From: an uncultured bacterium | GTDB taxonomy: Bacteria; Lernaellota; Lernaellaia; Lernaellales; Lernaellaceae | Assembly (NCBI GenBank): GCA_964534375.1 | Contig: CAZHPN010000007.1 | Coordinates: 66-64,065, forward strand | Reading direction: 5' to 3' | Length of the DNA: 64,000 nt | Shown here: in pieces, positions 1 through 64,000 of the stretch | Numbering within the stretch: position 1 is the first letter of the stretch | Layout: each line of letters starts with the position of its first letter | Translations under genes and position numbers: made by a program | Notes under the pieces: model-generated | Told to the model about the DNA's origin: nothing | What the model saw: the letters and a program-made list of their open reading frames with translations, nothing else | Database searches by the model: none

Positions 1-680
1 CGATCGACCCGAAGAACGACTACTACATTCTGCCGACGTTGGCGCCGGTGGCGTTGCTGACAATCTACGCGGTGTCGCGCCTGCCGATTTCGGCCAAAGC
101 GCGAATGGCGACGGCAGCAGTTTTGCTGTTGTTCAGTCTCGCGCAGGCGTTGGAATTGTCGTGGAACCTCGGCGTTCTGCCGCGATCCGTCGTCCGCTCG
201 CGTTTGCAGGCGCTGTGGGCGAACGACGCCTGCCGCGGCTCCAAAGCCGCCGACTGTCTCTTCAACGTGTACCCGGCGCTGCCTACCGACACGAACGATC
301 AACAAATGGCGCTTGCCGCTGCGGCCGCCTATTTCCGGCAAAATCGCGGCGCCGACCAGTGCCGGATGTTCTATCCGCCCGGCTCGTCGTTGCGCGACTT
401 TGCACCGCACGCCTACTTCGTGAAGATGCTGGAGGGCACGCTCGACCGCGCGTTTTTCCCCGATGTGGCGGAAGCCGACGAGAATCTGCGCCGGGAGTTG
501 GCGGAAAAAGGCTGCGCCTACCTGTTGACCGCGAGCGCGGCGCCGCCGGAAGGAGCCGCCGCGGCCGGACTCGAAAGCCGACTCGCCATAGAGACAGTCT
601 GGCATGACGTGTCGACGCCGCGCGGCGACTCGCTGTTTCTCTTCCGTCTTGCCGTATCGCCGCCGGACTCGCCGAGATAA
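1..680 (+). CDS. 5'-truncated membrane protein, C-terminal part; possibly GT-C/ArnT-like glycosyltransferase
   Basis: Frame is open from the window edge (IDPKNDYYILPTLAP...), with a hydrophobic helix followed by a soluble domain; stop TAA at 678-680. Family call is weak. Confidence 0.55.
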   Translation, partial: IDPKNDYYILPTLAPVALLTIYAVSRLPISAKARMATAAVLLLFSLAQALELSWNLGVLPRSVVRSRLQALWANDACRGSKAADCLFNVYPALPTDTNDQQMALAAAAAYFRQNRGADQCRMFYPPGSSLRDFAPHAYFVKMLEGTLDRAFFPDVAEADENLRRELAEKGCAYLLTASAAPPEGAAAAGLESRLAIETVWHDVSTPRGDSLFLFRLAVSPPDSPR

Positions 681-708
681 GGAGATTCCCCGGTTTTCTT
701 TCCACACG

Positions 709-738
709 AAAACGCCCGGCCTCCGTGGAGACCGGGCG
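709..738 (-). terminator. Intrinsic terminator after the 762-2516 gene
   Basis: Minus strand CGCCCGGTCTC-CACG-GAGGCCGGGCG followed by TTTT, between convergent genes. Confidence 0.65.
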
Positions 739-761
739 CGAAAGGCTGGCGCGTCGGGCGT

Positions 762-2516
762 TTACGGCAGCAGCGACAAGATGTCGTAATTCGTCCAGAA
801 GTTCACCGCCGCCAGGTCGTAGCCGAGGATGCCGACGGGGTTGTAGGCGTTGATGTCCACGCCGGACGGCAGTTTGAAGCCGAAGAGCAGCACGACGTCA
901 TTGCTCGACGGCGTGATGTTCATCGCCGAAGTCGGGACCTGATAGCTCGTCTCCGTGCCCGGAACCTGCGCAAAGATCACCTTGCAGCCTTTGCACGCCG
1001 GGATATACGCGAGCATGTACAGATCGGGCGACTGCCCGCCGCCGGCCGCGAGCGTCCACGAAACCTCGCCCGTCGCGCCGTTGTAGGACGTGTTCGCGTC
1101 GTCGAACCAGGGCAGAAAATCCGCCGCGGCGTCGAACGAAACGCCGGAGGTCCACGCGCTCAGGTCGGTGGTGTATTTGATCGCCGCGGAAAAATGCGCC
1201 TTCGTCAGGTCGGAGGCCAGCAAATCGGTGGCGATCAGGCCCGTGATGTAAGCCGCATCGGTCACCTCGACGTAATCGAGCGCGCCGGCGCCGCTCTGCG
1301 CAATGGCGAGGCCGAACGGCACGAGCGCGCGGTGCGGCACGTCGGCGCCGATGATGCCGAGGTAATCGTAACCAGACGCCGAATTCGCCACCGCCAGCGG
1401 CAACGTGTGCTGCGGCGTTACGGATTCGAGTTCCGGCGCGCCGGCGCCGTTCCAGACCGGATCGACGCCGACGTAGGCGACGCCCAGCGCTTCGTTCAGC
1501 GCGGTCGGGATATACGGCGCCAGGCATTGCACCAGGCCGCTGCCGCCGGTGAGGCACGTCACCAACGTCAGCAGCTCGGTGACGTTGCTGAACACCTTCG
1601 CCACGTCGAGGCTGGCGACGACGCCCTCGATCGGCCACACCGTCGCGCCGCTCTGCACGGGCACCGCGAAATTGTCGTAACCGCCGGAAACCGAAAAGAC
1701 GTCCGGCACGGCCAAGTCGAGCGTCGGCAGAAAGATGTTGTCGTCGGTATAGTAAATGGTCGTGTTCTCGCCGAGCGTCAGCGTCATGTCCCACGTGCCG
1801 GCGGCCAGCAGCGCGCCCGGGGCGTCGAGCGAAAAGATCTCGCGTCGCGACACGCCGGGCAACGCCAGCCCGGCGTACAGCGGCTGCGTGAACAGCGTCG
1901 CCATATCGGGATTCGTCAGCGGCACGGGCGTGCCTTCCTGCGTGAAATCGCCGGCCGGCGAATCGGCGTAGGTGCGGCCGTAGCTGTCGGGCCGCAGGCG
2001 GAAGTACATCACAGCGGCGTCGGCTTGGTACGTCCAGGCCCAGTTGTTGGCGGCCCAGGCCGTGACGATGGGCGCGTCTTTGGCCAGCGGCAGCATGGCA
2101 TGGCCGCTGCTGTCGGTCGTGTAGGTTGTGCCGTTGTAGAGAACTTTGGCGCCGACCAGTGGCGCGCACGTGCCGTCGTCGTAAACGTAGGCGTCGATTT
2201 GCGTGGTCGGCGCGCCGCCGCCGATCAGGTTGCCGTCGCCGAGCGAGGCCGGGTCGGGCAGCGTGCACGTCAGCGGGGCGAACGTGTCGTCGTTGTCGTC
2301 GTTGTCGTCGTCGTTGTCGTCGTTGTCGTCATCGTCGTCGTCCGGGCTCGCGTCGTTGTCGTCGTTGTCGTTATCGTCATTGTCGTCATCGTCATCGAGG
2401 GTCGGCAAGTTCGGGTGATGGGTTGTGGATTTGGAATTGCCGCCGCCGCAACTCATCACGCAAACGGCCAGCAGGATGCACAACGCCGCGACCAGAGTCG
2501 AAACCGCAAATTTCAT
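762..2516 (-). CDS. Predicted lipoprotein with Asp/Asn-rich N-terminal linker and unknown beta-rich body
   Basis: Signal peptide ending VMS-C; D/N tract DDDDDNDDNDNDDNDASPDDDDDDNDDNDDDNDDNDD; then a carboxypeptidase-regulatory-like segment (APLVGAKVLYNGTTYTTDSSG). Confidence 0.8.
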   Translation of the reverse strand: MKFAVSTLVAALCILLAVCVMSCGGGNSKSTTHHPNLPTLDDDDDNDDNDNDDNDASPDDDDDDNDDNDDDNDDNDDTFAPLTCTLPDPASLGDGNLIGGGAPTTQIDAYVYDDGTCAPLVGAKVLYNGTTYTTDSSGHAMLPLAKDAPIVTAWAANNWAWTYQADAAVMYFRLRPDSYGRTYADSPAGDFTQEGTPVPLTNPDMATLFTQPLYAGLALPGVSRREIFSLDAPGALLAAGTWDMTLTLGENTTIYYTDDNIFLPTLDLAVPDVFSVSGGYDNFAVPVQSGATVWPIEGVVASLDVAKVFSNVTELLTLVTCLTGGSGLVQCLAPYIPTALNEALGVAYVGVDPVWNGAGAPELESVTPQHTLPLAVANSASGYDYLGIIGADVPHRALVPFGLAIAQSGAGALDYVEVTDAAYITGLIATDLLASDLTKAHFSAAIKYTTDLSAWTSGVSFDAAADFLPWFDDANTSYNGATGEVSWTLAAGGGQSPDLYMLAYIPACKGCKVIFAQVPGTETSYQVPTSAMNITPSSNDVVLLFGFKLPSGVDINAYNPVGILGYDLAAVNFWTNYDILSLLP

Positions 2517-2617
2517 CAGCGGATCTCCTTCTGCGCGCCGAACGCCGATGGGTTCGACGAATTACGGATGTTGCTGTTTGACGTTCATGATTACGCGCGA
2601 CCGAGCGGCGCGTCAAG

Positions 2618-3409
2618 TCAGTTGATCAGTTGCGCCGGCGGGCTGCCGAGCCGCGCCGCCGGATCCTGCCGGAAATAGGCGGCGAGCAACGCGTACAGAT
2701 CCGCATGCCGCGCCTGCAATTCGCGCGGCTTCTCGAAAAACGCCTCGGTCGCCACGGCAAAAAATTCGGCCGGGTTCGTCGCGCCGTATTTGCGCAGCAC
2801 GGTGCGGCGATGATGATCGCGGTCGTCGAGAAGCTGCGCGTACTCGGCGGCGAATACCTGCCGCCACGCGGCGTACGCGGCCCGGCTCGGCAGCCGCGGC
2901 ACGCCGTCGTGCGGGCCGGCTTCGTTGTCGAGCTGGTGCGCGAACTCGTGAAAAACGACGTTCTCGCCGTCATCCGGATTCTCCGCGTCGTACAAGACGT
3001 CGTCCCACGAAAGAATCACCTCGCCGCGGTTCCAGGCCTCGCCGATGCGGCTTTCGAGCCCTTCGACGACGGTGCCGTCGGCCAGATGGCGGGTCGCCGG
3101 GGCGAAATATTGTTCGGGGTAGACGACGATCGAGAGCGTCTCCGGATAATAATCGGCCTCGCGATGCAGCAGCAGGATGCACGCCTGCGCCGCGATCGTG
3201 ACGCGGACCTCGTCGGTGATCGCCTGGCCGCCGGCGCCCTCGATCTGCTTTTCGGCCAGAAACACCTGCACGTGGCCTCGCAGCTCGGCCCGTTCGTCCT
3301 CGGTCAGCAACTGATAATAAGGGACGTTGCGGTCGACGATCGCGAGCCATTCCGGCGGGAACGGCTCGCGCTTGAGGCGCTCGCGGCGGCGTTTTTTGAA
3401 ACCGAACAT
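2618..3409 (-). CDS. mtfA: MtfA-like zinc peptidase (M90 family)
   Basis: VTIAAQACILLL, GEAW...VILSW, NVVFHEFAHQLD (HExxH), YGATNPAEFFAVATEAFFE. Confidence 0.9.
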   Translation of the reverse strand: MFGFKKRRRERLKREPFPPEWLAIVDRNVPYYQLLTEDERAELRGHVQVFLAEKQIEGAGGQAITDEVRVTIAAQACILLLHREADYYPETLSIVVYPEQYFAPATRHLADGTVVEGLESRIGEAWNRGEVILSWDDVLYDAENPDDGENVVFHEFAHQLDNEAGPHDGVPRLPSRAAYAAWRQVFAAEYAQLLDDRDHHRRTVLRKYGATNPAEFFAVATEAFFEKPRELQARHADLYALLAAYFRQDPAARLGSPPAQLIN

Positions 3410-3575
3410 GCATTAGTTTTAGTCTATTTTCCGCCAAAGCAACAACGCGGAACCGCGAAGCGAACGAATTACGAGCATTCGCGGTTCCAAAAAACCCGCA
3501 GTCATCATCCTTGGCGGTTAATAACATCCTTGCGTCGCAGCGGCCCGGCACGATATCCTCGCGGGCGGAGGTCGG

Positions 3576-5030
3576 ATGCGCGTTTTTTTGGGCAATGCTC
3601 CGTGGAAAAAACCGGGCTTTTACGGCGTGCGCGCCGGCAGCCGCTGGCCGCACTTCGAGACGGCCGACCAGGAGTACATGCCGTTCCCGTTTTTTCTCGC
3701 CTACGCAACGGCCGTGCTCGAACACGCCGATTGCGACGTCTTGCTCGTCGACGCCTGCGCCGAGGGTCTCGACCTGCCGGCCTTCACCGACCGCGCGGCG
3801 ACGTTCGACCCAGCGCTCGTGCTGCTCGAGGTCAGCACGATTTCGATCGACGCGGATCTCGCCGCCGCGCGCGCGTTGCGCGAGCGCCTGCCGCAGACGC
3901 GCCTGGCCTTCGCCGGGCTGCACGCGTTCATGTACGAGCCGGCCTGGCTGGCGGAACATCCAGAAATCGACTTCGTCCTGATCGGCGAATACGAGCTGAC
4001 GTTGCGCGAGCTTGCCCGGCGCCTGGCCGCCGGCGCGCCGCTCACCGGCTGCGCCGGCCTGCTGTGGCGCGACCGCGGCCGCGTCGTCAGCGAAGGCCGC
4101 CGGCCGCTGCTTGAAGATCTCGACAGACTGCCGTGGCCGGCGCGGCATTTTCTGCCGATGGCGAATTACCACGACGAGCCGGGCTCGATCCCGCGCCCTT
4201 CGGCGCAAATGTGGGCGAGCCGCGGCTGCCCATTCGGGTGCATTTTTTGCGCGTGGCCGCAAATCATGTACGACTCGCGCCGCTGCCGCCTGCGGTCGAT
4301 CCGCGACACCGTTGACGAAATGGAGTGGCTGGTGCGCGAGGGCGGCTTCCGCTCGGTCTACTTCGACGACGACACCTTCAACGTGAATAAGGAACGGACG
4401 CTCGCCTTTGCCGCCGAGGTCAAACGCCGGCGGCTCGGCGCGCCGTGGGCGATCATGGCCCGCGCCGATTTGATGGACCGCGAAACGCTCGCCGCGCTGA
4501 AAGACAGCGGCCTGACGGCGCTGAAATACGGCGTCGAGTCGGCCGAACCGGAATTGCTGGCGCAGATGAACAAGTCGCTCGATCTCGAAAAGGTCGCGCA
4601 GGTCCTGGCGATCACGCGCGATCTCGGCATCAAAATGCACCTGACGTTCCTCTTCGGCATGCCCGGCGAAACGCGCGAAACGGCGCAGCGCACAATCGAC
4701 ATGGCGCTGGCGGCGGATGCGGAGTCCGTGCAGTTCAGCATCGCGACGCCGTTTCCGGGCAGCCGCTACCACCGCGACCTCGCGGCGGCGGGCCGGCTGC
4801 TGACCGACGATTTTGCGAAATACGACGGCTTCCGCAGCGCCGTGGTGCGCCCGGACCGGCTTGAACCGCGCGACCTGGAGGAGATCGTCGCCGAGGCCAA
4901 TCGCCGCTGGCGGGAGCATCGCTGGCGGCGGCGGAACCCCGACGCGCGCACGCCGTTGCAAAAGGCGGTCGACCTCGCCAAGGAGCCGAGCCGCATTCCC
5001 GAGAGCGTCCGGCGGTTCTTTCGCCGTTGA
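3576..5030 (+). CDS. B12-binding-domain radical SAM protein (HpnJ/BchE-like)
   Basis: SRGCPFGCIFC (CxxxCxxC), YFDDDTF, YGVES; N-terminal RAGSRWP...LAYATAVLE resembles HpnJ-type proteins. Confidence 0.85.
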   Translation: MRVFLGNAPWKKPGFYGVRAGSRWPHFETADQEYMPFPFFLAYATAVLEHADCDVLLVDACAEGLDLPAFTDRAATFDPALVLLEVSTISIDADLAAARALRERLPQTRLAFAGLHAFMYEPAWLAEHPEIDFVLIGEYELTLRELARRLAAGAPLTGCAGLLWRDRGRVVSEGRRPLLEDLDRLPWPARHFLPMANYHDEPGSIPRPSAQMWASRGCPFGCIFCAWPQIMYDSRRCRLRSIRDTVDEMEWLVREGGFRSVYFDDDTFNVNKERTLAFAAEVKRRRLGAPWAIMARADLMDRETLAALKDSGLTALKYGVESAEPELLAQMNKSLDLEKVAQVLAITRDLGIKMHLTFLFGMPGETRETAQRTIDMALAADAESVQFSIATPFPGSRYHRDLAAAGRLLTDDFAKYDGFRSAVVRPDRLEPRDLEEIVAEANRRWREHRWRRRNPDARTPLQKAVDLAKEPSRIPESVRRFFRR

Positions 5031-5106
5031 CGAACCCGCGTAAAAAGGTTGACACTTGCGGAGCGAGGCGGGTCGATGCCCGCCGCGTTTGCGAAGGGCG
5101 TACGAA

Positions 5107-5802
5107 ATGAGATGGCGGATTTACTTTTTTTTATTGGCGCTCGCGGTCGTTGCGGCGGCGATCGTTGTGTATCTCGGCTGCAGCGCGGATTCCACGAGTT
5201 CGAGCAACAACAATACAGTCACGGTCAACATCACCGTCCTGCGCGACGACTTGTTCGGCTTGAATCTGAACCAGGTGATCGGGCAGGCGCAGTTCAACCC
5301 CGCGAGCGGCGACGTCGGCGTCAACGTGCAGGGTCAGGTCTATCTCGCGACCCTCTCGCGGTTCCCGAATCAACAGATCAACGTCGCCATCGAACTGGAA
5401 AACCAGGACGCCGCGCGCCAGCCGTGGACGGCCATCCAATGGGTGCAGCAGGGCAACCTGGAAAACACCAATTTCCCGATTCCGCTCGTGGAGACCATCC
5501 CGACGCTGCTGAATTTCCGGGTGCACGTCTACTATTATCAATACGCCAACGGCACAACGTCGGACGACGACAGTTCGCCGATCGGCGCCGTCGAAGGCTC
5601 GCCCGTCGCCGACGACGACGCCTCGCCGACCGACGACGATGACGACAATGACGACGACGCCTCGCCCGCGGACGACGACGCCTCGCCGGCCGATGACGAT
5701 TCGTCGCCGGCCGACGACGATTCTTCGCCGAGCAAGGTTTTCGACGCGGAAGGCGTGTTCTTGTTTCTGGTGAACCGCGGTCAGCCAAGCACGGGAAATT
5801 AG
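5107..5802 (+). CDS. Predicted lipoprotein with C-terminal DDDASPA repeats
   Basis: ATG 5107; signal peptide ending YLG-C; Ser/Asn-rich start; five DDD(A/S)SP(T/A/S) units; short hydrophobic tail GVFLFLV. Confidence 0.75.
   Translation: MRWRIYFFLLALAVVAAAIVVYLGCSADSTSSSNNNTVTVNITVLRDDLFGLNLNQVIGQAQFNPASGDVGVNVQGQVYLATLSRFPNQQINVAIELENQDAARQPWTAIQWVQQGNLENTNFPIPLVETIPTLLNFRVHVYYYQYANGTTSDDDSSPIGAVEGSPVADDDASPTDDDDDNDDDASPADDDASPADDDSSPADDDSSPSKVFDAEGVFLFLVNRGQPSTGN
5611..5733 (+). repeat. Coding 21-nt / 7-aa repeat DDD(A/S)SP(T/A/S) x5
   Basis: GACGACGACGCCTCGCCGACC, GACGACGACGCCTCGCCCGCG, GACGACGACGCCTCGCCGGCC, GATGACGATTCGTCGCCGGCC, GACGACGATTCTTCGCCGAGC, with one DDDDDN spacer. Confidence 0.9.
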
Positions 5803-5857
5803 ACGGACATTGGATTTCTGTGCGCGCCGTCGCCGGATTTGGCGCCGCCGCCGCCCC

Positions 5858-5886
5858 TTGTTCCTCGCGAAGCGTTAGTGTATAAC
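5858..5886 (+). promoter_or_regulatory. Putative sigma70 promoter of the EF-G gene
   Basis: TTGTTC-17 bp-TATAAC, upstream of RBS AAGGAG and ATG 5924. Confidence 0.55.
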
Positions 5887-5923
5887 CCGCGCTCTTTTGA
5901 CGGACCGAGCGCAAGGAGTTGCC

Positions 5924-7990
5924 ATGCCGTTATCGAAAATTCGCAATATGGGCGTGGTCGCCCACATCGACGCCGGCAAGACGACCGTGACCGAGCGCAT
6001 CCTGTTTTACACCGGCGTAACCAAACGCATGGGCGAAGTGCACGACGGCAAAGCCACCATGGACTTCATGAAACAGGAGCAGGAACGGGGCATTACGATC
6101 GCGTCGGCGGCCATCACCTGCAAATGGCAGGGCTGCACGATCAACCTGATCGACACGCCCGGGCACGTCGATTTTACGCTGGAAGTCGAGCGCTCGCTGC
6201 GCGTGCTGGACGGCATGGTCATCGTCTTTTGCGGCGTTTCGGGCGTCGAACCGCAATCGGAGACGGTCTGGAACCAGGCCGAGCGCCACCACGTGCCGCG
6301 CATCGCCTTCGTCAACAAAATGGACCGCGAAGGGGCCGATTTCGCCCACTGCCTGCAAACGATGGACGAAATGCTCGACGCCAAAGCGCTGGCCTTCCAG
6401 TTGCCGATCGGCGCGGGGGCCGATTTTGTCGGGCTGATCGACTTGGTCGAGATGAAGGCCGTCATGTACGAAGAAGAGCGCAAGGTGATCGAGGAGATTC
6501 CCGCTGCGCTGCAATCCGCGGCCGAGGTCGCCCGCGCCAAAATGCTCGACACGCTCAGCGATTTCGACGACGAGCTGGCCGAGCTGTACCTCGAAGACAA
6601 GCCCGTGCCCAGCGAGCTGATCTGGCGGGTCGCGCGGCGCTGCGTGCTCGGCGATTTGCTGACGCCGGTTTTTTGCGGCGCGGCGTACAAGAACAAGGGC
6701 ATCACGCCGCTGCTCGACGCCGTCGTTTACCTGCTGCCGTCGCCGCTCGACGCCGGGGCCGAGGTGGGCGACGACCTGGTCGAGCCGGGCAAAACGCACA
6801 AACGCGCGCCGTCGGAGCACGAGCCGTTTTCCGCGCTGGCGTTCAAGATCATCCATGATCCCTACGTCGGGCAGCAAACCTTCATCCGGATTTATTCGGG
6901 CAAGATTCAGCCGGGCGACAAGATATTCAATCCGCGGCGGAAGCGCACCGAGCGCATCGGCCGCATTTTGCACATTCACGCCCGCGATCGCATCGACGCG
7001 GAAGCGGCCGGCGCGGGGGACATCGTCGCGCTGGTCGGCATGAAGCATACGCTGACGGGCGACACGCTTTGCGACCCGGAAAATCCGCTGATGTTCGAGG
7101 CGATCAAGGCGCCCGCGACGGTGATCTCGGTGAGCGTCACGGCCGACGGCTCAAAGGAGCAGGAAAAACTCGGCATGGCGCTGGCGAAACTGGCGATGGA
7201 AGACCCGTCGTTCCAGGTGACCTACGCCGACGAGACGCGAGAGAAAATCATCTCGGGCATGGGTGAGCTGCACCTGCAGATCATCGTCGATCGCCTGAAG
7301 ACCGACTTCAATGTCGAGGCGATCGTCGGCGCGCCGAAGGTGGCTTACCGGCAGACGATTACGCGCGAGGCGCGGGCCAATTACCGGCACGTCAAGCAAT
7401 CCGGCGGCCGCGGCCAGTTTGCGCACGTGGTGTTCCGCATCGAGCCGAACCCCGACGGCGGCTACGTTTTCGAAGACCACACCAAGGGCGGCGTGATCCC
7501 CGCCGAGTATATTCCGTCGGTCGATGAAGGCATCCAGGACGCGATGGAAAAAGGCCTCGGCTTCCCCGTCGTCGACGTCAAAGTGGTGCTGGAAGACGGC
7601 AACTACCACGCGGTCGATTCGTCGGATTTTGCCTTCAAGATGGCCGGCATCATGGGCTTTAAAGAAGCGTTTGCCGCGGCCGGGCCGACGCTGCTCGAGC
7701 CGATCATGAAAATCGAGATCGCGACGCCCGACGACCATATCGGCGACATCGTCGGCGACCTCGGGCGGCGCCGCGGCCGCATCGCCAGCATGCGCCGGTT
7801 CCGCAAAGGTTCGCAGAAACTGGTCGGCTCGGTGCCGTTGGCCGAGATGTTCGGCTACGCGACGGAGTTGCGCTCGCTCAGCAGCGGCCGGGCGAACTAC
7901 TCGATGGAATTGCTGCGCTATATGCCGACGCCGGCCGACGTCGAAAAGCGCGTGCGCGAGCAAGAAGAGGAGAACGCCCGCCGCCGGTGA
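5924..7990 (+). CDS. fusA: Elongation factor G (stand-alone copy)
   Basis: [51 protein letters not shown]; no rpsL/rpsG/tuf adjacent. Confidence 0.95.
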
Positions 7991-8107
7991 GAAGATAATG
8001 CTCTCACCGGAAGACACGGAGAGCGCGCAGAGGCAGAGATTGATGGGAGGTTTTTCTCATGCATAGCAGGAGAGAGATTGATTTGATTGATCCCGTTGAT
8101 CCTGTCA
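7984..8107. repeat. Hairpin over the fusA stop plus short-period repeat arms
   Basis: CCGGTGAGA-9 nt-TCTCACCGG (7984-8010); ACACGGAGAG/CGCGCAGAG arm; GATCCCGTTGATCCTGTCA (8089-8107) before an A-tract. Confidence 0.7.
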
Positions 8108-8147
8108 AAAAAAATCAACCGACAGCGAGCCGCGCCCCGGTGGGGCG

Positions 8148-10238
8148 CTAGATCGATTTGCACCACCGTTCGAGCGTCTTACGGACCATAATCGGATCCA
8201 GCGGCTTGGCGATGTAGTCGTCCATCCCGGCCTCCAGACATTTCTCGCGCGCCCCTTGCAGCGCATGCGCGGTCATCGCGACGATCGGCACGCGGCGGCC
8301 GTCCGCTTCGGTTTTCCGAATTTCCGCCGTCGCTTCGTAGCCGTCCATCGTCGGCATGCTCGCGTCCATAAAGACGATGTCGAACGCATCCCGCCGGAGC
8401 CGCTCGACGGCTTCGCGACCGTCGGCCGCCATCTCGACTTTGCACCCGAGAATTTCCAGCAGCTTTCGGGCGACAATTTGATTGATGGCGTCGTCCTCGA
8501 CCACCAACACGCGGATTCCAAAGCGACGCGGCGCGGCGGCGGCAACCGGCGGTTTCGCCGGCGGGCGGGCCGCTTCGCGCCCGCGGCGCGCGTCCCACGT
8601 CGTCGACAAGACCTCCGCCAGCAGCGATTGGCGCAGCGGCTTGGATACATAGGCGTCAAAACCGAGGTCCTGGATGCGCTTGATGCCGGCCAACTGCGCC
8701 AGCGACGCCGCGAGCAGCAGCAGCACGCCCTTGAGCTCCGGATTGGCTTTGATCGCGCGCGCCAACGTCATGCCGCCGCGGTTCGGCAATTCGAAATCGA
8801 CGATGGCGATGGCATACGGATCGGCGGCCCGCGCCGCGGAAAATAGCTCGTCAAGGGCCTCGTCGGCGGCGGCGACGGCGTAGGCGCGGATCTTCTGACT
8901 GGTCAATTCATCGACGAGAATCCGCTGATTCGCCGGATTGTTCGCGACGACCAACACGCGTTTGCCCGCCAGATCGGCGACCGGCGGCGCGGCGCCGTTC
9001 GGGGCCGGCGCCGGCGGCAGCGGCAGGACGACGTCGAAAACCGAACCGGCGCCGACGCGGCTTTGCACCGCGATGCGCCCGTGCATCAAATCGACCAGGC
9101 GCTTGGTGATCGCCAAACCCAGGCCGGCGCCGCCGAGGGCGCGGACGCCGGCGCCACCGCCCTGCGCGAATTTCTCGAACAACCGCGCCATCAGCTCCGG
9201 CTCGATGCCGATGCCCGTGTCGGTGACACGGATGTGAAAGCCGGCCACGGCGTCCGCGGGGGTGTAGCGAATTTCCACGGTGACGCCGCCTTCGCGGGTG
9301 AATTTTACGGCGTTGCTCAGGAGATTCGTCAAGATTTGCCGGACCCGCAGACTGTCGCCGGCGACCCAGCGCGGCGCGTCGGGCGCGTAATGCAGCGTGA
9401 TCTCGAAGCCCTGTTCCTCGGCGCGGCCGGCCAGCATCTGCGCGACCTCTTCGGCGGTGGCCTGCAAATCGAACGGCGCCGGTTCCAGTTCGAGGCGGCC
9501 CGCCGCGATGCGGGAATAGTCGAGGACGTCGTTGATCACCGCCAGCAGCGCCTCAGACGAGCGAAACGCCAACTCGGCAAATTCCCGCTGCTGCACCGAT
9601 AAATCAGCGCCGAGCAGGAAGCGCAGCATGTTGATGACGCTGTTGAGCGGCGTGCGAATCTCGTGGCTCATGTTCGCGAGAAAATCGTTCTTGGCGTTGT
9701 CGGCCTGCGCGGCCCGCGCCATCGCCCCCAACAAATCCGTTTCGGTCTGCTTGCGGCGCGCGATTTCCTGGTGCAACGCCTCGTTGGCCTCGGTGAGTTG
9801 CTGCGTGCGGCGTTCGACCTGCTCTTCCAGATCTTTTCGATGCGAGGCCAATTCCGTTTCCGCGCGCCGCGTCGCCGTCACGTCGTGGACGTGCGAGATG
9901 GTGCCGCGCAGCCGCAGGGCCGGCGCATCCAGAATGTTCAAGTTCCATTCCAGGATTTTCCGAGCGCCGTCCGCGTTGACGAACGTTCGTTCGCCCCCCC
10001 ACCGCCCGTCGCGCCGCAACGCCCGCTTGGCCTCGAGATACGACGCTTCCGGATCGGGGGCGCCGAACAACTGCGAGACAAAGGCGCCGACGGCTTTTTC
10101 CGCGGGGATGCCCAGCAAATCTTCGGCCGCGGCATTGAGAAAAACGAGACGGTCGTCATCGTCGGCGACCAGAATCGGCTCGTCGACGGAGTAGACCGAA
10201 GCGAGCACGGAGACTTCTTTTTTTGCGACAACGTCCAT
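8148..10238 (-). CDS. Hybrid sensor histidine kinase (PAS-HisKA-HATPase-REC-REC)
   Basis: FLANMSHEIRTPLN, QILTNLLSNAVKFT, DTGIGI, GAGLGLAI; receivers AIVDFELP and VFMDASMP..DG. Confidence 0.93.
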   Translation of the reverse strand: MDVVAKKEVSVLASVYSVDEPILVADDDDRLVFLNAAAEDLLGIPAEKAVGAFVSQLFGAPDPEASYLEAKRALRRDGRWGGERTFVNADGARKILEWNLNILDAPALRLRGTISHVHDVTATRRAETELASHRKDLEEQVERRTQQLTEANEALHQEIARRKQTETDLLGAMARAAQADNAKNDFLANMSHEIRTPLNSVINMLRFLLGADLSVQQREFAELAFRSSEALLAVINDVLDYSRIAAGRLELEPAPFDLQATAEEVAQMLAGRAEEQGFEITLHYAPDAPRWVAGDSLRVRQILTNLLSNAVKFTREGGVTVEIRYTPADAVAGFHIRVTDTGIGIEPELMARLFEKFAQGGGAGVRALGGAGLGLAITKRLVDLMHGRIAVQSRVGAGSVFDVVLPLPPAPAPNGAAPPVADLAGKRVLVVANNPANQRILVDELTSQKIRAYAVAAADEALDELFSAARAADPYAIAIVDFELPNRGGMTLARAIKANPELKGVLLLLAASLAQLAGIKRIQDLGFDAYVSKPLRQSLLAEVLSTTWDARRGREAARPPAKPPVAAAAPRRFGIRVLVVEDDAINQIVARKLLEILGCKVEMAADGREAVERLRRDAFDIVFMDASMPTMDGYEATAEIRKTEADGRRVPIVAMTAHALQGAREKCLEAGMDDYIAKPLDPIMVRKTLERWCKSI

Positions 10239-10394
10239 GGCCTGGCGATTCTCCGCACAAAATATTTATCGCGCCTCGACCGGCACGTTCCATGGTGAAA
10301 GATTCTGCGGTGTTCTTCCGCGGCCGAAGCGCCCAACCAGCAACCGAGCGCCATTATACATTCCCGGCGGCGAAGGAAAAGACGCCGGGCGCCC

Positions 10395-10805
10395 CTATTT
10401 TTTGACGAACGTCGTCGCCTCGATCGCGCGGAGCCCGACGCGTACGGCGACGGCGACCCCGCGCCGCAAGCCGTCCGCCAGTTCGAATTCTTCGACGGCC
10501 CGGCGTTCCGGTTCGCTCAATCCGAGCCAGACCACGCCAGGCAGAAACCGCTCCGGTTCGTCGGGCGACGGCAGCATGAACTGCACCGCGCGGCCGTCGA
10601 CTTGTTGGCGTTCCCAGCCAAAGCCCACGGCGATCGCCGGCGCAAACGACGCCTCGCGGCCGACCAGCGCGGCCATTTTCACCGGGTTCTGCAAGGAACC
10701 GCAAACAAACACGCGGGCGCCGTCGGCGAATAAGTCGCGGCCGCCGTCGCCCGCCGCGACAAAAATCAGAACATTGGCCGGTTCGTCGTAAACGGGCGTG
10801 TGCAC
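10395..10805 (-). CDS. Gamma-glutamylcyclotransferase (AIG2-like) family protein
   Basis: VFVCGSLQNP resembles the FVYGTL motif; GVVW...VEEFE; 136 aa; start uncertain. Confidence 0.6.
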   Translation of the reverse strand: MHTPVYDEPANVLIFVAAGDGGRDLFADGARVFVCGSLQNPVKMAALVGREASFAPAIAVGFGWERQQVDGRAVQFMLPSPDEPERFLPGVVWLGLSEPERRAVEEFELADGLRRGVAVAVRVGLRAIEATTFVKK

Positions 10806-10823
10806 GCGTTGCCGCTCCAGATT

Positions 10824-12131
10824 CTATTCGCCGGCGGCCGGCAATTCGACGACTCCCGGCGTTGTCGCCGCGTCGTACACTTTGTCACGCAGGCGAAACG
10901 CGGAGATCGTTTCCGCGACGCCGAGACGTCGCACGAGCCGGCCGCCGACTGCGCCGACAAACTCGGCCGCGGCGGCGCGATAAACTTCGGCCCAATCGCC
11001 GGTCATGCCCGATTCGATGCCGATCGTATATGCCGAGCGGCCGGCGCGCACGGCCAGCGGCGGCTCTTGGGTCGTCTCGGCCATGCCGCGCCGCAGCCAG
11101 ATGACGCCGTCGGTGCCGGCCACCTCGACCTGCAAATCGTGCGGATAAAACGCCGACCGCACGTGCATGTCCGGCGCGTACGCGCACTCGAGCGCGCCGA
11201 CCCGGCCCGCCGCGGCGAACCGCACGCCGATCAGGGCCTGGCCGCCCGCGCCGTCCATCGGGCCGACGTAGGCCGCCAGCCGCGCCGCCGGCCCGCCGAG
11301 AAACGTCAGCAACGGAAAATGGTCGAACGCCGGGTGCCGCAACGGCCAGTCGCCGAACGGCGGCGCCAGCGACAGCGCGGCGCCCTTGCCGCCGAGAACG
11401 GCGCGCACGCGAACGGTCGTCAACTCGCCGATTTCGCCGGCCGCGAGCAGTTCCCGCAACCGCACCGCGGGCGCGAAATACAAATAGGAATAGAACAACC
11501 GCACCGGGACGCCGCGACTCTGGGCATCGGCGAAGAGCGCCGCGACCGTCGCCGCATCCGCCGCCGGGCCGGCGTGCAGCGACACGGCTGCGCCCGCGGC
11601 CATCGTCTGGCGCGCGAGGTCCGCCGCTTCCGGCCGATCCAGCGCGATCTCGACGCCGTCGGCCGGCTCGCCCGCCGGCACGATGCGGCAATCCGGCCGC
11701 GCCGCATAGGCGTCGCGCAGAAAGGGAAATTCCCAGTGCTCGCCGGCAAAGGCGATGCGCGCCGGCGCCGCGGCCTGTCGCCCGGGGAACGCCGCGACGG
11801 CGGCAAAGGTCGGCGCGGCGGGCGCCGGCGCTTCGACGTGATGCCGCAGCACGCCTTGCAGCACGGCGCGAAACTGCGGGCCCCGGGCTTCCAAGATGAT
11901 GCGGCGCACGGCCTCGCGGCCCTTCGGGTCGTCGCGGAGCAGGTCGCGCAACTCGCGCAATTGCCCGACGTCCGCCTTCCCTTTCGTCGTCGCTTGCATG
12001 ACGCGCTCGGCGCCGTTCAGCAGAGCAATCAGCGCCCTCGCCGGCAACCGCGCCGCGAGCCGCGCCATGCGCCACGCGCACCACGCCGCCGCCTGCCGCA
12101 ACGCCCGCGCTCCGCGGTTTACCTTAGGCAT
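10824..12131 (-). CDS. Gfo/Idh/MocA-like protein with extra N-terminal helical domain and degenerate NAD-binding fold
   Basis: C-terminal half is homologous to the upstream Gfo protein (GEIGELTTVRV; VEVAGTDGVIWL); no GxGxxG or EKP motif. Confidence 0.7.
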   Translation of the reverse strand: MPKVNRGARALRQAAAWCAWRMARLAARLPARALIALLNGAERVMQATTKGKADVGQLRELRDLLRDDPKGREAVRRIILEARGPQFRAVLQGVLRHHVEAPAPAAPTFAAVAAFPGRQAAAPARIAFAGEHWEFPFLRDAYAARPDCRIVPAGEPADGVEIALDRPEAADLARQTMAAGAAVSLHAGPAADAATVAALFADAQSRGVPVRLFYSYLYFAPAVRLRELLAAGEIGELTTVRVRAVLGGKGAALSLAPPFGDWPLRHPAFDHFPLLTFLGGPAARLAAYVGPMDGAGGQALIGVRFAAAGRVGALECAYAPDMHVRSAFYPHDLQVEVAGTDGVIWLRRGMAETTQEPPLAVRAGRSAYTIGIESGMTGDWAEVYRAAAAEFVGAVGGRLVRRLGVAETISAFRLRDKVYDAATTPGVVELPAAGE

Positions 12132-13215
12132 GGAGCGCCTCCTTCACGATCGCGTCGGTCACCTCGTCGGGCCGCACTTCAACGCCCCGGCGCGCCGCGA
12201 CGATCAGCGCGAAGGCGAACCGCAGCACCTCCAGCGCGCGCTCGCCCGTGAGCAATGTGTCGCGGTTCTCCAGGATCGCCCTCGGGAAATCGCGGATGCC
12301 CGCGGTGAAGCTGGCCTGCCAATCCGCGTCCAGGTCTTCGAACAGCGTCCGGCGGCCGTCGCGCCGCAAGATGAGCGCCGGCTGGTCGGCCATCTGGCCC
12401 GTGCAGCGCGTCAACTCGATCGCGCCGCGCGTGCCGACGATCTCGACGCGCTCGTCGGCGCCGAAATACTTCGAATGCGTGTAGAGGTTCGGCTGGAACG
12501 CGATATCGAAGCCGCCGAGCGTGCGGCGGTCTTTGTATTGCCAGATCAACTGCGCCGGCTCGTCGATAAAGGCGAACGAGCGGTCGATGAATCCCTTCAC
12601 CGCCGCAATCGCGCCTATGAAGTGGATCGCCAGCGATAATTTGTGATAGCCGTCGTCGAACACCGCCTGGCCGCGGCCCTGCTCGATTTCGAGCAGGTGC
12701 CACATCTCCGAGCGCAGCGCCGGCGCCCGCGCGCCGAACAACCCCGTGCCGAGCTTGAAGCGGATCGTCAGCGGCTCGCCGATTTCGCCGGCGTCGAGCA
12801 GTTCCTTCGCCCGGACGTAGGGCGGATAGAACACGAAGTTTTCGATCACGCGAAACTTGCCCTGGGCGGCGCGCGCCGCCGCGACCATTTCCTCCGCTTC
12901 GGCGATGCTCGTGGAAATCGGCTTCTGGCAGGCGACGTGTTTGCCGGCCGCCAGCGCCTCAACCGTCAACTTCTTGTGCAAATGGTGCGGCGTGTTGATC
13001 TCGACGATGTCGATGCCGGGGTCGGCCAGCGCCTCGCGGTAGTCGGTCGTGGTTCGCGCCACGCCCCACTCGGCCCGCCGTCGTTCGAGCAGCGCCGGGT
13101 CGACGTCGCACAGCAACGCCAGTTCGGCCAGGTCGAAATCCTTGTACGCGGGAACGTGCAACATCGTGATGTCGCCGACGCCGATCATCGCGACGCGCAG
13201 CCGCCGGTCGCCCAT
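12124..13215 (-). CDS. Gfo/Idh/MocA family oxidoreductase
   Basis: VAMIGVG Rossmann start, INTPHHLH, HVACQKP, GEIGEP; 3' end overlaps the next gene start. Confidence 0.9.
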   Translation of the reverse strand: MGDRRLRVAMIGVGDITMLHVPAYKDFDLAELALLCDVDPALLERRRAEWGVARTTTDYREALADPGIDIVEINTPHHLHKKLTVEALAAGKHVACQKPISTSIAEAEEMVAAARAAQGKFRVIENFVFYPPYVRAKELLDAGEIGEPLTIRFKLGTGLFGARAPALRSEMWHLLEIEQGRGQAVFDDGYHKLSLAIHFIGAIAAVKGFIDRSFAFIDEPAQLIWQYKDRRTLGGFDIAFQPNLYTHSKYFGADERVEIVGTRGAIELTRCTGQMADQPALILRRDGRRTLFEDLDADWQASFTAGIRDFPRAILENRDTLLTGERALEVLRFAFALIVAARRGVEVRPDEVTDAIVKEALHA

Positions 13216-13272
13216 GGGGTTCTCCCGGAGAAGAGGATGTGGCGATGTTATGAGAAGACGGCGGCCGGCGTC

Positions 13273-13409
13273 AAATTCGGAACTCGGAATGCGGAATGCG
13301 GAATGCGGAGTGAACGGGCGTGGAGTTAGTGTGTCTGTCCTGGCCTAGCCGGGCGACGGACGGGTGTGGCGTCAACGATCCCATAAGTCCCATAACTCCC
13401 ATGACTCCC
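13273..13409. repeat. Composite intergenic element: 7-mer array plus 9-mer array
   Basis: AAATTCG GAACTCG GAATGCG GAATGCG GAATGCG (13273-13307); TCCCATAAG TCCCATAAC TCCCATGAC (13379-13405). Confidence 0.9.
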
Positions 13410-13446
13410 GTTAAAAACCCACCGCGCCGGCGATGCCCGGCTGCCT

Positions 13447-14820
13447 TCACAGCGAATCGATCTTCAGCCATTCGCCCGTCGCGCGAGGCAGCGTGACGGT
13501 GATCGTCGTGCCGACGTTCTCGACGCTTTCCACGTCGACCTCGCCGTGATTTTGGCGAACCATGTTCCGCACGATCGCCAGCCCCAGGCCGGTGCCGTGT
13601 GCCGTGCGTTCCTTCGCGTTGGTGGCGCGGAAGAATTCGGTGAAGAGGCGCGCGCGGTCTTTTTGCGGAATGCCGATGCCGGTGTCGGCGATCGCCAGGC
13701 GCACGCGGCTGTCGTCGGCGGACGCCCGGACCTTCAGGCGGCCGTCGTCGCGGTTGTATTTGACGGCGTTGCTGATCAGGTTGCTGGCCACCGTCTTCAC
13801 GTCGTCCGGATCGGCCAGGGCGATCGCCTCCGGATCGAGGTCGAGATCGACCGCCAGGCGCCGTTCCTCGATTTGCGGGCGGTAGGCCTCGATCGTCCTT
13901 TCCACGACGGCCTTGAGCGGCACGGGTTGGTTTTGAAATTCGACGCGGCCGGCGCGCTCGATGGTCAGCAGGTCCTGCAACAATTCCATCAACTGGTCCA
14001 GCCGTACGCCGACCCGGCGCACGCCGTCCTGCTGCTTCTCGCCGAGCGGGCCGAAGGCGCCGGCGCCCATGATGCGGATGATCGATTGCGCCGCGGCGAT
14101 CGGGCTGCGCAATTCGTGGGTCATCGACCGGCGATACAGTTCGCGTTTTTTTTCGGACTCGATCAGTTCGTCCATGGTGCGCTTGTAGCGGACCTGCAAT
14201 TCACGTTCTTCGTTTTCGGCGGCGCGCACGCGATCGATGATCATCGTCGTCAGCCAGATCAAGCCGGCCCACAACACCGCGCAGCCGGCGAGCACGCCGA
14301 AGATGAACCCCCGGTCGCGGTAGAGCCCGTCGACGGCCGGCGCGAACAACGGCCAGTGCGGCAGCCAGCCGAAATATTCGGTGAGGAACAACACGCACAG
14401 GATGAACCAGAGAAAGGCGACGATGCGGATCACTTTCGGCCGCTTGAAGAAGATGCAGGCCATCACGATGTGGATCGAATAGAACCAGACGATCGGTGAG
14501 AGCACGCCGCCGGTGTAATGAACGAGCGCCGTGATGGCGAGAAAATCGAGGAACATCTGCAGGCCGGCGAACCGCAGCAGTTCGGCGATGGTCCCCGGGT
14601 TCAGGCGTTTGTCCCGCCACCAGAGGTAGCCGTTGCAGACGACGATCCCCGCGGCGATTTGCGTCAGCGCCGATAGCGAAATCGGCAGCCCGAACGCCGC
14701 TTTGAAAAACGCGCCGCCGAGCACGATCACGATCGGCGGAACCCACCGGACGCGCGTAAACGTCCGCATCGCGAGCGAAAGCTGCTGCTCCAACGGCAAG
14801 TGAATGGTCGAGGCGTACAT
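13447..14820 (-). CDS. Membrane sensor histidine kinase
   Basis: Multiple N-terminal TM helices; MTHELRSP, NLISNAVKYN, DTGIGI, GTGLGLAI; start may be 14874. Confidence 0.9.
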   Translation of the reverse strand: MYASTIHLPLEQQLSLAMRTFTRVRWVPPIVIVLGGAFFKAAFGLPISLSALTQIAAGIVVCNGYLWWRDKRLNPGTIAELLRFAGLQMFLDFLAITALVHYTGGVLSPIVWFYSIHIVMACIFFKRPKVIRIVAFLWFILCVLFLTEYFGWLPHWPLFAPAVDGLYRDRGFIFGVLAGCAVLWAGLIWLTTMIIDRVRAAENEERELQVRYKRTMDELIESEKKRELYRRSMTHELRSPIAAAQSIIRIMGAGAFGPLGEKQQDGVRRVGVRLDQLMELLQDLLTIERAGRVEFQNQPVPLKAVVERTIEAYRPQIEERRLAVDLDLDPEAIALADPDDVKTVASNLISNAVKYNRDDGRLKVRASADDSRVRLAIADTGIGIPQKDRARLFTEFFRATNAKERTAHGTGLGLAIVRNMVRQNHGEVDVESVENVGTTITVTLPRATGEWLKIDSL

Positions 14821-15040
14821 CACTCCCCCGCCGCGCGCGGCTGCGCGATGGAAGATATTTAACAATGGTAACATGACACTTTCGCCGGCGGCAATCAAAT
14901 TGTACGACTTGCGCCCTATTTGCGTGAAAGGCGCAATTCCTGCGCCGATCCTCCGAAATCGGTCTTTTCAACCCGGGGCGCGTGCGAGTAATATCGGGGC
15001 GAATCAACGAGCGGTCCAAATCATTCCTTGGGGGTGCGCG

Positions 15041-16147
15041 ATGAAAGTCCTGTTTTTAGGCGGCGCGGGCGACATGGCCGTCGAGGCCTTGCGCGAGTTG
15101 AACCGGGAGGCGAAACGGGTCGAACTGGTCACGATCGTCGATCTCGATCCGGAGAAGGCGCGGAAGAAGGTCGGCGACCTGGGTCTGGCGATCAAAACCG
15201 AAATCGAAGGCCACGACCTCTTCGACCGCGATTGGCTGGTCGCCAAGGCCGGCGATCACGACGTCGTGCTGAATTTCGCGGGGCCGTTTTACACCACCGA
15301 GAAGTACGCGGCGGAAGCGGCGCTGGCGGCCAAAAAACCCTATGTCTCGATTTCCGACGACTACGACGCCTACCTCGAGATCGTCAAGCTCGACGATGAG
15401 GCGCGCAAGGCGAACGTCAAACTGCTGACCGGTTGGGGCAACAGCCCGGGGTTGACGCAAATTCTGGCGCGCAAAGGATACAACAGCATGGACAAATGCC
15501 GCCGGATCAACGTCAACTGGGCGGCCGGCAGCAACGAAGACGTGGGCGCGACCAACCTGATGCACCTGTTCCACATTTTCCACGGCACGACGCTGCAGAC
15601 CTTCCGCGGCAAGGAAATTCCGGTGAAGACCGGCGAAGGGCGGAAGATGGTCGAGTTCCCGTATCCGATGGGTTGGCTGCCGGTCTATTACACCGGCCAC
15701 GCCGAAAGCGTCAGCCTGCCGCGCAATCTCGCCGGGCTCGAAGAGGCGACGCTGCACGGCGGCGTGCAGCCGCCCTACATTCCGACGCTGCTCAAGACGA
15801 TCGAAAAAACGGGTTTGTTCAACACCCACGAACGGCGGCGCAAGGCGGCGACCTTCTTCCACAAGGTCGAGGGCGTCTTCGCCTCGGGCGGCCTCGACAA
15901 ATCGGTCGGCCGCGTCGACGTGTACGGCGTGCATCAGGGCAAGGCCGTGTATCGCTACTACACATACATCGGCCATATCGCGGAACTGACCTCGTTGCCG
16001 GCCGTCCAGGCTTGTTTCTGGTTGGTCGACGGCAAGTTCGCCGACAAACCGGGCGGCGTCTACAGCGGCGAGCGAATTCTCGTCAACCCGGATCCGTTCC
16101 TCGAAGAACTGATCTCGCGGGGCTTGGAAATCTACTACTACGAATAG
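15041..16147 (+). CDS. Saccharopine dehydrogenase-like NAD(P)-binding oxidoreductase
   Basis: MKVLFLGGAG, VLNFAGPF, YVSISDD, GWGNSPGLT, HAESVSLPR. Confidence 0.85.
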   Translation: MKVLFLGGAGDMAVEALRELNREAKRVELVTIVDLDPEKARKKVGDLGLAIKTEIEGHDLFDRDWLVAKAGDHDVVLNFAGPFYTTEKYAAEAALAAKKPYVSISDDYDAYLEIVKLDDEARKANVKLLTGWGNSPGLTQILARKGYNSMDKCRRINVNWAAGSNEDVGATNLMHLFHIFHGTTLQTFRGKEIPVKTGEGRKMVEFPYPMGWLPVYYTGHAESVSLPRNLAGLEEATLHGGVQPPYIPTLLKTIEKTGLFNTHERRRKAATFFHKVEGVFASGGLDKSVGRVDVYGVHQGKAVYRYYTYIGHIAELTSLPAVQACFWLVDGKFADKPGGVYSGERILVNPDPFLEELISRGLEIYYYE

Positions 16148-16173
16148 GTCGCGATCGCGCGGCGGAAACGGAC

Positions 16174-16201
16174 GGGCGGGCGTGATGCCCGCCCTTTTTT
16201 T
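16174..16201 (+). terminator. Intrinsic terminator
   Basis: GGGCGGGC-GTGAT-GCCCGCCC followed by T7. Confidence 0.9.
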
Positions 16202-18689
16202 ATTCCGCGGCCGATTCGGAAGACGCCCGCGAAGCCAAGCCCGTTGTCGACCGCAGCATCCGCACTTCTTCGGCGTAGCGGCGGGCCCAGGCGTCTTGCG
16301 GCTGGGCGCGGCAGGCGGCGGAAAAGTCGCGGTAGGCGTCGTCGTAGGCCCGGCGCTCCTGCTCTTGCCGGCCGGCTTGCCGCAGCTTGTCGCTGATGCG
16401 CCAGCCGAGTTTCCGCAACGCCGGATCGCGGGCATCGATGCGCCAGGCGGGCGCGAGCAGGTTCGCCGCGGCGACCGCATCGCCGCCGTCGAAGGCGGCC
16501 GCGGCCAGCCGCACATAGTCGGCCAGCCGCAACTTCTCGATTCCGCGGACATCGGCCGCGACGCTCTGCTCGCCCAAAATCTGCTCGGCGCGCTGCCATT
16601 TCGCCTTCGCCGCCTCGAGCTCGGCCGGCCCGCCGTTGGCTGCGGCGCGGGCTTCCGCCAGCAGGCTCTCGGCCAGCCGTTTCGCCGCCGCTCGGCCCAC
16701 TTCCACCGTTTCCGGCAGTTTGACGACTTCGCGGGCGCCGTGCGGCGGATCGACGCCGACGTACACGTCATAAACGCCGTCTTCTTTCGGCGCTTCGAGG
16801 ACGACCGCTTCGCGGATGAAGCGATCGCGTGGCCATTCCGCGGTGCCGGCCCAACCCATCAGCGCGGCGTGCCCGTGAAGCTCGGGCGTCTCGCCGGGCC
16901 GCGCCAGCCCCACCGACAGGCGGCAATCCCCTTCTTCGCCGCCCTCGCGCCGCCAGGTCAGGAAGATCGGCGTCTTGCGGCCCGGATCGAGCGCCGCGGG
17001 GATCTCGGCGCCGCGCAGCACGAGCCCGGCGACGAAGGCGATGGGCGGCCAATCGGGCCGCGGCGGCGCGTCCACCTCGAACAAATCGCGGCGCACGTAG
17101 TTGCCGTTGGGCGGCTCGCTGAAATGCCGGTCGTCGGGCAGCGTAAGGTACTGCGACGGGAACTTCGGGTTGTCCGGCACGGTCGTCACCTTGCCCCAGC
17201 CGCGGCGGATGTGAATGAAATCGGGCCGCCGCTCCGCGAAGAAATACTCGTCCATCATCCGGGGCCACTCGGGCGTGTACCGGCGGCGCGCCATCGGCAC
17301 ATCGAGCAGGTAGCCGATGTCCATGATCTTGCCGGGCCAATTGAAACTCGTGCCGCCCATGTCCATGTCGCACATCGTCAGGTCGTGCGGCTCGCGGGCG
17401 AGCTTGTGCGCGATGTCGCTCCACCACTTGGCGCGGCGCGCGATGCCCTTCGCCGAGACCTCGTGCTTCTCCGCGAAGCCGTCCAGCACTTTTTGCGAGG
17501 CGCCCACGGCCAGGCCCGCCGGGATCGCCACATACAGGGCCGCGACCGCGAGGCCGGCGACGACGGCGACGCGCGGGTCGCCGCCGCGGGCGGCGAGGCG
17601 CTTTATCCAATCGCCGACGTTCAGCGCGGCGAGGCCGATCAGCAGCCCGAGGGGAATCGGGAACGAAGACAGAAAGCGCCAGGATTTCATCCAGTCGCCG
17701 TTGGACACCAGCGTGAAAAACGCCAGATACGCGGCGGTCGCGGCGAAATAGAGCGCCTCGCGCCAGCGTTTGCCGAAAAACGCCGGCAGGCAGAGGAACG
17801 GCAACGGCCAGAATTCGTACGTGCTGAAGAAGGTGAAGATGTAGTTCCAGCCGGCGCTGTGGAAACTGAACACGCGCGCGCCGAGCGACGGCAGCACCTT
17901 GGCGTAATAGGTGTTCGCGAACGGCCACGCGAAATAGACGTAATGCCAGAGCTGATACAGCGCGAAGACGCCGACGAACATGACGGCCCACAGGGCCAGC
18001 CGCCGGGCGGGCCGGCCGCGGATCGTCAAATCGGCGAGCAGCAGATAGCCGCCCGCGATGACGGCGTGCATCGGACCCTCCGGCCGCGTGATCGCCAGCG
18101 CGGCGAGCGTCAGCGCCGAGAAGGGGAATAGCTTTTCGTCGGCCGCTTCGCGCGTCGCCAGCAGGAGCGACGCCACAAGCAGCAGCGAGTACAGGCTGTT
18201 CTCCAGGCCGGAATGGTTCCAGATCGCGAAGCCGGCGTGCCCCGCGACGAACAGCGCCGCCAGGCCGAGCGCCCACGGGCGCCGGCCGTCGGCCGACGGC
18301 AACAGCGCGAACAAGCCGAACGTCAGCAGCACGCCGCCGCTGAAGAGCAGCGCCAGATATTGCGAGCCGTCGAATGGGTCGACGCCGGCCTTTTGCAGCG
18401 TCGCCAGCAGCGCCACCCAGGTGGGGTTGGAAAACCCTTCGACGCGCTCGCCGCCGGGATACGCCACGGAACCGAAACCCTGGGCGATGTTGCGCGCAAA
18501 GGTGAAGCTGATCGCCGCGTCGTCGACCCAATATTTCTGATAAAACGGCGTTGCGGCGCGCGCGTAGAGCCCGAACGCCGCCAGCACGCCGGCGATGGCC
18601 AGCGCGGCCGCCGCGATCGTTTCCGCCGATGGCTTACCTTCCGGTTCGCTCGTTTGTTGCGTTTCAGATTGCGTGTCGGGTTTGGTCAT
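16200..18689 (-). CDS. GT-C-type (arabinofuranosyltransferase-like) membrane glycosyltransferase with C-terminal soluble and TPR-like regions
   Basis: VDDAAISFTFARNIAQG..YPGGERVEGFSNPTW, SGLENSL, TRPEG, PFANTYYAK, GDWM..WRF; about 10 TM helices. Confidence 0.75.
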   Translation of the reverse strand: MTKPDTQSETQQTSEPEGKPSAETIAAAALAIAGVLAAFGLYARAATPFYQKYWVDDAAISFTFARNIAQGFGSVAYPGGERVEGFSNPTWVALLATLQKAGVDPFDGSQYLALLFSGGVLLTFGLFALLPSADGRRPWALGLAALFVAGHAGFAIWNHSGLENSLYSLLLVASLLLATREAADEKLFPFSALTLAALAITRPEGPMHAVIAGGYLLLADLTIRGRPARRLALWAVMFVGVFALYQLWHYVYFAWPFANTYYAKVLPSLGARVFSFHSAGWNYIFTFFSTYEFWPLPFLCLPAFFGKRWREALYFAATAAYLAFFTLVSNGDWMKSWRFLSSFPIPLGLLIGLAALNVGDWIKRLAARGGDPRVAVVAGLAVAALYVAIPAGLAVGASQKVLDGFAEKHEVSAKGIARRAKWWSDIAHKLAREPHDLTMCDMDMGGTSFNWPGKIMDIGYLLDVPMARRRYTPEWPRMMDEYFFAERRPDFIHIRRGWGKVTTVPDNPKFPSQYLTLPDDRHFSEPPNGNYVRRDLFEVDAPPRPDWPPIAFVAGLVLRGAEIPAALDPGRKTPIFLTWRREGGEEGDCRLSVGLARPGETPELHGHAALMGWAGTAEWPRDRFIREAVVLEAPKEDGVYDVYVGVDPPHGAREVVKLPETVEVGRAAAKRLAESLLAEARAAANGGPAELEAAKAKWQRAEQILGEQSVAADVRGIEKLRLADYVRLAAAAFDGGDAVAAANLLAPAWRIDARDPALRKLGWRISDKLRQAGRQEQERRAYDDAYRDFSAACRAQPQDAWARRYAEEVRMLRSTTGLASRASSESAAE

Positions 18690-18707
18690 TCCAGCCTCTT
18701 GCGCAAA

Positions 18708-19802
18708 TTATCCGTCGCCGAAGCAGACGCCGGTGTCGCGCGCCGCGCGCACCCATTCGCCCGCCGGATCGACGAGCCGAATCTGCTTGATCGCCTCGGC
18801 GAGCGGCGTGGCGATCAGCCGGTTGTTCTGCAGCGCCACCATCGTGCCGAATTCGCCGCGCGCGGCAGTGTGCACCGCAAAGGCGCCGAGCCGCGTGCAC
18901 AAATTGCGATCGAACGCCGTCGGCGCGCCGCCGCGCTGGACGTGCCCGAGCACCGTCGCGCGGCATTCGCCGACGTCGTAGCGCTCCAGCCACCCGGCGA
19001 GCCGGTCGCCGATGCCGCCGAGCCGCACGGGTTCCGCGCTGTCGGGCACCAGTTCGCGGACGCAAGCCTCGCCGCCGTCGGGTTTTGCGCCTTCGGCGAC
19101 GCAGACGATCGTGAAATTCCGGCCGAGCTTTTTCCGGGCCTGGATGGCGCGCACGATGGTCTCGACCCGCCACGGAATTTCCGGAATCAGGATGACGTCG
19201 GCGCCGCCGGCCAGGCCGGCCTGCAGCGCGATCCAGCCGGCGTTGCGGCCCATCGTTTCGACGATCATCACGCGATGGTGGCTTTGCGCCGTGGTTTGCA
19301 GCCGATCGATCGCCTCCACGACAATGTTGACCGCGCTGTCGAAGCCGAAGGTGATGTCGGTCGCGCCCAAGTCGTTGTCGATCGTTTTCGGGATGCCGAT
19401 GATCGGGGCGCCGCGCAGGAAGAATTTGTTCCCGACGGCGTTCGTGCCGTCGCCGCCGACGACGAACAGCACGTCCAGTTCCAGGTCGCGCAAGTTGGCC
19501 AGCGCCTCGTCGCTCCGGTCGGCGGTCGTGACGCGGCCGTTCTCGACCGTCTTGTAGGCGAACGGATCGCCTTTGTTCGAACTGCCCAGAATCGTGCCCC
19601 CGCGGGCCAGCAGCCCTTTGACCATGGCGCTGGTCAGGCTCACTGTGCGCGGTTCGTCGAGCAGCCCTTCGAAGCCGTCGGCGACGCCGAGCACCGTCGC
19701 GCCGTAGCGGGAGATCGCGCAGCGCGTCACCGCGCGAAGGACGGCGTTGAGTCCGGCGCAGTCGCCGCCGCCGGTGAGTATGCCGACGCGTCTGAGAGGC
19801 AT
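18708..19802 (-). CDS. pfkA: 6-phosphofructokinase
   Basis: ILTGGGDCAGLN, GGTILGS, GGDGT, PKTIDND, ETMGRNAGW, LGHVQRGG. Confidence 0.95.
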   Translation of the reverse strand: MPLRRVGILTGGGDCAGLNAVLRAVTRCAISRYGATVLGVADGFEGLLDEPRTVSLTSAMVKGLLARGGTILGSSNKGDPFAYKTVENGRVTTADRSDEALANLRDLELDVLFVVGGDGTNAVGNKFFLRGAPIIGIPKTIDNDLGATDITFGFDSAVNIVVEAIDRLQTTAQSHHRVMIVETMGRNAGWIALQAGLAGGADVILIPEIPWRVETIVRAIQARKKLGRNFTIVCVAEGAKPDGGEACVRELVPDSAEPVRLGGIGDRLAGWLERYDVGECRATVLGHVQRGGAPTAFDRNLCTRLGAFAVHTAARGEFGTMVALQNNRLIATPLAEAIKQIRLVDPAGEWVRAARDTGVCFGDG

Positions 19803-19873
19803 GGTCGATCTCCCCGCCGGGTTTGGGCCCGACAAAAAATCGCCGTTAGAATAAGCCATGACGGCCGCGAGAG

Positions 19874-19980
19874 GAAGACTGGGAGGATCGAAGACTGAGA
19901 GACTGACAGACCGATCCCGGGCAAAGCCAAGCAGATTGCGCCAAGAAACCCCTCTCCGCCTCCCAGCCGTTCAATCTCCA
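19874..19980. repeat. Intergenic 8-mer repeat with inverted arms
   Basis: AAGACTGA GAGACTGA CAGAC (19891-19911); CTGGGAG on the left versus CTCCCAG on the right. Confidence 0.6.
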
Positions 19981-19990
19981 AAATTTCTCG

Positions 19991-21214
19991 TCACTCGTAC
20001 CGCAGCGCCTCGATGGGATCAAGGCGCGAGGCCTTGTACGCCGGGTAGAGGCCGAAGCCGATGCCGACCAGCGCGCTGAAGCCGACGGCGATCAGGACGA
20101 TCTCCGGCTTCACCAGGAGCGGCCAGTTCATTTTCGCCGCGAGTCGGCCGGCCCCAACGATGCCCAGCACCACGCCGACGGCCCCGCCGGCGGTCGACAG
20201 CGTCAGCGCCTCGACGAGGAATTGCGACAGGATGTTCGTCGGCTTGGCGCCGACGGCCATGCGCAGGCCGATTTCCCGCGTGCGCTCGGTCACGCTCACC
20301 AGCATGATGTTCATAATGCCGATGCCGCCGACGAGCAACGAAACCATCGCGATCACTGCGAGCAGGGTGGTCAGCGCGTTCGTGCTGGCTTCCATGGCGG
20401 CGGCCATTTCCGCGAGGTTGCGGATCGAAAAATCGTTCTCGACGCCGTCGGCGAGGCGATGGCGGCTGCGCAACAACGTCGTGATTTGCCGCTGGGCGCG
20501 CGTGGTGGCGTCGGCCGACACGGCGCTGACCATGATGATGCCGGGGATGAATTGCTCCATGCTGCCCTGGAGCTTGGTGAGAAAGGTCCGCACGGGCACG
20601 AAGACCGCGTCGTCGTAATCCTGGCCCGTCGGCGACTGGCCTTTCTTGGCAAGCAAGCCAATCACTTGAAAGGGTACTTTGTTCATTCGCACGACGTGGC
20701 CGACCGGGTCGACATTCGCCCCGAACAATTGCTCCGAGACCGTATCGCCGAGCACGACCACTTTGGCGCCGGTGTCTTCCTTGGGAAACAGTTCGCCTTT
20801 GGCAATGGGCCAATTGCGGATCGTGAAGAAGTCCGACGACGTGCCGGTGATGCCGGTCGTCCAGTTCTGCTCTTCCGCAATCACCTGCCCGGAAATTCGC
20901 ATTTGCGGCGCCGCGACGTCGACCGAAGAGACCTCGGACTGAATGGCCTTGAGGTCGCCCCACGTCAACGTCGGCAGCGAACCGTACCCGCCGCGCGCGC
21001 CGCCGGCCGTGGTCGCGCCGGACAAGACCATCAGCAGATTGGAGCCCATCGAGGCGAACGTGGCGACCACCTGCGCCTTCGCGCCCTCGCCGATCGCCAC
21101 CATCGCGATGACCGCCCCGACGCCGATGATGATGCCCAGGGCGGTCAAGAACGACCGCATTTTGTTGCGGCGCAGGGCGCGGATCGCCGTGCGCATGGTT
21201 TGCAATAGATTCAT
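19991..21214 (-). CDS. MacB/FtsX-type ABC transporter permease
   Basis: RSFLTALGIIIGV, GGIGIMNIMLVSVTERTREIGLRMAVGA, PAYKASRLDPIEALRYE. Confidence 0.95.
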   Translation of the reverse strand: MNLLQTMRTAIRALRRNKMRSFLTALGIIIGVGAVIAMVAIGEGAKAQVVATFASMGSNLLMVLSGATTAGGARGGYGSLPTLTWGDLKAIQSEVSSVDVAAPQMRISGQVIAEEQNWTTGITGTSSDFFTIRNWPIAKGELFPKEDTGAKVVVLGDTVSEQLFGANVDPVGHVVRMNKVPFQVIGLLAKKGQSPTGQDYDDAVFVPVRTFLTKLQGSMEQFIPGIIMVSAVSADATTRAQRQITTLLRSRHRLADGVENDFSIRNLAEMAAAMEASTNALTTLLAVIAMVSLLVGGIGIMNIMLVSVTERTREIGLRMAVGAKPTNILSQFLVEALTLSTAGGAVGVVLGIVGAGRLAAKMNWPLLVKPEIVLIAVGFSALVGIGFGLYPAYKASRLDPIEALRYE

Positions 21215-21951
21215 GAATCGGCCTCCGCTTCCGCCGGCAGGAGCACGGCTTCGCGCGGCGCCTGGCGCTTGTCCGACTGGATGCGGCCGTCTTTCATCAC
21301 CAGGACACGGGCGGCGTATTGCGAAATGTCCGGTTCGTGGGTGACCAACACGACCGTGATGCCGGCGCGATAAAGGTCTTGGAACAGTTTCATGATCTCG
21401 ATGCTCGTGCGCGAGTCGAGGTTGCCGGTCGGCTCGTCGGCGAGAATCAGCCGCGGCTTGGTCACCAGCGCCCGCGCGATCGCCACCCGTTGCATCTGGC
21501 CGCCGGACATCTGGTTCGAAAAATGGTGCATGCGATCGGCCAGGCCGACGCGCTGCAGCGCCTCCGTCGCGCGCAGCCGCCGCTCGCGGGCCGGCGTCGA
21601 CGCATAGGTCAGCGGCAATTCGACATTCTCCAGCGCATTCGTCCGCGCGAGCAAATTGAAATTCTGGAACACGAAGCCGATGACTTCGTTGCGCACCTGC
21701 GCCAACTCGGCCGCGGACAAGCGCGAAACGAGCCGCCCGGCCAGGTGGTACTCGCCGGTGCTCGGCCGATCGAGGCAACCGATGATGTTCATCATCGTCG
21801 ACTTGCCCGACCCCGACGCGCCCATGATCGCGACGAACTCTCCTTGCTCGATGACCAGACTTTCCTTGCGCAACGCGTGCACCTCGACGTCGCCCATGTG
21901 GTACGTCTTGGACACGTCTTGCAACAACACCAACGATTGCGCTGCGCTCAT
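21211..21951 (-). CDS. MacB/LolD-type ABC ATP-binding protein
   Basis: [48 protein letters not shown]; ATGA overlap with the permease. Confidence 0.95.
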
Positions 21952-21961
21952 GGCTGTCTCA

Positions 21962-23257
21962 TCAGCGACGCACGCCGCCGCCGCCCATCGGTCCCATCAT
22001 CGGATTGCGGCTGGCCGTCGAACCAGCCGTGGCGGCCAGCTCGGTGATGACCTCGTCGCCTTCCTTTAGCTCGCCGTCAAGCATTTCCGTGGCCGTGCCG
22101 TCGGAGACGCCGAGCCGCACTTTCACTTCCACCGGTTCGCCGTTCCGCAATACCCACACGGAGCGCGGCGCGCGCGCGGAACCCGCCGCGTAGCCGTCGC
22201 CGCCTTTTTCTCGTTTCGGCGGCTCGCCCGCGACGGCGGCTCGCGCCGAACCGCCCGGTTTGCCAGCCGCGGTCGCCAATTTCTTCCGCAATTCGGTCGG
22301 CGGACGAAATCGCAAGGCGGTATTGGGAATGCGCACGGCGTCTTCGCGTTCCGCGTAGACGAAGCTGGCGCTGGCCGTCATGCCGGGTTTGAGGCGAAAA
22401 TCGTCGTTTCGCACGTCGATGACGGCGTCGTAGGTCACCACGTTTTGCACGGTTTGCGGCGAATTTCGCACCTGCCGCACCTTGCCGTGGAACACATCGC
22501 CGGTATACGCGTCTACGGTGAAGGTCGCATCCATGCCGTCGTGCAGCTTGCCGACATCGGATTCGGCGACGCTGGTGTCGACCTGCATCTTCTGCATGTC
22601 CTCGGCGACGGTGAACAACGTCGGCGTTTGCAACGAGGCCGCGACCGTTTGGCCGACGTCGATGAGCCGGGAAATCACCGTGCCGGTCGTCGGCGTCACG
22701 ATCGTCGTGTAGCCGAGGTTGATCTGGGCTTGATGCAAGCTGGCTACCGCCTGCGCCAGCGCGCCTTCGGCGGCGGCGACGGCCGCGACGTCGCCGTCGT
22801 AGGCGGCCTGCGCCGTTTCGAGATCCTGCTCCGCCAGCAGTTTTTGCGCGAAGAGTTTCTTGTCGCGTTCGTAGATCTTGCCGTCGTTGACGGCCTGCAC
22901 TTTGGCCTTTTCCAGCGAGCCTTTGGCGGCGAGGACGTTGGCCTTGCCCTGTTCGACGGCGGCTTGGAACAGGGCCGGATCGAGTTGGGCGAGAACTTGC
23001 CCTTTCTTCACCGGCGCATTGAAATCGGTGAACCATTTCAAACACGTGCCGGACACCTGGGCGCCGACCTGCACCGTGACCAGCGCGGACAGCGTGCCCG
23101 TCGCCGTCACTTTCGCGACGATCTTGCCGCGTTCGATCTTGGCCGTCTCGAACTGCTGCGTCGGCTTCCTTGGCCAATAATGGTAGGCGCCGTAGCCGAT
23201 CGTCGCGGCGAGGACAACGACCAGGCCGATCGTCAGCCGCCGTTTGCTTTGGTTCAT
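21962..23257 (-). CDS. MacA/HlyD-type periplasmic adaptor subunit
   Basis: ATGTL..VQVGAQVSG, VKKGQVLAQLD, GTVISRLIDVGQTVAAS, LKPGMTA. Confidence 0.92.
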   Translation of the reverse strand: MNQSKRRLTIGLVVVLAATIGYGAYHYWPRKPTQQFETAKIERGKIVAKVTATGTLSALVTVQVGAQVSGTCLKWFTDFNAPVKKGQVLAQLDPALFQAAVEQGKANVLAAKGSLEKAKVQAVNDGKIYERDKKLFAQKLLAEQDLETAQAAYDGDVAAVAAAEGALAQAVASLHQAQINLGYTTIVTPTTGTVISRLIDVGQTVAASLQTPTLFTVAEDMQKMQVDTSVAESDVGKLHDGMDATFTVDAYTGDVFHGKVRQVRNSPQTVQNVVTYDAVIDVRNDDFRLKPGMTASASFVYAEREDAVRIPNTALRFRPPTELRKKLATAAGKPGGSARAAVAGEPPKREKGGDGYAAGSARAPRSVWVLRNGEPVEVKVRLGVSDGTATEMLDGELKEGDEVITELAATAGSTASRNPMMGPMGGGGVRR

Positions 23258-24081
23258 CAGTCAGCATCCCTCTTGCGCCGAAATTCGACCCGCTTAATGA
23301 CACGCTTCCAGCTTCGAGTGTTCAAAAAGGCGTTGTCGATTTCGGCCAGAACCTTGTCGTGGAGCGGCCGCGGGAGCGCCAGGCTCATGTAATCGGGCTC
23401 GACGAAGGGCCGGGCGGCGATGTCGAAGCTGCCTAGCACGGCGCGCGGCTTTTCGCTCTTGGCTTCCTGCAACGGGAAGAGGACGATCGTGCCGCAGGCG
23501 GCGCCGAACGGCGCGATGACGGAGTTCCAGTCCTCCGACGCGAAATTGACCAGGTTCATCAAGCCCGAAAGCGGGTCGGCGTGGCCGAAAAAGACGAGCA
23601 CTTCGGGTTCTTCGCCCGGCGCCAGTTTGTCGATCCGCTTGATCACGCAGTATTTTTTCGGCGCCTTTTGGATGTTCCATTCTTTGACGAAGCGCCGCAC
23701 GAGTTCGGGCGATTTCACTAGGCGCTCGCCCTCGAACAACCCTTCCTTGCCGGTCGAGACAAAGTACGGGACCATCGGCGACATCTCCGCGAGGCCCAGG
23801 TAACACCCGCCGCCCGGACAACCGAAATGGTCGGAGTCGAAATACGAGGTCACGCCGGACCGGCGCGTGCGCCGGACGTACGCCAGGACGCAGGGGTAGA
23901 TCTTTTCCGACGTATCCCAGTCGAACGTGCCGTCCTTGAGGTTTTCCTCGCGTGGTACGATTCCCGATTGCGGGTGAATGGCGTCGGCCGGTTTGTCGTC
24001 GGTGTAAAAGACGGCCAGCGCGTGGTCCGCGAAGCCGAGCCGATCGTCGAGTTCCTTTGCTTTCGCGATGTCGAAGTTCAT
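23257..24081 (-). CDS. DUF169 family protein
   Basis: FGCPGGGCYLG, APFGAACG, AVLGSFDIAARPF; TGATG overlap with the adaptor gene. Confidence 0.75.
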   Translation of the reverse strand: MNFDIAKAKELDDRLGFADHALAVFYTDDKPADAIHPQSGIVPREENLKDGTFDWDTSEKIYPCVLAYVRRTRRSGVTSYFDSDHFGCPGGGCYLGLAEMSPMVPYFVSTGKEGLFEGERLVKSPELVRRFVKEWNIQKAPKKYCVIKRIDKLAPGEEPEVLVFFGHADPLSGLMNLVNFASEDWNSVIAPFGAACGTIVLFPLQEAKSEKPRAVLGSFDIAARPFVEPDYMSLALPRPLHDKVLAEIDNAFLNTRSWKRVIKRVEFRRKRDAD

Positions 24082-24254
24082 CGTTTGGCGACTCCTTCAA
24101 TGTGCAGGCGACCGTCGCTTGCGTCGCATAATGTGCCCCGGAACCCGGGCCTTCGGCAAGGGCGAACGGCGTTTGAAAATTTACCGTCAACGACGAGTAC
24201 GGGGAGTTCCGGCGACACTTCGCGTATTTCCTCACGGCCGCCGGGTTCGCTTTT

Positions 24255-25298
24255 TCAGGGGTTTGCGGAAAACGTCTGAGGCGCCAACACCGGCTCGGTC
24301 GCGAAATCTTTGGGCAGTTCGCCGGTCAGGCTGTTCAAGAAGGCGAGCAGGTCGTCGAGTTGCGGCTCGGCGAGGATTTTGTCGAGTTGGACCTTCGCCA
24401 TGACGCGCACGGCGTCGGGCAACGCGGCCACAGATCCGTCATGGAAATACGGCGGGGTCATCGCGACGTTGCGCAGGCTCGGAACTTTGAAAACGTATTT
24501 GTCCGCCGCGTCTTTGGTGATTGCAAAACGCCCTTCATCCACTTTCGCGCTGTGCGTCGCCGGCCAGTAATCGGCGGCAATTCCGAATTTCTGAAATGAA
24601 CGGCCGCCGACGCCGACGCCGTTGTGGCAGCCGGCGCAGCCGAGGTCGAGAAAGTCGCCGAGGCCCCGGTCCGCCCGCGCCGCGAGCGCCCCCGCGTCGC
24701 CTTTCAGAAACGCGTCAAAGGGCGACGGCGTGACCAGCGTGCGCTCGTACGCGCCGATCGCCCTGCCCCAATTCGCCGGCGTCACGGGCTCGGCATCCTG
24801 CGGAAACGTGGCGGCGAATTCGGCCGCGTATCCCGGAATCGCCTTGATTTTCCGCGTCACGGCGGCGAAATCGGGGTTGCCGAAGCTGGCGGGCCCGACC
24901 AGCGATTTCATCGCCTGCTCTTCGACGTTGGCGCGATCGCCCAGCCAGTGGGCGCGGAATTGCAACGCCGCATTGAGCACCGTCGGCGCATTGCGCGCGT
25001 TCGCCCGATGTTCGACGCCGATCGACGTCGGCAAGCCATCCGTTCCGTACAGCGCCGGATGATGGCACGTCGCGCACGAGACGGTTCCGTCGAGCGAAAG
25101 CCGCGAATCGAAAAACAGCTTGCGGCCCAACGCGACGCGCGCCGGCGTCGTCGGACAATCCGGCGTCGCCAGGTCGGCGGGCAGCGGCGCAAAAAACTGC
25201 CGGGCTTTTTCGAGCAGGCTGCGATCCGGTGCGGACGCCGCGACGAGCATCGCCGCCGCCGCAAACGCCAAGGCGGTCCGCATGAGCCAACGCTGCAT
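24255..25298 (-). CDS. Di-heme cytochrome c peroxidase (CcpA/MauG family)
   Basis: Signal peptide; LGRKLFFD.RLS, CATCH, RNAPTVLN, CAGCH, FKVPSLRNVAMTPPYFHDGS. Confidence 0.93.
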   Translation of the reverse strand: MQRWLMRTALAFAAAAMLVAASAPDRSLLEKARQFFAPLPADLATPDCPTTPARVALGRKLFFDSRLSLDGTVSCATCHHPALYGTDGLPTSIGVEHRANARNAPTVLNAALQFRAHWLGDRANVEEQAMKSLVGPASFGNPDFAAVTRKIKAIPGYAAEFAATFPQDAEPVTPANWGRAIGAYERTLVTPSPFDAFLKGDAGALAARADRGLGDFLDLGCAGCHNGVGVGGRSFQKFGIAADYWPATHSAKVDEGRFAITKDAADKYVFKVPSLRNVAMTPPYFHDGSVAALPDAVRVMAKVQLDKILAEPQLDDLLAFLNSLTGELPKDFATEPVLAPQTFSANP

Positions 25299-25446
25299 TG
25301 TCGAACTCCCTTTTCGATATTTCAAAAAACAGAATAACCACGGCCGATTCCGCGCAGCACTTCGGCAGGAAAAAGAGGATTTCGCTCGTTTTCGACAATT
25401 GGACGCCAATCTTGCGTCAATTCCTCGGTAGGGTTACCGTTTCGCG

Positions 25447-26220
25447 ATGAACGCGGATTCCGTAGAAAACAACGGCGTGTTGGCGTGGACTGTGCGCAAT
25501 GAGGACGCCGGCGGCGTGCCCTTGGTTTTCCTGCACGGCGCGGGCGGTGAAAAAGAAATCTGGTCGGCCGTGGCGCGGCGGTTTGCCGCTTTGCGTCCGG
25601 ACCGGCCGCTGGCGCTCGTCGATCTGCCGGGTCACGGCGACGCCCCGCCGCCGGGCCGCGACCGCATCGAGGATTACGCGGCCGAGGTGCGGGCGTTTCT
25701 GGACGAACGGGCGTGGCCGCAATTCGACCTGGCCGGCCACAGCATGGGCGGGGCGATTTCGCAGGCGCTCGCCGCCGATATGCCCGACCGCGTGCGGCGC
25801 GTCGCCCTGATTTCCACGGGCGCGACGCTCGACGTCAACCCGATGCTGATCGACCTGCTGCCGAATCAGATGGACCTGGTGATGGAAATGTTCGAGTCGT
25901 TCGCGTTTGGGCCCGACACCCCGCGCGGCCTGATCGACGTTTGCCTGGAGCCTCTGCGCCTCGTCGACCCGGTCGTCTTCCGAAACGATTTCATCGCCTG
26001 CCGAAATTGGAACGCCGGCGAGCGGTTGGACGCGATTCAGGCCCCCTGCCTCGTCGCGGTCGGCGAAAAAGATTGGTTGACGCCCGCCAAACGCGGCAAG
26101 TTTCTCGCCGCCAACCTCAAAAACGCCAAACTGGAGATCTTTATGAACGCCGGCCACATGCTGCCGGTCGAACGGCATCGCGAACTCGGCGACTTGTTGG
26201 CCGCCTTTCTGGAGGACTGA
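25447..26220 (+). CDS. Alpha/beta hydrolase
   Basis: VFLHGAGG, DLPGHG, GHSMGG nucleophile elbow, GEKD, AGHM. Confidence 0.9.
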   Translation: MNADSVENNGVLAWTVRNEDAGGVPLVFLHGAGGEKEIWSAVARRFAALRPDRPLALVDLPGHGDAPPPGRDRIEDYAAEVRAFLDERAWPQFDLAGHSMGGAISQALAADMPDRVRRVALISTGATLDVNPMLIDLLPNQMDLVMEMFESFAFGPDTPRGLIDVCLEPLRLVDPVVFRNDFIACRNWNAGERLDAIQAPCLVAVGEKDWLTPAKRGKFLAANLKNAKLEIFMNAGHMLPVERHRELGDLLAAFLED

Positions 26221-26223
26221 ATC

Positions 26224-27588
26224 TTGACGTTGGCGAAGGCGCTGGCCGCCATCGTCGGCGCCGAAAATGCGCTCGACGACTCGGGTTCGCTGGCGGCCTA
26301 CGCGACGGACCACAAAGAGCGCGGCGTGCCGCCGTTGGTCGCCGTGTTGCCGGCGACGACGGCCGAGGTGCAGGCCATCGTGCGGCTCTGCGCCGCGCAA
26401 GGCGTCGCGCTCATTCCCCGCGGCGCCGGCACGGGCACGGTGGGCGGCGCGGTCCCGGAAGCGGCCGCCGTGGTGCTCGATCTGTCGCGCATGAACCGCA
26501 TTCTTGCGGTGGATGCCGACAACCTGCTCGCCGACGTCGAGGCCGGGGTCGTGACCGGCGACTTTCAGCGGGCAATGGAAAAGCAGGGGTTGTTTTATCC
26601 GCCCGATCCGTCGAGCAGCGACACCAGCACGCTGGGCGGCAACGCGGCGACGAACGCCGGCGGATTGCGGGCGATCAAGTACGGCGTCACCGGCGACTGG
26701 ATCGCCGGATTGCAAATCGTGCTCGCCGACGGCCAGCTCATTCGCGCCGGCACGCGGACCCGCAAGGGCGTGGTCGGGTACGATCTGACGCGGCTGTTCG
26801 TGGGCAGCGAGGGCACGCTCGGCGTGATCGTCGGACTGACGCTGCGGCTCGCCCCCAAACCGGCGACGAAGCGGACTCTGTTGGCCGTATTCGCCGACGT
26901 GCGCCAGGCGGGTGAGGCGGTCCTGGCCGTCTTGCGCGGACCCGTGACGCCGGCGGCAATGGAGTTGATGGACGCGTCGGCGCTGGCGGCCGTCCGCAGC
27001 AAGCTGCCCGCACCGATTCCGCCCGGGCACGCGACGCTGCTGCTCGACGTCGACGGCGACGCGGAATCGACCGCGCGCGAGGCGGCCGCGCTCGCCGAAA
27101 TCCTCGCCGGAACGAAAATGGTCGCACTCCGGCGGTCGGCTTCCGAGGAAGAGGCGAAGGCGCTCTGGGCGGCGCGGCGCGCGATCAGCCAGGCGCTTTA
27201 CGAGATTCGCCCGCAGCGCGCGGCCGACGACGTGGCCGTGCCCATTTCGGCGTTGGTCGAGTTGTTCGAGGGCGTCGAACAAATCGCCAAGAAGGCCGGC
27301 GTGCAACACGCGTGCTTCGGCCACGCGGGCGACGGCAACGTGCACGTCAATCTGCTGTACGATCCGGCCGACGACGACGAATCCGCGCGCGTGAAACGGG
27401 CCCGCGAGGAAGTCTTCCGCTTGACGCTGCGGCTGGGCGGCACGCTCAGCGGCGAGCATGGCGTCGGCGTCGCCAAGCGCGCGTTCGTGCCGTGGGAGCA
27501 GCCGGCGGCGTTGATCGATCTGCAAAAACGGCTGAAACGCGCCTTCGATCCGCTCGATATTCTCAATCCGGGCAAGGTTTTTCCGTGA
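26224..27588 (+). CDS. FAD-linked oxidase, GlcD / D-lactate dehydrogenase-like
   Basis: PRGAGTG, YPPDPSS, TLGGNAATNAGG, GSEGTLG, FGHAGDGNVH, SGEHGVG, DPLDILNPGK. Confidence 0.92.
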   Translation: MTLAKALAAIVGAENALDDSGSLAAYATDHKERGVPPLVAVLPATTAEVQAIVRLCAAQGVALIPRGAGTGTVGGAVPEAAAVVLDLSRMNRILAVDADNLLADVEAGVVTGDFQRAMEKQGLFYPPDPSSSDTSTLGGNAATNAGGLRAIKYGVTGDWIAGLQIVLADGQLIRAGTRTRKGVVGYDLTRLFVGSEGTLGVIVGLTLRLAPKPATKRTLLAVFADVRQAGEAVLAVLRGPVTPAAMELMDASALAAVRSKLPAPIPPGHATLLLDVDGDAESTAREAAALAEILAGTKMVALRRSASEEEAKALWAARRAISQALYEIRPQRAADDVAVPISALVELFEGVEQIAKKAGVQHACFGHAGDGNVHVNLLYDPADDDESARVKRAREEVFRLTLRLGGTLSGEHGVGVAKRAFVPWEQPAALIDLQKRLKRAFDPLDILNPGKVFP

Positions 27589-28826
27589 TTTCGCTCGCGG
27601 CCGAAGCGGCGCGCTGCATGCGTTGCGGCAACTGCCGCGCGGTCTGCCCGGTCTGCGAAATCACGCGGCGCGAGAACGACTCGGCCCGCGGCCGGCTGCT
27701 CCGGATTCGCCACGCCCTTGCCGCCGATCGCTGGGCCGCGCGCGACCGCGAGGCGCTCTCGCGCTGCTTACTGTGCGGCCGCTGCACCGAGGTCTGCCAT
27801 GTTCACGTCGAAACGCCGCGCGCGGTGCAGGCGGCGAAAGCGGCGAGCGGCGCCGCCGCCGGTCTGACCGATTTCGCCGCGGAATACCTGCTCGGCGATG
27901 GCGGGCGCCTCGAAACGGCGACGCGCCGTTGGCGCCGGTTCGCCGCCTGGCTCGGACGCGCGACGCCCGACGACAGCGGCCTGCGGCTGCGGTTTTCCCT
28001 GCCCTACGCGGAGGCAGGCCGCTGGCTGCCCAAGCCGCCGGCAATTTCGTACCTCGAAAAGAACACGGGCCGGGCGGCGCGGGGTCGCGAGAAAATTGCG
28101 ATATTCGCCGGTTGCGGCGCCGGGCGATTGTTCGCCGGCGTCGGCGAAGCGCTCGACCGCGTTCTCGCTAAATACGACCTCGTCGCCGCCGTGCCCGAGC
28201 AATCGTGCTGCGGCCTGCCGGCGTGGGGCATCGGCGCCGACCGCGCCGCGAAGACGGCCGCGGCCAATTGGGTCGAGGCGTTTCGCGCCGAAGAGTACGA
28301 CGCAATTCTGACGCCGTGCGCCTCGTGCGCGGCACATTTGCAGAAAATGGGTAAAGTTTCTCTGACAGGATCAACAGGATCACTGGGCCATGACGAAGAC
28401 GAGGCCACGTTCGCGGCGGATGCGGCGCGGTTGGCCGCGAAAGTCGAAGACGTCTTCGCGTGGCTCGCGCGCCGCGAACCTCAGTTCGATCTCGAGGGCC
28501 AGCGCGTCGCCGTCCACTTGCCCTGCCACGCGCGCCGCGGCGTCCGCGACGGAACTGCGGTGTTGCAAGTCTTGGCGCGAAGCGGCGCCGAAATCGTGCA
28601 ATTGCCGGATGAAATCGACCGGCGCTGTTGCGGCATGGGCGGCAGCTTCGGCGCCCGGCATCCGGACCTCTCGCGCGAAATCGCCCGTCCGAAAATCGAG
28701 GCGATGCTCGCCGCGAAACCGGACGCAATCGTCTCAAATTGCACGGGTTGCCTGGTGCAACTGCGTGATGGCGTCGGCGACAATCTCGGCGTTCCGGTCC
28801 GGCACGCGATCGAATTACTTGGGTAG
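27585..28826 (+). CDS. GlcF-like Fe-S oxidoreductase subunit (2x 4Fe-4S plus 2x CCG domains)
   Basis: GTG overlapping the upstream TGA; CMRCGNCRAVCP, CLLCGRCTEVC, QSCCG, HLPCH, RCCGMGG, NCTGC. Confidence 0.9.
   Translation: MISLAAEAARCMRCGNCRAVCPVCEITRRENDSARGRLLRIRHALAADRWAARDREALSRCLLCGRCTEVCHVHVETPRAVQAAKAASGAAAGLTDFAAEYLLGDGGRLETATRRWRRFAAWLGRATPDDSGLRLRFSLPYAEAGRWLPKPPAISYLEKNTGRAARGREKIAIFAGCGAGRLFAGVGEALDRVLAKYDLVAAVPEQSCCGLPAWGIGADRAAKTAAANWVEAFRAEEYDAILTPCASCAAHLQKMGKVSLTGSTGSLGHDEDEATFAADAARLAAKVEDVFAWLARREPQFDLEGQRVAVHLPCHARRGVRDGTAVLQVLARSGAEIVQLPDEIDRRCCGMGGSFGARHPDLSREIARPKIEAMLAAKPDAIVSNCTGCLVQLRDGVGDNLGVPVRHAIELLG
28363..28381 (-). repeat. Copy of the intergenic GATCCTGTTGATCCTGTCA element inside the GlcF-like CDS
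   Basis: Reverse complement matches 8089-8107 at 18 of 19 nt; encodes LTGSTGS in frame. Confidence 0.75.
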
Positions 28827-28927
28827 ACACGGCGTTTTGGGCTCCGCGGCCTTGTGTGCGTTGCGGATTCGCGGGCGCCGCGGATCCGGAGGCCGGTCTC
28901 CCAGTCCCGCGGCGATGCCGCGCAGTC

Positions 28928-28970
28928 GCGCCACGCTTTGAGCGTGGCGCAGCCTTTCAGCCTCTGAGCT
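28928..28970. repeat. REP-like hairpin plus 8-mer repeat
   Basis: Perfect stem GCGCCACGCT-TTG-AGCGTGGCGC (28928-28950), then CAGCCTTT CAGCCTCT. Confidence 0.75.
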
Positions 28971-28975
28971 TCCCG

Positions 28976-29005
28976 TTGACACACTGCGGCAAGGCGGCTC
29001 ATACT
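28976..29005 (+). promoter_or_regulatory. Putative sigma70 promoter of the MaoC gene
   Basis: TTGACA-18 bp-CATACT; RBS GGAG before ATG 29037. Confidence 0.6.
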
Positions 29006-29036
29006 TCCTGCACAAACCGGCAACGGAGATTACGTC

Positions 29037-29498
29037 ATGGCGCGTGGACTGTACTGGGAAGACTTCGAGGTGGGGATGCAGTTCGTCAGCAAGGGGCGCA
29101 CCGTGACCGAGACGGACGTGGTGAACTTCGCCGGCATTTCCGGCGACCACAATCAGTTGCACACCAACGAGCAGTACGCCAAGACGACGATTTTCGGCCG
29201 GCGGATCGCGCACGGCGTGCTCGGCATCGCGTTCATGACGGGCCTCAATCTCAGCTTGGGCATCACCGAGGAGACGATGCACGCGTTCATCGGGTTGGAA
29301 TGGAATTTCCTGCGGCCGGTGTTCATCGGCGACACGCTGCACCTGGAACTCACGGTCGAGTCGAAGCGACCGACGAAAAAGCCGGATCGCGGCATCGTCA
29401 ACTTCGCGTGCAAGATGGTCAATCAGCACGGCGAGGTCGCGCAGGAAGGCATTCGCAAGCTGCTGATGAAACGCAAACCGAAAGACGAAGCGAAATAG
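29037..29498 (+). CDS. MaoC-like (hot-dog fold) dehydratase
   Basis: WEDFEVG, RTVTETDV..FAGISGDHNQLH, RIAHG, FLRPVFIGDTL. Confidence 0.93.
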   Translation: MARGLYWEDFEVGMQFVSKGRTVTETDVVNFAGISGDHNQLHTNEQYAKTTIFGRRIAHGVLGIAFMTGLNLSLGITEETMHAFIGLEWNFLRPVFIGDTLHLELTVESKRPTKKPDRGIVNFACKMVNQHGEVAQEGIRKLLMKRKPKDEAK

Positions 29499-29522
29499 GT
29501 AGCCGTCTATAGTCGGATGACC

Positions 29523-29557
29523 GAAGCCGGAACCCGAGTCCCGAATCCCGAATCCCG
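29523..29557. repeat. 7-mer tandem array between convergent genes
   Basis: GAAGCCG GAACCCG AGTCCCG AATCCCG AATCCCG. Confidence 0.85.
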
Positions 29558-29559
29558 CG

Positions 29560-29934
29560 TTACTTCAACTTGGCGCGCAGCAGCGACAACAGCGCCGCGG
29601 AATTGACCGGTTTTTGCAGCACGCCCGAGAGGCCGAGTTCGGTCGGGTTGATGTTGGCGCTGAGTTGGTCGCCGACGGAACTGAGCATGAAGACCGGCGC
29701 CTGGTTGTCGAGCATCCGCAACTCGCGGACGAAATTCGTGCCGGCGTCCACTTCTTCCATCATCAAATCGACCAGCAACAGGTCGGGGTTGAGGTCTTTG
29801 TAGGCTTTCAGGCCGTCCTCGGCGCTGTTGGCCTCTTCCATGACGTAACCGTTCGCTTCGAGGATGGTGCGCAGCACGTCGAGCAGATCCTGGTCGTCAT
29901 CGACGCAAAGAATCACATGTTTGCCGTCTCGCAT
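29560..29934 (-). CDS. Single-domain response regulator (CheY-like)
   Basis: ILCVDDD, LLLVDLMM, MLSS, LQKP. Confidence 0.92.
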   Translation of the reverse strand: MRDGKHVILCVDDDQDLLDVLRTILEANGYVMEEANSAEDGLKAYKDLNPDLLLVDLMMEEVDAGTNFVRELRMLDNQAPVFMLSSVGDQLSANINPTELGLSGVLQKPVNSAALLSLLRAKLK

Positions 29935-30008
29935 AACCCCTCCTGCTTTCAGTGGCCGGAATCGTAGCCGCGCTCGCGAACACGGTCAAGGCGCCACCGT
30001 CGAAGGAA

Positions 30009-30168
30009 GGAAAAAGGAAAAAGGAAAAAAAGGAAAGCGGCGGCGCGGGCGTTTGGTGACGGGGTGATCGCCGCCGCACGCACGTTGGCAAGACGCCAGC
30101 TTTCAGCTTCGCAGCGTCACCTGCCTTTCAGCCCCGCGGTCGTGCCGCGCAGCCTCTCAGCCTTTCAG
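30009..30168. repeat. Intergenic (GGAAAAA)3 array and CAGCCT(C/T)T 8-mer array
   Basis: GGAAAAA x3 at 30009-30029; CAGCCTCT CAGCCTTT CAG at 30150-30168, touching the stop of the next gene. Confidence 0.7.
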
Positions 30169-32246
30169 TCTCCGTAGTGCTTCCAGTACCGGCGGCTCGG
30201 GGTCTGGAAATTCAAATCGAGGCGTTCGCCGTTGAAGTTGATGATCGTGTCGTTCGTGCCGTAGGCCTGGGTGGCGTATTTGTTGTCCCAGCGATCGTAC
30301 GGGCCGAGGTCGACGGTTTGGCCGGCGACCGTCATCGGGCCTTCGCGGCCGACGACGACCAGGCCCTGGCTCGGCGAATCGTATTCCACGTCGCTGCCAA
30401 TCGTCACTTTGGCGTTTTCGATGTCGCTGACGAACTGCGAGAACTCGCCGTTAGCCGTGGCGTCGCCGAGCTCGACGATCCAGACGTTTTCTTCGCCGTC
30501 GGCGATCAATTCGTAATCGTTGGCGGTCGACCACGTCGTCGGGTTTTGCGAATAGAGCGCGAGGTACGAATCGCCCTTCTTGCCGATCGTCCAGTTGCCG
30601 GATTGGACGACCTGGTCGAACCCCGACTGCTGGAAATAGGCGTGGGTGTACTTGGTGCACAGGCCGTCGATCAGCGGCAACGTCGGCCGCCAATATTGCA
30701 GGACGCCGACGTTCTTGTAGTACGTGCCGCGCGGCTGCCAGCCGCCGGTCCATTGGCCGTCGTCGCCGGTGGAGAGGCTTGGGTAGGTGGTCGTTACGAA
30801 GGCGTTCTTGTCGATCGTCGCCAGCCAGACGAGCACCTGCGCCGACCAGACCGCCGGTTTGTAATCCTGCGCGCCGGAAAGCTGATAATACGCCGTGCGG
30901 TAGGTGTACGTGCTGGATTCCTCCAACTCCACGCCCTGCGACAGCGGCGCGAGCAAATTCGCCGCGTCTTTCAGCAGCGGGCTGCCGACCAGCGGCTTGA
31001 GGAACGTCAGGCCGCTCCAAAGATAGCCTTTCCACAGGTCGTATTGATTGACGAGGGCGAAAGTGCCTTCGATCACGTCCGGCGCCACGTAGCCCGTGGT
31101 TCCCCACCAGAAAATGACGTCGTTCACCGCCGTGTAGCCGATGCCGTATTTCGGCCCGTTGACGAGATTGACGCTATCGGTCTGCTTGTTTTCGAAACTG
31201 GCCTTCGCGTCGTTGGCGATGTCTTCCATGATCGGCGGCGGCCAATACTTCTTGCTGGTGGCGAGCATCGTGCCCGTGAATTCGGCCGGATTTTGCGACG
31301 CGCACAGGCCGAGCATGATGTGCGCCGCTTCGGTCGTCGAGTCGCTGAGGCCGTTGAGCATGTGATCGGAATAGGTGCGGCCGTGGCTCGTCGCGTAAAG
31401 CCCGTTGTAATAGTTCGAGGCGAAATCGAAATTCAACACGTCAAGCGCCATGTGGGCTTCGAGCGCGATGTCCGGATCCTCCGCAAAGTCGGCAAGGTTG
31501 ACCAGCGCGGGCATATCCTCGTCGAAGTAAACGTTCGAGTGGAATTCAGAGAAGCCGAACAAACCGCGCATGTCGAGCCAGCGTTTTTCGAGCGGTTGCC
31601 CGTGGGCGACGTGCTGCTGGCCGGTCATGCCCGAGTTGGTGAAGATGCTGGTTGGGAAAAGCTGGCCGGCGAGGATTTCCGCTGAGTGGTACAGGTTCTG
31701 ATGATTTTCGGACCACCAGCACAGATCGTCCGGCCCGGTTTCGTCGAGCCAATACTTGAAGCCGAGGACCGTCGTTTCGATCGACTGCCGCAAGGCGGCC
31801 GGCAGCACATGCTTGTCGTTGTCCAGATAGAGGATGCGCAAGAGCGCGGCCATGTCGAAGTCCGACGTGTCCTGCCGCGCGTTAACCTTCGTCAGCGACG
31901 CGTTGATCGCATCTTCGTCGAACGTCGTCTGGCCGGTGGCGACGCGGCAGCATTGCGCGTCGAGCCCGCCGCCCGCGCCCGGCGCGCCGGCCGCGCTGCA
32001 CGCCGCGAGATACGCCGCCTGCCGGCTCAAAAATCCGGCCGTGGGCAGAATTGGGTCGCCGCTGTCGTCGTCGGCGGGCGAAACGTCGTCGTCGGCCGGC
32101 GACGCGTCGTCGTTGTCGTCGTCATCGGGCGTGGCGTCGTCGTCCGCGGCGGTCGATGACGACGACGACGTGCCGCTGCACGTTAAAGCGGCGAACGAGA
32201 AAACAATCACACCCAAGAGTGAGAGCAGGCTACGATGGAAGGGCAT
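30165..32246 (-). CDS. Predicted lipoprotein with Asp-rich linker and large unknown domain (possibly lyase/heparinase-like)
   Basis: Signal peptide ending ALT-C; DDDATPDDDDNDDASPADDDVSPADDD; motifs WWSENHQ, FSEFHSNVY, HGRTY; fold call is weak. Confidence 0.75.
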   Translation of the reverse strand: MPFHRSLLSLLGVIVFSFAALTCSGTSSSSSTAADDDATPDDDDNDDASPADDDVSPADDDSGDPILPTAGFLSRQAAYLAACSAAGAPGAGGGLDAQCCRVATGQTTFDEDAINASLTKVNARQDTSDFDMAALLRILYLDNDKHVLPAALRQSIETTVLGFKYWLDETGPDDLCWWSENHQNLYHSAEILAGQLFPTSIFTNSGMTGQQHVAHGQPLEKRWLDMRGLFGFSEFHSNVYFDEDMPALVNLADFAEDPDIALEAHMALDVLNFDFASNYYNGLYATSHGRTYSDHMLNGLSDSTTEAAHIMLGLCASQNPAEFTGTMLATSKKYWPPPIMEDIANDAKASFENKQTDSVNLVNGPKYGIGYTAVNDVIFWWGTTGYVAPDVIEGTFALVNQYDLWKGYLWSGLTFLKPLVGSPLLKDAANLLAPLSQGVELEESSTYTYRTAYYQLSGAQDYKPAVWSAQVLVWLATIDKNAFVTTTYPSLSTGDDGQWTGGWQPRGTYYKNVGVLQYWRPTLPLIDGLCTKYTHAYFQQSGFDQVVQSGNWTIGKKGDSYLALYSQNPTTWSTANDYELIADGEENVWIVELGDATANGEFSQFVSDIENAKVTIGSDVEYDSPSQGLVVVGREGPMTVAGQTVDLGPYDRWDNKYATQAYGTNDTIINFNGERLDLNFQTPSRRYWKHYGD

Positions 32247-32344
32247 TGGTCATGGTCCTTTCGAGCTATGGCTAGGGGATCATACACGCATCGCCGGCGC
32301 CCGAAAAGACGAAACCTCGTCGCCCAAAGTTCCGGCCACCGGTC

Positions 32345-32363
32345 GATCCTGGCTATCCTGTTA
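32345..32363 (+). repeat. Degenerate copy of the GATCCTGTTGATCCTGTCA element
   Basis: GATCCTGGCTATCCTGTTA, 15 of 19 identical. Confidence 0.5.
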
Positions 32364-32410
32364 AAATGATGCCGCACCCATAGCGTTCGCGGCCTTGCAA
32401 TTTTTGCGAA

Positions 32411-33517
32411 ATGCCGATTTATTCACCCCGGTCGGCGTCTGCGCCGGCGCAATTCGCCACAAATCGCCTGACGAGGGATCCCGTGCAACACGAAATTACG
32501 ACGCCCGGACCGTTGCTGACCGAAGCCGGCGAACTCGCGCAACGCGGCTTCGCCAAACGTCCGCTGCTCGACTACGATCCGCGGCGCATCGGGCCGACAG
32601 CGTTCGCTCCGGTCAATCGCCTGCGGCTGAAGGAATGGGATTACTACGCGGTGACGGCGCAGGATTGGTTTTTCTCGGCGACGGTGGCCGACGTCGGCTA
32701 CCTCGGCATGGCCTTTATCTACTTCATCGACTTTGCGCAGCCGGCGATGCGCGAGGCGACGACGGTCACGCCGCTCGGCTGGCGCGCGCGATTGCCGCGC
32801 AGCAGCCGCGCGGGCGACATCGATTTTCGCTGGCTCGGGGCGCGTTTGCGGTTCGAACGCGGCCCGGAAACGCGCCGGCTGACCGTCGACTGGCCGCGCT
32901 TTCACGAAGATCGGCCGCTGCACGCCGAACTGCTCTTGCACCAGTCCGACGCGATCGAGTCGATCGTCATGGCGACGTCGATGGGGCCGAGGCATTTCTA
33001 TTACAACGAGAAACTCAATTGTCTGCCCGCCGAAGGGTTCGTCGAGATGGCCGACCGGCGGTTGGACGCGCGCAGCGGCGCCGCGCTGGCGAGCCTCGAT
33101 TGGGGCCGCGGCGTCTGGCCGTATCGCACGTTCTGGAATTGGGCCAGCGCCTCCGGCTTCCTCGGCGACGGACGCACGATCGGCCTCAACCTCGGCAAAG
33201 GATTCGGCGACCTCAGCGCCGCCACGGAAAACTGCTTTTTCATCGACGGCAAAACGGACAAACTCGGCGCGGTCGATTTCGCGTACGACCCGGCGAATTT
33301 TCTTCAACCGTGGCGGTTCCGCGATGACGCCGGCCGGCTCGATCTGACGTTCACGCCGTTTTTCGAAAGGCCCTCGAACATCAATTTGTGGGCGTTGAAG
33401 ACGGAAGGCCATCAGATGTTCGGCCGGTACAACGGTCAACTGGTTGGCGCGAACGGCGAAAAATTCGCGATCGACGGACTGATCGGCTGGGCCGAAGAAC
33501 ACCGCGCGCGCTGGTAG
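32411..33517 (+). CDS. DUF2804 family protein
   Basis: KEWDYY, DWGRGVWPYRTFWNWAS, GLNLG.GF, ENCFFIDG, HQMFGRYNG. Confidence 0.8.
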   Translation: MPIYSPRSASAPAQFATNRLTRDPVQHEITTPGPLLTEAGELAQRGFAKRPLLDYDPRRIGPTAFAPVNRLRLKEWDYYAVTAQDWFFSATVADVGYLGMAFIYFIDFAQPAMREATTVTPLGWRARLPRSSRAGDIDFRWLGARLRFERGPETRRLTVDWPRFHEDRPLHAELLLHQSDAIESIVMATSMGPRHFYYNEKLNCLPAEGFVEMADRRLDARSGAALASLDWGRGVWPYRTFWNWASASGFLGDGRTIGLNLGKGFGDLSAATENCFFIDGKTDKLGAVDFAYDPANFLQPWRFRDDAGRLDLTFTPFFERPSNINLWALKTEGHQMFGRYNGQLVGANGEKFAIDGLIGWAEEHRARW

Positions 33518-33551
33518 CCGACAATCGCCGCAGCGAAGGTGGAGCCGTGGC

Positions 33552-34409
33552 CTATGCGCGACTGTGCGGTGTCGCCAGGCGCCGCGCGCCCTCGACGGCG
33601 AGCAGCGCCGTCTTCCGCTCGGCGCCCCAACGATAGTCGCCGACCGCGCCCGTGGCGCGAATAACGCGGTGGCACGGAATCAAATACGCGATTGGGTTCG
33701 CCGCGCATGCCGTGCCGACCGCCCGCACCGCGCCGGGTTGACCGATCGCGGCGGCGAGGTCGCGATACGTCGCGACCCGGCCCTCCGGAATCGCGAGCAA
33801 CGCCTGCCGCACTTTGACCTGAAACGCCGTGCCCCGCGGCGCCAGCGATAACCGGCGCGCGGCCGCGCCGCGCATGCGAGCCGCCGCCTCGCGGGCGTAG
33901 GGCGCCACCAGCGCGCGGTTCTCGCGCAGGCGCGCCTCTGGCCAGCGGTCGCGGAGAAACGCCGCCGGCGCAGCCGCCTCGGCGCCATCGACGAACGCCA
34001 GCGCGCACAAGCCCTTGTCGGTCGCGGCGAACAGCGCTTCGCCGAACGGCGTCGGCAGAATTTTCCAGCCGATGGTCAGACCCGCGCCGCCGGTTTTGAA
34101 TTCGCCGGGCGTCATCGCTTCGAGGCCGAGGAACAAATCGTGCAGCCGCCCCGTGCCAGACAGGCCCAGCGTCAGGCTCGTTTCGAGCAGACTCGTCGAG
34201 TCGGCGAGCAATCGCTTCGCCTGCGCCAGGGTCAGCGCTTGCAGGAAGTCCTTCGGCGTTACGCCGGCCCAGCGGCGAAACAGCCGATGAAAATGAAACT
34301 CGCTCAACCCGAGCCGCCCCGCAATTTCGGCGAGGCGGGGTTGTTCGGCCGCGTGCGCGTCGACAAAGCGAATGGCTTCCGCGACGCGCTGAAAATCACT
34401 GCCCTTCAT
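33552..34409 (-). CDS. Ada-like bifunctional AraC HTH / methylated-DNA-protein-cysteine methyltransferase
   Basis: LSEFHFHRLFRRWAGVTPK, GRLHDLF, GTAFQ, RAVGTACAANP, IPCHRV; no N-terminal Zn-Ada domain. Confidence 0.93.
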   Translation of the reverse strand: MKGSDFQRVAEAIRFVDAHAAEQPRLAEIAGRLGLSEFHFHRLFRRWAGVTPKDFLQALTLAQAKRLLADSTSLLETSLTLGLSGTGRLHDLFLGLEAMTPGEFKTGGAGLTIGWKILPTPFGEALFAATDKGLCALAFVDGAEAAAPAAFLRDRWPEARLRENRALVAPYAREAAARMRGAAARRLSLAPRGTAFQVKVRQALLAIPEGRVATYRDLAAAIGQPGAVRAVGTACAANPIAYLIPCHRVIRATGAVGDYRWGAERKTALLAVEGARRLATPHSRA

Positions 34410-34581
34410 TGTGCGCCTCCGACGTTTTCCAAGTCGATAATGCGCCTTGCGCCCGGCTCCGGCGACCCGATTCTTGCGGCGATTTCGAGGAGCAAAAATG
34501 ACCAGGAACCCGAACCGCGGACCGATCGCCGCACCCTTGACGCACCTTAGCCCGCCGTAGTCTGATAACCGCGGAACCAGT

Positions 34582-34652
34582 GGAATTATGGGGGTAATGG
34601 GAGCGGAAAATTTGCTTGACGGCAGACGCCTCCACGCGACTCCCATAATTCC
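34582..34652. repeat. Inverted repeat built from the TCCCAT(A/G)A 9-mer family
   Basis: GGAATTATGGGGGTAATGGGAG (34582-34603) and CTCCCATAATTCC (34640-34652). Confidence 0.75.
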
Positions 34653-34681
34653 CAATTTTCAACCCAGAAGCGAGAGCGGCG

Positions 34682-36871
34682 ATGACCGAATCCAAAACCG
34701 ACGCCCGCGCGGCATTACACACGACGGCGCGAACGCTCGTTCTGGTCCCCGCCCTGGGCGCGCTGCTCCTGTTTCCCCACTTTGTTCTCGCGGTGTTTTT
34801 CGAGAAACTGCGGACCGGCATCTTACTGGTCCCCGTCGGCGGCGTATGGGATCTGCCATTGCCGGATTCCCCCGGGTTCTGGACCGAAGCGCTGGCGAGC
34901 GCAGTTTTGCTGTTGCGCGTCGCGGTGCGGCGCCGCAAAGACCCCTGGACGGTGCAAGCGCCGCTTTTCTCGTACGGCCTTTTATTCGGCCTCTGCGCGT
35001 TTCTCGAAGGCTGCGGCATTTTCGTCGGCCGTTCGGCGTATCGCGCGCTCCTGTCGCTGGTCGGCGTCAGTTTCCTTTTGACCTGCGTCGCCGGTTTCGC
35101 GGTCATTGCGAAGGCTTCCAATACCGAGCGCCGGCGGCGGATCGAAACGGCCGCCGGGGCGCCACCCGCGGCCGCGGCGCGCAGCATGTTGCACCTTCGC
35201 GCGGTCGCTTTTCTTTTTGTCTTGGTTCCCATGGCAGTTCTTGGTCTGCAACGGGGAATCGACGAGGCGCTTACGCTGTTGGGCGACCGGTTCCCGGGAT
35301 CGGCGGCCAGGCCGGAAATGGTGAGAATCCCCGGCGGCAGTTTCCTCATGGGCTGTTCGCCAGGCGACACGGACTGTGGCGAGATGGGGCACGATCCGAG
35401 CGGGCCGCACTGCAAAGACGCCGAGTGCGCCTTTCAGCGTTACCAACGCGAGCACGGCGACATTCATCACCCTGACGGCGACCATTGGTGGTTGCGGTAT
35501 GACGCCGAAGAGCCGGCGCATTGGGTGACGATCAGCAGTTTCTGGATGGATACGGCGCCGGTGACGCAGGCGCAATATCAGGCGGTGATGGGAAAAAACC
35601 CGAGCCGGTTCAAGGGACGCAACCGGCCGGTGGAAAGCGTCGAATGGCCCGACGCCCGCAGCTATTGCGAGTTGGTCGGCAAACGCTTGCCCACCGAGGC
35701 GGAGTGGGAATACGCCGCGCGCGGCGGAAGGACCGGGCCGCGCTACGGCAAACTCGACGACATCGCCTGGTGCGGGCCGGTGATGGGCCGCTGGGGAACG
35801 CATTCCGTCGCCACGAAACAACCCAATGCCTTCGGCCTCTATGACATGCTGGGAAATGTGCGGCAATGGTGCTCCGACTGGTTCGACCACGGATATTACG
35901 AGCGCTCGCCCGCCGAAGATCCGAAAGGTCCGACGGACCCGCCGTTCAACCACCGGCACTCCATCTTTCACGTCGTGCGCGGCGCCGGCTGTGACGATCC
36001 GCCGGGCCACGTTCGCGTCTCCAGGCGCACCGGCTGGATTTTTTCGCACGTGGGTTTTCGTTGCGCTCGCGATGTCGATGCCGCCCTCGCCGCGCCCCCG
36101 CCGCCGGCGGCGGCATTCCAATTCGTTTCGATCCAGCCGGGCAGCTTCTTCATGGGCTCGCCGCCCGACGAGCCGGCGCGAACACGCGGCGAAACGCAAC
36201 ATCAAGTCACGCTGACCAAAGGCTTTCTAATGAGCGCGACCGAAGTGACGCAAGGTCAATGGAAAAGCGTAATGGGCGTCAACCCCAGCGATTTTGTCGG
36301 GTGCGGCGACAACTGCCCGGTCGACCGCGTGACATGGTTCGACGCCGTTGAATTCTGCAACAAATTATCGGACCGCGAAGGCCTGACGCGCTGCTATAGC
36401 GGCTCGGGCAAGTCGGTAAAATGGGACCGGTCCTGCACCGGCTACCGCTTGCCGACCGAGGCAGAATGGGAATACGCCGCCCGCGCCGGCACGACAACCC
36501 GGTTCAACACCGGCGACTGCCTGGCGCCGGACCAAGCAAATTTCCTCGATATGCCGGCCGCGGGTTGCCCGAAAATTGAGAAGCCAGGCCTCAGCTATCC
36601 CGTCGCTGTCGCCAGTTACCCGCCGAACTCGTGGGGTCTCTACGACATGCACGGCAACGTCGCGGAATGGGTGTGGGACTGGCGCGCCGATTATCCGTCC
36701 GGCCCGGCCGTCGATCCGACCGCGGCGGCAACAGGAGACTACAAAGTCTGGAGGGGCGGCAGCGCAAAAACAGTCGCCGACAGTTGTCGGTCGGCATCGC
36801 GCAGTTATGGCATCAGTCCCGATGCGCAAGACTCCGCCATCGGCTTGCGTATCGTCCGCACTCTGCCGTAG
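34682..36871 (+). CDS. Membrane-anchored protein with two FGE-sulfatase (SUMF1) domains
   Basis: N-terminal TM helices; twice IxxGSFxMG...RLPTEAEWEYAAR...PNxxGLYDMxGNV..W...RG...GxR. Confidence 0.9.
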   Translation: MTESKTDARAALHTTARTLVLVPALGALLLFPHFVLAVFFEKLRTGILLVPVGGVWDLPLPDSPGFWTEALASAVLLLRVAVRRRKDPWTVQAPLFSYGLLFGLCAFLEGCGIFVGRSAYRALLSLVGVSFLLTCVAGFAVIAKASNTERRRRIETAAGAPPAAAARSMLHLRAVAFLFVLVPMAVLGLQRGIDEALTLLGDRFPGSAARPEMVRIPGGSFLMGCSPGDTDCGEMGHDPSGPHCKDAECAFQRYQREHGDIHHPDGDHWWLRYDAEEPAHWVTISSFWMDTAPVTQAQYQAVMGKNPSRFKGRNRPVESVEWPDARSYCELVGKRLPTEAEWEYAARGGRTGPRYGKLDDIAWCGPVMGRWGTHSVATKQPNAFGLYDMLGNVRQWCSDWFDHGYYERSPAEDPKGPTDPPFNHRHSIFHVVRGAGCDDPPGHVRVSRRTGWIFSHVGFRCARDVDAALAAPPPPAAAFQFVSIQPGSFFMGSPPDEPARTRGETQHQVTLTKGFLMSATEVTQGQWKSVMGVNPSDFVGCGDNCPVDRVTWFDAVEFCNKLSDREGLTRCYSGSGKSVKWDRSCTGYRLPTEAEWEYAARAGTTTRFNTGDCLAPDQANFLDMPAAGCPKIEKPGLSYPVAVASYPPNSWGLYDMHGNVAEWVWDWRADYPSGPAVDPTAAATGDYKVWRGGSAKTVADSCRSASRSYGISPDAQDSAIGLRIVRTLP

Positions 36872-36985
36872 ACCGGCGCCCGAACCCGGCTCGCTCGAAA
36901 TGACACCTCGCAAGGCGATCACGTATCGACAACGGGCGCAACCCAATACGCGGGAAATATTTTTTGACTCACGCGGAGAATGTGG

Positions 36986-37069
36986 GAAGCCGAACCCCGA
37001 ACCCCGGAACCCGGAACCCGAACCGCGAATCCCTTTGTGTCTTCCGTGCCCTCCTCTGTGCCCTCGGTG
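36986..37069. repeat. Composite element: GAACCC(C/G) 7-mer array plus CTCTGTG-type 9-mer array
   Basis: About 7 heptamer units at 36986-37033, then TTTGTGTC TTCCGTGCC CTCCTCTGTGCC CTCGGTG. Confidence 0.85.
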
Positions 37070-37091
37070 ATTCCAGTTACATCCCCAACTG

Positions 37092-38639
37092 TCACCCCCG
37101 CGCCGACTGCCCGCCGTTGTGCGCTTGCCGCCACCAATCGAACCAGGCCATGCCGGCCAGCACGCGCACGGCTTTTTCGGGCGTGTTGAAGGCGACGATG
37201 TGTTTGCCGTCGCCGGTGGGAATCACCACCTGATTGTGCCGGCGGTCGAGCGAGACGTTCATGATCGGCTTGCCGTATTTTTTCGTCAGCCGCGCGATTT
37301 CGGACCGCAACGTCATTTCGATCCCGCTGGCCATCGCCTCGAATTGCGCGACCGTTTCCGCATTCATGGCGTTGGGCGCCACCGCGTGCGCGACCGTGCC
37401 GATTTCGCGGGCGATCGACGACGCGCCGATGCAGCCCAGCGTGATCACGGCGTCGAACGCGTCGGATGCGACAGTCGCCTCGATCGCCGAGACGTACAGG
37501 TCGATTTCGACCGTACCGACCAGATCGATCGGATTGGCGCGGCTCCAATACGACGGCAACTGCTTGTCGAGCAGCGCAACGATTTCCGCGGGCAAGGCGG
37601 GCAGCCGCAACCGGTACTCCTTGCACAAATCGGTCGCGACGACGCCCCAGCCGCCGCCGACCGTAACGATCGCGACGCGATTGCCGTGCGGCAACGGCAG
37701 GTTTTCGACGCCGGCCGCGCCGTCGATGAGGTCCATCGGGTTCTTGACGAGCATGATGCCGGCCTGGCGCATCGCCCCGTCCCACACCTCGCGGCTGCCG
37801 GCGAGCGCTCCGGTGTGGCTCGACGCCGCCTTCGCGCCTTCCTTCGTGCGGCCGCTTTTCAGCATGACGATCGGCTTCTTCGCCGCGACGGTGCGCGCCA
37901 CCTGCAGGAAGCCGCGGCCGTCGTCGATTCCTTCCAGATAGACCAGGATCGCATCGGTCGTGTCGTCCTGCCCGAGATACGCCAGCAGGTCCGTGCAGGT
38001 GATGTCGCCCTCGTTGCCCGAGCCGAAAAATTTGTTGACGCCGACGCCCTGTTGCTCGGCCCACATCATCACCTGGCCGCCCAGATTGCCGCTCTGGCTG
38101 ATCATGCTGATGCCGCCCACTGGCGGCATCGCCACCGCGCCGGTCATGAACAGCTTTTGCCGGGTGGAGATCATCCCCATGGTGTTCGGCCCGAGGGTCC
38201 GCATTCCCGCGGCGCGCGCCGCGGCGACGACCTCATCCTCCAGTGCGCGGCCCTCCGCGCCGGTCTCGCTGAAGCCGGAGGTGACGATCACCAGATTGTT
38301 GACGCCGGCGGCCCCGCATTCGCGCACGGCCGCGAGCACTTTGTCCTTCGGCAGGGTGATGAAGGCCAGATCGACCGGGCCGGGGCAGTCGCGCAGGCTC
38401 TTGTACGCCGGCCGTTCGAGAATCGTCGCGCGGTTCGGATTGATCGGGTACACCGGACCTTCGAAGCCGCCGTTCAGCAAATTGGCGGTCAGCAAGCCGC
38501 CCCATTTGACGAATTGTTCGCTGGCGCCCAGAATGGCCACGCTTTTGGGATAACAAAGCTGGTCGAGCTTGCGGAACAAGTCTTTCGCATCGGCCCCGGC
38601 GCGTTCGCCGGCCGCTTCTTGGTTCATTGTTGTCCTCAC
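37092..38639 (-). CDS. NDP-forming acyl-CoA synthetase, alpha-type subunit (CoA-binding plus ligase domains)
   Basis: SVAILGAS, VYPINP, LGPNTMG, ISQSG, GNEGD, KSGRT, SHTGALAG (phospho-His), NPIDL. Confidence 0.9.
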   Translation of the reverse strand: MRTTMNQEAAGERAGADAKDLFRKLDQLCYPKSVAILGASEQFVKWGGLLTANLLNGGFEGPVYPINPNRATILERPAYKSLRDCPGPVDLAFITLPKDKVLAAVRECGAAGVNNLVIVTSGFSETGAEGRALEDEVVAAARAAGMRTLGPNTMGMISTRQKLFMTGAVAMPPVGGISMISQSGNLGGQVMMWAEQQGVGVNKFFGSGNEGDITCTDLLAYLGQDDTTDAILVYLEGIDDGRGFLQVARTVAAKKPIVMLKSGRTKEGAKAASSHTGALAGSREVWDGAMRQAGIMLVKNPMDLIDGAAGVENLPLPHGNRVAIVTVGGGWGVVATDLCKEYRLRLPALPAEIVALLDKQLPSYWSRANPIDLVGTVEIDLYVSAIEATVASDAFDAVITLGCIGASSIAREIGTVAHAVAPNAMNAETVAQFEAMASGIEMTLRSEIARLTKKYGKPIMNVSLDRRHNQVVIPTGDGKHIVAFNTPEKAVRVLAGMAWFDWWRQAHNGGQSARG

Positions 38640-38719
38640 CTTTAATGACGCGGCGTGTCGGGATTTTAGGCGGAACGCGTCCGCGCGGCAAGTCGTCGAA
38701 ATCGGGTCGGCCCGCCCCT

Positions 38720-38748
38720 TTGACGCACCGCGGCGGGGCTCCTAGAAT
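38720..38748 (+). promoter_or_regulatory. Putative sigma70 promoter of glpD
   Basis: TTGACG-17 bp-TAGAAT; GGAGG before ATG 38778. Confidence 0.75.
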
Positions 38749-38777
38749 GGCGAAAAATTCGCCGGAGGCCCCGCACC

Positions 38778-40424
38778 ATGAAGCGCGATTTGAAAAAGAT
38801 GGCCGGAACGCAATTCGACGTGTTGTTCATCGGCGGCGGCGTGACCGGCGCGGCGGCGGCGTACGACGCCGCACAACGCGGCTTGCGCGTTGGGCTGGTG
38901 GAGAAGCGCGACTTCGGCTGGGCGACGAGCGCGGCCACGAGCAAGTTGGTCCATGGCGGCTTGCGCTACCTGCAAAACCTCGAATTCGGGCTGGTGCGCG
39001 AGAGCTTGCGCGAACGCCGCGTGCTGACGCTGATCGCGCCGCATCTGGTCGCGCCGGCGCCGTTCCTGGTGCCGACGTACCGCTACTCGACGAACAATCT
39101 GCCGATGATCGCCGCCGGCATGGCGCTCTATGAAATGCTCAGCTTCGACAAGGGTTGGCTGGAGGACCACGCGCGGCAGGCGCCGTCGTTCCGGCTGTTG
39201 TCGAAGAGCAGCGTCTTGGTGGAAGCGCCCGGCGTCGACCCGCGCGATTTGACCGGCGGCGCGCTCTTCTACGACTGCCAGATGCAAAGCCCCACCCGCG
39301 TGACGCTCGAATTCATCATGGCGGCGGCGGCGAACGGCGCCCAGGTGGCGAACTACGCCCAGGTCGAGGGTCTTCTGACCGAGGGCCGCCGGATCGTCGG
39401 CGCGAAGGTGCGAGACATGGAGACCGGGGAACCGTGCGAGATGCGCGCCCACCTGACGGCGAACGTCGCCGGACCGTGGGCGGATTTCGTATCGGAAATG
39501 GCGCTGGGCGGCGACAAGAAGAGCCTGATCCGCAGCCAGGGCATCCACCTGATTTTCCGCCGGGTCGTCAAAGACCACGCGGTCGTGTTGCGCACCCGGA
39601 GCGGCCGGCATTTCTTCCTGATCCCGTGGCGCGGTCTGACGCTTGCCGGCACGACCGACACGCGGTTCGCGGGCCATCCGGACGAATACGGCGTGACGAA
39701 AAAAGCCGCACAGGAATTCGTCAACGAGATCAACGAGGTCTATCCGTCGGCCAAGCTGACGCTCGATGAAGTTTCCTGGACGTACGGCGGGCTGCGGCCG
39801 ATCGTCGAGAAAGAGACGGATGTCCAGGTGGAGGTCTACAAGGCCAGCCGCAAATACGAAATTTATGACCACGCCAAAGAGGACAAACTCGACGGCTTCG
39901 TGACGGTCATCGGCGGCAAATACACCACCAGCCGCCATCTCGCCGAACAATTGGTCGATCTCGCCGAACGCAAACTCGGCAAACCCGCCTCGCCCTGCCG
40001 CACGGCGCGCATGCCGCTGCCCGGCGGCGATATTCGCCGTTGGCGCGATTTCCTGATCGACGGCAATCGGCGGCATCCGGCGGTCGGCGAAGAAATGGTC
40101 CGCGAATTGAGCGAGATTTACGGCTCGCGTCGCGAACGCGTTTTCGCCCGGCTGGACGACCCCGCGCTCGGGCGTCGGCTCGACGAACGGCGCGCGTTGC
40201 CGGCGGCGGTCGTCGCCGAAGCCGTCGAGACCGAGATGGCGCAGACGCTCGAAGACATCCTCTGGCGGCGCACGACGCTCGGCGACGCCGGCCTGCTGAC
40301 CGACGAAGCCGTGAACGGCGCGGCCGCAATCGCCGCCGCCCGCCTGGGATGGGACAAACGCCGCTCCGCCATGGAAATCAAGACGACCTTTGACCGTCTG
40401 GCGCGGCGCAACATGATCGATTGA
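38778..40424 (+). CDS. glpD: FAD-dependent glycerol-3-phosphate dehydrogenase/oxidase
   Basis: IGGGVTG, SKLVHGGLRYL, SQGIHL, GTTD, GLRP, GGKYTTSR. Confidence 0.9.
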   Translation: MKRDLKKMAGTQFDVLFIGGGVTGAAAAYDAAQRGLRVGLVEKRDFGWATSAATSKLVHGGLRYLQNLEFGLVRESLRERRVLTLIAPHLVAPAPFLVPTYRYSTNNLPMIAAGMALYEMLSFDKGWLEDHARQAPSFRLLSKSSVLVEAPGVDPRDLTGGALFYDCQMQSPTRVTLEFIMAAAANGAQVANYAQVEGLLTEGRRIVGAKVRDMETGEPCEMRAHLTANVAGPWADFVSEMALGGDKKSLIRSQGIHLIFRRVVKDHAVVLRTRSGRHFFLIPWRGLTLAGTTDTRFAGHPDEYGVTKKAAQEFVNEINEVYPSAKLTLDEVSWTYGGLRPIVEKETDVQVEVYKASRKYEIYDHAKEDKLDGFVTVIGGKYTTSRHLAEQLVDLAERKLGKPASPCRTARMPLPGGDIRRWRDFLIDGNRRHPAVGEEMVRELSEIYGSRRERVFARLDDPALGRRLDERRALPAAVVAEAVETEMAQTLEDILWRRTTLGDAGLLTDEAVNGAAAIAAARLGWDKRRSAMEIKTTFDRLARRNMID

Positions 40425-40493
40425 CGCTTTGCACTCGTCGCCGCCGCGACCGATGGCGATCGAGCCTGCCGCAGGAAGATTTTGATCGTTTAG

Positions 40494-40637
40494 CCATAGA
40501 TTGCGCAGATTTACGCAGATGCACGGGCCGCGGATGGCGCTCGATAGGGCGGAATCCGTCATGGCCCGCGCCATATCTGCGTCCATCTGCGTTCATCTGC
40601 GGCCAAAAGAACCTTGGGTTGCGGCCGCGGGCCGCAC
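40494..40637. repeat. Long hairpin element with 10-mer inverted arms, plus an adjacent small hairpin
   Basis: Left CCATAGATTG CGCAGATTTA CGCAGATGCA; right CATATCTGCG TCCATCTGCG TTCATCTGCG; inner CGGGCC/GGCCCG and CGGAT/ATCCG pairs; TGCGGCC-GCG-GGCCGCA at 40620-40636. Confidence 0.85.
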
Positions 40638-41047
40638 TGCGACTCTGTGGTTCAATCCTGAAAGCGCCGCTGCAGACCGGCGGACGCGTGGAATGTCTCG
40701 GCCGCGGACCGGGCGCGACGTGGCGGAAAAGAGGCAATGTCCTCAAGAGAGGGTAATAATGAGGGTACAATGATTCCGCGACGTCGTTCGCGATGGAGGG
40801 CCTTGGTCTTCAATTTCCAACAAGGATTGGTCGCGGCAAACCGCGGGGGCAAAATGAACCGAATTTGCCGAGAGTTCCGCTTTCCGCGCCCCGAAAGGCC
40901 TTTGCGAGCGCATCACACGTCGCCGCCGACAGCGGGTCAAGACCCGTGATTCGAATCGGCATGCGAAGCGCGTGAAACGGCCGGCCGCGCCGGAGCCGTG
41001 CGAAGGCGGGGGCGCAACGGAATCGCGATCGCCGAACGCGGAGCAAC

Positions 41048-41077
41048 ATTGACAAGCGCCGGCGGGGCGTCAATATT
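41048..41077 (+). promoter_or_regulatory. hicBA promoter with overlapping palindrome
   Basis: TTGACA (41049)-17 bp-AATATT; ATTGAC (41048-53) and GTCAAT (41069-74) are inverted. Confidence 0.65.
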
Positions 41078-41101
41078 GGGCCGTGCGAAAGGGTGTGAAA
41101 A

Positions 41102-41347
41102 ATGCCGGTTAAAGTGCTTTCTTATACGGTGCTGTTCGAGCCTGCCGACGAAGGCGGTTACTGCGCTTATGTGCCGGCGCTTCCCGGCTGTTTCTCGCAA
41201 GGCGAAACGTTGGAAGAAGCGCGGGCGATGATTCGCGAGGCCATCGAAGGACACCTGGATTCGCTGGTCCGACATGGCGAGGCCATTCCCATCGAGCCGG
41301 CCGAACCGGTCACCGAAAGAATTGAAATTCGCGTCAAAGTGGCGTGA
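41102..41347 (+). CDS. hicB: HicB family antitoxin (short form)
   Basis: YTVLFEPADEGGYCAYVPALPGCFSQGETLEEARAMIREAI. Confidence 0.92.
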   Translation: MPVKVLSYTVLFEPADEGGYCAYVPALPGCFSQGETLEEARAMIREAIEGHLDSLVRHGEAIPIEPAEPVTERIEIRVKVA

Positions 41348-41353
41348 CCGCGG

Positions 41354-41581
41354 ATGCCGCGCCTGCCAAATCTCAAATCGCGCCAAGTCATTTCGGCATT
41401 GCAAAAAGCGGGCTTTTACATCGATCGGCAGAAGGGCAGCCACGTGCAGATGCGACGCCAGGATCGGCCCGGCGTAATCACAGTGCCGAACCACCCGGGC
41501 GCCGATGTGAAAAAGGGCATTCTCAACTCGATCATCGCCGCGTCGGGCCTGTCGGTCGAGGATTTCCTCGCGCTGCTTTAG
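41354..41581 (+). CDS. hicA: HicA family mRNA interferase toxin
   Basis: LQKAGF..DRQKGSHVQM, ITVPNH, GILNSII. Confidence 0.92.
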   Translation: MPRLPNLKSRQVISALQKAGFYIDRQKGSHVQMRRQDRPGVITVPNHPGADVKKGILNSIIAASGLSVEDFLALL

Positions 41582-41648
41582 CGTCGGACGGACGCCCAGG
41601 AAACGGATTCTCGCACGGCGGTCGGCACGGCAACGAACCGCCGTCAAA

Positions 41649-41677
41649 TTGACACTCCTTCCCCGGGTGGGTACTTT
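41649..41677 (+). promoter_or_regulatory. Putative sigma70 promoter of the ABC-2 exporter operon
   Basis: TTGACA-17 bp-TACTTT. Confidence 0.7.
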
Positions 41678-41706
41678 GAAGAGGTTATTCTCGGGAAGTG
41701 AGGATC

Positions 41707-42687
41707 ATGAGTTTAGCTATTGAAACTGTCGACCTGGTTCGCACCTTCAAGAAACGGCGCGGCGAGGTCTTTTCGGCGCTCGACAAAGTGAATCTCGAGG
41801 TGCGGCCGGGTGAGGTGTTCGGGTTGCTCGGGCCGAACGGCGCCGGCAAGACGACGTTGATCAAGATTCTCGTCACGTTGTTGTACCCGACCTCCGGCCG
41901 CGCGATCGTCGCCGGCTGCGACGTAGTGAAGGAAACCGATCGCCTGCGCGGGCTGATCGGCATGGTCAGCGGCGGCGAAACCAGCGGCTACGGCATTCTC
42001 ACCGTGCGCGAAAACATCTGGATGTTCAGCCAGTTTTACGGCATGCCGAGCCGCCTGGCGAAAGAGCGCATCGACGGCTATCTCCAGCGCTTCGGCCTCG
42101 CCGGCGACGCCAAGACGAAGGTCAACAAGCTGTCGACCGGTATGCGGCAGAAGATGAACATCATCCGCGGCTTCGTCACCGATCCGCGCATCCTCTTTCT
42201 CGACGAGCCGACGCTGGGCCTCGACGTGCACATCGCGCGCGAGGTCCGCGCCTATATCAAAGAATGGATGGCCGAAAACCGCGACCGCAACATTCTGCTG
42301 ACGACGCATTACATGGCCGAGGCCGAGGAGTTGTGCGATCGCATCGCGATCATCGACAACGGCCGCATCATCGCCTGCGACACCCCGGCGGCGTTGCGCG
42401 CGACGCTCGGCAAGGGCGGCTCGTTCACGCTCTCACTCGCGCCCGCGCCGGCCGACGCCTCGCTGGTCGAAGGCGTGCCCGGCGTGTCCGGCGCCTACGT
42501 TGCGCAGACCGACGGCGGCGCCGAAGGCGTGCTGCGTTTCCAACTCAACGACGACACGCGGCTGGCCGAGATCTTCGCGGCCGCCAGCCGGGCCGGCCTG
42601 ACCGTGCGCGAGTTCTCGAAACGGCAGCCGGACCTCGAAGATCTGTTCATGAAGGTCGTCGGCCGGCGCTTGCATGAAGACGAATAA
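41707..42687 (+). CDS. ABC-2 (DrrA-like) ATP-binding protein
   Basis: GPNGAGKTT, LSTGMRQK, FLDEPTLGLD, TTHYMAEAEELCDRIAII. Confidence 0.95.
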   Translation: MSLAIETVDLVRTFKKRRGEVFSALDKVNLEVRPGEVFGLLGPNGAGKTTLIKILVTLLYPTSGRAIVAGCDVVKETDRLRGLIGMVSGGETSGYGILTVRENIWMFSQFYGMPSRLAKERIDGYLQRFGLAGDAKTKVNKLSTGMRQKMNIIRGFVTDPRILFLDEPTLGLDVHIAREVRAYIKEWMAENRDRNILLTTHYMAEAEELCDRIAIIDNGRIIACDTPAALRATLGKGGSFTLSLAPAPADASLVEGVPGVSGAYVAQTDGGAEGVLRFQLNDDTRLAEIFAAASRAGLTVREFSKRQPDLEDLFMKVVGRRLHEDE

Positions 42688-43495
42688 GTTCATCGCCGCG
42701 TTGCGGGCGATCAAAGCCCGCGCCTACGTCCGCATCGTCGGCGGCAACCGCGAACTGTCGTGGATGATCAGCGAAGTCGGCCTCCCGATCATTTCGCTCG
42801 CCGCCTACATTTTCGTGTACCGCAGCCTCGGCGCGCCGCCGCAATACGAGGGCCTGGTGGTCCTCGGCGGCGCGATGATTCCGTTCTGGGTCGGCGTGCT
42901 CTGGGGCATGGCCTCGCAATTTTATTGGGAAAAAGAAACCGGCAATCTCGATTTGTTCATGGCCTCGCCGATGCACCCGGCGTGGCTGCTGCTGGGCATG
43001 GCGACCGGCGGCATGTTCATGAGCGCCGTGCGCGCGCTCGGCGTGCTGGCCATCGGCGTCTTCGTCTTCGGCGTGCATTTCACGCCGCATCAGCCGCTGC
43101 TGCTCCTGACCGTATTTCTGCTCACGCTGACGGCGCTTTTTTCGCTCGGCATGGCGGCGTCGAGCGTTTACTTCCTCGTCGGCCGCCTTGGTTTGAAACT
43201 GAATATGATCCTGATGGAGCCGGTATATTTTCTTTCGGGCCTGTTTTTCCCGGTCAATAAGTTCGCGCGGCCGTTGCTGCTCATTGCGGCGGCGATCCCC
43301 TTGACCCTCGGGCTCGACGGCGTCCGTCAACTGCTGCTGCCGCGGGGGCTGGGCATCGGCTTTTTGTCGCCGTACGCGGAGGCGTCGATCCTGGCGGCGA
43401 TGACGGTCGTCTTCACGATCGGCGCCGTACGGCTGATGCGCCGCCTCGAAGCCAAAGGCAAACGCGACGGCACGATGTCGCTGCGGTGGGAATGA
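42674..43495 (+). CDS. ABC-2 type permease
   Basis: About 6 TM helices; EKETGNL; overlaps the ATPase 3' end. Confidence 0.85.
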   Translation: MKTNKFIAALRAIKARAYVRIVGGNRELSWMISEVGLPIISLAAYIFVYRSLGAPPQYEGLVVLGGAMIPFWVGVLWGMASQFYWEKETGNLDLFMASPMHPAWLLLGMATGGMFMSAVRALGVLAIGVFVFGVHFTPHQPLLLLTVFLLTLTALFSLGMAASSVYFLVGRLGLKLNMILMEPVYFLSGLFFPVNKFARPLLLIAAAIPLTLGLDGVRQLLLPRGLGIGFLSPYAEASILAAMTVVFTIGAVRLMRRLEAKGKRDGTMSLRWE

Positions 43496-44337
43496 CCATG
43501 CAAAGTCGGCGCGCATTTTGGGCTTCGATGAAAATCGGTTGGGCGATCGAGTCGAACTGGACGTCGCCGCCGCTGTACCTGCTGTACGCCGCGGTCCGGC
43601 CGATGGCGATGTGCCTGCTGCTGTATTTCTTGTTCAAGGTCGCGGCGGCGAATCCGAGCGCCGACCCGCGCTTCGCCGCGATCTATTTGGGCGACGCGTT
43701 TTTTGCCATTTTCGGGATGATGGCCTCGGGCCTGTCGTGGGCGATCATCTCGGACCGCGAGCAATATCAATTGATCCGTTACGTATACATCGCGCCGACG
43801 CCGTTCGTCTGGACGCTGATCGGCCGCGCCGCAACTTTCGTGCTGATCGCGCTGACGAGCACCGCGGCGATTATCGTCGTCGGCGTCGTCGTGCTGCATC
43901 TGCCGTTCGGTTGGAGCCGGATCCATTGGGGATTGCTGCTCACGACCTCGCTGCTCGGCCTGGCGGCGACGATGTCGCTCGGCATTTTTTTCGCCGGGAT
44001 GCTGCTGGTCACGGCGCGGCACGCGCTGCTCCTCGCCGAGGGCGTGGGCGGCACGTTCCTGCTGATTTGCGGCGTATTGTACCCGACGAGCTACTTGCCA
44101 ATCTGGGTGCGCCCGCTCGCGTGGCTCAGTCCGCTGACCTACTGGATCGAAGGCGCCCGGCGCTCGTTCGGTTGCATCGGCTTCGACAGCAATATCGCGT
44201 GGCTGCCCGATTGGGCGCTGGTGCTCGCGCTCGCCGCCCTGACTGCCGTCACCGGCTTCGGCGCGGCCAAAGGTTTCGCGATGTTCAACCGTTACGCGAA
44301 GAAGCACGGCAAGATCGACGAAGTGACGAATTATTGA
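43492..44337 (+). CDS. ABC-2 type permease
   Basis: About 6 TM helices; GVLYP..YLP, PLTYWIEGAR; ATGA overlap. Confidence 0.85.
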   Translation: MTMQSRRAFWASMKIGWAIESNWTSPPLYLLYAAVRPMAMCLLLYFLFKVAAANPSADPRFAAIYLGDAFFAIFGMMASGLSWAIISDREQYQLIRYVYIAPTPFVWTLIGRAATFVLIALTSTAAIIVVGVVVLHLPFGWSRIHWGLLLTTSLLGLAATMSLGIFFAGMLLVTARHALLLAEGVGGTFLLICGVLYPTSYLPIWVRPLAWLSPLTYWIEGARRSFGCIGFDSNIAWLPDWALVLALAALTAVTGFGAAKGFAMFNRYAKKHGKIDEVTNY

Positions 44338-46109
44338 CGGCGGGAGGGCCGCGGACGCCCGACCTTCGCCAGCGCCGCCTGAATCAGCGGCGCGTTTCCC
44401 GGCAGGTGATGCAGGATCAACGCCTTTTGCATTTCTTTGCCGCGCACATCGCGTTCGACGAACACGGGCCGCAGGGTCGCCGGGTCGAGGCCGGTGGCGT
44501 ACATCACCGTCGCGGCCGTTCCCGGCGTCGGCGTGAAAATCTGACATTGTTCCACCTTGATATGATGTGTCCGCAGAAAATCGTATACGGCCACCATGTC
44601 TTCGATGGTCGAGCCCGGGTGCGCTGCAACGAGGTACGGCAGCACGTATTGCTCTTTGCCCGCCTCGCGGGAGAAGCGGCGGTGCTGTCCGAGGAATTCG
44701 AGGAAACTGTCGAGCGGCGGTTTGCGCATCGTTTTCAAGACGTGCGAAACGACGTGCTCCGGCGCGACTTTGAGCAGGCCGCTCGTATGTTCGCGCGCCA
44801 GTTCGCGGATCAGCGCCTCGGAAAGAACGGCCAGATCGGTGCGAATGCCGGTCGTGACGAACAGGCGCTTGACGCCCGGCGTCGCGCGCGCCAGGCGCAA
44901 CAGTTCCAGATAGGGCGTCTGGTCTGCCCGCAGATGCGGACAACGCACGGGCCACAAGCACGACGGCCGGTCGCACGGCTCCGGGCGCTGGCAGGCGAGG
45001 CCGTACATATTCGCGGTCGGGCCGCCAATGTCATTGATGACCCCGCGAAAATCGGGATGCGCCGCGACGCTCGCCAATTCGCGCCGAATCGATTCCGCCG
45101 AGCGGCTGACGATCGTCTTGCCCTGATGCGCGCCGATCGCGCAAAACGCGCACCCGCCGCAGCACCCGCGATGGCTGATCACCGAAAACCGCACTTGCTC
45201 GAGCGCCGGCACTGGCTCGCGCAACGACGGGTGCGCGTCGCGCGTAAACGGCAATTCGTAGAGCGCGTCGAGCTCGCGCGGCGACGCCGGCGGCCACGGC
45301 GGATTGGCGACCACGCGCATGCCGCCGCTTTCCTGCCACTGGCGGCGGTCGCGATGCGTTTCGAAAAGCTGAAACGCCCGCGCGTGCGTTTCCGGGTCGC
45401 CGGCGATTTCCTCCGACGACGGCAACGCCACGCCGTCGGCCGGCGCGGGCCGGCTTTTCGGTTCGCGATAGACGACGCCGGGGATCTCGCGCACGGCGGC
45501 GAGGCGGGCTTCTGTCGACGGCGCCGGTCCGGCCGCCGACAACGCCGCCAGCCGGCGCGCAATCTCGACGGCCGGCCCTTCGCCCATGCCGTAGACCAGC
45601 ACGTCGGCCCCGCAATCCATGAGGATCGGCCGGCGCACGGAATCGCTCCAGTAATCGTAATGGGCGAAACGGCGCAGGCTCGCTTCGAGGCCGCCGGCGA
45701 CGAGGAACGCCGCTTTGCCGAACGCGCGCCGCAGCAGGTTGCCGTACGCGGTCAACGCGCGGTCCGGCCGGCCGCCGGCGCGGCCCCCGGGGGCAAAGGC
45801 GTCGTCCCGGCGACGACGTTTGAGCGCGGTGTAATTGGCGACCATCGAGTCGAGCGCGCCCGACGTGACGCCGAAAAACAGCCGCGGCAGACCGAGATGC
45901 GCCACGGCCGCCGGGTCGCGCGCGTCCGGACGGGCGATGATGCCGACGCGAAAACCCGCCGCCTCGAGCGCCCGGCCGATCAGCGCCGCGGGGAACGACG
46001 GATGATCGACCGCCGCGTCGCCGGTGACCAGCACGACGTCGAGCGCGTGCCAACCGCGGGCGCGGGCTTCGTCGAGCGACAGCGGCAGATGGGCGGTCGG
46101 GCGTTTCAT
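44331..46109 (-). CDS. ygiQ: YgiQ family radical SAM protein
   Basis: DVVLVTGDAAVDHPSF, GGLEASLRRFAHYDYWSD, HRGCCGGCAFC, DIGGPTANMY, KVAPEH. Confidence 0.93.
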   Translation of the reverse strand: MKRPTAHLPLSLDEARARGWHALDVVLVTGDAAVDHPSFPAALIGRALEAAGFRVGIIARPDARDPAAVAHLGLPRLFFGVTSGALDSMVANYTALKRRRRDDAFAPGGRAGGRPDRALTAYGNLLRRAFGKAAFLVAGGLEASLRRFAHYDYWSDSVRRPILMDCGADVLVYGMGEGPAVEIARRLAALSAAGPAPSTEARLAAVREIPGVVYREPKSRPAPADGVALPSSEEIAGDPETHARAFQLFETHRDRRQWQESGGMRVVANPPWPPASPRELDALYELPFTRDAHPSLREPVPALEQVRFSVISHRGCCGGCAFCAIGAHQGKTIVSRSAESIRRELASVAAHPDFRGVINDIGGPTANMYGLACQRPEPCDRPSCLWPVRCPHLRADQTPYLELLRLARATPGVKRLFVTTGIRTDLAVLSEALIRELAREHTSGLLKVAPEHVVSHVLKTMRKPPLDSFLEFLGQHRRFSREAGKEQYVLPYLVAAHPGSTIEDMVAVYDFLRTHHIKVEQCQIFTPTPGTAATVMYATGLDPATLRPVFVERDVRGKEMQKALILHHLPGNAPLIQAALAKVGRPRPSRRQ

Positions 46110-46221
46110 CGGCTGTCTATACCACATTCGGGCGGCCGAAAAAAATTTCCGGTTCGCGTCCGGCGGCGCTGAAATCCGGCGCCGATAATGTTATATTGAA
46201 ATAAGCTTAAAGGAGGCCTCG

Positions 46222-46797
46222 ATGCCGTTTTGTCCAAATTGCCGCGTGGAATATGTGCCGGGGATCGCCAAATGCTCGGATTGCGACGTTCCCCTGGTGG
46301 ACGAATTGCCGCCCGCGCCGGCCGACGACTCGGCGGCCGAGGAGATGGTCGTTCTCGTCGAGGGCCGCGGCGCGGTCGAAACACGGATGATCGCCGCCGA
46401 ACTGGATGCGGCGGAAATTCCGTACGTGTTGGCCGGCGACGAGATGGGTTCCGTCCTCGTTTATCCGGCGCAGGACGCCAAAATCCTGGTGCCGCAGGGC
46501 GATCTCGAACGCGCCCAGGAAGTTCTGGCGACGGTCGGCGAATCGCTGGCGATCGAGCTTCCGGATGACGCCGACGTGGGTCTGGCCGTTTGCGAGCAGT
46601 GCGGCGCCGAACTTCCGGACGGCGCGACGGCTTGCCCTAATTGCGGCGCGACGGTCGAAGACCCGACCCCGGCTGCCGAGGCGGAAGGCCCTGCCGAAGA
46701 GCAAGTCGAACTCTTTTTCTGCGACCACTGCGGTGCGCAGGCGCCGCGCGACGCCAAGAAATGCCCGGAGTGCGGCGAACCGTTCGACAACCCGTAA
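46222..46797 (+). CDS. Zinc-ribbon / DUF2007-like protein with three CxxC...CxxC modules
   Basis: CPNC..CSDC; PII-like core (AELDAAEIPY..ILVP..DLERAQEVL); CEQC..CPNC; CDHC..CPEC. Confidence 0.8.
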   Translation: MPFCPNCRVEYVPGIAKCSDCDVPLVDELPPAPADDSAAEEMVVLVEGRGAVETRMIAAELDAAEIPYVLAGDEMGSVLVYPAQDAKILVPQGDLERAQEVLATVGESLAIELPDDADVGLAVCEQCGAELPDGATACPNCGATVEDPTPAAEAEGPAEEQVELFFCDHCGAQAPRDAKKCPECGEPFDNP

Positions 46798-46810
46798 GCG
46801 CGGCGAGCGG

Positions 46811-47521
46811 CTATTGCGCCGTCGGCGCTCCCGCGTCGCGAACGGCGAGATAGATCGCGTCGCCGGGCTCACCTAGCGGCTGGCCCAGCGGCGTGGTGTC
46901 GAATTCCTCGGCGACCGGAAAAACTCCCTTGAGCGCGGCGAAAAATATTGGGTTGGGCTGCGGGCTCCACACGGCGACCACGCCGCCCGGGCGCAACGCG
47001 TCGCGGCACGCGCGCACGCCGGCGGCGTCGTAGAGCCGCGCGTTGCCGGGCGCGGCCAACCAGCCGGGACCGTTGTCCACATCGAGCAGCAGCAAATCGA
47101 AGGCGTCGCGGCCGGCGGCGAGCACGTCGGCCAGATCGGCGACGCGGACCTCGGTGCGCGGATCGTCGACCGCGCGGCCGTTGACGGCGGCAAAATAGCG
47201 GCGATTCCAATCGGCCATCTTGGCGCCGATTTCCGCGACCACGACGCGCGTCACGCCCGCCAAATCCAGCGCCGCACGCAACGTGTGGCCGGCCCCCAGA
47301 CCGCCGACGAGCACGCGCAAGTCGCGCGCCGGCCGCTGCAATCGGCGATGCGCCAGCGCGGCCATGGCGGTTTCGCTGTGCGCGCCGTGCGACGCCATGA
47401 GAAACGCGCCGTTGATCGTGATTTCGTAGCCGACTTCGCCCGTTTCGGCCTCATAGCGGCGCAGGACCAGTTCGCCGAGCGCGGTCGGATCGCGGTCGAT
47501 CTCCGTATAGCGAAGGTGCAT
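46811..47521 (-). CDS. Spermidine-synthase-like SAM-dependent methyltransferase
   Basis: FLMAS..SE.A.A, VLVGGLGAGHTL, FDLLLLDVDNGP, LRPGG..AVWS. Confidence 0.85.
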   Translation of the reverse strand: MHLRYTEIDRDPTALGELVLRRYEAETGEVGYEITINGAFLMASHGAHSETAMAALAHRRLQRPARDLRVLVGGLGAGHTLRAALDLAGVTRVVVAEIGAKMADWNRRYFAAVNGRAVDDPRTEVRVADLADVLAAGRDAFDLLLLDVDNGPGWLAAPGNARLYDAAGVRACRDALRPGGVVAVWSPQPNPIFFAALKGVFPVAEEFDTTPLGQPLGEPGDAIYLAVRDAGAPTAQ

Positions 47522-47524
47522 CGG

Positions 47525-49294
47525 TTATTCGGCGCGCGACAAGCGCCGGCGCATAATGCGCAGTTCGCGTTGCGCTTCGGCGTCGAGCGGATCCTTCGCG
47601 GTCGCCGTCTCCAGTTCCGCGACGGCCAATTCGACCTCTCCGGCTTCGGCCAGAATATTCGCCAGCTCGCAACGCGCTTCGGTGAACCGCGCGTCGAGCG
47701 CCAGTGCCCGCCGCAAGGCATCGACGCTGTCGAGCAGCCGGTTCAACGGATCGGCAAACCGGTTATGGGCCGCGGCCCGGGCGTAGATCAGCAGCACGCG
47801 ACGATCGTCGCCGCAGCGTTCGAGCCACTCGCCGGCGCAGCGTTGCGCTTTGCTGTAGGTCTTGTCGCGCAGCAGTTCTTCGGCCATGCGCAGCAGTTGC
47901 TCGTCGGTCAACGGATCGTCCGGCGGCGGCGGTTCGGGTTCGGGCTCGGGCTCCGGGGCGGGCCGCACTTCCGGCGGGCGATCGATATCCACCAGGGGCG
48001 GCGACGGCGTGGCGGCCGGCGGCGGCGGCGCGACGCGAACCGCTTCCGGCTTTTTGGGCGGGGCGACCGGGCGCTCGACCGCGGGCGGCTCGTCGATCGC
48101 CGTAGGTACCGGCATTTCCGGCGCCGCGTGCGGGGCCGCGGCCTCGCCCCGCGACGGCCAGGCATCGTCGGCGTCGAAGACGACGATCTTCAACATCGCC
48201 AGCACATAGGTTGCGCGTTCGAGTTTCTCGCGCGACGGTCCGGCCGCCGCCAGAAAACCGCCGAGGATTTCGCGAGCCCGGGCCGCGGCGACGACCGCCG
48301 CCATCTCGGGTTGATTCGCCAAATCCGGCAGGCGCGCCGGGTCGTCGCCCAAATAGAAAGGCCGGTCTTGGCGGCCCTTTGCCTCCAGCGCCGCCCGCAT
48401 TTTTTCCGGGCCGAAAAACCGGCGCATCGCGCGGTCGACCACGACCGCCGGATCGAACGGCGGGCCGTTGACGGCGATCTGGCGCGAGGTCCAGGTGAAG
48501 CGGGCTTCGCTCGCCCGGCAAAGTTCCGTCAGGGTGTCGGCCGCGAATTCGCGCGAGATTCGCTCCAGTTCCGTTGCTAATAGCAGATTCATGCGCGCGA
48601 GCGTTTCTTCTTCCGTCACCTGTGCGTCCGCCGCGTGGCGATGGGCCCGCCGGGCTTCTTCCTCGGTCAACAGCCCTTCGCGGACGAGCCGTCGCGCCAA
48701 TCCCGTAGTGTGCACGCTGATGGGCAGGCCGTCGTGGAACAACACGGACGTCTTGCCGTATTCGTCGCGAATTTCGAGCGCGCCGGTCGCGCGTTTGCGA
48801 AAGACCTGCGCCAGCACGGCGTGGAACGGCAGGCTCTTGAGCGAACCGTTCGCGGGCAGGGCCTCCGCTTTGTCGGGCGCAACCGCCGCGGCGGTCGCGG
48901 CCCGTTTTGGCGGCGCGACCGGCTCGGACGAGCCGGGGCCGATCAGCCGTTCGACCGCGCGCAGAAATTGCGCCTGGTCGATGGGCTTGGCGATCTGGTC
49001 GTCGGCGCCGAGTTTTTGATAGAGCTGCGACCGGCCCGCCGCCAATTGGTTGATCGCGATGACGGGCAGGTGGCGCGCGCCGCCCTCGAATCGCCGCATC
49101 ACGTCCGCGGCGGGCATATCGGGCAGCAGCAGATTGACGACCGCCAGGTCAGGGTCTTCGTTGCGAAATAGATCGATCGCTTCCGCGCCGGAGCCGGTCA
49201 CCAACGCGGCATACCCGTTGCGGCGCAACGCGGCGGCCAGCATCTGCGCGTCGCGCACGTCGAATTCAACGACCAGAACTTTCTTACGTTGCAT
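47525..49294 (-). CDS. Pseudo-receiver / DUF4388-like / Pro-rich linker / TPR protein
   Basis: REC fold with VVEFD and AVVNLLLP (N at the phospho-Asp position), KP; GSL....F..VL...FRKRATGALEI; PEPEPEPEPPPP; C-terminal TPR-like helices. Confidence 0.8.
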   Translation of the reverse strand: MQRKKVLVVEFDVRDAQMLAAALRRNGYAALVTGSGAEAIDLFRNEDPDLAVVNLLLPDMPAADVMRRFEGGARHLPVIAINQLAAGRSQLYQKLGADDQIAKPIDQAQFLRAVERLIGPGSSEPVAPPKRAATAAAVAPDKAEALPANGSLKSLPFHAVLAQVFRKRATGALEIRDEYGKTSVLFHDGLPISVHTTGLARRLVREGLLTEEEARRAHRHAADAQVTEEETLARMNLLLATELERISREFAADTLTELCRASEARFTWTSRQIAVNGPPFDPAVVVDRAMRRFFGPEKMRAALEAKGRQDRPFYLGDDPARLPDLANQPEMAAVVAAARAREILGGFLAAAGPSREKLERATYVLAMLKIVVFDADDAWPSRGEAAAPHAAPEMPVPTAIDEPPAVERPVAPPKKPEAVRVAPPPPAATPSPPLVDIDRPPEVRPAPEPEPEPEPPPPDDPLTDEQLLRMAEELLRDKTYSKAQRCAGEWLERCGDDRRVLLIYARAAAHNRFADPLNRLLDSVDALRRALALDARFTEARCELANILAEAGEVELAVAELETATAKDPLDAEAQRELRIMRRRLSRAE

Positions 49295-49381
49295 GCCGTC
49301 CCGTCCGCGTCCCAATTCCCGCGGCATTATTATCTCGTTTCGATTTCGTAAAAAAGCCCCACTCTTTTCCGCGGCCGGCAT

Positions 49382-50251
49382 TCAAATCGGCGGCGGCGCG
49401 GGCGCGACGGGCAGCAGGTCGACGGCGCGCGCGAAACGGAAATCCGCGAGCAGCCGGCGCAGTTTTTTTTCAAACGTGCGCAAGCCGATGTAATGTTTCA
49501 GCCGGGCGCCGAGGCGGGCGTCGATCCGCCGTTGGTCCGGCGCGAATTCCCACGGATGGACGTAAATCACGGCCGGGGCGGCCGATTGCGCGTGGACGCG
49601 CCGCAAGCCGGCGCGGATCAACCAATACGGATACATACGAAAATAGCCGCCGCCGGCGAACGGCAGGCTGCGGCCCGCCACGTCCAGGCGCGTCAACGGC
49701 AATTCCAGCAGGGCGCCGACGCCCGGCCGCTCGATGACCGTCGGCCGGCGATCCGCGCCCAGGAAACCGACGGGAACCTTGCGGCCTGGAAAGAGGCTCG
49801 AATCGTAGCGAAACCCCTCTTCGATCAGCACGTCGAAAACCCAGAGGTTGCTGTGGTTGATCGAGAAACTCGGCGCGCGAAAGCCAGCGGGGCGGCCGCC
49901 GCCGGCGTTGGCGATGGCGTCCTTTGCGGCGTGCAGGTCGGCGCGGAATTCCGCCGGCGTCATTTGCAACAGGCTGCGGTGCGCAAAGCCATGGCAGGCG
50001 ACCTCGTGGCCGGCCTCGGCGATTTCGCGGACCAACTGCGGCCAGCGCTGGGCGATCCACCCCAATACGAAAAACGTGGCGCGGACATTATGCTCCGCGA
50101 ACAACGCCAGCAGCCGGCGCGTGGCGTCGGGGCAGGTCGGCGGCAACGTTTCCCAGGTCTCGCGCGCGATGTACGGCGCCAGGTTGAGCGCGTGGAAATA
50201 ATCCTCCACATCCACGGTCAGGGCGTTGACGATTTCCGCGGGCTCATTCAT
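49382..50251 (-). CDS. Polysaccharide deacetylase, XrtA/PEP-CTERM-locus type (DUF3473)
   Basis: LTVDVEDYFH, HEVACHG..H, GFRAPSFS, YDSS, AGGGYFR, HPWE. Confidence 0.9.
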   Translation of the reverse strand: MNEPAEIVNALTVDVEDYFHALNLAPYIARETWETLPPTCPDATRRLLALFAEHNVRATFFVLGWIAQRWPQLVREIAEAGHEVACHGFAHRSLLQMTPAEFRADLHAAKDAIANAGGGRPAGFRAPSFSINHSNLWVFDVLIEEGFRYDSSLFPGRKVPVGFLGADRRPTVIERPGVGALLELPLTRLDVAGRSLPFAGGGYFRMYPYWLIRAGLRRVHAQSAAPAVIYVHPWEFAPDQRRIDARLGARLKHYIGLRTFEKKLRRLLADFRFARAVDLLPVAPAPPPI

Positions 50252-50784
50252 CGCGTCAGTTTCACTCCGTCGAGATAAAGCGTCACCCGCCGGTCGGTGC
50301 GCCCGAAGTAAAAGAGAATGCGGCGCATGGCGCCGAGATTTTGCGGCCGGCCGCCGTTGCCGCGGGCGATGCGGTCGAGCGGCACCCGTACGTGCTGCGG
50401 CGCGCCGGTGAGCGGCACGGCCAACTCGAAGCGATCGGCGAAAGCGGTCGCGTCGCCGCGATCGTCAATGCGAATCATCAAGGTCTCGCCTTGCAGGTCC
50501 GGCGCCCAGAGGTCCGCCTCGAACCACGTGTAGCCGCGCCAATCGCGCGGCACCTTCCACAATTCGACCGTCGGATACTCGCCGGCCGGGAATTCCATCT
50601 TCAGCCCGTGGGCGCCCGAGGTCGCGAACTCTGTGGTCTGCTCCAACCAATAATGGCAACGCCACTTCAAACAGTCCAGATCTCTTGCCGTTTCGAAATC
50701 ATTGATCATCAAGACGTCGGAATTGCCGCAACCGAAGGCGACCGCCGCCAAGAGCAGCGCCGCGGCCCAATGACGGCGGATCAT
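50248..50784 (-). CDS. Predicted lipoprotein, possible carbohydrate-binding (galactose-binding-like) fold
   Basis: Signal peptide ending AFG-C; NDFE, YP, PRDWRGY, IRIDD; ATGA overlaps on both sides; fold call is weak. Confidence 0.65.
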   Translation of the reverse strand: MIRRHWAAALLLAAVAFGCGNSDVLMINDFETARDLDCLKWRCHYWLEQTTEFATSGAHGLKMEFPAGEYPTVELWKVPRDWRGYTWFEADLWAPDLQGETLMIRIDDRGDATAFADRFELAVPLTGAPQHVRVPLDRIARGNGGRPQNLGAMRRILFYFGRTDRRVTLYLDGVKLTR

Positions 50785-51602
50785 GACCGGCCCTCCATCA
50801 ACACCACTTCGGGCGGCCGCGCCAAGCGCGCCGGAATATGGCTTTCGCCGACGCCGCGCGTGACGAACATCGGGGTCCGACCCTCGTAAAACCAGCCGTA
50901 GCGGTATTTCTTCACGGGCGCTTGCGTGATCAGCGGGTAAACCCAATACGGCGCGATGATCTGGCCGCCGTGCGTGTCGCCGGCAAGGATCAGCGACGGA
51001 TGAAACGCGCTGGCGAACGGCAGCGTCTGCGGATAATGAACCATGACGATGCTCGGCCGCTCGGGCGTGATGCTCCGCCGGCATGTCTCGTCCCAGCCGT
51101 GAGAATCCTCCCCGTCCAAGCCGACGAGCGTGACCTTGTCGTCGGCGATCGTCACGGCTTCGTTGCGCAGGAATCGCACCGGCAGGTCGTGCCGCAGTTC
51201 GCGGCTGCCGGGCACGTGGCAGTAAATGCAGTTGCGGACGCGGCCCATGTAATCGGCGTCGCCCAGCACCGCGTAGACGCCCTTGCGCGCGTGGAACTGC
51301 TTCGCAACTTCCATCGCCGGCCCGGCGTCGGCCTCATACCACACCATGTCGCCGGCGATCAGCAGGTAATCGGGGTCCAGCCGCTGGAGCGTATCCAGCA
51401 ACAACTTCGTCTTCGGCCAGTTTTTTCGAATGTGCAGATCGGAAATCAGCGCAATGCGTTGACCGGCGAGCGCCGCGTTCAGATCCGGCGGCAGGTCGAT
51501 GCGGGTGACGCCCAGGCGAAAGGGCTCGATCCGCCACGCGTACACAACGACCGCGCCGAGGACCAGCGACGCGAACACGCCGACGCGGGCGCCGCGCGTC
51601 AC
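50781..51602 (-). CDS. Calcineurin-like metallophosphoesterase (YkuE-like) with altered metal ligands
   Basis: GTG start overlapping the upstream TGA; ISDLH, AGD, GDAD (canonical GNHD), VHYP, GDTHGGQ (canonical GHTHGGQ), TRGVG..R...PPEV. Confidence 0.85.
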   Translation of the reverse strand: MTRGARVGVFASLVLGAVVVYAWRIEPFRLGVTRIDLPPDLNAALAGQRIALISDLHIRKNWPKTKLLLDTLQRLDPDYLLIAGDMVWYEADAGPAMEVAKQFHARKGVYAVLGDADYMGRVRNCIYCHVPGSRELRHDLPVRFLRNEAVTIADDKVTLVGLDGEDSHGWDETCRRSITPERPSIVMVHYPQTLPFASAFHPSLILAGDTHGGQIIAPYWVYPLITQAPVKKYRYGWFYEGRTPMFVTRGVGESHIPARLARPPEVVLMEGRS

Positions 51603-53155
51603 GAGCCGAGCCTCGCTTTGGCCAGACTGAGAAAATCGCCGGACGGTCGCAGGAAGAAGCCGTGCAGGCGGTTCGGCACGACGGCAATGTTGTCGGCCCA
51701 CCACAGGCTGACGTAGACGCAATCTTCCGCGAGTTGTTTTTGCACGAGGCCGTACAGCCGCCGGCGTTCGATGCGGTCGCCGGTCCGCCGCGCCTCTTCC
51801 AGCCACCGGTCCACGTCGGCGTTGGCGTAACGGCCGCGGTTCGCGCCGCGGGGAGGCTGCATCGAGGAGTGAAACGCGTAGAACAGATGGTCCGGATCCG
51901 AGACGCCGACCCAGACCAGCGTGTAGGTTTCGAAATTGCCGCGTTTGACGTCCTCGAAAAACGTGCCCCATTCCAAACTGCGGCGCTCCAGACTGATGCC
52001 GACCGCCGCCAACTGGTTGGCCATCACCTCGGCGATGCGCAGCCGCAGCTTGTCGGTGCTCGTTTTGTACGACAGCGTAAACCGCGGGCCACGGCCGCCG
52101 GCGGGCAACGGGAAACCGGCCTCGTCGAGCAGCCGCCGGGCGCGGTCCGGATCGTATGGATATTGGCGCACGTCGGCCTCGTAGGCCCAATTGCCCGGCG
52201 CGAGCAAACCAGTCGCCGGTCGGGCCTGTCCGTAAAGCATCGTCTTGATAATCTGGTCACGGTCGAGGGCGTAGGCGATGGCCTGCCGCACTTTCGCGTT
52301 GCTCACAATTCCGCGCGGGTCCGCCAGGTTGAAGCCGAGGTAGCTGTAGTTGCCGCCCGGCGCGCGCAACATCTGCCGGCCCGGCAATTCTTCCGCGTAT
52401 TTGAGCGCGTACGGCGGCGTGCAATTTTGCAAGACGTCGAGTTCGCCCTTGGAAAGCCGCAGCAACCGCGTGGTGTCGTTGGCCACGACGAAAAACTGAA
52501 GTTGTTTGATGGCCGGCGGCCCGTCGCGCCAGCGTTCGTTGGCGGCCAGAACGACCTTCTCGCCGCGACGCCACTCCGCCAGGCGATACGGGCCCGACCC
52601 GACCGGTTCGGCGGCGAGGAGGTCGGGCTCTTGCAACCGGGCGGGCACGATCGGCTGCGTCAGCTTGTTGAGAAACGAGGCGAACGGCTCGCGCAGGTGC
52701 AACTGCACGGTCCGCTCGTCGGGGGTCGCGATCGCGTCGAGGCGGCTGAAAACATCCTGCGTGGGGCAGGCGCGGCGCGGATCGGCCAGAAAGCGAAACG
52801 TCGCCGCGGCGTCGGCGCTCGTCACCGGCGCGCCGTCCTGCCAAACGGCGCCGGCGCGCAGCGTAAAACGGTACGTCAAGTCGTCCGGCTGCTCCCAGCT
52901 TTCGGCGAGCGCCGGGGCGACGCCGCCGTCGCCGGGGTCGGTCAGCAGCCCTTCGTACACCAGGCCGAGAATGCGCGTCGAATAGGCGTCGGTCGCGTAT
53001 CGCGGATCGAGACTGGTCGGGTTGCCTTCCAGGCCGATGCGCAACGCGTCGGCCGGCGGCGCGGCGCCGGAACAGGCGGCGAGCAAGGAAGCGAGAGCGA
53101 GAAACGCCGCGGCGCCCCCCGCGGCTCGGCGAAGGGCGGGCCGGCGCGGCGACAC
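51599..53155 (-). CDS. ABC transporter substrate-binding lipoprotein, family 5 (peptide/nickel)
   Basis: LAA-C lipobox, SLDP, VYEGL, LAESWE, GSGPYRL, VRQAIAYALDR. Confidence 0.93.
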   Translation of the reverse strand: MSPRRPALRRAAGGAAAFLALASLLAACSGAAPPADALRIGLEGNPTSLDPRYATDAYSTRILGLVYEGLLTDPGDGGVAPALAESWEQPDDLTYRFTLRAGAVWQDGAPVTSADAAATFRFLADPRRACPTQDVFSRLDAIATPDERTVQLHLREPFASFLNKLTQPIVPARLQEPDLLAAEPVGSGPYRLAEWRRGEKVVLAANERWRDGPPAIKQLQFFVVANDTTRLLRLSKGELDVLQNCTPPYALKYAEELPGRQMLRAPGGNYSYLGFNLADPRGIVSNAKVRQAIAYALDRDQIIKTMLYGQARPATGLLAPGNWAYEADVRQYPYDPDRARRLLDEAGFPLPAGGRGPRFTLSYKTSTDKLRLRIAEVMANQLAAVGISLERRSLEWGTFFEDVKRGNFETYTLVWVGVSDPDHLFYAFHSSMQPPRGANRGRYANADVDRWLEEARRTGDRIERRRLYGLVQKQLAEDCVYVSLWWADNIAVVPNRLHGFFLRPSGDFLSLAKARLGS

Positions 53156-53158
53156 CGG

Positions 53159-54097
53159 TTACAACCCGTGCGCGATATTGATGTTTTCCAGCCGATCCAG
53201 GGCGGATTCTTTTTCTTCCAAATGCCGCTCGAAGCGATCGATCAGTTCGCGCAGATCGGGGTCGTCGGCCAGTTGTTCCTGCAAGCGGCGGCAGGCCAGG
53301 AGCGACTCGTCGAGCAAACTGATCTCCAGTTCCACCTGGGCGATCACCGCGGCGGCCGAGATTTCCTCGGCGCTCGCGGCGAGCATTTCGCGCCGCGCGG
53401 CGGACAGCCGTTCCGTTTTGGCGCCGTCGGGCCGCGTCTTTTCCTCGCCCGCCGCCTGAAACAGGCGATCGGCCTCGGCGTCAATGACGGTTTCGATGTT
53501 TTCGAGGCCGTCCAACGCCGCGTCCGTCGCGCGCCGGACGCTCTGACGATCGAACGCCGGTTCCGGCAACTCGTCGATGATCCGCTGGATGTCGACGACA
53601 GCCGGCCGTTGCGCGAGAGCGTAGATATCCACCGTGTCGGGGTTTTCGCCGCGGGCAACGGCGCTGCGGCGCGCCGCGTCCTGTTCCTGCGCCCGTTGCA
53701 ACTGCGTTCGCAGATTGCTCATTTCAAAGTCGAATGGATCGCGCACCACCAGCCAGTCGAGCAGTTCGAGCGCGCGCCCGCGGTCGTTGGTTTTGACATA
53801 CACTTTCGCGAGCGCTTTGCGCAATTCGATGTTTTCGCCGATGACCTCGTGCACTTTTTCCAGCTCGCGGCGCGCGTCCGCCAGCTTGTTCTGGCGCAAG
53901 AACACCTTGCCGAGGGTTTCGCGGCAAGCGAGGTAACGGGGGAAAATCTCCAGCCCGACGCGGCAGACGTCGGCGGCTTCGTCGAGCAGACCGACGCGGC
54001 GCAAACCCTCGCCGAGCGGCGCGTGGACTTTCGCGTACTTATCGCGTTTGACGCGTTTGGTGAATTTGAGAATTTGGCGGATCAGTTGTTCGTCCAT
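53159..54097 (-). CDS. TPR-repeat / coiled-coil protein
   Basis: APLGEGLRRVG.LDEA..VC..GL..FP.Y......LG: TPR pattern; helical acidic C-terminus. Confidence 0.7.
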   Translation of the reverse strand: MDEQLIRQILKFTKRVKRDKYAKVHAPLGEGLRRVGLLDEAADVCRVGLEIFPRYLACRETLGKVFLRQNKLADARRELEKVHEVIGENIELRKALAKVYVKTNDRGRALELLDWLVVRDPFDFEMSNLRTQLQRAQEQDAARRSAVARGENPDTVDIYALAQRPAVVDIQRIIDELPEPAFDRQSVRRATDAALDGLENIETVIDAEADRLFQAAGEEKTRPDGAKTERLSAARREMLAASAEEISAAAVIAQVELEISLLDESLLACRRLQEQLADDPDLRELIDRFERHLEEKESALDRLENINIAHGL

Positions 54098-54133
54098 TGG
54101 CGTCTTGTCGTCAGTTACGGCCGTTCTCGGCTG

Positions 54134-54568
54134 TCAGACCTTTTTCGCGTGAATCTCGATCCGTTTCTTGAACGCTTCCAGCATTTTCGGCAAGTTGCTT
54201 TCCTGCAGCATGCGGACGACCGCGGGCGGCACCAACAGGCCGAAATCGACATCGACGGTGTAGGTCGCCTCGGTGCGGCCTTTTCCGAGATCCTCGAAAT
54301 GCCAGCCGCCGTCGTTCTTTTTGAAAAAGCCGTGCACGAGGGTCCAGTTGATGTCCGTCGGCGTTTTCCCGACGATGTCCAGCGTGTATTTGATTTCTTT
54401 GATGACCTTGATCGTGAACTCGGCGCGCACTTTGCCTTTCTCGCGGCTGAGCATCTCGACGTTCTTCAATTCCTTGACAAAAACCGGATATTTCGCGAAA
54501 TCCCAGACAATTTCGTAACACTTGTCGGGCGGAGCATCGAATACGATCGTCTTGACGGATTTAGCCAC
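54134..54568 (-). CDS. SRPBCC/START (polyketide cyclase, Coq10-like) protein
   Basis: GTG start with AGGAGG RBS; IVFDAPPDKCYEIVWDFAKYP.F; FKKNDGGW. Confidence 0.85.
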   Translation of the reverse strand: MAKSVKTIVFDAPPDKCYEIVWDFAKYPVFVKELKNVEMLSREKGKVRAEFTIKVIKEIKYTLDIVGKTPTDINWTLVHGFFKKNDGGWHFEDLGKGRTEATYTVDVDFGLLVPPAVVRMLQESNLPKMLEAFKKRIEIHAKKV

Positions 54569-54588
54569 GAAACACCTCCTCGACCAAA

Positions 54589-55626
54589 CTAATTCACCAG
54601 GGCCTTGATCGGCAGCGGGATGAACGTTCCCAAAAACACCGCCAGACAGACGACGCCGACCGCCCGGCGAGCCGGGCTCAGCGGCGTGTGCAGATCCGTC
54701 GCGGGCGGATGGTCCAGGCCGAATAAATAAACCAACAGGCCCCACACCAGCCAGACCCCGCTCGCCGAGCTTGTCTCGCTGTTGATCTGCGCGACGATCT
54801 GCAAAAGAACCAGACCGAGAAAAACGTTGAGAGCAAGTTTACGCCCCGGCGGCCGCAAACTCAAGACGAGCGACCAAATCAGCAACGCTCCGGCGCCCGC
54901 CCATTGCCACCAAGTCTCCGCGACCGGGTCGCCCAGCACGCCCCACCAGACGAGCCCAACAAACACGACCCGCGAGATGACGCGATGCGCGCGGCCGAAC
55001 ATGGCGTGCGCGATATGGCCGCCGTCAAGCTGTCCGGCGGCCAGCAAATTAAGCGACGTGACAAACAGGCCCAACCAACCGGCCATCGCGATCGGATGCA
55101 GCACGACGTCCTGCCCGGTGGGCGGTTCGCCGACGATCAAGCGGCGCAGCGCCCAAAACAACGCCGATTCGCCGAACTCCAGGGGCGACCCTTTCGACGG
55201 CAACTCGATGATATGGCTCAAGCGCAGGCCGACGATCGTCCACGCCACCGCCAGCACGAAGCCGGCCAGTGGGCCGGCCGCGCCGACGTCGAACAGTTTC
55301 GCCCGCTCGCGGATGCGGCTGCGAATGCGGATGAACGCGCCGAAGGTGCCGATCGCGAGCGGAAACGGCGGCCCGGGGATGAACAACGGCAGCGTCGCGT
55401 CCAGGCCGTAGCGGCGGCAGGCGAGAAAATGGCCCAATTCGTGCGCCAGCAAAATCGAGAGCAGTGCGGCCGGAAACGTCATCGCGTCGGCGACGTACCG
55501 AACGGAGGAGCCGCTCGGTTCGGCCATCGCCAATCCCGAAAGAAACGTGGTGAAGACGGTCGCCGCCAGCATGCCGAGGTAAAACGCCGGATGGCGATGG
55601 GCGGGTTTTCTGGTCAGTCGGGGCAA
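54589..55626 (-). CDS. Site-2 protease (M50 family)
   Basis: AHELGH, GTFGAFIR, AAGPLAG, NLLAAGQLDGGH. Confidence 0.92.
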   Translation of the reverse strand: MPRLTRKPAHRHPAFYLGMLAATVFTTFLSGLAMAEPSGSSVRYVADAMTFPAALLSILLAHELGHFLACRRYGLDATLPLFIPGPPFPLAIGTFGAFIRIRSRIRERAKLFDVGAAGPLAGFVLAVAWTIVGLRLSHIIELPSKGSPLEFGESALFWALRRLIVGEPPTGQDVVLHPIAMAGWLGLFVTSLNLLAAGQLDGGHIAHAMFGRAHRVISRVVFVGLVWWGVLGDPVAETWWQWAGAGALLIWSLVLSLRPPGRKLALNVFLGLVLLQIVAQINSETSSASGVWLVWGLLVYLFGLDHPPATDLHTPLSPARRAVGVVCLAVFLGTFIPLPIKALVN

Positions 55627-55691
55627 CGGCGCCGGGAGGTCATCGCCGTTCGGGAGGGCAGGGCCGGACGTCCAACCGGGAATTTCCTGGC

Positions 55692-56057
55692 TCAGTCCGC
55701 GTACCCTTTCTCAATCTTTTCCATTTCCTGCTTGCAGCGGATGCACAACGAGGCGACCGGTCGGGCCTTCAACCGTTTGACGCTGATTTCCTCGCCGCAC
55801 GAGTCGCAGATGCCGAACGTGCCTTCGTCGAATTTCTTCAGCGTTTTTTCGATCTTCGACAGCAGCATGGACTCGCGATCCCGCAACCGGAGGTTGATGG
55901 TTTGATCCGTTTCCGAACTGGCGACGTCGCCTTCGTCGTTGAGATCGTCGAGATTGGGATTGGTGATGTTGCCCATCGTCTTGCGGGCGTTGGCCAGGAT
56001 CCGTTCCCGGTCCGAGGCCAGCTTCCGCCGGATCTCTTCCAGATCGCGCTTTCTCAT
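55692..56057 (-). CDS. dksA: RNA polymerase-binding protein DksA
   Basis: DEGDVA (DxxDxA), FGICDSCGEEI..KRL.ARP....CIRC. Confidence 0.93.
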   Translation of the reverse strand: MRKRDLEEIRRKLASDRERILANARKTMGNITNPNLDDLNDEGDVASSETDQTINLRLRDRESMLLSKIEKTLKKFDEGTFGICDSCGEEISVKRLKARPVASLCIRCKQEMEKIEKGYAD

Positions 56058-56371
56058 CCTTCTCTACTCCTCTCGCCGCTGCGTCCCGTCGGCTCCAGCA
56101 ACTCCCGCGCCGCCGGCGGCAGAAAAACGTCGTCGAAATTGAAACGCGACAACTCCCGCGCCAACGCGGCCACGCGCTCTTTCGGCCCGAGCCGCCGATC
56201 GATGATGACCGTGTCCACGCCCCGAATCTTGCACGCGCCGCTGGTCGCTTTGATGTCGCCGGAGGCCAATTTGTCGTAGCGGACCACGACGCCCACCGCG
56301 GTCGCCGCTTGCTCCAACGCTTCGAGCAGCGCCTGTTCTTTGGCCTGCGCTGCTTCCGCCGCGTCGCTCAT
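56054..56371 (-). CDS. Small hypothetical protein coupled to dksA
   Basis: ATGA overlap with dksA; LEQAA...GVVVRY; GACKIRG..VIID. Confidence 0.7.
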   Translation of the reverse strand: MSDAAEAAQAKEQALLEALEQAATAVGVVVRYDKLASGDIKATSGACKIRGVDTVIIDRRLGPKERVAALARELSRFNFDDVFLPPAARELLEPTGRSGERSREG

Positions 56372-56432
56372 TTTGGCTTTTCCGGCATCCTGACCAGACC
56401 CCATATCGACCCCAGCACGCAACCGAAAGGGA

Positions 56433-56465
56433 AGTATAAATATACTACTCAATGACTCAATGCAA
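56433..56465 (-). promoter_or_regulatory. AT-rich putative promoter of the dksA operon with a tandem 8-mer
   Basis: Minus strand TTGAGT-16 bp-TATACT; plus strand ACTCAATG x2 (56447-56462). Confidence 0.45.
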
Positions 56466-56579
56466 GGCCGCTACGGGACAAAAAAACCCGCGCACCCACT
56501 TGATTTCCGCCCCATTTTTCGGCCCGACGCCGCTTCCTTTCGCTTGCGGGCCGGACGCCGAGCCGGCATAGTGTCGCGC

Positions 56580-58556
56580 ATGCGCCGCACCCTCGCGCCG
56601 GTCGTGCTTCTCTTGGCGATGGCGACCCTCGTCGGGGCGCAAGAACGCCTCGACTTGCTTCCCGGTCACGGCCTGCCGACCCTGCCCGCGCCGGACCGCA
56701 GCGGGTTCCGCCTCGCGGTCGGCGGCCAGACCGTCTTACACGTCGCGCCGGAGGGCGAAAACCGCGCCCGCCTCATCGAGACCAACGGTGCGGCGCGCAT
56801 CGTCGATCTGCCGCCGGCGCTGGCGCTGGCGATCGCGCGGCCGGCCGCATCGCCGGCCGGCCCGCCGCCGCGACTCGTGTCGGCGGATTTCTCGACGCTC
56901 TACGACGGCGTCACGCTCCTGCTCGCCGATCCACCGCCGGCCGTGCCGCTGCGCTGGAGCGCGACGTTGCGGCTGACCACCGACGCCGGCCACGTCGGCA
57001 ACAGCCGCGTGGCGCTCCTCCGCCGCGGCGAGCGTCCGCCGAACGCCGAACTGGATCGGCAACTCGAACGGTTGGTCGCCGCCAACCCGCTGCCGCCGCT
57101 CGCCGGCGGCGCCGCACGATTGGATGTAGTCGTCGCAGCGACGCCGGGCTTACGCCCGATGTTGAGCGTTTGGGTGAGCGAACCCTATGCGGAGGACGCC
57201 GACTGGCTCGCGCCGCTCAGTCGCGGTTGGCTGATGCAAGAACCGATCGGCTGGCCGACGGCGGTCGTCGACGCGAAATCCGCCGCCCCGGTGCGTGCCG
57301 CGTACGCCGGCGATTGGCAGGCGGCCAAGGCCGAGCTGCTCGCGCAACTCGCCGCCCCGGGCGGACGGATGCTGTTCGGAAATTGGCGTTTTGGGGCCGC
57401 CTCGACGCTCGCGGCGGCGCGGCAGGCCCTGGCCAGCGCGCCGCCGGGGAAGGCCGATCGACTCGTCTTCCTGGGGGCCTGGGCGTTGGCGCGTGAGCGG
57501 CGGTTCGCCGAGGCGCAGCAATGGATGGCGCAAATCGGCGCCGGCTCGCGCGACGCCGCGCTGGCCGCCGAGGCCCGTTGGCTGGCGCTGGCGTGGCGCC
57601 GTCGCCTGGGCGGCGATGCGCGTCTGACGCCGCGCGCTCCGGCCAACGACGCGACGCGTTTTGTCTGGCAGATTCGGCTGAACGGCGATGACGGGTCCGC
57701 CGCCGGTGATTGGCGCGCCGCCGGCGCCGCGCTACGCAAATTCGGCGCCGAACCGGCGCGCGACGACGCCGATTTCGTGCAGCGGGCGCTGGTCGCGCGC
57801 GCCGCGAGCGCGCTGGCGAACGCCGCGGCGGAACTGCCGCCGCTGGCGGCGGCGGCCCTTTTCGCCGAATGGACGAACGCGGAAACGCCGGCGGCCGACT
57901 GGGCGCTGTTCGACGCCGGCGCCGCTTTGCTCGCGGCCGGCCGGCCGACCGTCGCGCTCGAGGCGTTTCGCTGGCTGCTCGGCGAATGCCCGTTCTCGCC
58001 GTTGGCCCCGCAAGCGGCGTGGGCGGCGCAACGAGCGGCCGCCGCGGGCGACCGTGAGCTGGCCAAGGCCGCGGCGTGGCGCATCGCGGCGGATTGCGCG
58101 CCCGATTCGGACTGGCTGACGGCGCGCGACGAGGCGGAAGAAATGCCCGAATGGCAGTCGGCCGTCGCTTTGCGTGCGCCCGCCGCGGCCGAGGTTCGCC
58201 TGCGGGCGCTACGCTGGCTGCGCGACGCCGAGTTCGCGGACTACTTGACTGCCGGCGGCGGGGAGACCCTGAGCGCCGCCGAGCGCGCTGCACGTTTGCT
58301 GCTCGACGAAGCGCCCGGCCCGGAGTGGCGCCGCCTCGATTGGCTGGCCCTGGGCGACATCCTGCACACCGCCCGCCGCCTGCCGGAAGCGGCGCAAGCC
58401 TACGCCAATGTCGCGCTGGACAAATGCGACGACGAGTTGCGGCGCTCGGCGCTGCGCTCGCTCGCCGCCTCGCTGACGCCCGACGCGCGGCGCGTCGCTC
58501 TCGCCCTCGCCGGCGACGCGAGGTTCGGTCCGCTGCTGGCGCCGTTGCGGCCCTGA
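56580..58556 (+). CDS. Exported Ala-rich TPR-like protein
   Basis: Signal peptide MRRTLAPVVLLLAMATLVGA; helical repeats (ALEAFRWLL..CP.SPLA; LGDIL...RLPEAAQAY). Confidence 0.65.
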   Translation: MRRTLAPVVLLLAMATLVGAQERLDLLPGHGLPTLPAPDRSGFRLAVGGQTVLHVAPEGENRARLIETNGAARIVDLPPALALAIARPAASPAGPPPRLVSADFSTLYDGVTLLLADPPPAVPLRWSATLRLTTDAGHVGNSRVALLRRGERPPNAELDRQLERLVAANPLPPLAGGAARLDVVVAATPGLRPMLSVWVSEPYAEDADWLAPLSRGWLMQEPIGWPTAVVDAKSAAPVRAAYAGDWQAAKAELLAQLAAPGGRMLFGNWRFGAASTLAAARQALASAPPGKADRLVFLGAWALARERRFAEAQQWMAQIGAGSRDAALAAEARWLALAWRRRLGGDARLTPRAPANDATRFVWQIRLNGDDGSAAGDWRAAGAALRKFGAEPARDDADFVQRALVARAASALANAAAELPPLAAAALFAEWTNAETPAADWALFDAGAALLAAGRPTVALEAFRWLLGECPFSPLAPQAAWAAQRAAAAGDRELAKAAAWRIAADCAPDSDWLTARDEAEEMPEWQSAVALRAPAAAEVRLRALRWLRDAEFADYLTAGGGETLSAAERAARLLLDEAPGPEWRRLDWLALGDILHTARRLPEAAQAYANVALDKCDDELRRSALRSLAASLTPDARRVALALAGDARFGPLLAPLRP

Positions 58557-58560
58557 CGAC

Positions 58561-58630
58561 ATTGCGGATTGCGGATTGCGGACTGCCGATTGCCGAAATT
58601 CTCGGCGTCCTCTGCGTCCTCGGCGGTTAA
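58561..58630. repeat. Composite element: 7-mer array plus 9-mer array between convergent genes
   Basis: ATTGCGG x3, ACTGCCG, ATTGCCG; then CTCGGCGTC CTCTGCGTC CTCGGCGGT TAA. Confidence 0.9.
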
Positions 58631-58677
58631 ATTACCATTGCTGGAAATGCCGAAATCACTGTTCTTCGCGGTTCAAT

Positions 58678-60015
58678 TTAGCGCAGGGCGATCCGCCGGA
58701 AGAACTTGTCGATCGAATACGCCACGAACAGCCAGGCGTCGCGCAGATCGAGCATAGGATTGGGCATGCGGAAATGGCGCGGAATGACGGTGAACAGTTG
58801 TTTGGCGCCGATCGGGCAGCCCTTGGCGCGAACGATTTTGCGCGCGCGCACGGCCCCTTCGACGCGCGTGCAATCGCCGACCAGCAACGCGACGCCGTCG
58901 CCCGCATCCACGTCGCCCCGATAGACGCCGGTGACAATCGCGCCGCCGCGCGCCGCGGCGACCGACCCGGGCCGGCGCTTGTCGATCGTGCCGAGCGCGC
59001 CCTTGACGGCGGCCAGACAGCCGCCGTGGCACAAACGGCCGCGCGTCGGGTCCGTGCCGCAATAAAAGCGAATCGGCGTTTTGACCTTATGGATATCCTG
59101 ATATTCACTTTCGATGCCGCGCGTCGCGGCGCGCAATTCGTCGAGCGCGACGTCGCCCTCGACCCGCACGGCGTCGACGTTCGGCGGACCGTAGCCGCGC
59201 TCCAACGCCAGCGCCAGGTGGCGGCACTCGTGCGGTTCGAAGCCGAGGATACGGCAGGCGACGATGTCCATCGCCACCGGGTCGTCGGCGACGAGCACGA
59301 CACCGAGATGAAACGGCCGCGGGGCCGATTCGAAGCCCGTACCGATCTCGATCGCGTCGGCGACGACGGCGTCCGGATATCCGGCTTCCAGAAGATCGAC
59401 GATCTTTTCGTCGAGCCGGTCGTCGTGGAACAGCATCCGCTCGGCGTGGGTCAGGATGCCGACATTCAGCTTGAGCGCGCAGGTGATCGTGCAGCAGATA
59501 TGATATTTGAGTTTCGGCGCCCACAAGTAGAAATCCGCGTCGTGCAGGCTGCGCGCCAGGCGCAGCGCGCGATGGTGGACGCCGCGCGCCAGCGGGATCT
59601 CGACTGTCGGTTCGAGGTTGAAATCGACCAGTTCCGCGCCGGGGAAGCGGCGCGGATCGTAGCCGGCCTCGCGGAAAAACAGGCGCGACGGAATGCCGAA
59701 ACCGCCGGATTCGCCGATTGTTACGCGTTCAGCGCCGCGGTCGCGGCTCCAGTTCACCGCCGCGGCGACGACCCGCGGGTCGGTGAAAGAATGGTGGATG
59801 TAGCGCCGGTTGGCCGTGACGATATTCGGCTTGATGAGCGTTTTTGCCCCGACGCGCAGGCCCAGCTCGTCGAGGCTTTCCGCGATGACGCCGCGCAGGC
59901 GGTCGTCGTCGGGCGTCGCACACCGGCGGATGATCACCCGGCATTGGCGGCGCCGCTGCAACCGCGCGGCCGCGCGTTGCGCGTAACCCGAGTTTTCGGA
60001 AGAAGAAAAGCCCAT
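58678..60015 (-). CDS. DUF362 family protein (Fe-S related)
   Basis: GGGAGG RBS; LIKPNIV, TDPRVV, IGES, PKLKYH..C.IT.ALK..VG, DPVAMD; C-terminal C..GC, GDC, GCP. Confidence 0.85.
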   Translation of the reverse strand: MGFSSSENSGYAQRAAARLQRRRQCRVIIRRCATPDDDRLRGVIAESLDELGLRVGAKTLIKPNIVTANRRYIHHSFTDPRVVAAAVNWSRDRGAERVTIGESGGFGIPSRLFFREAGYDPRRFPGAELVDFNLEPTVEIPLARGVHHRALRLARSLHDADFYLWAPKLKYHICCTITCALKLNVGILTHAERMLFHDDRLDEKIVDLLEAGYPDAVVADAIEIGTGFESAPRPFHLGVVLVADDPVAMDIVACRILGFEPHECRHLALALERGYGPPNVDAVRVEGDVALDELRAATRGIESEYQDIHKVKTPIRFYCGTDPTRGRLCHGGCLAAVKGALGTIDKRRPGSVAAARGGAIVTGVYRGDVDAGDGVALLVGDCTRVEGAVRARKIVRAKGCPIGAKQLFTVIPRHFRMPNPMLDLRDAWLFVAYSIDKFFRRIALR

Positions 60016-60145
60016 CGCCAGCCTCCCTTGGCCAGTCTATCGCGAAAGAATGCCGTTCGAAAAGCCGGCGAAACCCATAGGAACGCGCCTGCCGATTCGC
60101 GCCCGGATTCTCCCACGCGAGACCGGCGACGCTGGATCGCCGGTC

Positions 60146-60173
60146 TTGACATTGGCGCCCTCCATAGGATTAT
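60146..60173 (+). promoter_or_regulatory. Putative sigma70 promoter of the Cys-rich lipoprotein
   Basis: TTGACA-16 bp-GATTAT; GAGGAGG before ATG 60215. Confidence 0.45.
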
Positions 60174-60214
60174 GTGTCTAGTTCCAACCTGTTCGGCCAA
60201 TAGAGGAGGATGAC

Positions 60215-62209
60215 ATGAAGGCGAGGATTTTTTCACTAATGGGTCTCGCGCTTTTGCTGGGCTTGATCGTTGGCGTCGTGGCGTCTTGCGGCAGTACAAG
60301 CAGCAAGGCCAGCAGCCAACAGGCCGACGACGACAATGACGACAATGACAACGACACGACGGACGACGACGGGTCGCCTACGCCGGACGACGACGACAAC
60401 GACACGACGGATGACGATGTGTCGCCTCCGGACGACGATGACGACGCCTGCAGCGCCAGCAATTGCCCGAGCGGCTGTTGCGACGCCAGCGGAACCTGCC
60501 AGCCCGGCACCGCCAATGGCGCGTGCGGCACGAACGGCGCGGGCTGCATCGCCTGCAGCGCCGGCAACGAATGCACGAATCAAAGTTGCGTCGCTTATTG
60601 CGCTCCGACCGACTGCGCGACGGGATGCTGCAGTGGAACGACATGCGAGGCCGGAACCGCGGCTGCCCAGTGCGGCGCGGCGGGCGCGGCCTGCGTCGCC
60701 TGTGCGACCGGACAAGCCTGCGTCAGCGGCGCCTGCGTGTGCAATGCGGCCAGTTGCCCGAACGGCTGCTGCGACGCCACCGGCAATTGCCAGCCGAGCG
60801 TCGTCGCCACGTGCGGCTTGGACGGCGTGGTCTGCGTCGCCTGCGCGACCGGGCAAGCCTGCGTCGACGGCGCGTGCACGTGCGACGCGGCCAGTTGCCC
60901 GAGCGGCTGCTGCGACGCGAGCGGCAACTGCCAGCCCGGCGACACGGCTGCCGTCTGCGGCGGCAGCGGCGGCGCCTGCGTCGCCTGCGCGACCGGACAA
61001 GCCTGCGTCAACGGCGCGTGCACGTGCGACGCGGCCAGTTGCCCGAGCGGCTGCTGCGACGCGAGCGGCGACTGCCAGCCAGGCGACACCGACGCCGTCT
61101 GCGGCGGCAGCGGCGGCGCCTGCGTCGCCTGCGCGACCGGGCAAGCCTGCGTCAGCGGCGCCTGCACCTGCGACGCGGCCAGTTGCCCGAGCGGCTGCTG
61201 CGACGCCGGCGGCAACTGCCAGCCCGGCGACACCGATCCGGTCTGCGGCGGCAGCGGCGGGGCCTGCGTCGCCTGCGTCACCGGGCAAGCCTGCGTCAGC
61301 GGCGCCTGCACCTGCGACGCCGCCAGTTGTCCGAACGGCTGCTGCGACGCGAGCAGCCTCTGCCAGCCTAATGCCCCCGCCGCTTGCGGCACAGACGGCG
61401 AATCCTGCTTCGCCTGCCGGACCGGGCAAGACTGTGTCAGCGGCGCGTGTACGTGCGACGCGACCAGTTGCTCGGCGGGCTGTTGCGATGTGAACAACGA
61501 CTGCCAGGCCAACGCCCCCGGCACATGCGGCACGGACGGCGAGGCCTGCTTCGCGTGCGCCGCAGGCCAAGACTGCGTTACGGGCTTGTGCACGTGTGAC
61601 GCGACCAGTTGCCCGAACGGCTGCTGCGACGGAAGCGGCAACTGCCAGGCGGGCGCGGTTCTGACCGCGTGCGGCACCGGCGGCGTCTCGTGCGTCGATT
61701 GCTCGGCTTTGACGAATGAGTACTGCGGTCCGCAGCAAGCGTGCGTGGCCGACGACGCCGAAACGGTGTGGACCGATTCGACTTCCGGGTTGACGTGGCA
61801 GGACGGCGAAACGGTCGGGACTACGCCCTCCGATTTCGCGGATGCCCCGACTTACTGCACGGGTCTGACGTGGAACGGTCTCACCGGCTGGCGTTTGCCT
61901 GACGTCGACGAACTGCGCAGCCTGCTGCGCGGTTGCACCGGCACGGACACGGGCGGGTCCTGCGGCGTGACCGATTCGTGTTTGAACTCGACTTGCGTGA
62001 CTGGCGCCTGCGCCGGCTGCTCCAGTTTGGGCGGTCCGGCCCCCGGCGGCGCCTACTGGCCCGCGCAAATCACCGGCAGCATCAATTATTATTGGACGGC
62101 ATCGGCGGAGGGCGACGTCTCCGGCAACGGGTGGTACGTCGATTTTCGCGACGGCGCCGTGGCGGGCCTGGACGGCAACAACGGCGGCTCGTTGCGTTGT
62201 GTGCAATAG
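60215..62209 (+). CDS. Lipoprotein: Asp-rich linker, nine 10-Cys repeats, C-terminal DUF1566 (Lcl)-like domain
   Basis: VAS-C lipobox; DDDNDDNDNDTTDDDGSPTPDDDD; repeats; TDSTSGLTWQ...GWRLP..DELRSL...YYWTAS...WYVDF..G...LRCV. Confidence 0.88.
   Translation: MKARIFSLMGLALLLGLIVGVVASCGSTSSKASSQQADDDNDDNDNDTTDDDGSPTPDDDDNDTTDDDVSPPDDDDDACSASNCPSGCCDASGTCQPGTANGACGTNGAGCIACSAGNECTNQSCVAYCAPTDCATGCCSGTTCEAGTAAAQCGAAGAACVACATGQACVSGACVCNAASCPNGCCDATGNCQPSVVATCGLDGVVCVACATGQACVDGACTCDAASCPSGCCDASGNCQPGDTAAVCGGSGGACVACATGQACVNGACTCDAASCPSGCCDASGDCQPGDTDAVCGGSGGACVACATGQACVSGACTCDAASCPSGCCDAGGNCQPGDTDPVCGGSGGACVACVTGQACVSGACTCDAASCPNGCCDASSLCQPNAPAACGTDGESCFACRTGQDCVSGACTCDATSCSAGCCDVNNDCQANAPGTCGTDGEACFACAAGQDCVTGLCTCDATSCPNGCCDGSGNCQAGAVLTACGTGGVSCVDCSALTNEYCGPQQACVADDAETVWTDSTSGLTWQDGETVGTTPSDFADAPTYCTGLTWNGLTGWRLPDVDELRSLLRGCTGTDTGGSCGVTDSCLNSTCVTGACAGCSSLGGPAPGGAYWPAQITGSINYYWTASAEGDVSGNGWYVDFRDGAVAGLDGNNGGSLRCVQ
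60449..61747 (+). repeat. Nine coding repeats of about 47-50 aa with 10 Cys each
   Basis: C-x4-C-x3-CC-x4/5-C-x7/8-C-x6-C-x2-C-x5-C-x4-C; units starting at 60881, 61025, 61169 and 61313 are exactly 144 nt apart. Confidence 0.95.
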
Positions 62210-62213
62210 CGAG

Positions 62214-62248
62214 GAATCAGAAGACAGCACGCAGCACTCAGAGGACGG
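62214..62248. repeat. Degenerate 7-mer array just after the stop codon
   Basis: GAATCAG AAGACAG CACGCAG CACTCAG AGGACGG. Confidence 0.55.
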
Positions 62249-62272
62249 AAAGCAAAAATTAGACGGCGATGT

Positions 62273-62306
62273 AAGGGGCGCGGCGTTTGCCGCGCCCCTT
62301 TGATTT
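62273..62306 (+). terminator. Intrinsic terminator
   Basis: AAGGGGCGCGGC-GTTT-GCCGCGCCCCTT (12-bp perfect stem), then TGATTT. Confidence 0.8.
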
Positions 62307-62332
62307 GATGCACGAATGCGCCTTCTTGCCCC

Positions 62333-62361
62333 TTGCCCGCGGGACCCGCGGCGAGTACATT
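62333..62361 (+). promoter_or_regulatory. Putative sigma70 promoter of pyrH-frr-uppS
   Basis: TTGCCC-17 bp-TACATT upstream of ATG 62389. Confidence 0.55.
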
Positions 62362-62388
62362 TCGCACATCTTGAATACTGAGGCGCGG

Positions 62389-63105
62389 ATGGGTGAAACC
62401 AAGTTTAAGCGCGTGTTGCTCAAATTGTCCGGCGAGGCCTTGATGGGGAAAGCGGCCTACGGCATCGACGACGAGCAACTGGCCGCGATCGCCCGGGAAG
62501 TGGCGGCGGCGCGCAAGACCGGCGTGCAAATCGGGCTGGTCCTGGGCGGCGGCAATATCTTCCGCGGCGTGAAGGGCGCCAGTCAGGGCATGGATCGCGC
62601 CAGCGCCGACTACATGGGCATGCTCGCCACCGTCCTCAACGCCCTGGCGATGCAGCATGCGCTCGAGCGCGAAGGCTGCCCGACGCGGGTGATGAGCGCG
62701 CTGCCGATGCAGGCCGTCGCCGAGCCCTACCTCCGCCAGCGGGCCATCCACCTGCTCGACCAGGGTTACGTGGTGATCTTCTGCGCCGGAACGGGCAGCC
62801 CCTTCTTCACCACCGACACGGCGGCCGCGTTGCGGGCCGCGGAGACCGGCGCCCAAATCGTGATGAAGGCGACGAAGGTCGACGGCGTCTACGCTGAAGA
62901 CCCGGTGACGAATCCGGGCGCGGAGTTCTTTGCGAATTTGACTTTTGGCGACGTGATGGCCAAGAATCTGCGGGTAATGGATTTGGCGGCCGTCAGTTTG
63001 TGCCGCGATAATTCCATTCCCATTTTGGTGTTCAACCTGCTCGTGCCCGGCAACATTCTGCGGGCCGTGCGGGGCGAAGCAGTCGGAACGTTAATCAAGG
63101 AGTGA
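62389..63105 (+). CDS. pyrH: UMP kinase
   Basis: [44 protein letters not shown]. Confidence 0.97.
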
Positions 63106-63108
63106 ATC

Positions 63109-63666
63109 GTGATCGACGATGTCCTCAGCGAGTGCAAGCAAGGCATGGAAAAGGCGATCTCCAACCTCGGGCGCGAATTGGCCAAGGTCCGCACCGGCCG
63201 CGCCAACCCGACGATCATCGACGGCATTCGCGTCGATTATTACGGCACGCCGACGCCGATCAGCCAGATGGCGACCGTCGCCGTGCCCGAAAGCCGGTTG
63301 ATCGTCATTTCGCCGTGGGAACAGAGCCGCTGCGGCGACATCGCCAAAGCGATCCAGGCCGCCGACATCGGCCTGACGCCGCAGACCGACGGCAAGGTCG
63401 TGCGCCTGCCGTTCCCCTCGCTCACCGAGGATCGGCGCAAAGAGCTGGTCAAGGTCGTCAAGAAGATCGGCGAGGACCACAAAATCGTCGTCCGCAAAGA
63501 GCGCCGCGACGCCAACGACCTGCTTAAAGCGCTGCAAAAAGACGGCGAAATCGCCGAAGACGACTCGCACAAGGCCGTCGACCGCGTCCAAAAAATGCAC
63601 GACGACTACATCAAGAAGATCGACGATGTCCTTACGCGGAAAGAATCCGAAATCATGGAGATCTGA
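63109..63666 (+). CDS. frr: Ribosome recycling factor
   Basis: VRTGRANP, YYG.PTP, GLTPQ.DG, LTEDRRKELVK, KESEIME. Confidence 0.97.
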   Translation: MIDDVLSECKQGMEKAISNLGRELAKVRTGRANPTIIDGIRVDYYGTPTPISQMATVAVPESRLIVISPWEQSRCGDIAKAIQAADIGLTPQTDGKVVRLPFPSLTEDRRKELVKVVKKIGEDHKIVVRKERRDANDLLKALQKDGEIAEDDSHKAVDRVQKMHDDYIKKIDDVLTRKESEIMEI

Positions 63667-64000
63667 GCCGGCGCCGGCCGGCCCCGGCGAGCCGCCGGGC
63701 CCGGGACTCGATCCGTCGCGGCTGCCGCGTCACGTGGCGATCATCATGGACGGCAACGGCCGGTGGGCCAAGAGCCGCGGCCTGCCGCGCGTCAGCGGTC
63801 ACCGGCAGGGCGCGGTGGCGACGCGGACGGTCATTCGCGCGTGCCGGAAAATGAATGTGCCGTACCTGACGCTTTACGCCTTCTCGCTGGAGAACTGGAA
63901 TCGGCCGCCGCGCGAGGTGGAGACGTTGATGCGGCTGCTGTCGCGCACGCTGGCGCGGGAAGTCGTGAAGCTGCTGAAATATGACATCCGGCTGCGGACG
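63626..64000 (+). CDS. uppS: Isoprenyl transferase (undecaprenyl diphosphate synthase), 3'-truncated
   Basis: LPRHVAIIMDGNGRWA from 63722, GHRQG, LTLYAFSLENWNRP; nearest in-frame ATG is 63626 inside frr, so the start is uncertain. Confidence 0.92.
   Translation, partial: MSLRGKNPKSWRSEPAPAGPGEPPGPGLDPSRLPRHVAIIMDGNGRWAKSRGLPRVSGHRQGAVATRTVIRACRKMNVPYLTLYAFSLENWNRPPREVETLMRLLSRTLAREVVKLLKYDIRLRT

Follow-up and report, generated by a model that had tools for sequence, protein, structure and literature searches.

The four aspartate-rich tracts encoded in the 64,000-nucleotide stretch of DNA analysed here (the window) are probably intrinsically disordered polyanionic linkers of Sec-exported, mostly lipid-anchored proteins, which occur in this uncultured wetland bacterium, probably a member of Lernaellota (FEN-1099), and in several Myxococcota-like lineages. 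Rather than being a folded module, the tract forms a disordered, hypervariable linker. Most commonly it lies between a predicted lipidated-Cys anchor, either an N-terminal lipobox or, in relatives, a C-terminal MYXO-CTERM, and the globular cargo; less commonly it joins two parts of an exported protein. This lineage-wide habit seems undescribed, but it varies a type already known, the flexible tether.

Results

The open reading frames of the four tract-bearing proteins are all present in the window: P1 (762–2516, minus strand), P2 (5107–5802, plus strand), P3 (30165–32246, minus strand) and P4 (60215–62209, plus strand). P1, P2 and P3 are also borne out by independent gene calls on further assemblies. 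As the same proteins recur in three to four assemblies of independent origin, an assembly artefact is excluded. Each N-terminus carries Lys/Arg, then a run of hydrophobic residues up to a Cys (C23, C25, C23 and C25, respectively) and a Ser/Gly/Thr-rich stretch after it. The tracts are 27–56 aa long and consist mostly of Asp, without Glu, Lys or Arg. They begin approx. 12–18 residues past the Cys in P1, P3 and P4 and approx. 128 residues past it in P2. Lipidation, localisation and spacer function of P1–P4 are read from sequence and models, and every lipobox except that of P4 departs from the canonical pattern at a single position.

The first-pass annotation had described these proteins as unrelated lipoproteins sharing an acidic DDDx(S/T)P linker. 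The signal peptide ending in Cys, the Ser/Gly-rich start and the D/N tract were recovered in all four, but the exact motif is confined to P2, P3 and P4 within the window, P1 having DNDASP instead. At the DNA level, DDDx[ST]P gave 10 matches, all in frame in these three genes, versus 0.06 expected from 100 shuffles. A six-frame scan for at least 7 Asp in 15 residues matched only these four tracts among real genes. In P2 the tract lies away from the N-terminus, a domain of approx. 120 aa preceding it. The cargo domains are indeed unrelated, P1–P4 showing no significant mutual BLASTP similarity (best E-value 0.007 over 63 aa), and MYXO-CTERM was found in none of them.

P1 is a lipoprotein-like protein with a translation of 584 aa to which no fold was assigned; it had no match in Pfam or NCBIfam. 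Its signal peptide (MKFAVSTLVAALCILLAVCVMSC; 2448–2516, minus strand) ends at the putative lipidation site Cys23 and deviates once, by a Cys at −4, from the strict PROSITE PS51257 lipobox. The Asp/Asn tract (DDDDDNDDNDNDDNDASPDDDDDDNDDNDDDNDDNDD; 2286–2396, minus strand; aa 41–77) follows approx. 17 aa past Cys23 and is encoded by imperfect tandem repeats with periods of 9, 15 and 21 nt. All 13 full-length homologues, including two from Ca. Lernaella stagnicola, possess a lipobox and an Asp-rich linker with differing repeat units, and the lipobox Cys is conserved among orthologues. Related locus L088 also carries a homologue (48% identity). The P1 family seems restricted to Lernaellota-like bacteria.

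P2 is a small lipoprotein-like protein (231 aa) in which a beta-sandwich domain is followed by an Asp tract and then by a conserved tail at the C-terminus. Its signal peptide (MRWRIYFFLLALAVVAAAIVVYLGC; 5107–5181, plus strand) ends at Cys25, which is invariant in the alignment of the seven-member P2 family (A1), and the lipobox deviates from PS51257 by a Tyr at −3. The tract (5563–5730, plus strand; aa 153–208) contains six DDD(A/S)SP units encoded by a tandem repeat of period 21 nt (7 aa; 6 copies, 75% matches), and its length in orthologues ranges from about 30 to 80 aa. It connects the beta-sandwich to the tail and is not anchor-proximal. The 23-aa tail (SKVFDAEGVFLFLVNRGQPSTGN; 5731–5799, plus strand), a predicted beta-hairpin, is kept in all seven family members. 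In the AF2 model of P2 (mean pLDDT 63), strands cover residues 38–145, the tract falls below 50 and the tail strands (209–229) reach approx. 82. Its only matches were Ig/FN3-like.

P3 (693 aa) is lipoprotein-like with a polysaccharide-lyase-like cargo, an (alpha/alpha)-toroid plus beta-sandwich. The signal peptide (MPFHRSLLSLLGVIVFSFAALTC; 32178–32246, minus strand) ends at Cys23, a residue shared by at least 90% of the 91 homologues in the alignment, and deviates from PS51257 by an atypical Thr at −1. The tract (DDDATPDDDDNDDASPADDDVSPADDD; 32064–32144, minus strand; aa 35–61) begins approx. 11 aa past Cys23. The AF2 model has a mean pLDDT of 92.7 and falls below 50 at residues 22–49 and 52–54; the tract has a pLDDT below 50 in the models of both P3 and P2. 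Foldseek matched the P3 model to PL8, PL17, PL15 and PL12 lyases with probabilities up to 1.0, at TM-scores of only 0.2–0.27. Metatranscriptome contigs matching P3 cover the gene body only, and the gene appears to be transcribed in situ.

With at least 300 homologues, P3 permits a comparison of linkers within one family. A lipobox is present in 103 of 120 homologues, and in all but one of these the spacer from the Cys to the conserved PIEPSxGYLxRQAEYL is 6–79 aa long. Asp-rich linkers occur in a subset of 27 orthologues, Lernaellota (FEN-1099) among them; they measure 26–79 aa (median 51) and contain 56.5% Asp, 0.7% Glu and one Lys/Arg in 1,362 residues. The other 76 linkers are mostly short (median 21 aa) and rich in Pro, Gly and Ala. 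Asp exceeds Glu by 770:10 in the Asp-rich linkers, whereas the background proteome contains 6.0% Asp and 6.2% Glu; the bias is therefore specific to the tracts.

Alone among the four proteins, P4, a lipoprotein of 664 aa, matches the strict PS51257 lipobox. Its Asp/Asn tract (DDDNDDNDNDTTDDDGSPTPDDDDNDTTDDDVSPPDDDDD; 60326–60445, plus strand; aa 38–77) begins approx. 12 aa past Cys25 and is encoded by a repeat of period 48 nt (84% matches). Downstream lie 6.9 copies of a Cys-rich 144-nt (48-aa) tandem repeat (60671–61648, plus strand) and a C-terminal Lcl_C domain (PF07603, aa 519–663, E = 4e-14). Other assemblies break at the Cys-rich repeats, where gene callers give an antisense ORF instead.

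In the window, tracts occur in four of five to six lipoprotein-like genes versus none of about 50 others. The Fisher test (p = 1.5e-5) refers to a tally of 4/5; a sixth lipoprotein-like ORF lacking a tract was found afterwards, giving 4/6. The two tract-less genes encode an SBP_bac_5 solute-binding lipoprotein (51599–53155, minus strand; LLAAC followed by SGAAPP) and a protein of 178 aa (50248–50784, minus strand; MIRRHWAAALLLAAVAFGC followed by GNSD). Across the genome collection, matches to DDDx[ST]PxDDD were concentrated in a few MAGs, fen_1099 included. A lipoprotein-like signal preceded the motif in 38 of 57 ORFs with an intact 5′ end versus 76 of 435 background ORFs (p = 6e-14) according to a home-made predictor that over-calls, 17–20% of background ORFs being positive. 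Between the Cys and the first DDD, the median distance was 8 aa. The related loci were picked by the motif itself, a bias that analysis of neighbouring, unselected ORFs in motif-rich MAGs removes only partly. Among these neighbours, 34 of 334 carried a tract, comprising 25 of 67 lipoprotein-like ORFs versus 9 of 267 others (p = 8e-13); most of the nine are MYXO-CTERM-adjacent or have a signal missed by the predictor.

Tracts in the relatives' MAGs lie past a lipobox Cys or just ahead of the MYXO-CTERM Cys anchor. Those at the C-terminus directly precede TIGR03901 MYXO-CTERM, with 4 of 7 matches above the curated cut-off, and internal tracts occur in P2, L024 and L105. In the window and the neighbour ORFs of motif-rich MAGs, no clearly cytoplasmic protein carried such a tract. 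In four wetland metagenome runs, 204–1,425 contig pieces per run matched the P1 tract, with more than 1,000 in the deepest. Together with the 34 of 334 neighbour ORFs, this supports the earlier suggestion of a large class, and the tract emerges as a lineage-restricted feature common to exported or lipid-anchored proteins. As arylsulfotransferase, RCC1 and beta-helix cargo families were found both with and without a tract, it is not required.

None of the window genes considered as GT-C-like candidates was confirmed: the product of 16200–18689 is multi-TM but matched no sequence in Pfam, NCBIfam or PDB, 13447–14898 encodes a histidine kinase, and the product of 56460–58556 has no TM segments.

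Discussion

Among the roles offered by the first-pass annotation, that of a spacer is best supported, the tract being a variable segment between the conserved lipobox Cys and a globular domain. What remains constant across tracts is composition only: approx. 57% Asp, the rest being Pro and residues that are small or polar, while Glu, Lys, Arg, His and aromatics are almost entirely missing. Dense negative charge together with Pro would keep the chain extended, and repulsion by the anionic membrane might hold the cargo off its lipid anchor. An acidic, non-basic stretch directly past the signal peptide would be compatible with Sec export, and a chain devoid of basic or hydrophobic residues would offer few protease sites. 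Cation binding may be a side effect. Growth, shrinkage and changes of repeat unit occur quickly, apparently via duplication or slippage of short GAC-based units.

The same dynamics invite the rather unlikely explanation that slippage and duplication of GAC triplets generate Asp runs which persist in unconstrained tethers without any function of their own. Tract DNA consists of imperfect tandem repeats of 9–51 nt, and GAC makes up 86% of Asp codons in tracts versus 73% in other genes (p = 0.006). The mixture of GAT and GAC had been taken as a sign of selection on the protein; the mixing is real but weak, and the argument fails with GAC being more dominant in tracts. Both the excess of GAC and the tandem repeats in the DNA are compatible with expansion driven by mutation, and thus selection for Asp is not demonstrated. 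In line with neutral expansion, P3 orthologues P0001 and P0002 (86% identity) differ in linker length and repeat unit, as do members of the P1 family, orthologues from other lineages work with linkers of 6–20 aa that are not Asp-rich, and cargo families come both with and without a tract. However, the composition is unlike that of decaying poly-GAC, since residues one mutation away are nearly missing (Glu as above, His 0.1%, Tyr 0.4%) while Thr, Ser and Pro, at least two changes away, each account for 5–7%. The near absence of Lys/Arg, the lack of any observed tract in clearly cytoplasmic proteins, the avoidance of Asp at +2 after the Cys (3/48, versus 59% Asp in tracts) and the recurrence of the habit in two or more groups of lineages far apart from each other likewise argue against it.

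A layer of poly-Asp binding Ca2+, Mg2+ or other metals, for buffering, bridging to LPS or minerals, or nucleation or inhibition of minerals, would be compatible with a spacer, but as the main role it is doubtful. The preference for Asp over Glu, Ca2+ binding by eukaryotic poly-Asp proteins such as calsequestrin (PMC8080761) and the frequency of MopE-like metal-binding Cys/Asp motifs, the commonest cargo of tract-bearing lipoproteins (4/30), are in its favour. So is an L088 protein that consists of a signal peptide, (DDDSWF)n and MYXO-CTERM and nothing else, its entire payload apparently being the tract. Ca2+ binding by the tracts is plausible, but spacing between Asp runs is highly variable and there is no conserved binding geometry, with thrombospondin type 3, RTX and EF-hand families giving no match. 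Still less probable is a sorting signal, in which the acidic stretch directs the protein to the surface or vesicles, as the lipoprotein export signal (LES) of Bacteroidota does, or governs Lol or T2SS recognition. Many relatives start the Asp run at +3 (C-G-DDDD), resembling the acidic post-Cys export signal of Bacteroidota (PMC5080379, PMC6222051, PMC10319031), the surface-sorting tag MYXO-CTERM is also accompanied by tracts (PMC11980579), and the solute-binding lipoproteins encountered, only SBP_bac_5 of the window and Peripla_BP_2 of one MAG, lack them. Yet the organism lies outside Bacteroidota, identical cargo families are found either with tracts or without, lengths of 14–96 aa far exceed a recognition motif, and the variable start, together with internal and C-terminal positions, renders the positional sorting tag proposed earlier unlikely. 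Least credible is an O-glycosylation acceptor, with a membrane glycosyltransferase modifying the Ser/Thr-Pro units as happens in mycobacterial lipoproteins or at the D-(S/T)-(A/I/L/V/M/T) sites of Bacteroidota. S/T-P occurs in 33 of 48 tracts, a set partly selected by motif, P4 has two D-T-T sites, and 16200–18689 encodes a multi-TM protein of unassigned family. On the other hand, D-[ST]-[ALIVMT] is missing from the P1, P2 and P3 tracts, and the proposed pair of GT-C-like glycosyltransferases was left unconfirmed and its link to the tracts unsupported, none of the tested window proteins matching a PMT/GT-C family. Moreover, the single conserved DDDx(S/T)P module envisaged earlier dissolves among orthologues, which use DDDTT, DDDTG, DDDIV or DDNDDN. 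Because repeat units differ and many orthologous linkers lack any S/T-P (e.g. P0017, P0045 and P0060), a glycosylation sequon is disfavoured as the common function.

A disordered polyanionic spacer has several counterparts. Secreted carbohydrate-active enzymes have Pro/Thr- or Ser-rich linkers, and mycobacterial lipoproteins have Thr-rich O-mannosylated ones. Like the tracts, these are low-complexity, extracytoplasmic segments of lineage-typical composition that join anchors or domains, with partly overlapping S/T-P content. They are, however, neutral and often glycosylated, whereas the tracts are polyanionic and their glycosylation is unsupported. The LES of Bacteroidota also places negative residues soon past the lipobox Cys of exported lipoproteins (PMC5080379, PMC6222051, PMC10319031), but it comprises about 4–5 residues at +2 to +5, belongs to another phylum and has a demonstrated role in surface or vesicle sorting, whereas the tracts span tens of residues, their first residue lying anywhere from +3 to +18 or far beyond. 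The Ca2+-binding tail of eukaryotic calsequestrin (PMC8080761) shares long Asp runs but differs in organism, context and architecture.

Proteins with MYXO-CTERM are predicted to carry a lipid at the Cys and to be exposed at the cell surface, and in TraA a disordered region lies beside MYXO-CTERM (PMC11980579). A disordered stalk adjoins the predicted lipidated Cys, just as Asp tracts of relatives directly precede TIGR03901; P1–P4 differ in lacking MYXO-CTERM, and a search of PMC11980579 gave no mention of aspartate. About half of the E. coli outer-membrane lipoproteins possess disordered N-terminal linkers which, like the tracts, are fold-less segments of variable length that separate the globular domain from the lipidated Cys (bioRxiv 10.1101/2021.01.05.425367). 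In contrast to these tethers, which are not Asp homopolymer-like, the tracts described here consist of approx. 57% Asp, reach about 80–96 aa, are repeat-based and lineage-specific, and also occupy C-terminal and internal positions.

Results

P1 to P4, the four lipoprotein-like proteins with an Asp tract, are encoded at 762-2516 (minus strand, 584 aa), 5107-5802 (plus strand, 231 aa), 30165-32246 (minus strand, 693 aa) and 60215-62209 (plus strand, 664 aa), and their translations agree with the description in the first-pass annotation. The Asp/Asn-rich tract covers residues 41-77 of P1 (nt 2286-2396), 153-208 of P2 (nt 5563-5730), 35-61 of P3 (nt 32064-32144) and 38-77 of P4 (nt 60326-60445). 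Glu, Lys and Arg are absent from all four tracts. In the window DNA, which has a G+C content of about 65%, the pattern DDDx[ST]P is matched 10 times as compared to 0.06 matches expected from shuffles, always in frame and always in P2, P3 or P4. The DDD-x-(S/T)P units ascribed to all four proteins are therefore present in these three, whereas P1 has DNDASP only. A six-frame scan for at least seven Asp in 15 residues found, among real genes of the window, only the four tracts. Two further lipoprotein-like products, a solute-binding protein (51599-53155) and a small ORF (50248-50784), are devoid of a tract. Identical proteins occur on contigs from about three to four independent assemblies (at least four by one tally), one contig being 113 kb long, which rules out an assembly artefact. 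The sequencing runs containing the window sequence are wetland or peat metagenomes.

The window has further features outside these genes. Intergenic heptamers are repeated in tandem as AATGCGG (5 copies, 13274-13309), ATTGCGG (4.7 copies, 58561-58593), CCGAATC (5.4 copies, 29521-29557) and CCGAACC (6.3 copies, 36990-37033); the first two units are near-identical and lie 45 kb apart. A HicA toxin/HicB antitoxin pair is located at about 41100-41581, as annotated with Pfam on L002 and L003, two contigs that match the window.

P1 to P4 all open with Lys/Arg followed by an uncharged hydrophobic stretch ending in Cys at residue 23 or 25, and a Ser/Gly/Thr-rich stretch comes after this Cys. As for the lipoprotein signal originally claimed, the hydrophobic stretch and its Cys were recovered in all four proteins, whereas the strict PROSITE lipobox PS51257, {DERK}(6)-[LIVMFWSTAG](2)-LIVMFYSTAGCQ-[AGS]-C with Cys at position 15-35, is matched by P4 only. 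P1, P2 and P3 each miss it at a single position (Cys at -4, Tyr at -3 and Thr at -1, respectively). The Cys is conserved: all P2 family members have C25, C23 is retained in at least 90% of 91 P3 homologues, and a Cys-ending signal is present in 13/13 full-length P1 homologues. Judged from these sequence features, P1 to P4 are putative lipoproteins with predicted Cys lipidation. Since a strict PROSITE-style test overlooked many obvious signals, a relaxed rule was used instead, and the background was scored identically. Among the coding-like window ORFs of at least 100 aa, none ends in a MYXO-CTERM signal (Cys motif, TM helix, Arg-rich tail).

Comparison of orthologues does not support one conserved module, as tract sequence and length vary while position and composition are retained. 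The P3 family comprises at least 300 homologues. The best 120 were used for linker analysis, and a lipobox was recognisable in 103 of them. In all but one of these 103, a segment of 6-79 aa connects the Cys to the conserved domain start PIEPSxGYLxRQAEYL. Of these 103 orthologues, 27 have an Asp-rich linker of 26-79 aa (median 51) that is composed of 56.5% Asp and 0.7% Glu, with a single Lys/Arg in 1,362 residues. The remaining 76 linkers are mostly short (median 21 aa) and Pro/Gly/Ala-rich. Ca. Alcyoniella australis (phylum Lernaellota) is among the named orthologues with an Asp linker. In the P1 family, a lipobox and an Asp linker are found in 13/13 full-length homologues (Ca. Lernaella stagnicola contributes two), with repeat units that differ between members (DDDTT, DDDTG, DDDIV, DDNDDN). 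Tract length in P2 orthologues varies over about 30-80 aa. pLDDT values fall below 50 at residues 22-49 and 52-54 of the P3 model, and the adjoining domain reaches 95-99. The tract is anchor-proximal in P1, P3 and P4, whereas that of P2 lies between a beta-sandwich and a C-terminal tail of 23 aa (FDAEGVFLFLVNRGQPSTGN, window 5731-5799). This tail is kept in 7/7 family members, and a beta-hairpin is predicted for it (pLDDT about 82). The tail may fold back against the beta-sandwich, in which case the Asp tract would be a long loop.

The mixture of synonymous codons had been taken as a sign of selection on the protein. This argument does not hold, as GAC accounts for 86% of the tract Asp codons but for 73% of those in other genes (p=0.006). 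The tract DNA consists of imperfect tandem repeats. Together with the GAC excess, these repeats suggest that the tracts grew by duplication or slippage, and not under codon-independent selection.

The cargo parts of P1 to P4 are indeed unrelated, their mutual similarity not being significant. When searched with Pfam and NCBIfam profiles, the four proteins gave a sole match, Lcl_C in P4, and P1 has no recognisable family in either collection. P2 is a small beta-sandwich in the predicted model, for which Foldseek returned only generic Ig/FN3-like matches. The P3 model (mean pLDDT 92.7) combines an alpha-toroid with a beta-sandwich and resembles polysaccharide lyases, although TM-scores are low. 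Some members of the P3 family additionally contain a fused GH88 unsaturated glucuronyl hydrolase domain (PF07470), and in others a DnaJ_C-like N-terminal region (PF01556) replaces the signal peptide (P0035, P0077, P0089; P0084, P0091, P0096, P0097, P0104, P0114). The GH88 fusions would fit a polysaccharide-degrading role. Metatranscriptome contigs on P3 cover the gene body only; P3 seems to be transcribed in situ, DNA carry-over being an alternative source of these contigs. In P4, the Lcl_C domain is accompanied by Cys-rich repeats of 48 aa (window 60671-61648; unit of 144 nt, 6.9 copies, 81% DNA identity). Other assemblies break at this repeat, and in L116 and L118, two loci from other assemblies, gene callers give a 360 aa antisense ORF and a 154 aa Lcl_C fragment rather than the real P4 gene.

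A scan for DDDx[ST]PxDDD in one genome per species yielded at least 110 loci. The matches listed cluster in a few MAGs, namely fen_1099, the founding genome of FEN-1099/Lernaellota, several labelled 'bacterium' or 'Deltaproteobacteria', one Myxococcota, and a group labelled 'uncultured Rickettsiales'. In a DNA-level comparison with the loci, only its own contigs matched the window, and the window genome is therefore absent from the loci of the motif scan. MAGs labelled 'uncultured Rickettsiales' (CAZLEO, CAYRNR, CAZXHG, CAZDDH and others; for instance loci L009-L011, L020, L043 and L095) encode many Asp-linker lipoproteins. Because of their G+C content of about 70% and their MYXO-CTERM signals, this label is almost certainly wrong, and the MAGs look Myxococcota-like instead.

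Under a deliberately permissive signal rule, applied equally to the background, 38 of the 57 coding-like motif ORFs with an intact 5' end have a lipoprotein-like signal upstream, as compared to 76/435 background ORFs (p=6e-14). The median gap from the Cys to the first DDD is 8 aa. Position +2 is occupied by Pro, Gly or Ser, with Asp in 3/48 only. In related loci, C-terminal tracts run directly into a tail made up of a Cys motif, TM helix and Arg-rich end, and four of seven such tails score above the curated 20-bit cut-off of TIGR03901 (MYXO-CTERM). One ORF of locus L088 (MAG CAZEDX01, about 2,900-3,500, minus strand, 194 aa; MYXO-CTERM 21.7 bits, cut-off 20) has about 100 aa of DDDSWF/DDDTY repeats, a surface-anchored polyanion with regularly spaced aromatic residues.

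Neighbouring ORFs, which were not chosen by the motif, carry an Asp tract in 34 of 334 cases. It occurs in 25/67 lipoprotein-like ORFs versus 9/267 others (p=8e-13). These nine are mostly MYXO-CTERM-adjacent or have a signal overlooked by the rule, and none of them is a clearly cytoplasmic protein. Within the limits of this sample and of the predictor, D-rich tracts are thus not equally common in cytoplasmic proteins, a possibility that the first-pass annotation had raised against its own proposal.

The presumed large size of the class is borne out by four wetland metagenome runs (X1-X4). Each run has between 204 and 1,425 contig pieces with at least 90% identity to the P1 tract, so that the tract class is abundant in these communities. 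Thousands of unrelated Asp-tract contigs stack on the P1 tract. Across window positions 2278-2412, the summed contig depth exceeds that of the flanks hundreds- to thousands-fold in all four runs (up to 22,482 vs 8 in X1). Metagenome contigs were uninformative on length polymorphism of the P1 tract, because Logan contigs end inside it.

Discussion

The tracts described here adjoin a putative lipidated-Cys anchor at either terminus and sometimes lie between parts of exported proteins. They are predicted to be disordered, and their length and repeat unit change fast while their composition stays narrow. A tract of this kind would act as an extended polyanionic spacer that keeps the cargo off the anionic membrane. 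It would also suit Sec export, as no basic residues are placed after the signal peptide, and would offer few protease sites. Glu, His and Tyr are nearly absent from the linkers though one mutation away from GAC-coded Asp, and Thr, Ser and Pro are common though more mutations away. Since this makeup is unlike that of decaying poly-GAC and Asp and Glu are equally frequent in the remaining proteome, some selection on composition is favoured, short of proof. Neutral expansion in an unconstrained tether is a possible explanation that overlaps with the spacer, but it is at odds with the same composition.

Of the functions proposed for the module in the first-pass annotation, that of a spacer is the best supported. 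A sorting signal resembling the acidic lipoprotein export signal (LES) of Bacteroidota (PMC5080379, PMC6222051, PMC10319031) receives a small hint from both solute-binding lipoproteins encountered, which have no tract. It is weakened by the variable and at times internal tract position and by the cargo itself: comparison of tract and tract-less lipoprotein families gave no clean split, and arylsulfotransferase, RCC1 and beta-helix cargo occur both with and without a tract. Glycosylation at S/T-P as the common function is unlikely, because many linkers have no S/T-P and the Bacteroidota O-glycosylation sequon D-(S/T)-(A/I/L/V/M/T) is missing from the tracts of P1, P2 and P3; P4 alone has it, at two DTT sites. 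Neither of the two GT-C-like glycosyltransferases reported for the window was confirmed. The protein so described may be that at 16200-18689 (minus strand, 829 aa), with several N-terminal TM segments, WVDDAAISF following TM1 and, towards the C-terminus, a long soluble part. Searches of Pfam (E up to 1e-3), of NCBIfam (E up to 1) and of PDB sequences gave no match for it, be it to GT-C families (PMT, PMT_2, STT3, ArnT and others) or to any other. Two other candidates turned out to be a histidine kinase (13447-14898) and a secreted Ala-rich protein (56460-58556). Cation binding is a plausible candidate function of the tract. The L088 protein has no parts other than a signal peptide, (DDDSWF)n and MYXO-CTERM, which suggests that a tract can itself be the payload. 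Pfam profiles for thrombospondin type 3, RTX and EF-hand repeats found no match in P1-P4. It is rather improbable, yet compatible with this linker-only protein and with the strict preference for Asp over Glu, that the tracts form a lineage-wide lipid-anchored polyanion 'brush' binding Ca2+, metal cations or mineral surfaces, or a charge-based surface-display code. If so, Lernaellota and some Myxococcota-like bacteria would have, in this brush, a protein equivalent of teichoic acids or capsule.

As an observation, the tracts are solid. They mark lipoproteins and surface-anchored proteins of the barely studied Lernaellota/FEN-1099 and of several Myxococcota-like lineages, and an Asp tract beside a Cys anchor can serve as a working rule for an exported, lipid-anchored protein. 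For annotation, low-complexity tracts could cause spurious similarity matches, and recognition of the linker helps to bound true cargo domains. The P1 Asp tract breaks short-read contigs, and gene calling fails at the Cys-rich repeats of P4. With hundreds to more than 1,000 tracts in each wetland metagenome, the carboxylates that they place on cell surfaces may form a non-trivial pool. The question raised is why a linker should be nearly pure Asp throughout a lineage; charge-driven extension, protease resistance, cation binding and the ionised state at acidic peat pH are candidate reasons.

Disordered lipoprotein tethers, acidic post-Cys signals and disordered regions adjoining MYXO-CTERM are already known. 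An incomplete literature search revealed no earlier account of long, almost purely Asp linkers as a lineage-wide lipoprotein feature of Lernaellota or Myxococcota-like bacteria, and the Lernaellota paper does not mention them. The acidic motif of the LES is located at +2 to +5, whereas the Asp runs of the window proteins start at +18 (P1), +12 (P3), +13 (P4) and about +128 (P2); like the LES, some orthologue runs start at +3. The hosts differ as well: the LES belongs to Bacteroidota, whereas named homologues found here come from Ca. Lernaella and Ca. Alcyoniella (Lernaellota) or are labelled Deltaproteobacteria/Myxococcales. In Myxococcus, MYXO-CTERM proteins are predicted to be Cys-lipidated, processed by myxosortase and exposed at the cell surface, the model substrate TraA having an adjacent disordered region (PMC11980579). 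This anchor is absent from the window proteins but present in Asp-tract proteins of related loci.

Follow-up and report, generated by a model that had tools for sequence, protein, structure and literature searches.

Several intergenic gaps in the 64,000-nucleotide stretch of DNA analysed here (the window), whose source organism is related to Candidatus Lernaellota, contain short units in direct or inverted repetition. Are these arrays real, and are they copies of a mobile element, signals that act in RNA or DNA, or simple sequences that grew in place? We searched 25 curated intergenic gaps (4230 bp in total) with Tandem Repeats Finder (TRF) and a custom tandem scorer (+1 per match, -2 per mismatch, periods 5-12), with dinucleotide shuffles of the gap set as the null model for array counts. 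The custom scorer returned seven arrays at a score of at least 12 (0.01 expected), eight at 10 or above (0.11 expected) and ten at 8 or above (1.17 expected). Arrays of periods 7 and 10 numbered six in the 4.2 kb of intergenic DNA and zero in the 59.8 kb remainder of the window. At a score of at least 10 across the window, period 7 gave five intergenic and no coding arrays and period 10 gave one and none; arrays of periods 6 and 9 fell mainly in coding DNA. This excess over shuffles bears out the view of an earlier note that non-random short-period arrays and hairpins populate the gaps: the intergenic DNA of this uncultured peat bacterium holds real short tandem repeats, mostly of 7 bases (Table 1).

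Twelve gaps had been credited with 2-7 copies of a unit each. Six of them carry statistically solid tandem arrays and about three carry weak ones; the weak sites (19892-19911, 28950-28973, 30150-30172 and 37046-37065) consist of 2-3 imperfect copies, each near noise. The stretch at 34582-34652 is not a tandem array but an inverted repeat, and three gaps have no array. At 7984-8107 neither TRF nor the custom scorer found a match, and only scattered TTGAT words are present; at 32345-32363 ATCCTG occurs twice only, which is chance level, and neither detector calls a tandem repeat; at 62214-62248 neither detector calls a tandem repeat, and a terminator hairpin (62273-62300) sits in the gap instead.

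Table 1. Repeat and hairpin features of the intergenic gaps, with detector scores and local setting
Position	Strand	Feature	Support	Setting
8132-8148		GC hairpin GCGCCCC-GGT-GGGGCGC	Direct reading	Convergent EF-G/hybrid-kinase gap
13277-13309		Heptamer array GGAATGC, ~5 copies	TRF 51; scorer 20	Copies TCGGAAC TCGGAAT GCGGAAT GCGGAAT GCGGA; stops 2 nt upstream of -35 box of GFO/IDH/MocA minus-strand promoter (TTGACG-18-TAACAT, 13274-13245)
13379-13409	-	Nonamer array TCCCATAAC, 3.4 copies	TRF 48; scorer 16	Minus strand GGGA-N5 x4, canonical G-quadruplex motif (G4 regex); directly downstream of His-kinase terminator hairpin 13420-13435 (terminator-like site)
19892-19911		Weak octamer repeat AGACTGAC, 2.5 copies	TRF 33; scorer 9 (shuffles reach at least 8 about once per gap set)	Upstream of phosphofructokinase gene
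28928-28973	+	Perfect 10-bp hairpin 28928-28950, then CAGCCTTT CAGCCTCT GAGCTTCC	Inverted repeat, 100% complementary	CAGCCTYT at 28950-28973, ~2 copies, weak; stops 2 nt ahead of -35 box of MaoC-gene promoter 28976-29005
29521-29557	-	Heptamer array CCGAATC, 5.4 copies	TRF 46; scorer 15	61-bp convergent gap, from 3 nt past response-regulator stop codon; minus strand GGGATTC repeats, G4 motif (G4 regex); unchanged across four independent samples
30007-30036	-	AAGGAAA array	TRF 46	Minus-strand T/C-rich run directly after 9-bp GC stem 30037-30077 (100% complementary); 17 nt upstream of -35 box of response-regulator promoter 29989-29961
30098-30172		Loose CAGCYTT/CAGCCTYT repeats round 5-bp hairpin	Direct reading; motif counts	CAGCCTCT at 30150-30172, 2.9 copies, weak, TRF 32; last copies overlap stop codon (30165-30167) of 693-aa gene
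34580-34663		Inverted repeat, arms of TCCCATAA-type units	14-nt arms, 93% complementary	Divergent promoter gap
36990-37033	-	Heptamer array CCGAACC/CCGGAAC, 6.3 copies	TRF 51; scorer 18	Convergent gap; minus strand G4 motif (G4 regex)
37040-37069		Weak CTCYGTGCC-type repeat	Scorer 8, period 12	Beside heptamer array
40493-40603	+	Long hairpin, arms inverted 10-mer ATCTGCGTCC arrays	Arms 22 nt, 86% complementary	Arms 40504-40525 and 40575-40605, the latter 3 copies of ATCTGCGTCC (TRF 48); begins 70 nt downstream of glycerol-3-phosphate-dehydrogenase-like gene
58561-58596	+	Heptamer array ATTGCGG, 4.7 copies	TRF 52; scorer 20	Convergent gap; begins 5 nt past stop codon of 698-aa gene
58601-58625		Nonamer array CTCGGCGTC, 2.8 copies	TRF 43; scorer 10	Adjoins heptamer array
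62273-62300	+	Canonical intrinsic-terminator hairpin	12-bp perfect stem, 4-nt loop, then TTTGATTTGAT; 100% complementary	

The heptamer arrays draw on a limited set of units (GGAATGC, GGATTGC, CCGAATC, CCGAACC and AATTCCG; P<2e-4 against random units). Families of units do reappear at sites that are not linked, in either orientation. Sixteen of 91 pairs of heptamer arrays lie within one mismatch of each other, where 3 were expected, a count reached by none of 5000 null draws. Recurrence of units kilobases apart held for the heptamers, for CAGCCTYT (nine matches, 1.9 expected) and for TCCCATAA (three, 0.26 expected), but it was not significant for GATCCTGT (three, 0.94 expected, two of them inside a gene at 28365-28381) or CTCYGYGYC (nine, 10.6 expected).

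The presence of the same families at unlinked sites in both orientations and at non-orthologous sites of different genomes, together with the inverted pairs among some arrays, would be consistent with a REP/REPIN- or MITE-like reading, in which an enzyme from another part of the genome copies a small mobile element and the arrays are its arms or footprints. Like REP/BIME/REPIN elements and MITEs, the arrays are short, intergenic, multicopy and at times arranged as hairpin-forming inverted pairs. However, the 20-40-nt imperfect palindromes, conserved sequence and associated RAYT of REPs are absent here, as are the terminal inverted repeats (TIRs) and target duplications of MITEs. Sharing ends at the 7-10-nt unit, with no element-length sequence common to gaps: k-mers common to different gaps barely exceed dinucleotide shuffles (91 against 80±7.6 at k=9; 13 against 8.3±2.7 at k=11), leaving the proposal of actively copied modular arms unsupported. 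Array lengths and unit variants differ locus by locus, and most arrays have neither an inverted repeat nor a palindrome. Within the window we found no TIRs, target duplications or small-ORF cassettes between arms, and the suggested tie to GxxExxY and four-helix-bundle genes gained no support there. A scan of 40 window proteins detected no transposase, RAYT or integrase domain. With no long shared sequence, no TIRs and no transposase among the 40 proteins, the window gives no support for a mobile REP/MITE-like element, and copying by an enzyme from elsewhere appears very improbable.

Ten of the twelve flagged gaps do lie downstream of a stop codon, but 19 of the 25 gaps border one anyway, and the association was not significant (Fisher test on the 25 gaps: p=0.36 for the originally flagged set, p=0.15 for strong arrays). 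The statistics thus do not support a tie that is specific to the 3' ends of genes or of RNAs. Divergent promoter regions account for two of the twelve gaps. Arrays are present whether the flanking genes converge, diverge or run in the same direction, and they lie on either strand with respect to transcription. Gene calls of an identical contig place the start of the Ada-like gene at 34409, not 34655. The inverted repeat at 34580-34663 gives an RNA fold of -35.6 kcal/mol (z -3.3).

Could the arrays nevertheless act in RNA, as 3'-UTR elements that set or protect mRNA 3' ends or as sites that titrate an RNA-binding protein? This reading stands close to the action on RNA 3' ends proposed earlier; the 3'-end elements concerned would be hairpins, RNA G-quadruplexes or Rho-loading sites. 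Several arrays (58561, 29557, 30172, 2232 in the relative L035 and 5447 in the relative L017) begin 0-12 nt past a stop codon. Because hairpin-plus-U terminators are not enriched between 28000 and 41500 (16 against 19.5 expected), other 3'-end signals may be needed. Some arrays are paired in inverted orientation and fold into long hairpins, which are very stable where they follow genes, in the window and in L035; the fold of 40490-40640 reaches -82.8 kcal/mol (z -5.9), with none of 200 shuffles as stable. However, orientation relative to the transcript is inconsistent, the sense strand being G-rich in some cases and C-rich in others; divergent gaps and the regions ahead of promoters contain arrays as well; Rfam gave no matches; and orthologous 3' ends show no conservation. 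Together with the non-significant stop-codon association, these observations make a role in RNA improbable.

The arrays occupy the spacer from a stop codon or terminator to the next promoter. They lie nearer to -35 boxes than under random placement (combined p=0.001, with cases picked post hoc), and in five gaps they stop 2-17 nt ahead of sigma-70-like -35 boxes called by a prediction tool. One such array precedes a tRNA-Leu gene in the relative L020 and another an ExbB/TonB operon in L017. They might therefore be DNA-level cis-elements at transcription-unit boundaries that tune promoter or terminator activity, whether as multimeric sites for a putative clade-specific DNA-binding protein or as UP-like, insulating, G-quadruplex or i-motif structural upstream elements. 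The restricted vocabulary across unlinked loci and genomes and the stability of arrays between samples would fit, as would Geobacter, in which comparable arrays of heptanucleotides were annotated as putative global regulator sites (Aklujkar et al., PMC2700814). Three arrays are canonical G-quadruplex motifs, out of four such motifs in the window, and in all three the G-rich strand coincides with the sense strand of the neighbouring gene, which is encoded on the minus strand, as is also described for the GGGAATC repeats of Xanthomonas (Rehm et al., PMC4692102). On the other hand, orthologous promoters of relatives have no arrays (the MaoC promoter is kept in L022 without one), half of the strong arrays lie in promoterless convergent gaps, neighbouring arrays have differing units, G3 quadruplexes are possible in only three of eight arrays, and the promoter-proximity test was designed after the data had been seen. 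We regard regulation of this kind as possible but doubtful.

Comparison with relatives placed the arrays in one clade. Across the window and the close relatives L017, L020, L035 and L036 (EF-G at least 82% identical), array density is 1.35 per 10 kb against 0.16 elsewhere (p=1e-5), and period-7 arrays number 12 against 0 elsewhere (p=1e-6). ATTGCGG, for example, is also arrayed in L017 (5447-5477, 100% matches). Arrays of close relatives sit at non-orthologous sites: past the EF-G stop codon, the window has no array, whereas AATTCCG and ATTCGCA are both arrayed in L035, the closest relative. The syntenic, more distant Lernaella-like loci L032-L034 have no arrays, including in the orthologous GFO-kinase gap. 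The array habit is thus lineage-specific, a trait of a single clade that lies in or close to Candidatus Lernaellota, with fast turnover between species. No copy-number polymorphism appeared among independent samples (2-4 for each of three populations), so over this timescale the arrays are not hypermutable. Array edges are degenerate. At 36990-37033 adjacent copies have common variants (CCGAACC twice, then CCGGAAC twice), indicating higher-order duplication, and an array region of L017 (16191-16289) has higher-order periods of 24 and 32.

The arrays are therefore real, strictly intergenic, clade-restricted and non-orthologous between relatives, and their internal pattern is that of local duplications. 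On balance, we lean towards simple-sequence arrays, mostly of 7-bp units and of the heptameric SSR/STRR kind, that grew in place rather than being copied from a mobile element. We infer slippage as the generating process and, likewise, the lack of a dedicated function. Each array would most likely have grown at its present location from a short seed, through slipped-strand mispairing and unequal exchange, in one of the few constraint-free stretches of a compact chromosome: from a stop codon or terminator to the next -35 box, or between two convergent stop codons. From what is established about MutS, units of 7-10 nt should form loops that exceed the reach of mismatch repair, which would let such arrays persist and drift. 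Long hairpins from occasional inverted array pairs, and G-quadruplex motifs from G3-containing units, would be by-products. For some bacteria, polymerase slippage has been tentatively proposed as the cause of an intergenic excess of heptamer SSRs (Mrazek 2007, as summarised in PMC4692102). Non-random units are not expected from purely neutral slippage and call for biased seeding, ectopic conversion or selection. Both the proximity to -35 boxes, with its post hoc combined p value, and the absent copy-number polymorphism count against this explanation.

The closest known class comprises the heptameric SSRs/STRRs of Xanthomonas, Nostoc/Calothrix, Geobacter and Beggiatoaceae. Mazel and colleagues (1990) reportedly described cyanobacterial STRRs as short tandemly repeated repetitive heptanucleotides. 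As here, tandem heptanucleotide families are dispersed in non-coding DNA with few unit types per genome, although units and base composition differ, and cyanobacterial arrays can be far longer than the present ones, which were counted in the window and relatives' loci, and can reach hundreds per genome. Three heptanucleotides are mentioned for Calothrix PCC 7601 (Mazel et al. 1990, as summarised in PMC4692102). Geobacter metallireducens has four-copy GGACCGG at 49 loci and five-copy MTYCTGA (Aklujkar et al. 2009, PMC2700814), likewise short heptamer arrays (4-5 copies) at many intergenic sites of a Deltaproteobacteria-like genome, with a proposed regulatory role, and the Geobacter unit resembles the AACCGGAG/GAACCGGA arrays of L017. 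In Geobacter, copy number is fixed, whole elements were matched by BLAST, and elements also occur inside genes, whereas copy number and units here vary by locus and the arrays are strictly intergenic. The TAACTGA direct repeats of marine Beggiatoaceae, cyanobacteria and Bacteroidetes (MacGregor 2015, PMC4679880) similarly form tandem runs of 2-6 heptamers at over 100 intergenic sites; their phylogenetic distribution is patchy, and no mobilising mechanism is evident. They consist of a single unit a few nucleotides upstream of start codons, suggesting translational control, whereas the many units here lie upstream of -35 boxes or past stop codons.

Heptameric G-rich SSRs are also known from Xanthomonas (GGGAATC) and Nostoc PCC 7120 (GGGGAYT) (Rehm et al. 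2015, PMC4692102). Unlike those, the present arrays are short (3-6 copies), combine several unit families with periods of 7, 8, 9 and 10, and belong to an uncultured lineage near Ca. Lernaellota. Because most units are G2 only (GGAATGC, ATTGCGG, AATTCCG), G4 formation, although possible in both systems, is not a unifying property here. The two systems share tandem 7-bp units in a 65% GC genome, an overwhelmingly intergenic, chromosome-wide distribution on both strands, positions often less than 50 bp from an ORF end, occasional inverted pairs, and a genome-specific unit family whose length and sequence differ between related species. The GGGATTC unit at 29521-29557 is one base off the GGGAATC of Xanthomonas.

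The gene map of the window was built from GC3 frame bias, Pfam matches and the gene calls on an identical contig, and the set analysed was the 25 genuine gaps between genes that measure 40 bp or more (4230 bp in total). We detected arrays with TRF and with a simple tandem scorer (+1 match, -2 mismatch, periods 5-12), the latter judged against dinucleotide shuffles. Eight solid arrays in six gaps were common to the two methods (see table), the strong ones having TRF scores of 43-52. Within the 4230 bp of gaps, eight arrays scored at least 10 (0.11 expected in shuffles) and seven at least 12 (0.01 expected); the non-random tandem arrays that the earlier note had described are thus real. Over the whole 64 kb, periods 7 and 10 gave six intergenic arrays and none in coding sequence; periods 6 and 9 were mostly codon repeats within genes. 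Twelve repeat-bearing gaps had been proposed, a list that stands for the six with solid arrays and fails at 7984-8107, 32345-32363 and 62214-62248, the last of which shares its gap with a textbook terminator hairpin. Some other repeats are weak, and 34582-34652 is an inverted repeat rather than a tandem one.

Repeat arrays and neighbouring features (window coordinates unless another locus is named)
Feature	Locus	Coordinates	Detail
Array GGAATGC	window	13277-13309	TRF and scorer
Array TCCCATAAC	window	13379-13409	nonamer; TRF and scorer
Array CCGAATC	window	29521-29557	TRF and scorer
Array AAGGAAA	window	30007-30036	TRF and scorer
Array CCGAACC	window	36990-37033	TRF and scorer
Array ATCTGCGTCC	window	40575-40605	TRF and scorer
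Array ATTGCGG	window	58561-58596	TRF and scorer
Array CTCGGCGTC	window	58601-58625	TRF and scorer
Weak repeat	window	19892-19911	two to three copies
Weak repeat	window	28950-28973	two to three copies
Weak repeat	window	30150-30172	two to three copies
Weak repeat	window	37046-37065	two to three copies
G4 motif	window	13380-13409	minus strand
G4 motif	window	29533-29556	minus strand
G4 motif	window	36995-37019	minus strand
GFO-kinase gap, first part	window	13216-13446, minus strand	kinase stop codon, then hairpin and U-run 13435-13410
GFO-kinase gap, next part	window	13216-13446, minus strand	G-rich nonamer array, 70-nt spacer, heptamer array
GFO-kinase gap, last part	window	13216-13446, minus strand	-35 TTGACG (13274), 18-nt spacer, -10 TAACAT, GFO start codon
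Array before promoter 28976..29005	window	28950-28973	2 nt apart
Array before promoter 29989..29961	window	30007-30036	17 nt apart
Array before tRNA-Leu promoter	L020	12385-12431	7 nt apart
Array before TTGAAC-17-TACAAT	L017	16147-16289	11 nt apart
Asp-rich codon repeats	window	2285-2397, 5563-5731, 32055-32151, 60325-60446	
Asp-rich codon repeats	L029	421-620	
Asp-rich codon repeats	L017	14008-15517	
Asp-rich codon repeats	L020	7494-7610	

Repeats of other kinds were seen within genes. A 144-bp tandem repeat (60671-61648; 6.9 copies, 81% matches), unrelated to the intergenic arrays, lies inside a 664-aa gene (60215-62209) with an Lcl_C domain at its end and encodes Cys/Gly-rich protein repeats. 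Many proteins of the lineage and its relatives that are unknown or predicted to be secreted contain long Asp-rich codon repeats (GAC/GAT), and these repeats are the source of most TRF matches with periods 3, 9, 15 and 21.

The window is chromosomal DNA of 65% GC with ordinary housekeeping and sensory genes, including EF-G, phosphofructokinase, histidine kinases, ABC transporters, radical-SAM enzymes and a HicAB pair; no tRNA genes were found in it, and Rfam 15 gave no match at the gathering score over its whole length. Identical contigs came from four independent peat or bog metagenome assemblies. Among named relatives, the EF-G of a 'Myxococcales' MAG (78%) and that of Candidatus Lernaella stagnicola (72%) match best, and the gene order EF-G ... 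136-aa, ~435-aa, GFO/IDH/MocA, His-kinase is common to the window and the loci of those relatives. As Ca. Lernaella is placed in the phylum Ca. Lernaellota, EF-G relatedness and common gene order indicate that the host is an uncultured bacterium within that phylum or next to it.

Relatives with EF-G 82-89% identical to that of the window are not syntenic with it, yet they bear arrays. One of their loci, L017, carries ATTGCGG (4.4 copies), CAAGCCT (four) and AACCGGAG (4.4) together with an array of the GAACCGGA type, about 140 nt long, that shows higher-order periods of 24 and 32; another, L020, carries CCCGGRA, ACTCCGC, AAAATGA (twice, in opposite orientations), GACCCTA and AAATGACC. In the closest relative (locus L035, EF-G 89%), 4-5 copies of AATTCCG begin about 4 nt past the EF-G stop and are followed by a 45-nt GC spacer and then by the inverted partner ATTCGCA (3.5 copies) at the contig end, the whole pair lying at 2232-2332. 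The contig stops inside the second array, a hint that arrays of this kind may fragment assemblies of short reads. In the window, the orthologous position past the EF-G stop is array-free. Upstream of EF-G, the sequence (GTTAGTGTATAACCCGCGCTCTTTTG; window 5803-5923, L035 100-160) is conserved between the two loci; downstream of the gene, it is completely different.

No array of period 7, 8 or 10 was found in the 57 kb of the syntenic, more distant Lernaella-like loci L032-L034, the orthologous GFO-kinase gap included, and about 200 kb of other control loci gave four marginal matches. Array density was 1.35 per 10 kb in the array-rich clade versus 0.16 elsewhere (p=1e-5), and period-7 arrays numbered 12 versus 0 (p=1e-6). 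L022 has the conserved MaoC promoter without the array before it; orthologous gaps were compared in L035, L022 and L032-L034 only. Because the arrays are identical over 2-4 independent samples in each of three populations, we infer that they are real rather than assembly noise, stable in the short term and replaced between species. There was no copy-number polymorphism in these samples, and no array lies within a coding frame or between -35 and -10 boxes, so that the marks of phase-variable contingency SSRs are missing. Array-rich genomes beside syntenic array-free relatives form a natural contrast, and comparing their replication and repair genes and DNA-binding proteins could reveal where the arrays come from.

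Searches for further loci gave the following. Genome contigs searched with the 693-aa protein yielded only relatives 48-63% identical (best segment) from other taxa, a metagenome search with the MaoC protein yielded two short, non-syntenic relatives, and exact-protein look-ups returned identical contigs only. The GFO homologues P0122 and P0139 led to loci that lack the kinase neighbour or that belong to an unrelated organism of 52% GC; L017 (JGI Ga0438303_0000050, 65% GC) and L039 (ENA NODE_239, 52% GC) are different organisms. An unrelated contig, L024, whose MaoC homologue is 51% identical, has an 8-mer array at its end (1367-1402; ACCCTGAC ACCTTGAC ACCCTGCC ACCTTGCC), so short-period arrays are also found here and there beyond the clade. 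L033 has GACTTATGGGATCCATGGGA in its orthologous GFO-kinase gap (10893-10925), inside a called 64-aa ORF; this sequence has the 13-mer GACTTATGGGATC in common, in opposite orientation, with the nonamer array at 13379-13412 (chance about 2e-3 for one gap pair).

The earlier note had read the arrays as a REP/MITE-like family, with full elements to be sought where two arms flank a small ORF. Sharing of k-mers between gaps was close to that in shuffles: 91 gap pairs had a common 9-mer (80±7.6 in shuffles), 35 a common 10-mer (27.7±5.1) and 13 a common 11-mer (8.3±2.7), and the only multi-gap signals were the array units CCGGAACCCGA (four gaps) and GCCTTTCAGCC (two gaps). An inverted-repeat scan of the window found none at most arrays, and the inverted-arm structures at 34580-34663 and 40493-40603 are single-copy there. 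The window arrays are not conserved, many-copy palindromes of 20-40 nt as REP/REPIN sequences are, nor do they have the TIRs, target-site duplications or near-identical 50-500-bp copies of MITEs; no sequence of element length is common to the gaps. Neither 13310-13378 nor 40526-40574, inspected between paired arrays, holds a small ORF or cassette, and no transposase, RAYT or integrase was found among the 40 window proteins scanned. These results make a mobile element highly improbable, and annotation of the arrays as mobile elements or CRISPR-like repeats should be avoided.

The tandem arrays themselves are not hairpins. Inverted array pairs that fold into long hairpins occur at two window loci (40490-40640, -82.8 kcal/mol, z -5.9; 34570-34670, z -3.3) and in L035. 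The 110-nt array hairpin lies, with a promoter-like site (41049..41077), in a 677-bp stretch without a called gene past a glycerol-3-phosphate-dehydrogenase-like gene (region 40425-41581); a HicB (41102-41347)/HicA (41354-41581) toxin-antitoxin pair follows. G-quadruplex folding is predicted from sequence for three of the eight strong arrays (at least four tracts of three or more G, loops of 1-7 nt), which account for three of the four canonical G4 motifs in the window; in each, the G-rich strand coincides with the sense strand of the minus-strand gene next to it. Because only three of eight qualify, G4 formation was dropped as a unifying property.

Predicted sigma-70-like promoters are enriched in 28000-41500 (8 versus 1.7 expected), and terminator-like sites are not (16 versus 19.5 expected). 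The GC hairpin and U-tract of an intrinsic terminator were found 3' of genes at 62273-62300 and at 13420-13435 (minus strand), and in looser form at 30037-30077 with the AAGGAAA run. The GFO promoter (TTGACG/TAACAT) is conserved in the array-free L032-L034. An array stands next to the -35 box at this site and at four more, and the arrays lie closer to the -35 boxes than uniform placement in the free spacer predicts (combined p 0.001, in a test devised post hoc that included one gap with its array far from the promoter). Placement just upstream of -35 boxes is a lead; if confirmed genome-wide, it would be a concrete and testable one to function.

Other arrays start 0-12 nt past stop codons in convergent gaps without a promoter. 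The statement that ten of the twelve sites lie downstream of a stop is literally true and uninformative, since 19 of the 25 gaps border one; the association was not significant for the original set (p=0.36) or for the strong arrays (p=0.15). Array strand is also inconsistent relative to transcription, and a role at RNA 3' ends is accordingly quite improbable. Rho loading (C-rich, G-poor) and CsrA-type (GGA) binding were considered and dropped, because the strand that such a role needs is transcribed in some cases and not in others.

We compared the 14 heptamer arrays of the clade irrespective of rotation and strand, with random intergenic heptamers as the null. Sixteen of the 91 array pairs were at most one mismatch apart (3.0 expected), a count reached in 0 of 5000 null draws, so recurring unit families hold for heptamers. 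GGAATGC, GGATTGC, GGAGTGC, GAATTGC, CCGAATC, CCGAATT, CCGAACC and CCCGGAA form a connected set, and ATTGCGG arrays are common to the window and L017. Among the four recurring units named beforehand, CAGCCTYT and TCCCATAA are more frequent than expected by chance, unlike GATCCTGT and CTCYGYGYC; two of the three GATCCTGT matches come from a coding nonamer, ACAGGATCA. This nonamer is a perfect two-copy repeat at 28365-28382 within the coding region of an Fer4/CCG protein.

The simplest account is growth in place. Heptamer-dominated arrays would expand through slippage or unequal exchange in any intergenic stretch free of constraint, with stop codons, terminators and -35 boxes as their limits, and the clade would be especially prone to such growth. 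This fits the strict intergenic location, the clade restriction, the rapid turnover at orthologous sites, the degenerate array edges, the shared-variant blocks, the higher-order periods and the missing element-length homology. It leaves the restricted vocabulary, promoter proximity and short-term stability unaccounted for, the vocabulary being the chief observation beyond the reach of purely neutral slippage. Because of these three features, a reading of the arrays as DNA-level cis-elements stays alive as a tentative possibility, ahead of the less likely RNA 3'-end role and mobile element. In a more far-reaching reading, which we consider unlikely, the arrays would not be neutral: a factor specific to the clade would recognise, or even create, GGRNTKC-type heptamers that mark transcription-unit borders (the promoter -40 to -80 region and the first nucleotides past stops) as insulators or upstream elements. 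Such a factor, if it exists, would supply the heptamer-SSR families of several phyla, long unexplained, with both a function and a writer or reader.

Like heptamer-type SSR/STRRs, the arrays consist of head-to-tail 7-bp (also 8-10-bp) units in at least three copies, above chance; they lie in non-coding DNA, draw on a limited set of related units at unlinked loci (in the window and the relatives' loci), and differ in length and sequence between related species. The class is known but poorly understood: to our knowledge, the heptamer SSR families of Xanthomonas, cyanobacteria, Geobacter and Beggiatoaceae have been known for decades with no agreement on origin or function. The cyanobacterial STRRs, linked to Mazel et al. 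in 1990, are reportedly the classical case. The GGGAATC repeats of Xanthomonas and the GGGGAYT repeats of Nostoc lie in intergenic DNA near the ends of ORFs, in some cases as inverted pairs; they form G4 structures in vitro and differ from species to species (Rehm et al., PMC4692102). As relayed in that paper, Mrazek et al. (2007) suggested polymerase slippage for the heptamer excess. The unit GGGATTC is one base off the Xanthomonas unit. Geobacter metallireducens has GGACCGG in four copies at 49 loci and MTYCTGA in five copies (Aklujkar et al., PMC2700814), and TAACTGA arrays occur in Beggiatoaceae, cyanobacteria and Bacteroidetes (MacGregor, PMC4679880). The window arrays share the defining features of this class; unlike the known cases, they are short and combine several coexisting unit families and periods, and their host, near Candidatus Lernaellota, is a new, very distant and uncultured lineage for it.

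Follow-up and report, generated by a model that had tools for sequence, protein, structure and literature searches.

A probable relic of an intergenic nonamer-repeat arm within the gene for a GlcF/LutA/HdrB-like iron-sulfur protein

The gene for a GlcF/LutA/HdrB-like (Fe-S)-binding protein of an uncultured bacterium carries an in-frame segment of 11 codons which, judged from its sequence, derives from a dispersed repeat family that is mostly intergenic in the same genome. The segment is probably the relic of a single arm of a nonamer hairpin, gained a single time, before this organism and its nearest known relative diverged, and kept since then as a passenger. We take it as a single old one-arm event, with no sign of routine gene invasion by the family. 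The window (the whole stretch of DNA that was analysed, 64,000 nucleotides) is taken from contig C7 of a 6.3-Mb MAG in 381 contigs. The features discussed are collected in Table 1.

Table 1. Coordinates in the window of the repeat copies, the in-frame insertion and the genes concerned.
Feature	Position	Strand	Basis or remark
19-mer TGACAGGATCAACAGGATC	28363-28381	+	Exact match to the repeat-family consensus
Nonamer units ACAGGATCA, two in the gene copy	28365-28373 and 28374-28382	+	
Degenerate T-run leader GTTTCTC of the repeat head	28356-28362	+	Consensus has T6-7 directly 5' of GACAGG
11-codon in-frame insertion GKVSLTGSTGS	28350-28382	+	Best placement; edges uncertain by a few nt
Intergenic solo head with A-run, one mismatch	8089-8114	-	Between convergent genes
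Degenerate intergenic head ATCCTGGCTATCCTGT followed by TAAAA; third copy in the window	32346-32361	-	Array scan
GlcF/LutA/HdrB-like (Fe-S)-binding protein gene, 413 aa	27585-28826	+	ORF; Pfam Fer4_8 and two CCG domains
GlcD-like FAD-linked oxidase, partner subunit gene	26224-27588	+	Pfam FAD_binding_4 and FAD-oxidase_C

The host gene is a member of the GlcF/LutA/HdrB-type CCG Fe-S proteins. Its product includes a pair of CxxCxxCxxxCP ferredoxin motifs and, according to Pfam, a 4Fe-4S dicluster domain and two CCG domains. The gene is accompanied by a GlcD-like partner whose stop codon overlaps the GTG start of the Fe-S gene (GTGA). Names borne by relatives, Candidatus Lernaella stagnicola among them, place the organism in or near the phylum Lernaellota. 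All cysteine columns that are invariant in the protein family are intact in the window protein. An AlphaFold2 model calculated with a 75-sequence alignment has a mean pLDDT of 89.5 and a pTM of 0.90, and the nearest solved folds retrieved with Foldseek are LutA (9a6l_A, TMt 0.87) and HdrB (5odc_B). The segment is located directly after the first CCG domain, in the most length-variable part of the family. In the model it is a coil that joins helix 246-254 to helix 270-286, and pLDDT falls below 50 at residues 263-266. The surface loop anticipated by the earlier note on this DNA is therefore seen, in the model only, as a low-confidence coil that is predicted to be disordered.

The earlier note, made from the sequence alone, had pointed out that a 19-mer within this gene is the reverse complement of an intergenic element at 8089-8107. 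The match is genuine (one mismatch), and none was found in 100 dinucleotide-preserving shuffles of the window. As also described there, the 19-mer encodes L-T-G-S-T-G-S within GKVSLTGSTGSLGHDED, 3' of a CASC motif; it is situated 780 nt into a coding sequence of 1242 nt. The frame used is ACA GGA TCA (Thr-Gly-Ser), and four of the six frames through the repeat head are open. When compared with the family consensus, the gene copy is identical at 19 of 19 positions, with no mismatches. Directly 5' of GACAGG it has the leader GTTTCTCT, which is T-rich where the consensus has T6-7, and there are intergenic copies with similarly interrupted leaders (ttttcttg, tttctttg). The repeat-derived part of the 33-nt insertion amounts to about 27 nt.

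The composition of the segment sets it apart from the rest of the gene. The AT-richer patch noticed previously is real: the 33-nt segment has 42% GC compared with 69% for the gene, and the gene's lowest-GC windows of this length start at 28331-28344. Its codons are rare in the genome (TCT 2%, TCA 2%, ACA 3%, GGA 5%, GGT 6% and GTT 9% of the codons for their respective amino acids), and the mean relative codon frequency is 0.117 for the segment and 0.494 for the gene. There is no inverted partner arm within 1.5 kb of the gene copy, and the local RNA fold around it is no better than that of shuffled sequences (z = -1.27). Since the gene copy is a single arm, the long stem of the full elements is absent from the mRNA.

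Genome-wide, the 19-mer gives 110 hits with up to three mismatches, 22 of them exact, while the reversed control gives none. If an array is defined as two ACAGGAT cores 9 nt apart with at most one mismatch, the genome includes 89 arrays in 70 loci (the control pattern gives one). The consensus of 68 core-aligned heads, TTTTTTTGACAGGATCAACAGGATCAACgGGATC, consists of a T-run of about 6-7, a G and two to four nonamers, and there is no conservation outside it. Approximately 15-17 loci are convergent inverted pairs of 95-170 bp with the order T-run, head, inner part, inverted head and A-run, and the inner part often includes runs of the heptamer TGTTCAC. One such full element folds into a perfect stem of 29 bp (z = -8.9 compared with shuffles). 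By the array definition, 55 of the 70 loci are solo arms. Solo heads are often found 10-50 nt past a stop codon, with the T-run toward the gene. A search of Rfam revealed no family covering the element, the only hit being a sub-threshold match to whalefall-1 beside one copy.

To place the arrays relative to genes, a home-made gene caller was used (amino-acid-composition seed, negative-frame training, trimmed starts). This predicts 4978 genes with 86% of the sequence coding, and the genes with Pfam support in the vicinity of the gene copy are recovered. According to these predictions, 81 of the 89 arrays are intergenic, three touch gene ends and five are inside genes. Three of the in-gene arrays occupy the last 9-18 codons and provide C-terminal tails (…EIDPVDPVKRTHPFTKK*, …VLILLILSKNAVIPEVA* and …EPDEQDER*). 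Another, on contig C103, was discarded because it matches by chance MLFILF, a conserved motif of NuoA, and the other in-gene candidates, which came from a screen of stop-to-stop ORFs, all translate to Arg-rich junk. The suggestion that the family can invade ORFs thus applies to the copy studied here but not as a general statement: one array of 89 lies deep in a coding sequence and three form C-terminal tails.

Two functional readings of the head itself were considered and rejected. It includes a TTGACA that could be taken for part of a promoter, but no properly spaced -10 box accompanies it, and an upstream TATGAT-like motif is present in only 19 of the 68 heads. An intrinsic terminator does not fit either: on either strand the T-run comes before the stem and the A-run after it.

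Comparison with homologues identifies the segment as an insertion. Between HLQ and FAADAARLAAKV the window protein has 22 residues and its orthologues from seven genomes of the same family (53-61% identity) have 11. The insertion is missing from all seven, that is, from two that carry a variant of the repeat (G003 and G006) and from five that do not carry the repeat. At a threshold of two mismatches, the repeat gives 71 hits in this genome (control 0), 13 and 7 hits of the variant in the two genomes, which belong to another genus, and none in the other five. The 11 extra codons are also missing from all 13 insertion-less family homologues retrieved from the protein database. In a wider comparison of linker length (C248-D289) using 75 homologues, including the window protein and its long-loop relative, the linker is 40 aa in the window protein and 55 aa in that relative; for the other 73 the median is 28 and the range 15-35. 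The alignment proposed in the earlier note therefore shows an insertion relative to homologues from genomes both with the repeat variant and without the repeat, and the observation that would have told against it, a loop of equal length in repeat-free genomes, is not made: the orthologues of the five repeat-free genomes all lack the segment.

The long-loop relative is the closest one found (P0118, on peat metagenome contigs L168 and L169). Identity with the window protein is 75%; at the DNA level it is 77%, and at third codon positions 61%. Within the same loop, and with strand and frame unchanged, the relative has gttttcTTGACAGGATCAACAGGATCAACAAGATCAACAGGATCA, with four units instead of the two in the window gene. 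Its segment reads VFLTGSTGSTRSTGS, giving a linker 26 residues above the baseline, and the peptide units are TGS-TGS-TRS-TGS compared with TGS-TGS in the window protein. It also has a leader, GTTTTCT, at the same place as GTTTCTC in the window. In a tree calculated without the loop columns, the two proteins group together with 100/100 support, and their clade is nested within sequences that lack the insertion. A protein search seeded with the relative gave no further members of this clade, and a metagenome scan for closer relatives, which was swamped by generic matches to CCG proteins, gave nothing above 35% identity.

Because it is common to a relative at 75% identity, the insertion is not a recent invasion. 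The simplest reading is one ancestral insertion on the stem of the clade, followed by a change in the number of units. The two copies nevertheless combine a perfectly conserved core (19 of 19 positions identical between the lineages) with loop flanks that cannot be aligned: in the two lineages there are 4 and 18 flanking loop residues before the head, and 8 and 3-4 after it. With the flanking residues differing in number, the exact insertion point may not be the same in both. This combination argues against a simple neutral relic, so independent insertion, gene conversion and selection stay live as rivals.

In the reading we prefer, one arm (the T-run and two ACAGGATCA units) would have been copied into the linker after the first CCG domain, most likely a single time, in an ancestor shared by this organism and the peat relative. 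Entry could have occurred by either of two routes: a whole hairpin may have inserted and subsequently lost its loop and second arm, or a solo arm may have been copied directly by template switching or ectopic repair. The difference between two and four units would fit replication slippage. Any number of units keeps the frame because the 9-nt unit equals three codons. Tolerance of the copy would follow from this frame-neutral unit, from an open Thr-Gly-Ser frame specifying a flexible hydrophilic peptide, from the length-variable and predicted disordered linker that receives it, and from the lack of a long hairpin in the mRNA. The nonamer is in this respect unusually safe within genes, since the frame is kept whatever the number of copies. 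The case provides a clean and dated example of an intergenic repeat family supplying coding sequence, here 11-26 residues of linker in a conserved redox enzyme, kept in two lineages.

The strongest of the alternatives, although unlikely, is that the array has been held at its sequence by selection or homogenisation: it might act at the DNA or RNA level, for instance as the site bound by a factor that recognises the arms, provide a useful Thr-Gly-Ser linker, or be corrected by gene conversion from the approximately 70 copies elsewhere in the genome. Identity at 19 of 19 positions across a divergence to 75% protein identity, between flanks that cannot be aligned, is what this would produce; at about 77% nucleotide identity our arithmetic gives an expected chance of 0.7675^19, or about 0.007. 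Counted as six identical synonymous codons, with 64% codon identity at conserved residues, the same coincidence has a chance of about 7% (again our own arithmetic), which weakens the argument. The gene copy equals the current consensus of the genome, although only 22 of the 110 hits are exact, and conservation of the ACAGGAT core in other phyla, with variable positions that are not complementary (see below), has the look of recognition of the unit. Against this, the array lies in a predicted disordered linker, few codons in the genome are rarer than those it uses, the arms have no known binding factor and the family as a whole avoids genes (81 of 89 arrays).

A second alternative, rather improbable in our view, is that the same arm inserted twice, once in each lineage, into the same permissive or hot-spot loop. 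The repeat family is present in both genomes (contig L169 has a second repeat array at 6225-6240), the heads are perfectly conserved, and independent events would account for flanking loop residues that differ in both number and sequence. Two insertions would, however, have had to agree in loop, strand and frame and to bring similar degenerate T-runs (GTTTCTCTG and GTTTTCTTG), in proteins that are sisters with 100/100 support. Since only one of 89 arrays is deep in any gene, it is unlikely that two arms would have landed in one loop by coincidence.

The arms are not confined to this genome. An exact scan for TGACAGGATSAACRGGATC using one genome per species returned at least 111 stretches, where we estimate about 17 by chance in 596 Gb. 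The matches listed are from Planctomycetota, Verrucomicrobiota, Lentisphaeria, Kiritimatiellia, Bacteroidota, Desulfobacterota, Nitrospirota, a CPR bacterium and Ca. Methanoperedens, and nearly all the matches listed are built alike: a T-run leads into two or three ACAGGATNN units, and after a further 15-80 nt come the inverted units and an A-run. Conservation of the ACAGGAT core extends over many phyla, and the two variable positions of the unit are not kept complementary between the arms, which suggests that it is the unit, and not the hairpin alone, that is conserved. Literal sequence searches of the literature gave no relevant match to the nonamer array itself.

Three of these cross-phylum loci have, between their arms, a gene of 123-138 aa belonging to the GxxExxY family (TIGR04256, Pfam PDDEXK_3). 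In the genome studied here, two intact PDDEXK_3 genes and five four-helix-bundle 23S_rRNA_IVP genes are located between mirrored arrays of other short units, and a PDDEXK_3 fragment adjoins a four-unit ACAGGAT head. When the 11 GxxExxY genes of three other genomes were inspected, ACAGGAT arms were found at three, and nearly all the rest had mirrored arrays of other 8-9-nt units. As GxxExxY genes occur between arms of various units, the nonamer arms represent one kind of arm in a broad class of hairpins with mirrored tandem repeats, which may be empty or carry a small gene.

These observations raise a more far-reaching explanation, which we consider distinctly doubtful: that the ACAGGATNN arms are the ends of a cross-phylum mobile hairpin cassette, whose loop can carry a small GxxExxY PD-(D/E)XK or four-helix-bundle gene that would recognise or move the arms. 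The copy in the GlcF-like gene would then be a footprint kept at consensus through recognition in trans. If true, this would represent a class of prokaryotic mobile element not yet described. The wider lead is more interesting than the insertion itself, since arms that are present in many phyla, and that bracket small GxxExxY nuclease-like genes, open the origin and spread of the little-understood mirrored repeats to testing.

Mobility of the repeat family, proposed in the earlier note, is plausible and was a fair inference, but neither a target-site duplication nor an autonomous element was found in this genome in its support, and no empty-site polymorphism was found either. In approximately 15 full elements viewed by eye, there was no direct repeat beyond the T-run and A-run. 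No transposase-bearing parent was found in the genome: only two pairs of heads are 0.4-8 kb apart, and both surround ordinary genes.

Two further explanations can be set aside. It is very improbable that the segment grew in place, by slippage duplication of a native CTG GCN GGN ACN that converged on the repeat. Homologues do read (I/V)LAGT near the site, which resembles SLTGS, but the match to a family of about 70 loci extends over 19 of 19 positions and a T-rich leader, with no matches in shuffles or in the reversed control, and the codons have the A/T-rich letters of the family rather than the GC-rich letters of the homologues; the exact match and the codon usage effectively refute it. An assembly chimera or collapsed repeat is barely credible, even in a MAG of 381 contigs and with short repeats that can mislead assemblers: the same 413-aa protein is present on three contigs in NCBI/ENA and four in JGI, the gene is identical at 1242 of 1242 nt on JGI contigs from two other metagenome samples, the reading frame and conserved Cys motifs are intact, and the independently assembled relative has the same feature.

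The probable one-arm relic can be compared with several known systems. Rickettsia palindromic elements (RPE) are reportedly inserted in frame, as whole palindromic elements of 100-150 bp, in many protein genes. As with RPE, a short repeat that is dispersed in the genome lies in frame within an otherwise conserved gene, where it adds a peptide at a site predicted to be tolerant, and is recognised by comparison with orthologues. The analogy drawn in the earlier note therefore stands in so far as an in-frame segment at a predicted disordered site is missing from orthologues, but the insert is a single arm (a T-run and two nonamers) and not a whole palindrome. In addition, the present genome has one internal case among 89 arrays where RPE are in many genes, and the arm is itself built of tandem 9-nt units, in numbers that differ between lineages.

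The family also invites comparison with MITEs such as the Correia elements of Neisseria. The full copies, of 95-170 bp with terminal inverted repeats, are like MITEs in being numerous and intergenic and in sometimes providing C-terminal codons. Their ends, however, are arrays of short units, most copies are solo arms, no target-site duplication is seen and no transposase-bearing parent was found in the genome. The terminal inverted repeats typical of MITEs are thus present in the full intergenic elements, but the gene copy has one end only.

A resemblance in architecture is provided by the GGGAATC heptamer arrays of Xanthomonas, which are about 90% intergenic, include 70-75 convergent pairs and are close to a neighbouring ORF (Rehm et al. 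2015, PMC4692102). Both families have tandem units of 7-9 nt, convergent inverted pairs and a mostly intergenic location near the end of an ORF, with a minority in genes. They differ in that the unit here is the nonamer ACAGGATCA with a T-run leader, is not G-quadruplex-forming and keeps the frame at any copy number, which a heptamer cannot do.

The 23S rRNA intervening sequences (IVS) with S23p/four-helix-bundle ORFs are similar in other respects. In Coxiella, an arm of the IVS consists of tandem GACAGAT heptamers, variable in number among strains, and the IVS is cut by RNase III (Warrier et al. 2016, PMC4990558). As in the present case, hairpin arms are formed by tandem short repeats and can be situated in an essential gene, and in this genome four-helix-bundle and GxxExxY genes are found between mirrored arrays. 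The arm in the gene studied here is, however, translated and has neither an ORF nor a second arm, whereas an IVS is removed from rRNA by RNase III.

Finally, the copy behaves like a coding VNTR whose unit is a multiple of three: the number of 9-nt units differs between lineages and the frame is unbroken. Here, however, the units did not arise from the gene's own sequence but have been imported from a dispersed intergenic family. The segment belongs with the RPE-type and VNTR-type coding insertions, and differs from both in being an imported, frame-neutral nonamer array from a mirrored-repeat hairpin family.

The nonamer array TGACAGGAT(G/C)AAC(A/G)GGATC occurs in many phyla: our scan of genome contigs (loci L057-L167) returned at least 111 stretches carrying it, against a chance expectation of about 17. 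Among the matches listed, these phyla include PVC groups, Bacteroidota, Desulfobacterota, Nitrospirota, CPR and Ca. Methanoperedens. In nearly all of these matches the array is accompanied by the T-run leader and an inverted partner. The Methanoperedens (L058) and Levybacteria (L065) copies are near-identical, including the loop.

At three loci of other genomes, inverted arms of ACAGGAT nonamers exactly bracket GxxExxY (PDDEXK_3, nuclease-like) genes encoding 123-138 amino acids. Across three genomes, such arms surround 3 of 11 GxxExxY genes; nearly all the others have mirrored arrays of different 8-9-nucleotide units (CACAGAGG-, CGCAGATG- and CACGAAGG-like). Mirrored tandem arrays also bracket every intact PDDEXK_3 and four-helix-bundle (23S_rRNA_IVP) gene in the window's own genome, the array unit changing between cassettes (GGTTCCG, CAGTAGN, CGAACAG, GGAAAAA, GCGGAAT, GCGAATGCAC). 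A four-unit ACAGGAT head adjoins a PDDEXK_3 fragment in the same genome (contig C43:18873-18998).

The inner parts of many elements in this genome contain mirror-arranged heptamer runs (TGTTCAC/TGTTCGC or CAGTGGT/CAGTGGC). Since these mirrored heptamers lie inside nonamer arms, the elements are nested arrays with two unit lengths. Arrays of CACGGAG/CAGAGG-like units (ggaagacacggagagcgcgcagaggcagag) adjoin some heads. At several planctomycete loci (L081, L093 and L137, for example), outer inverted arrays of this kind flank the nonamer hairpins.

Repeat heads can also form gene ends. In three ORFs of the window's own genome (one amidohydrolase-like, one of unknown function and one RsmE-like) they overlap the final 9-18 codons, so that both stop codon and C-terminal tail come from the repeat. 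Downstream of the single arm lying in frame within the Fe-S protein gene is a degenerate head, convergent with that copy. The intervening genes are ordinary (MaoC-like, a response regulator and a 693-amino-acid protein), and we take the convergent pairing to be a coincidence.

Positions of repeat-associated features (C, contigs of the window's own genome; L, numbered loci; cassette genes are PDDEXK_3 or 23S_rRNA_IVP)
Feature	Position	Strand
GxxExxY/PDDEXK_3 gene between inverted ACAGGAT arms	L077 225-641	
Same	L147 1318-1689	-
Same	L122 4011-4343	
Cassette gene	C16:36774-37115	
Cassette gene	C166:3377-3712	
Cassette gene	C6:28648-28962	
Cassette gene	C72:2045-2341	
Cassette gene	C291:1862-2158	
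Cassette gene	C14:46055-46354	
Cassette gene	C42:14920-15216	
Inner mirrored heptamers (example)	C36:18945-19150	
Same	C214:3524	
Same	C46:24712-24869	
CACGGAG/CAGAGG-like array near head	window 7984-8060	
Same	C45:7300-7340	
Same	C136:3045-3085	
Head overlapping ORF end	C6:12477-12492	
Same	C5:39295-39310	
Same	C172:5288-5303	
Degenerate head, 4 kb downstream of copy in gene	window 32346-32361	-
whalefall-1 sub-threshold match	L012 1671-1721 (C48:33509-33559)	-

Directly adjoining one full nonamer element is a match to the Rfam family whalefall-1, whose 3' end enters a ACAGGATC unit; at 25.8 bits it lies below the gathering threshold of 37.
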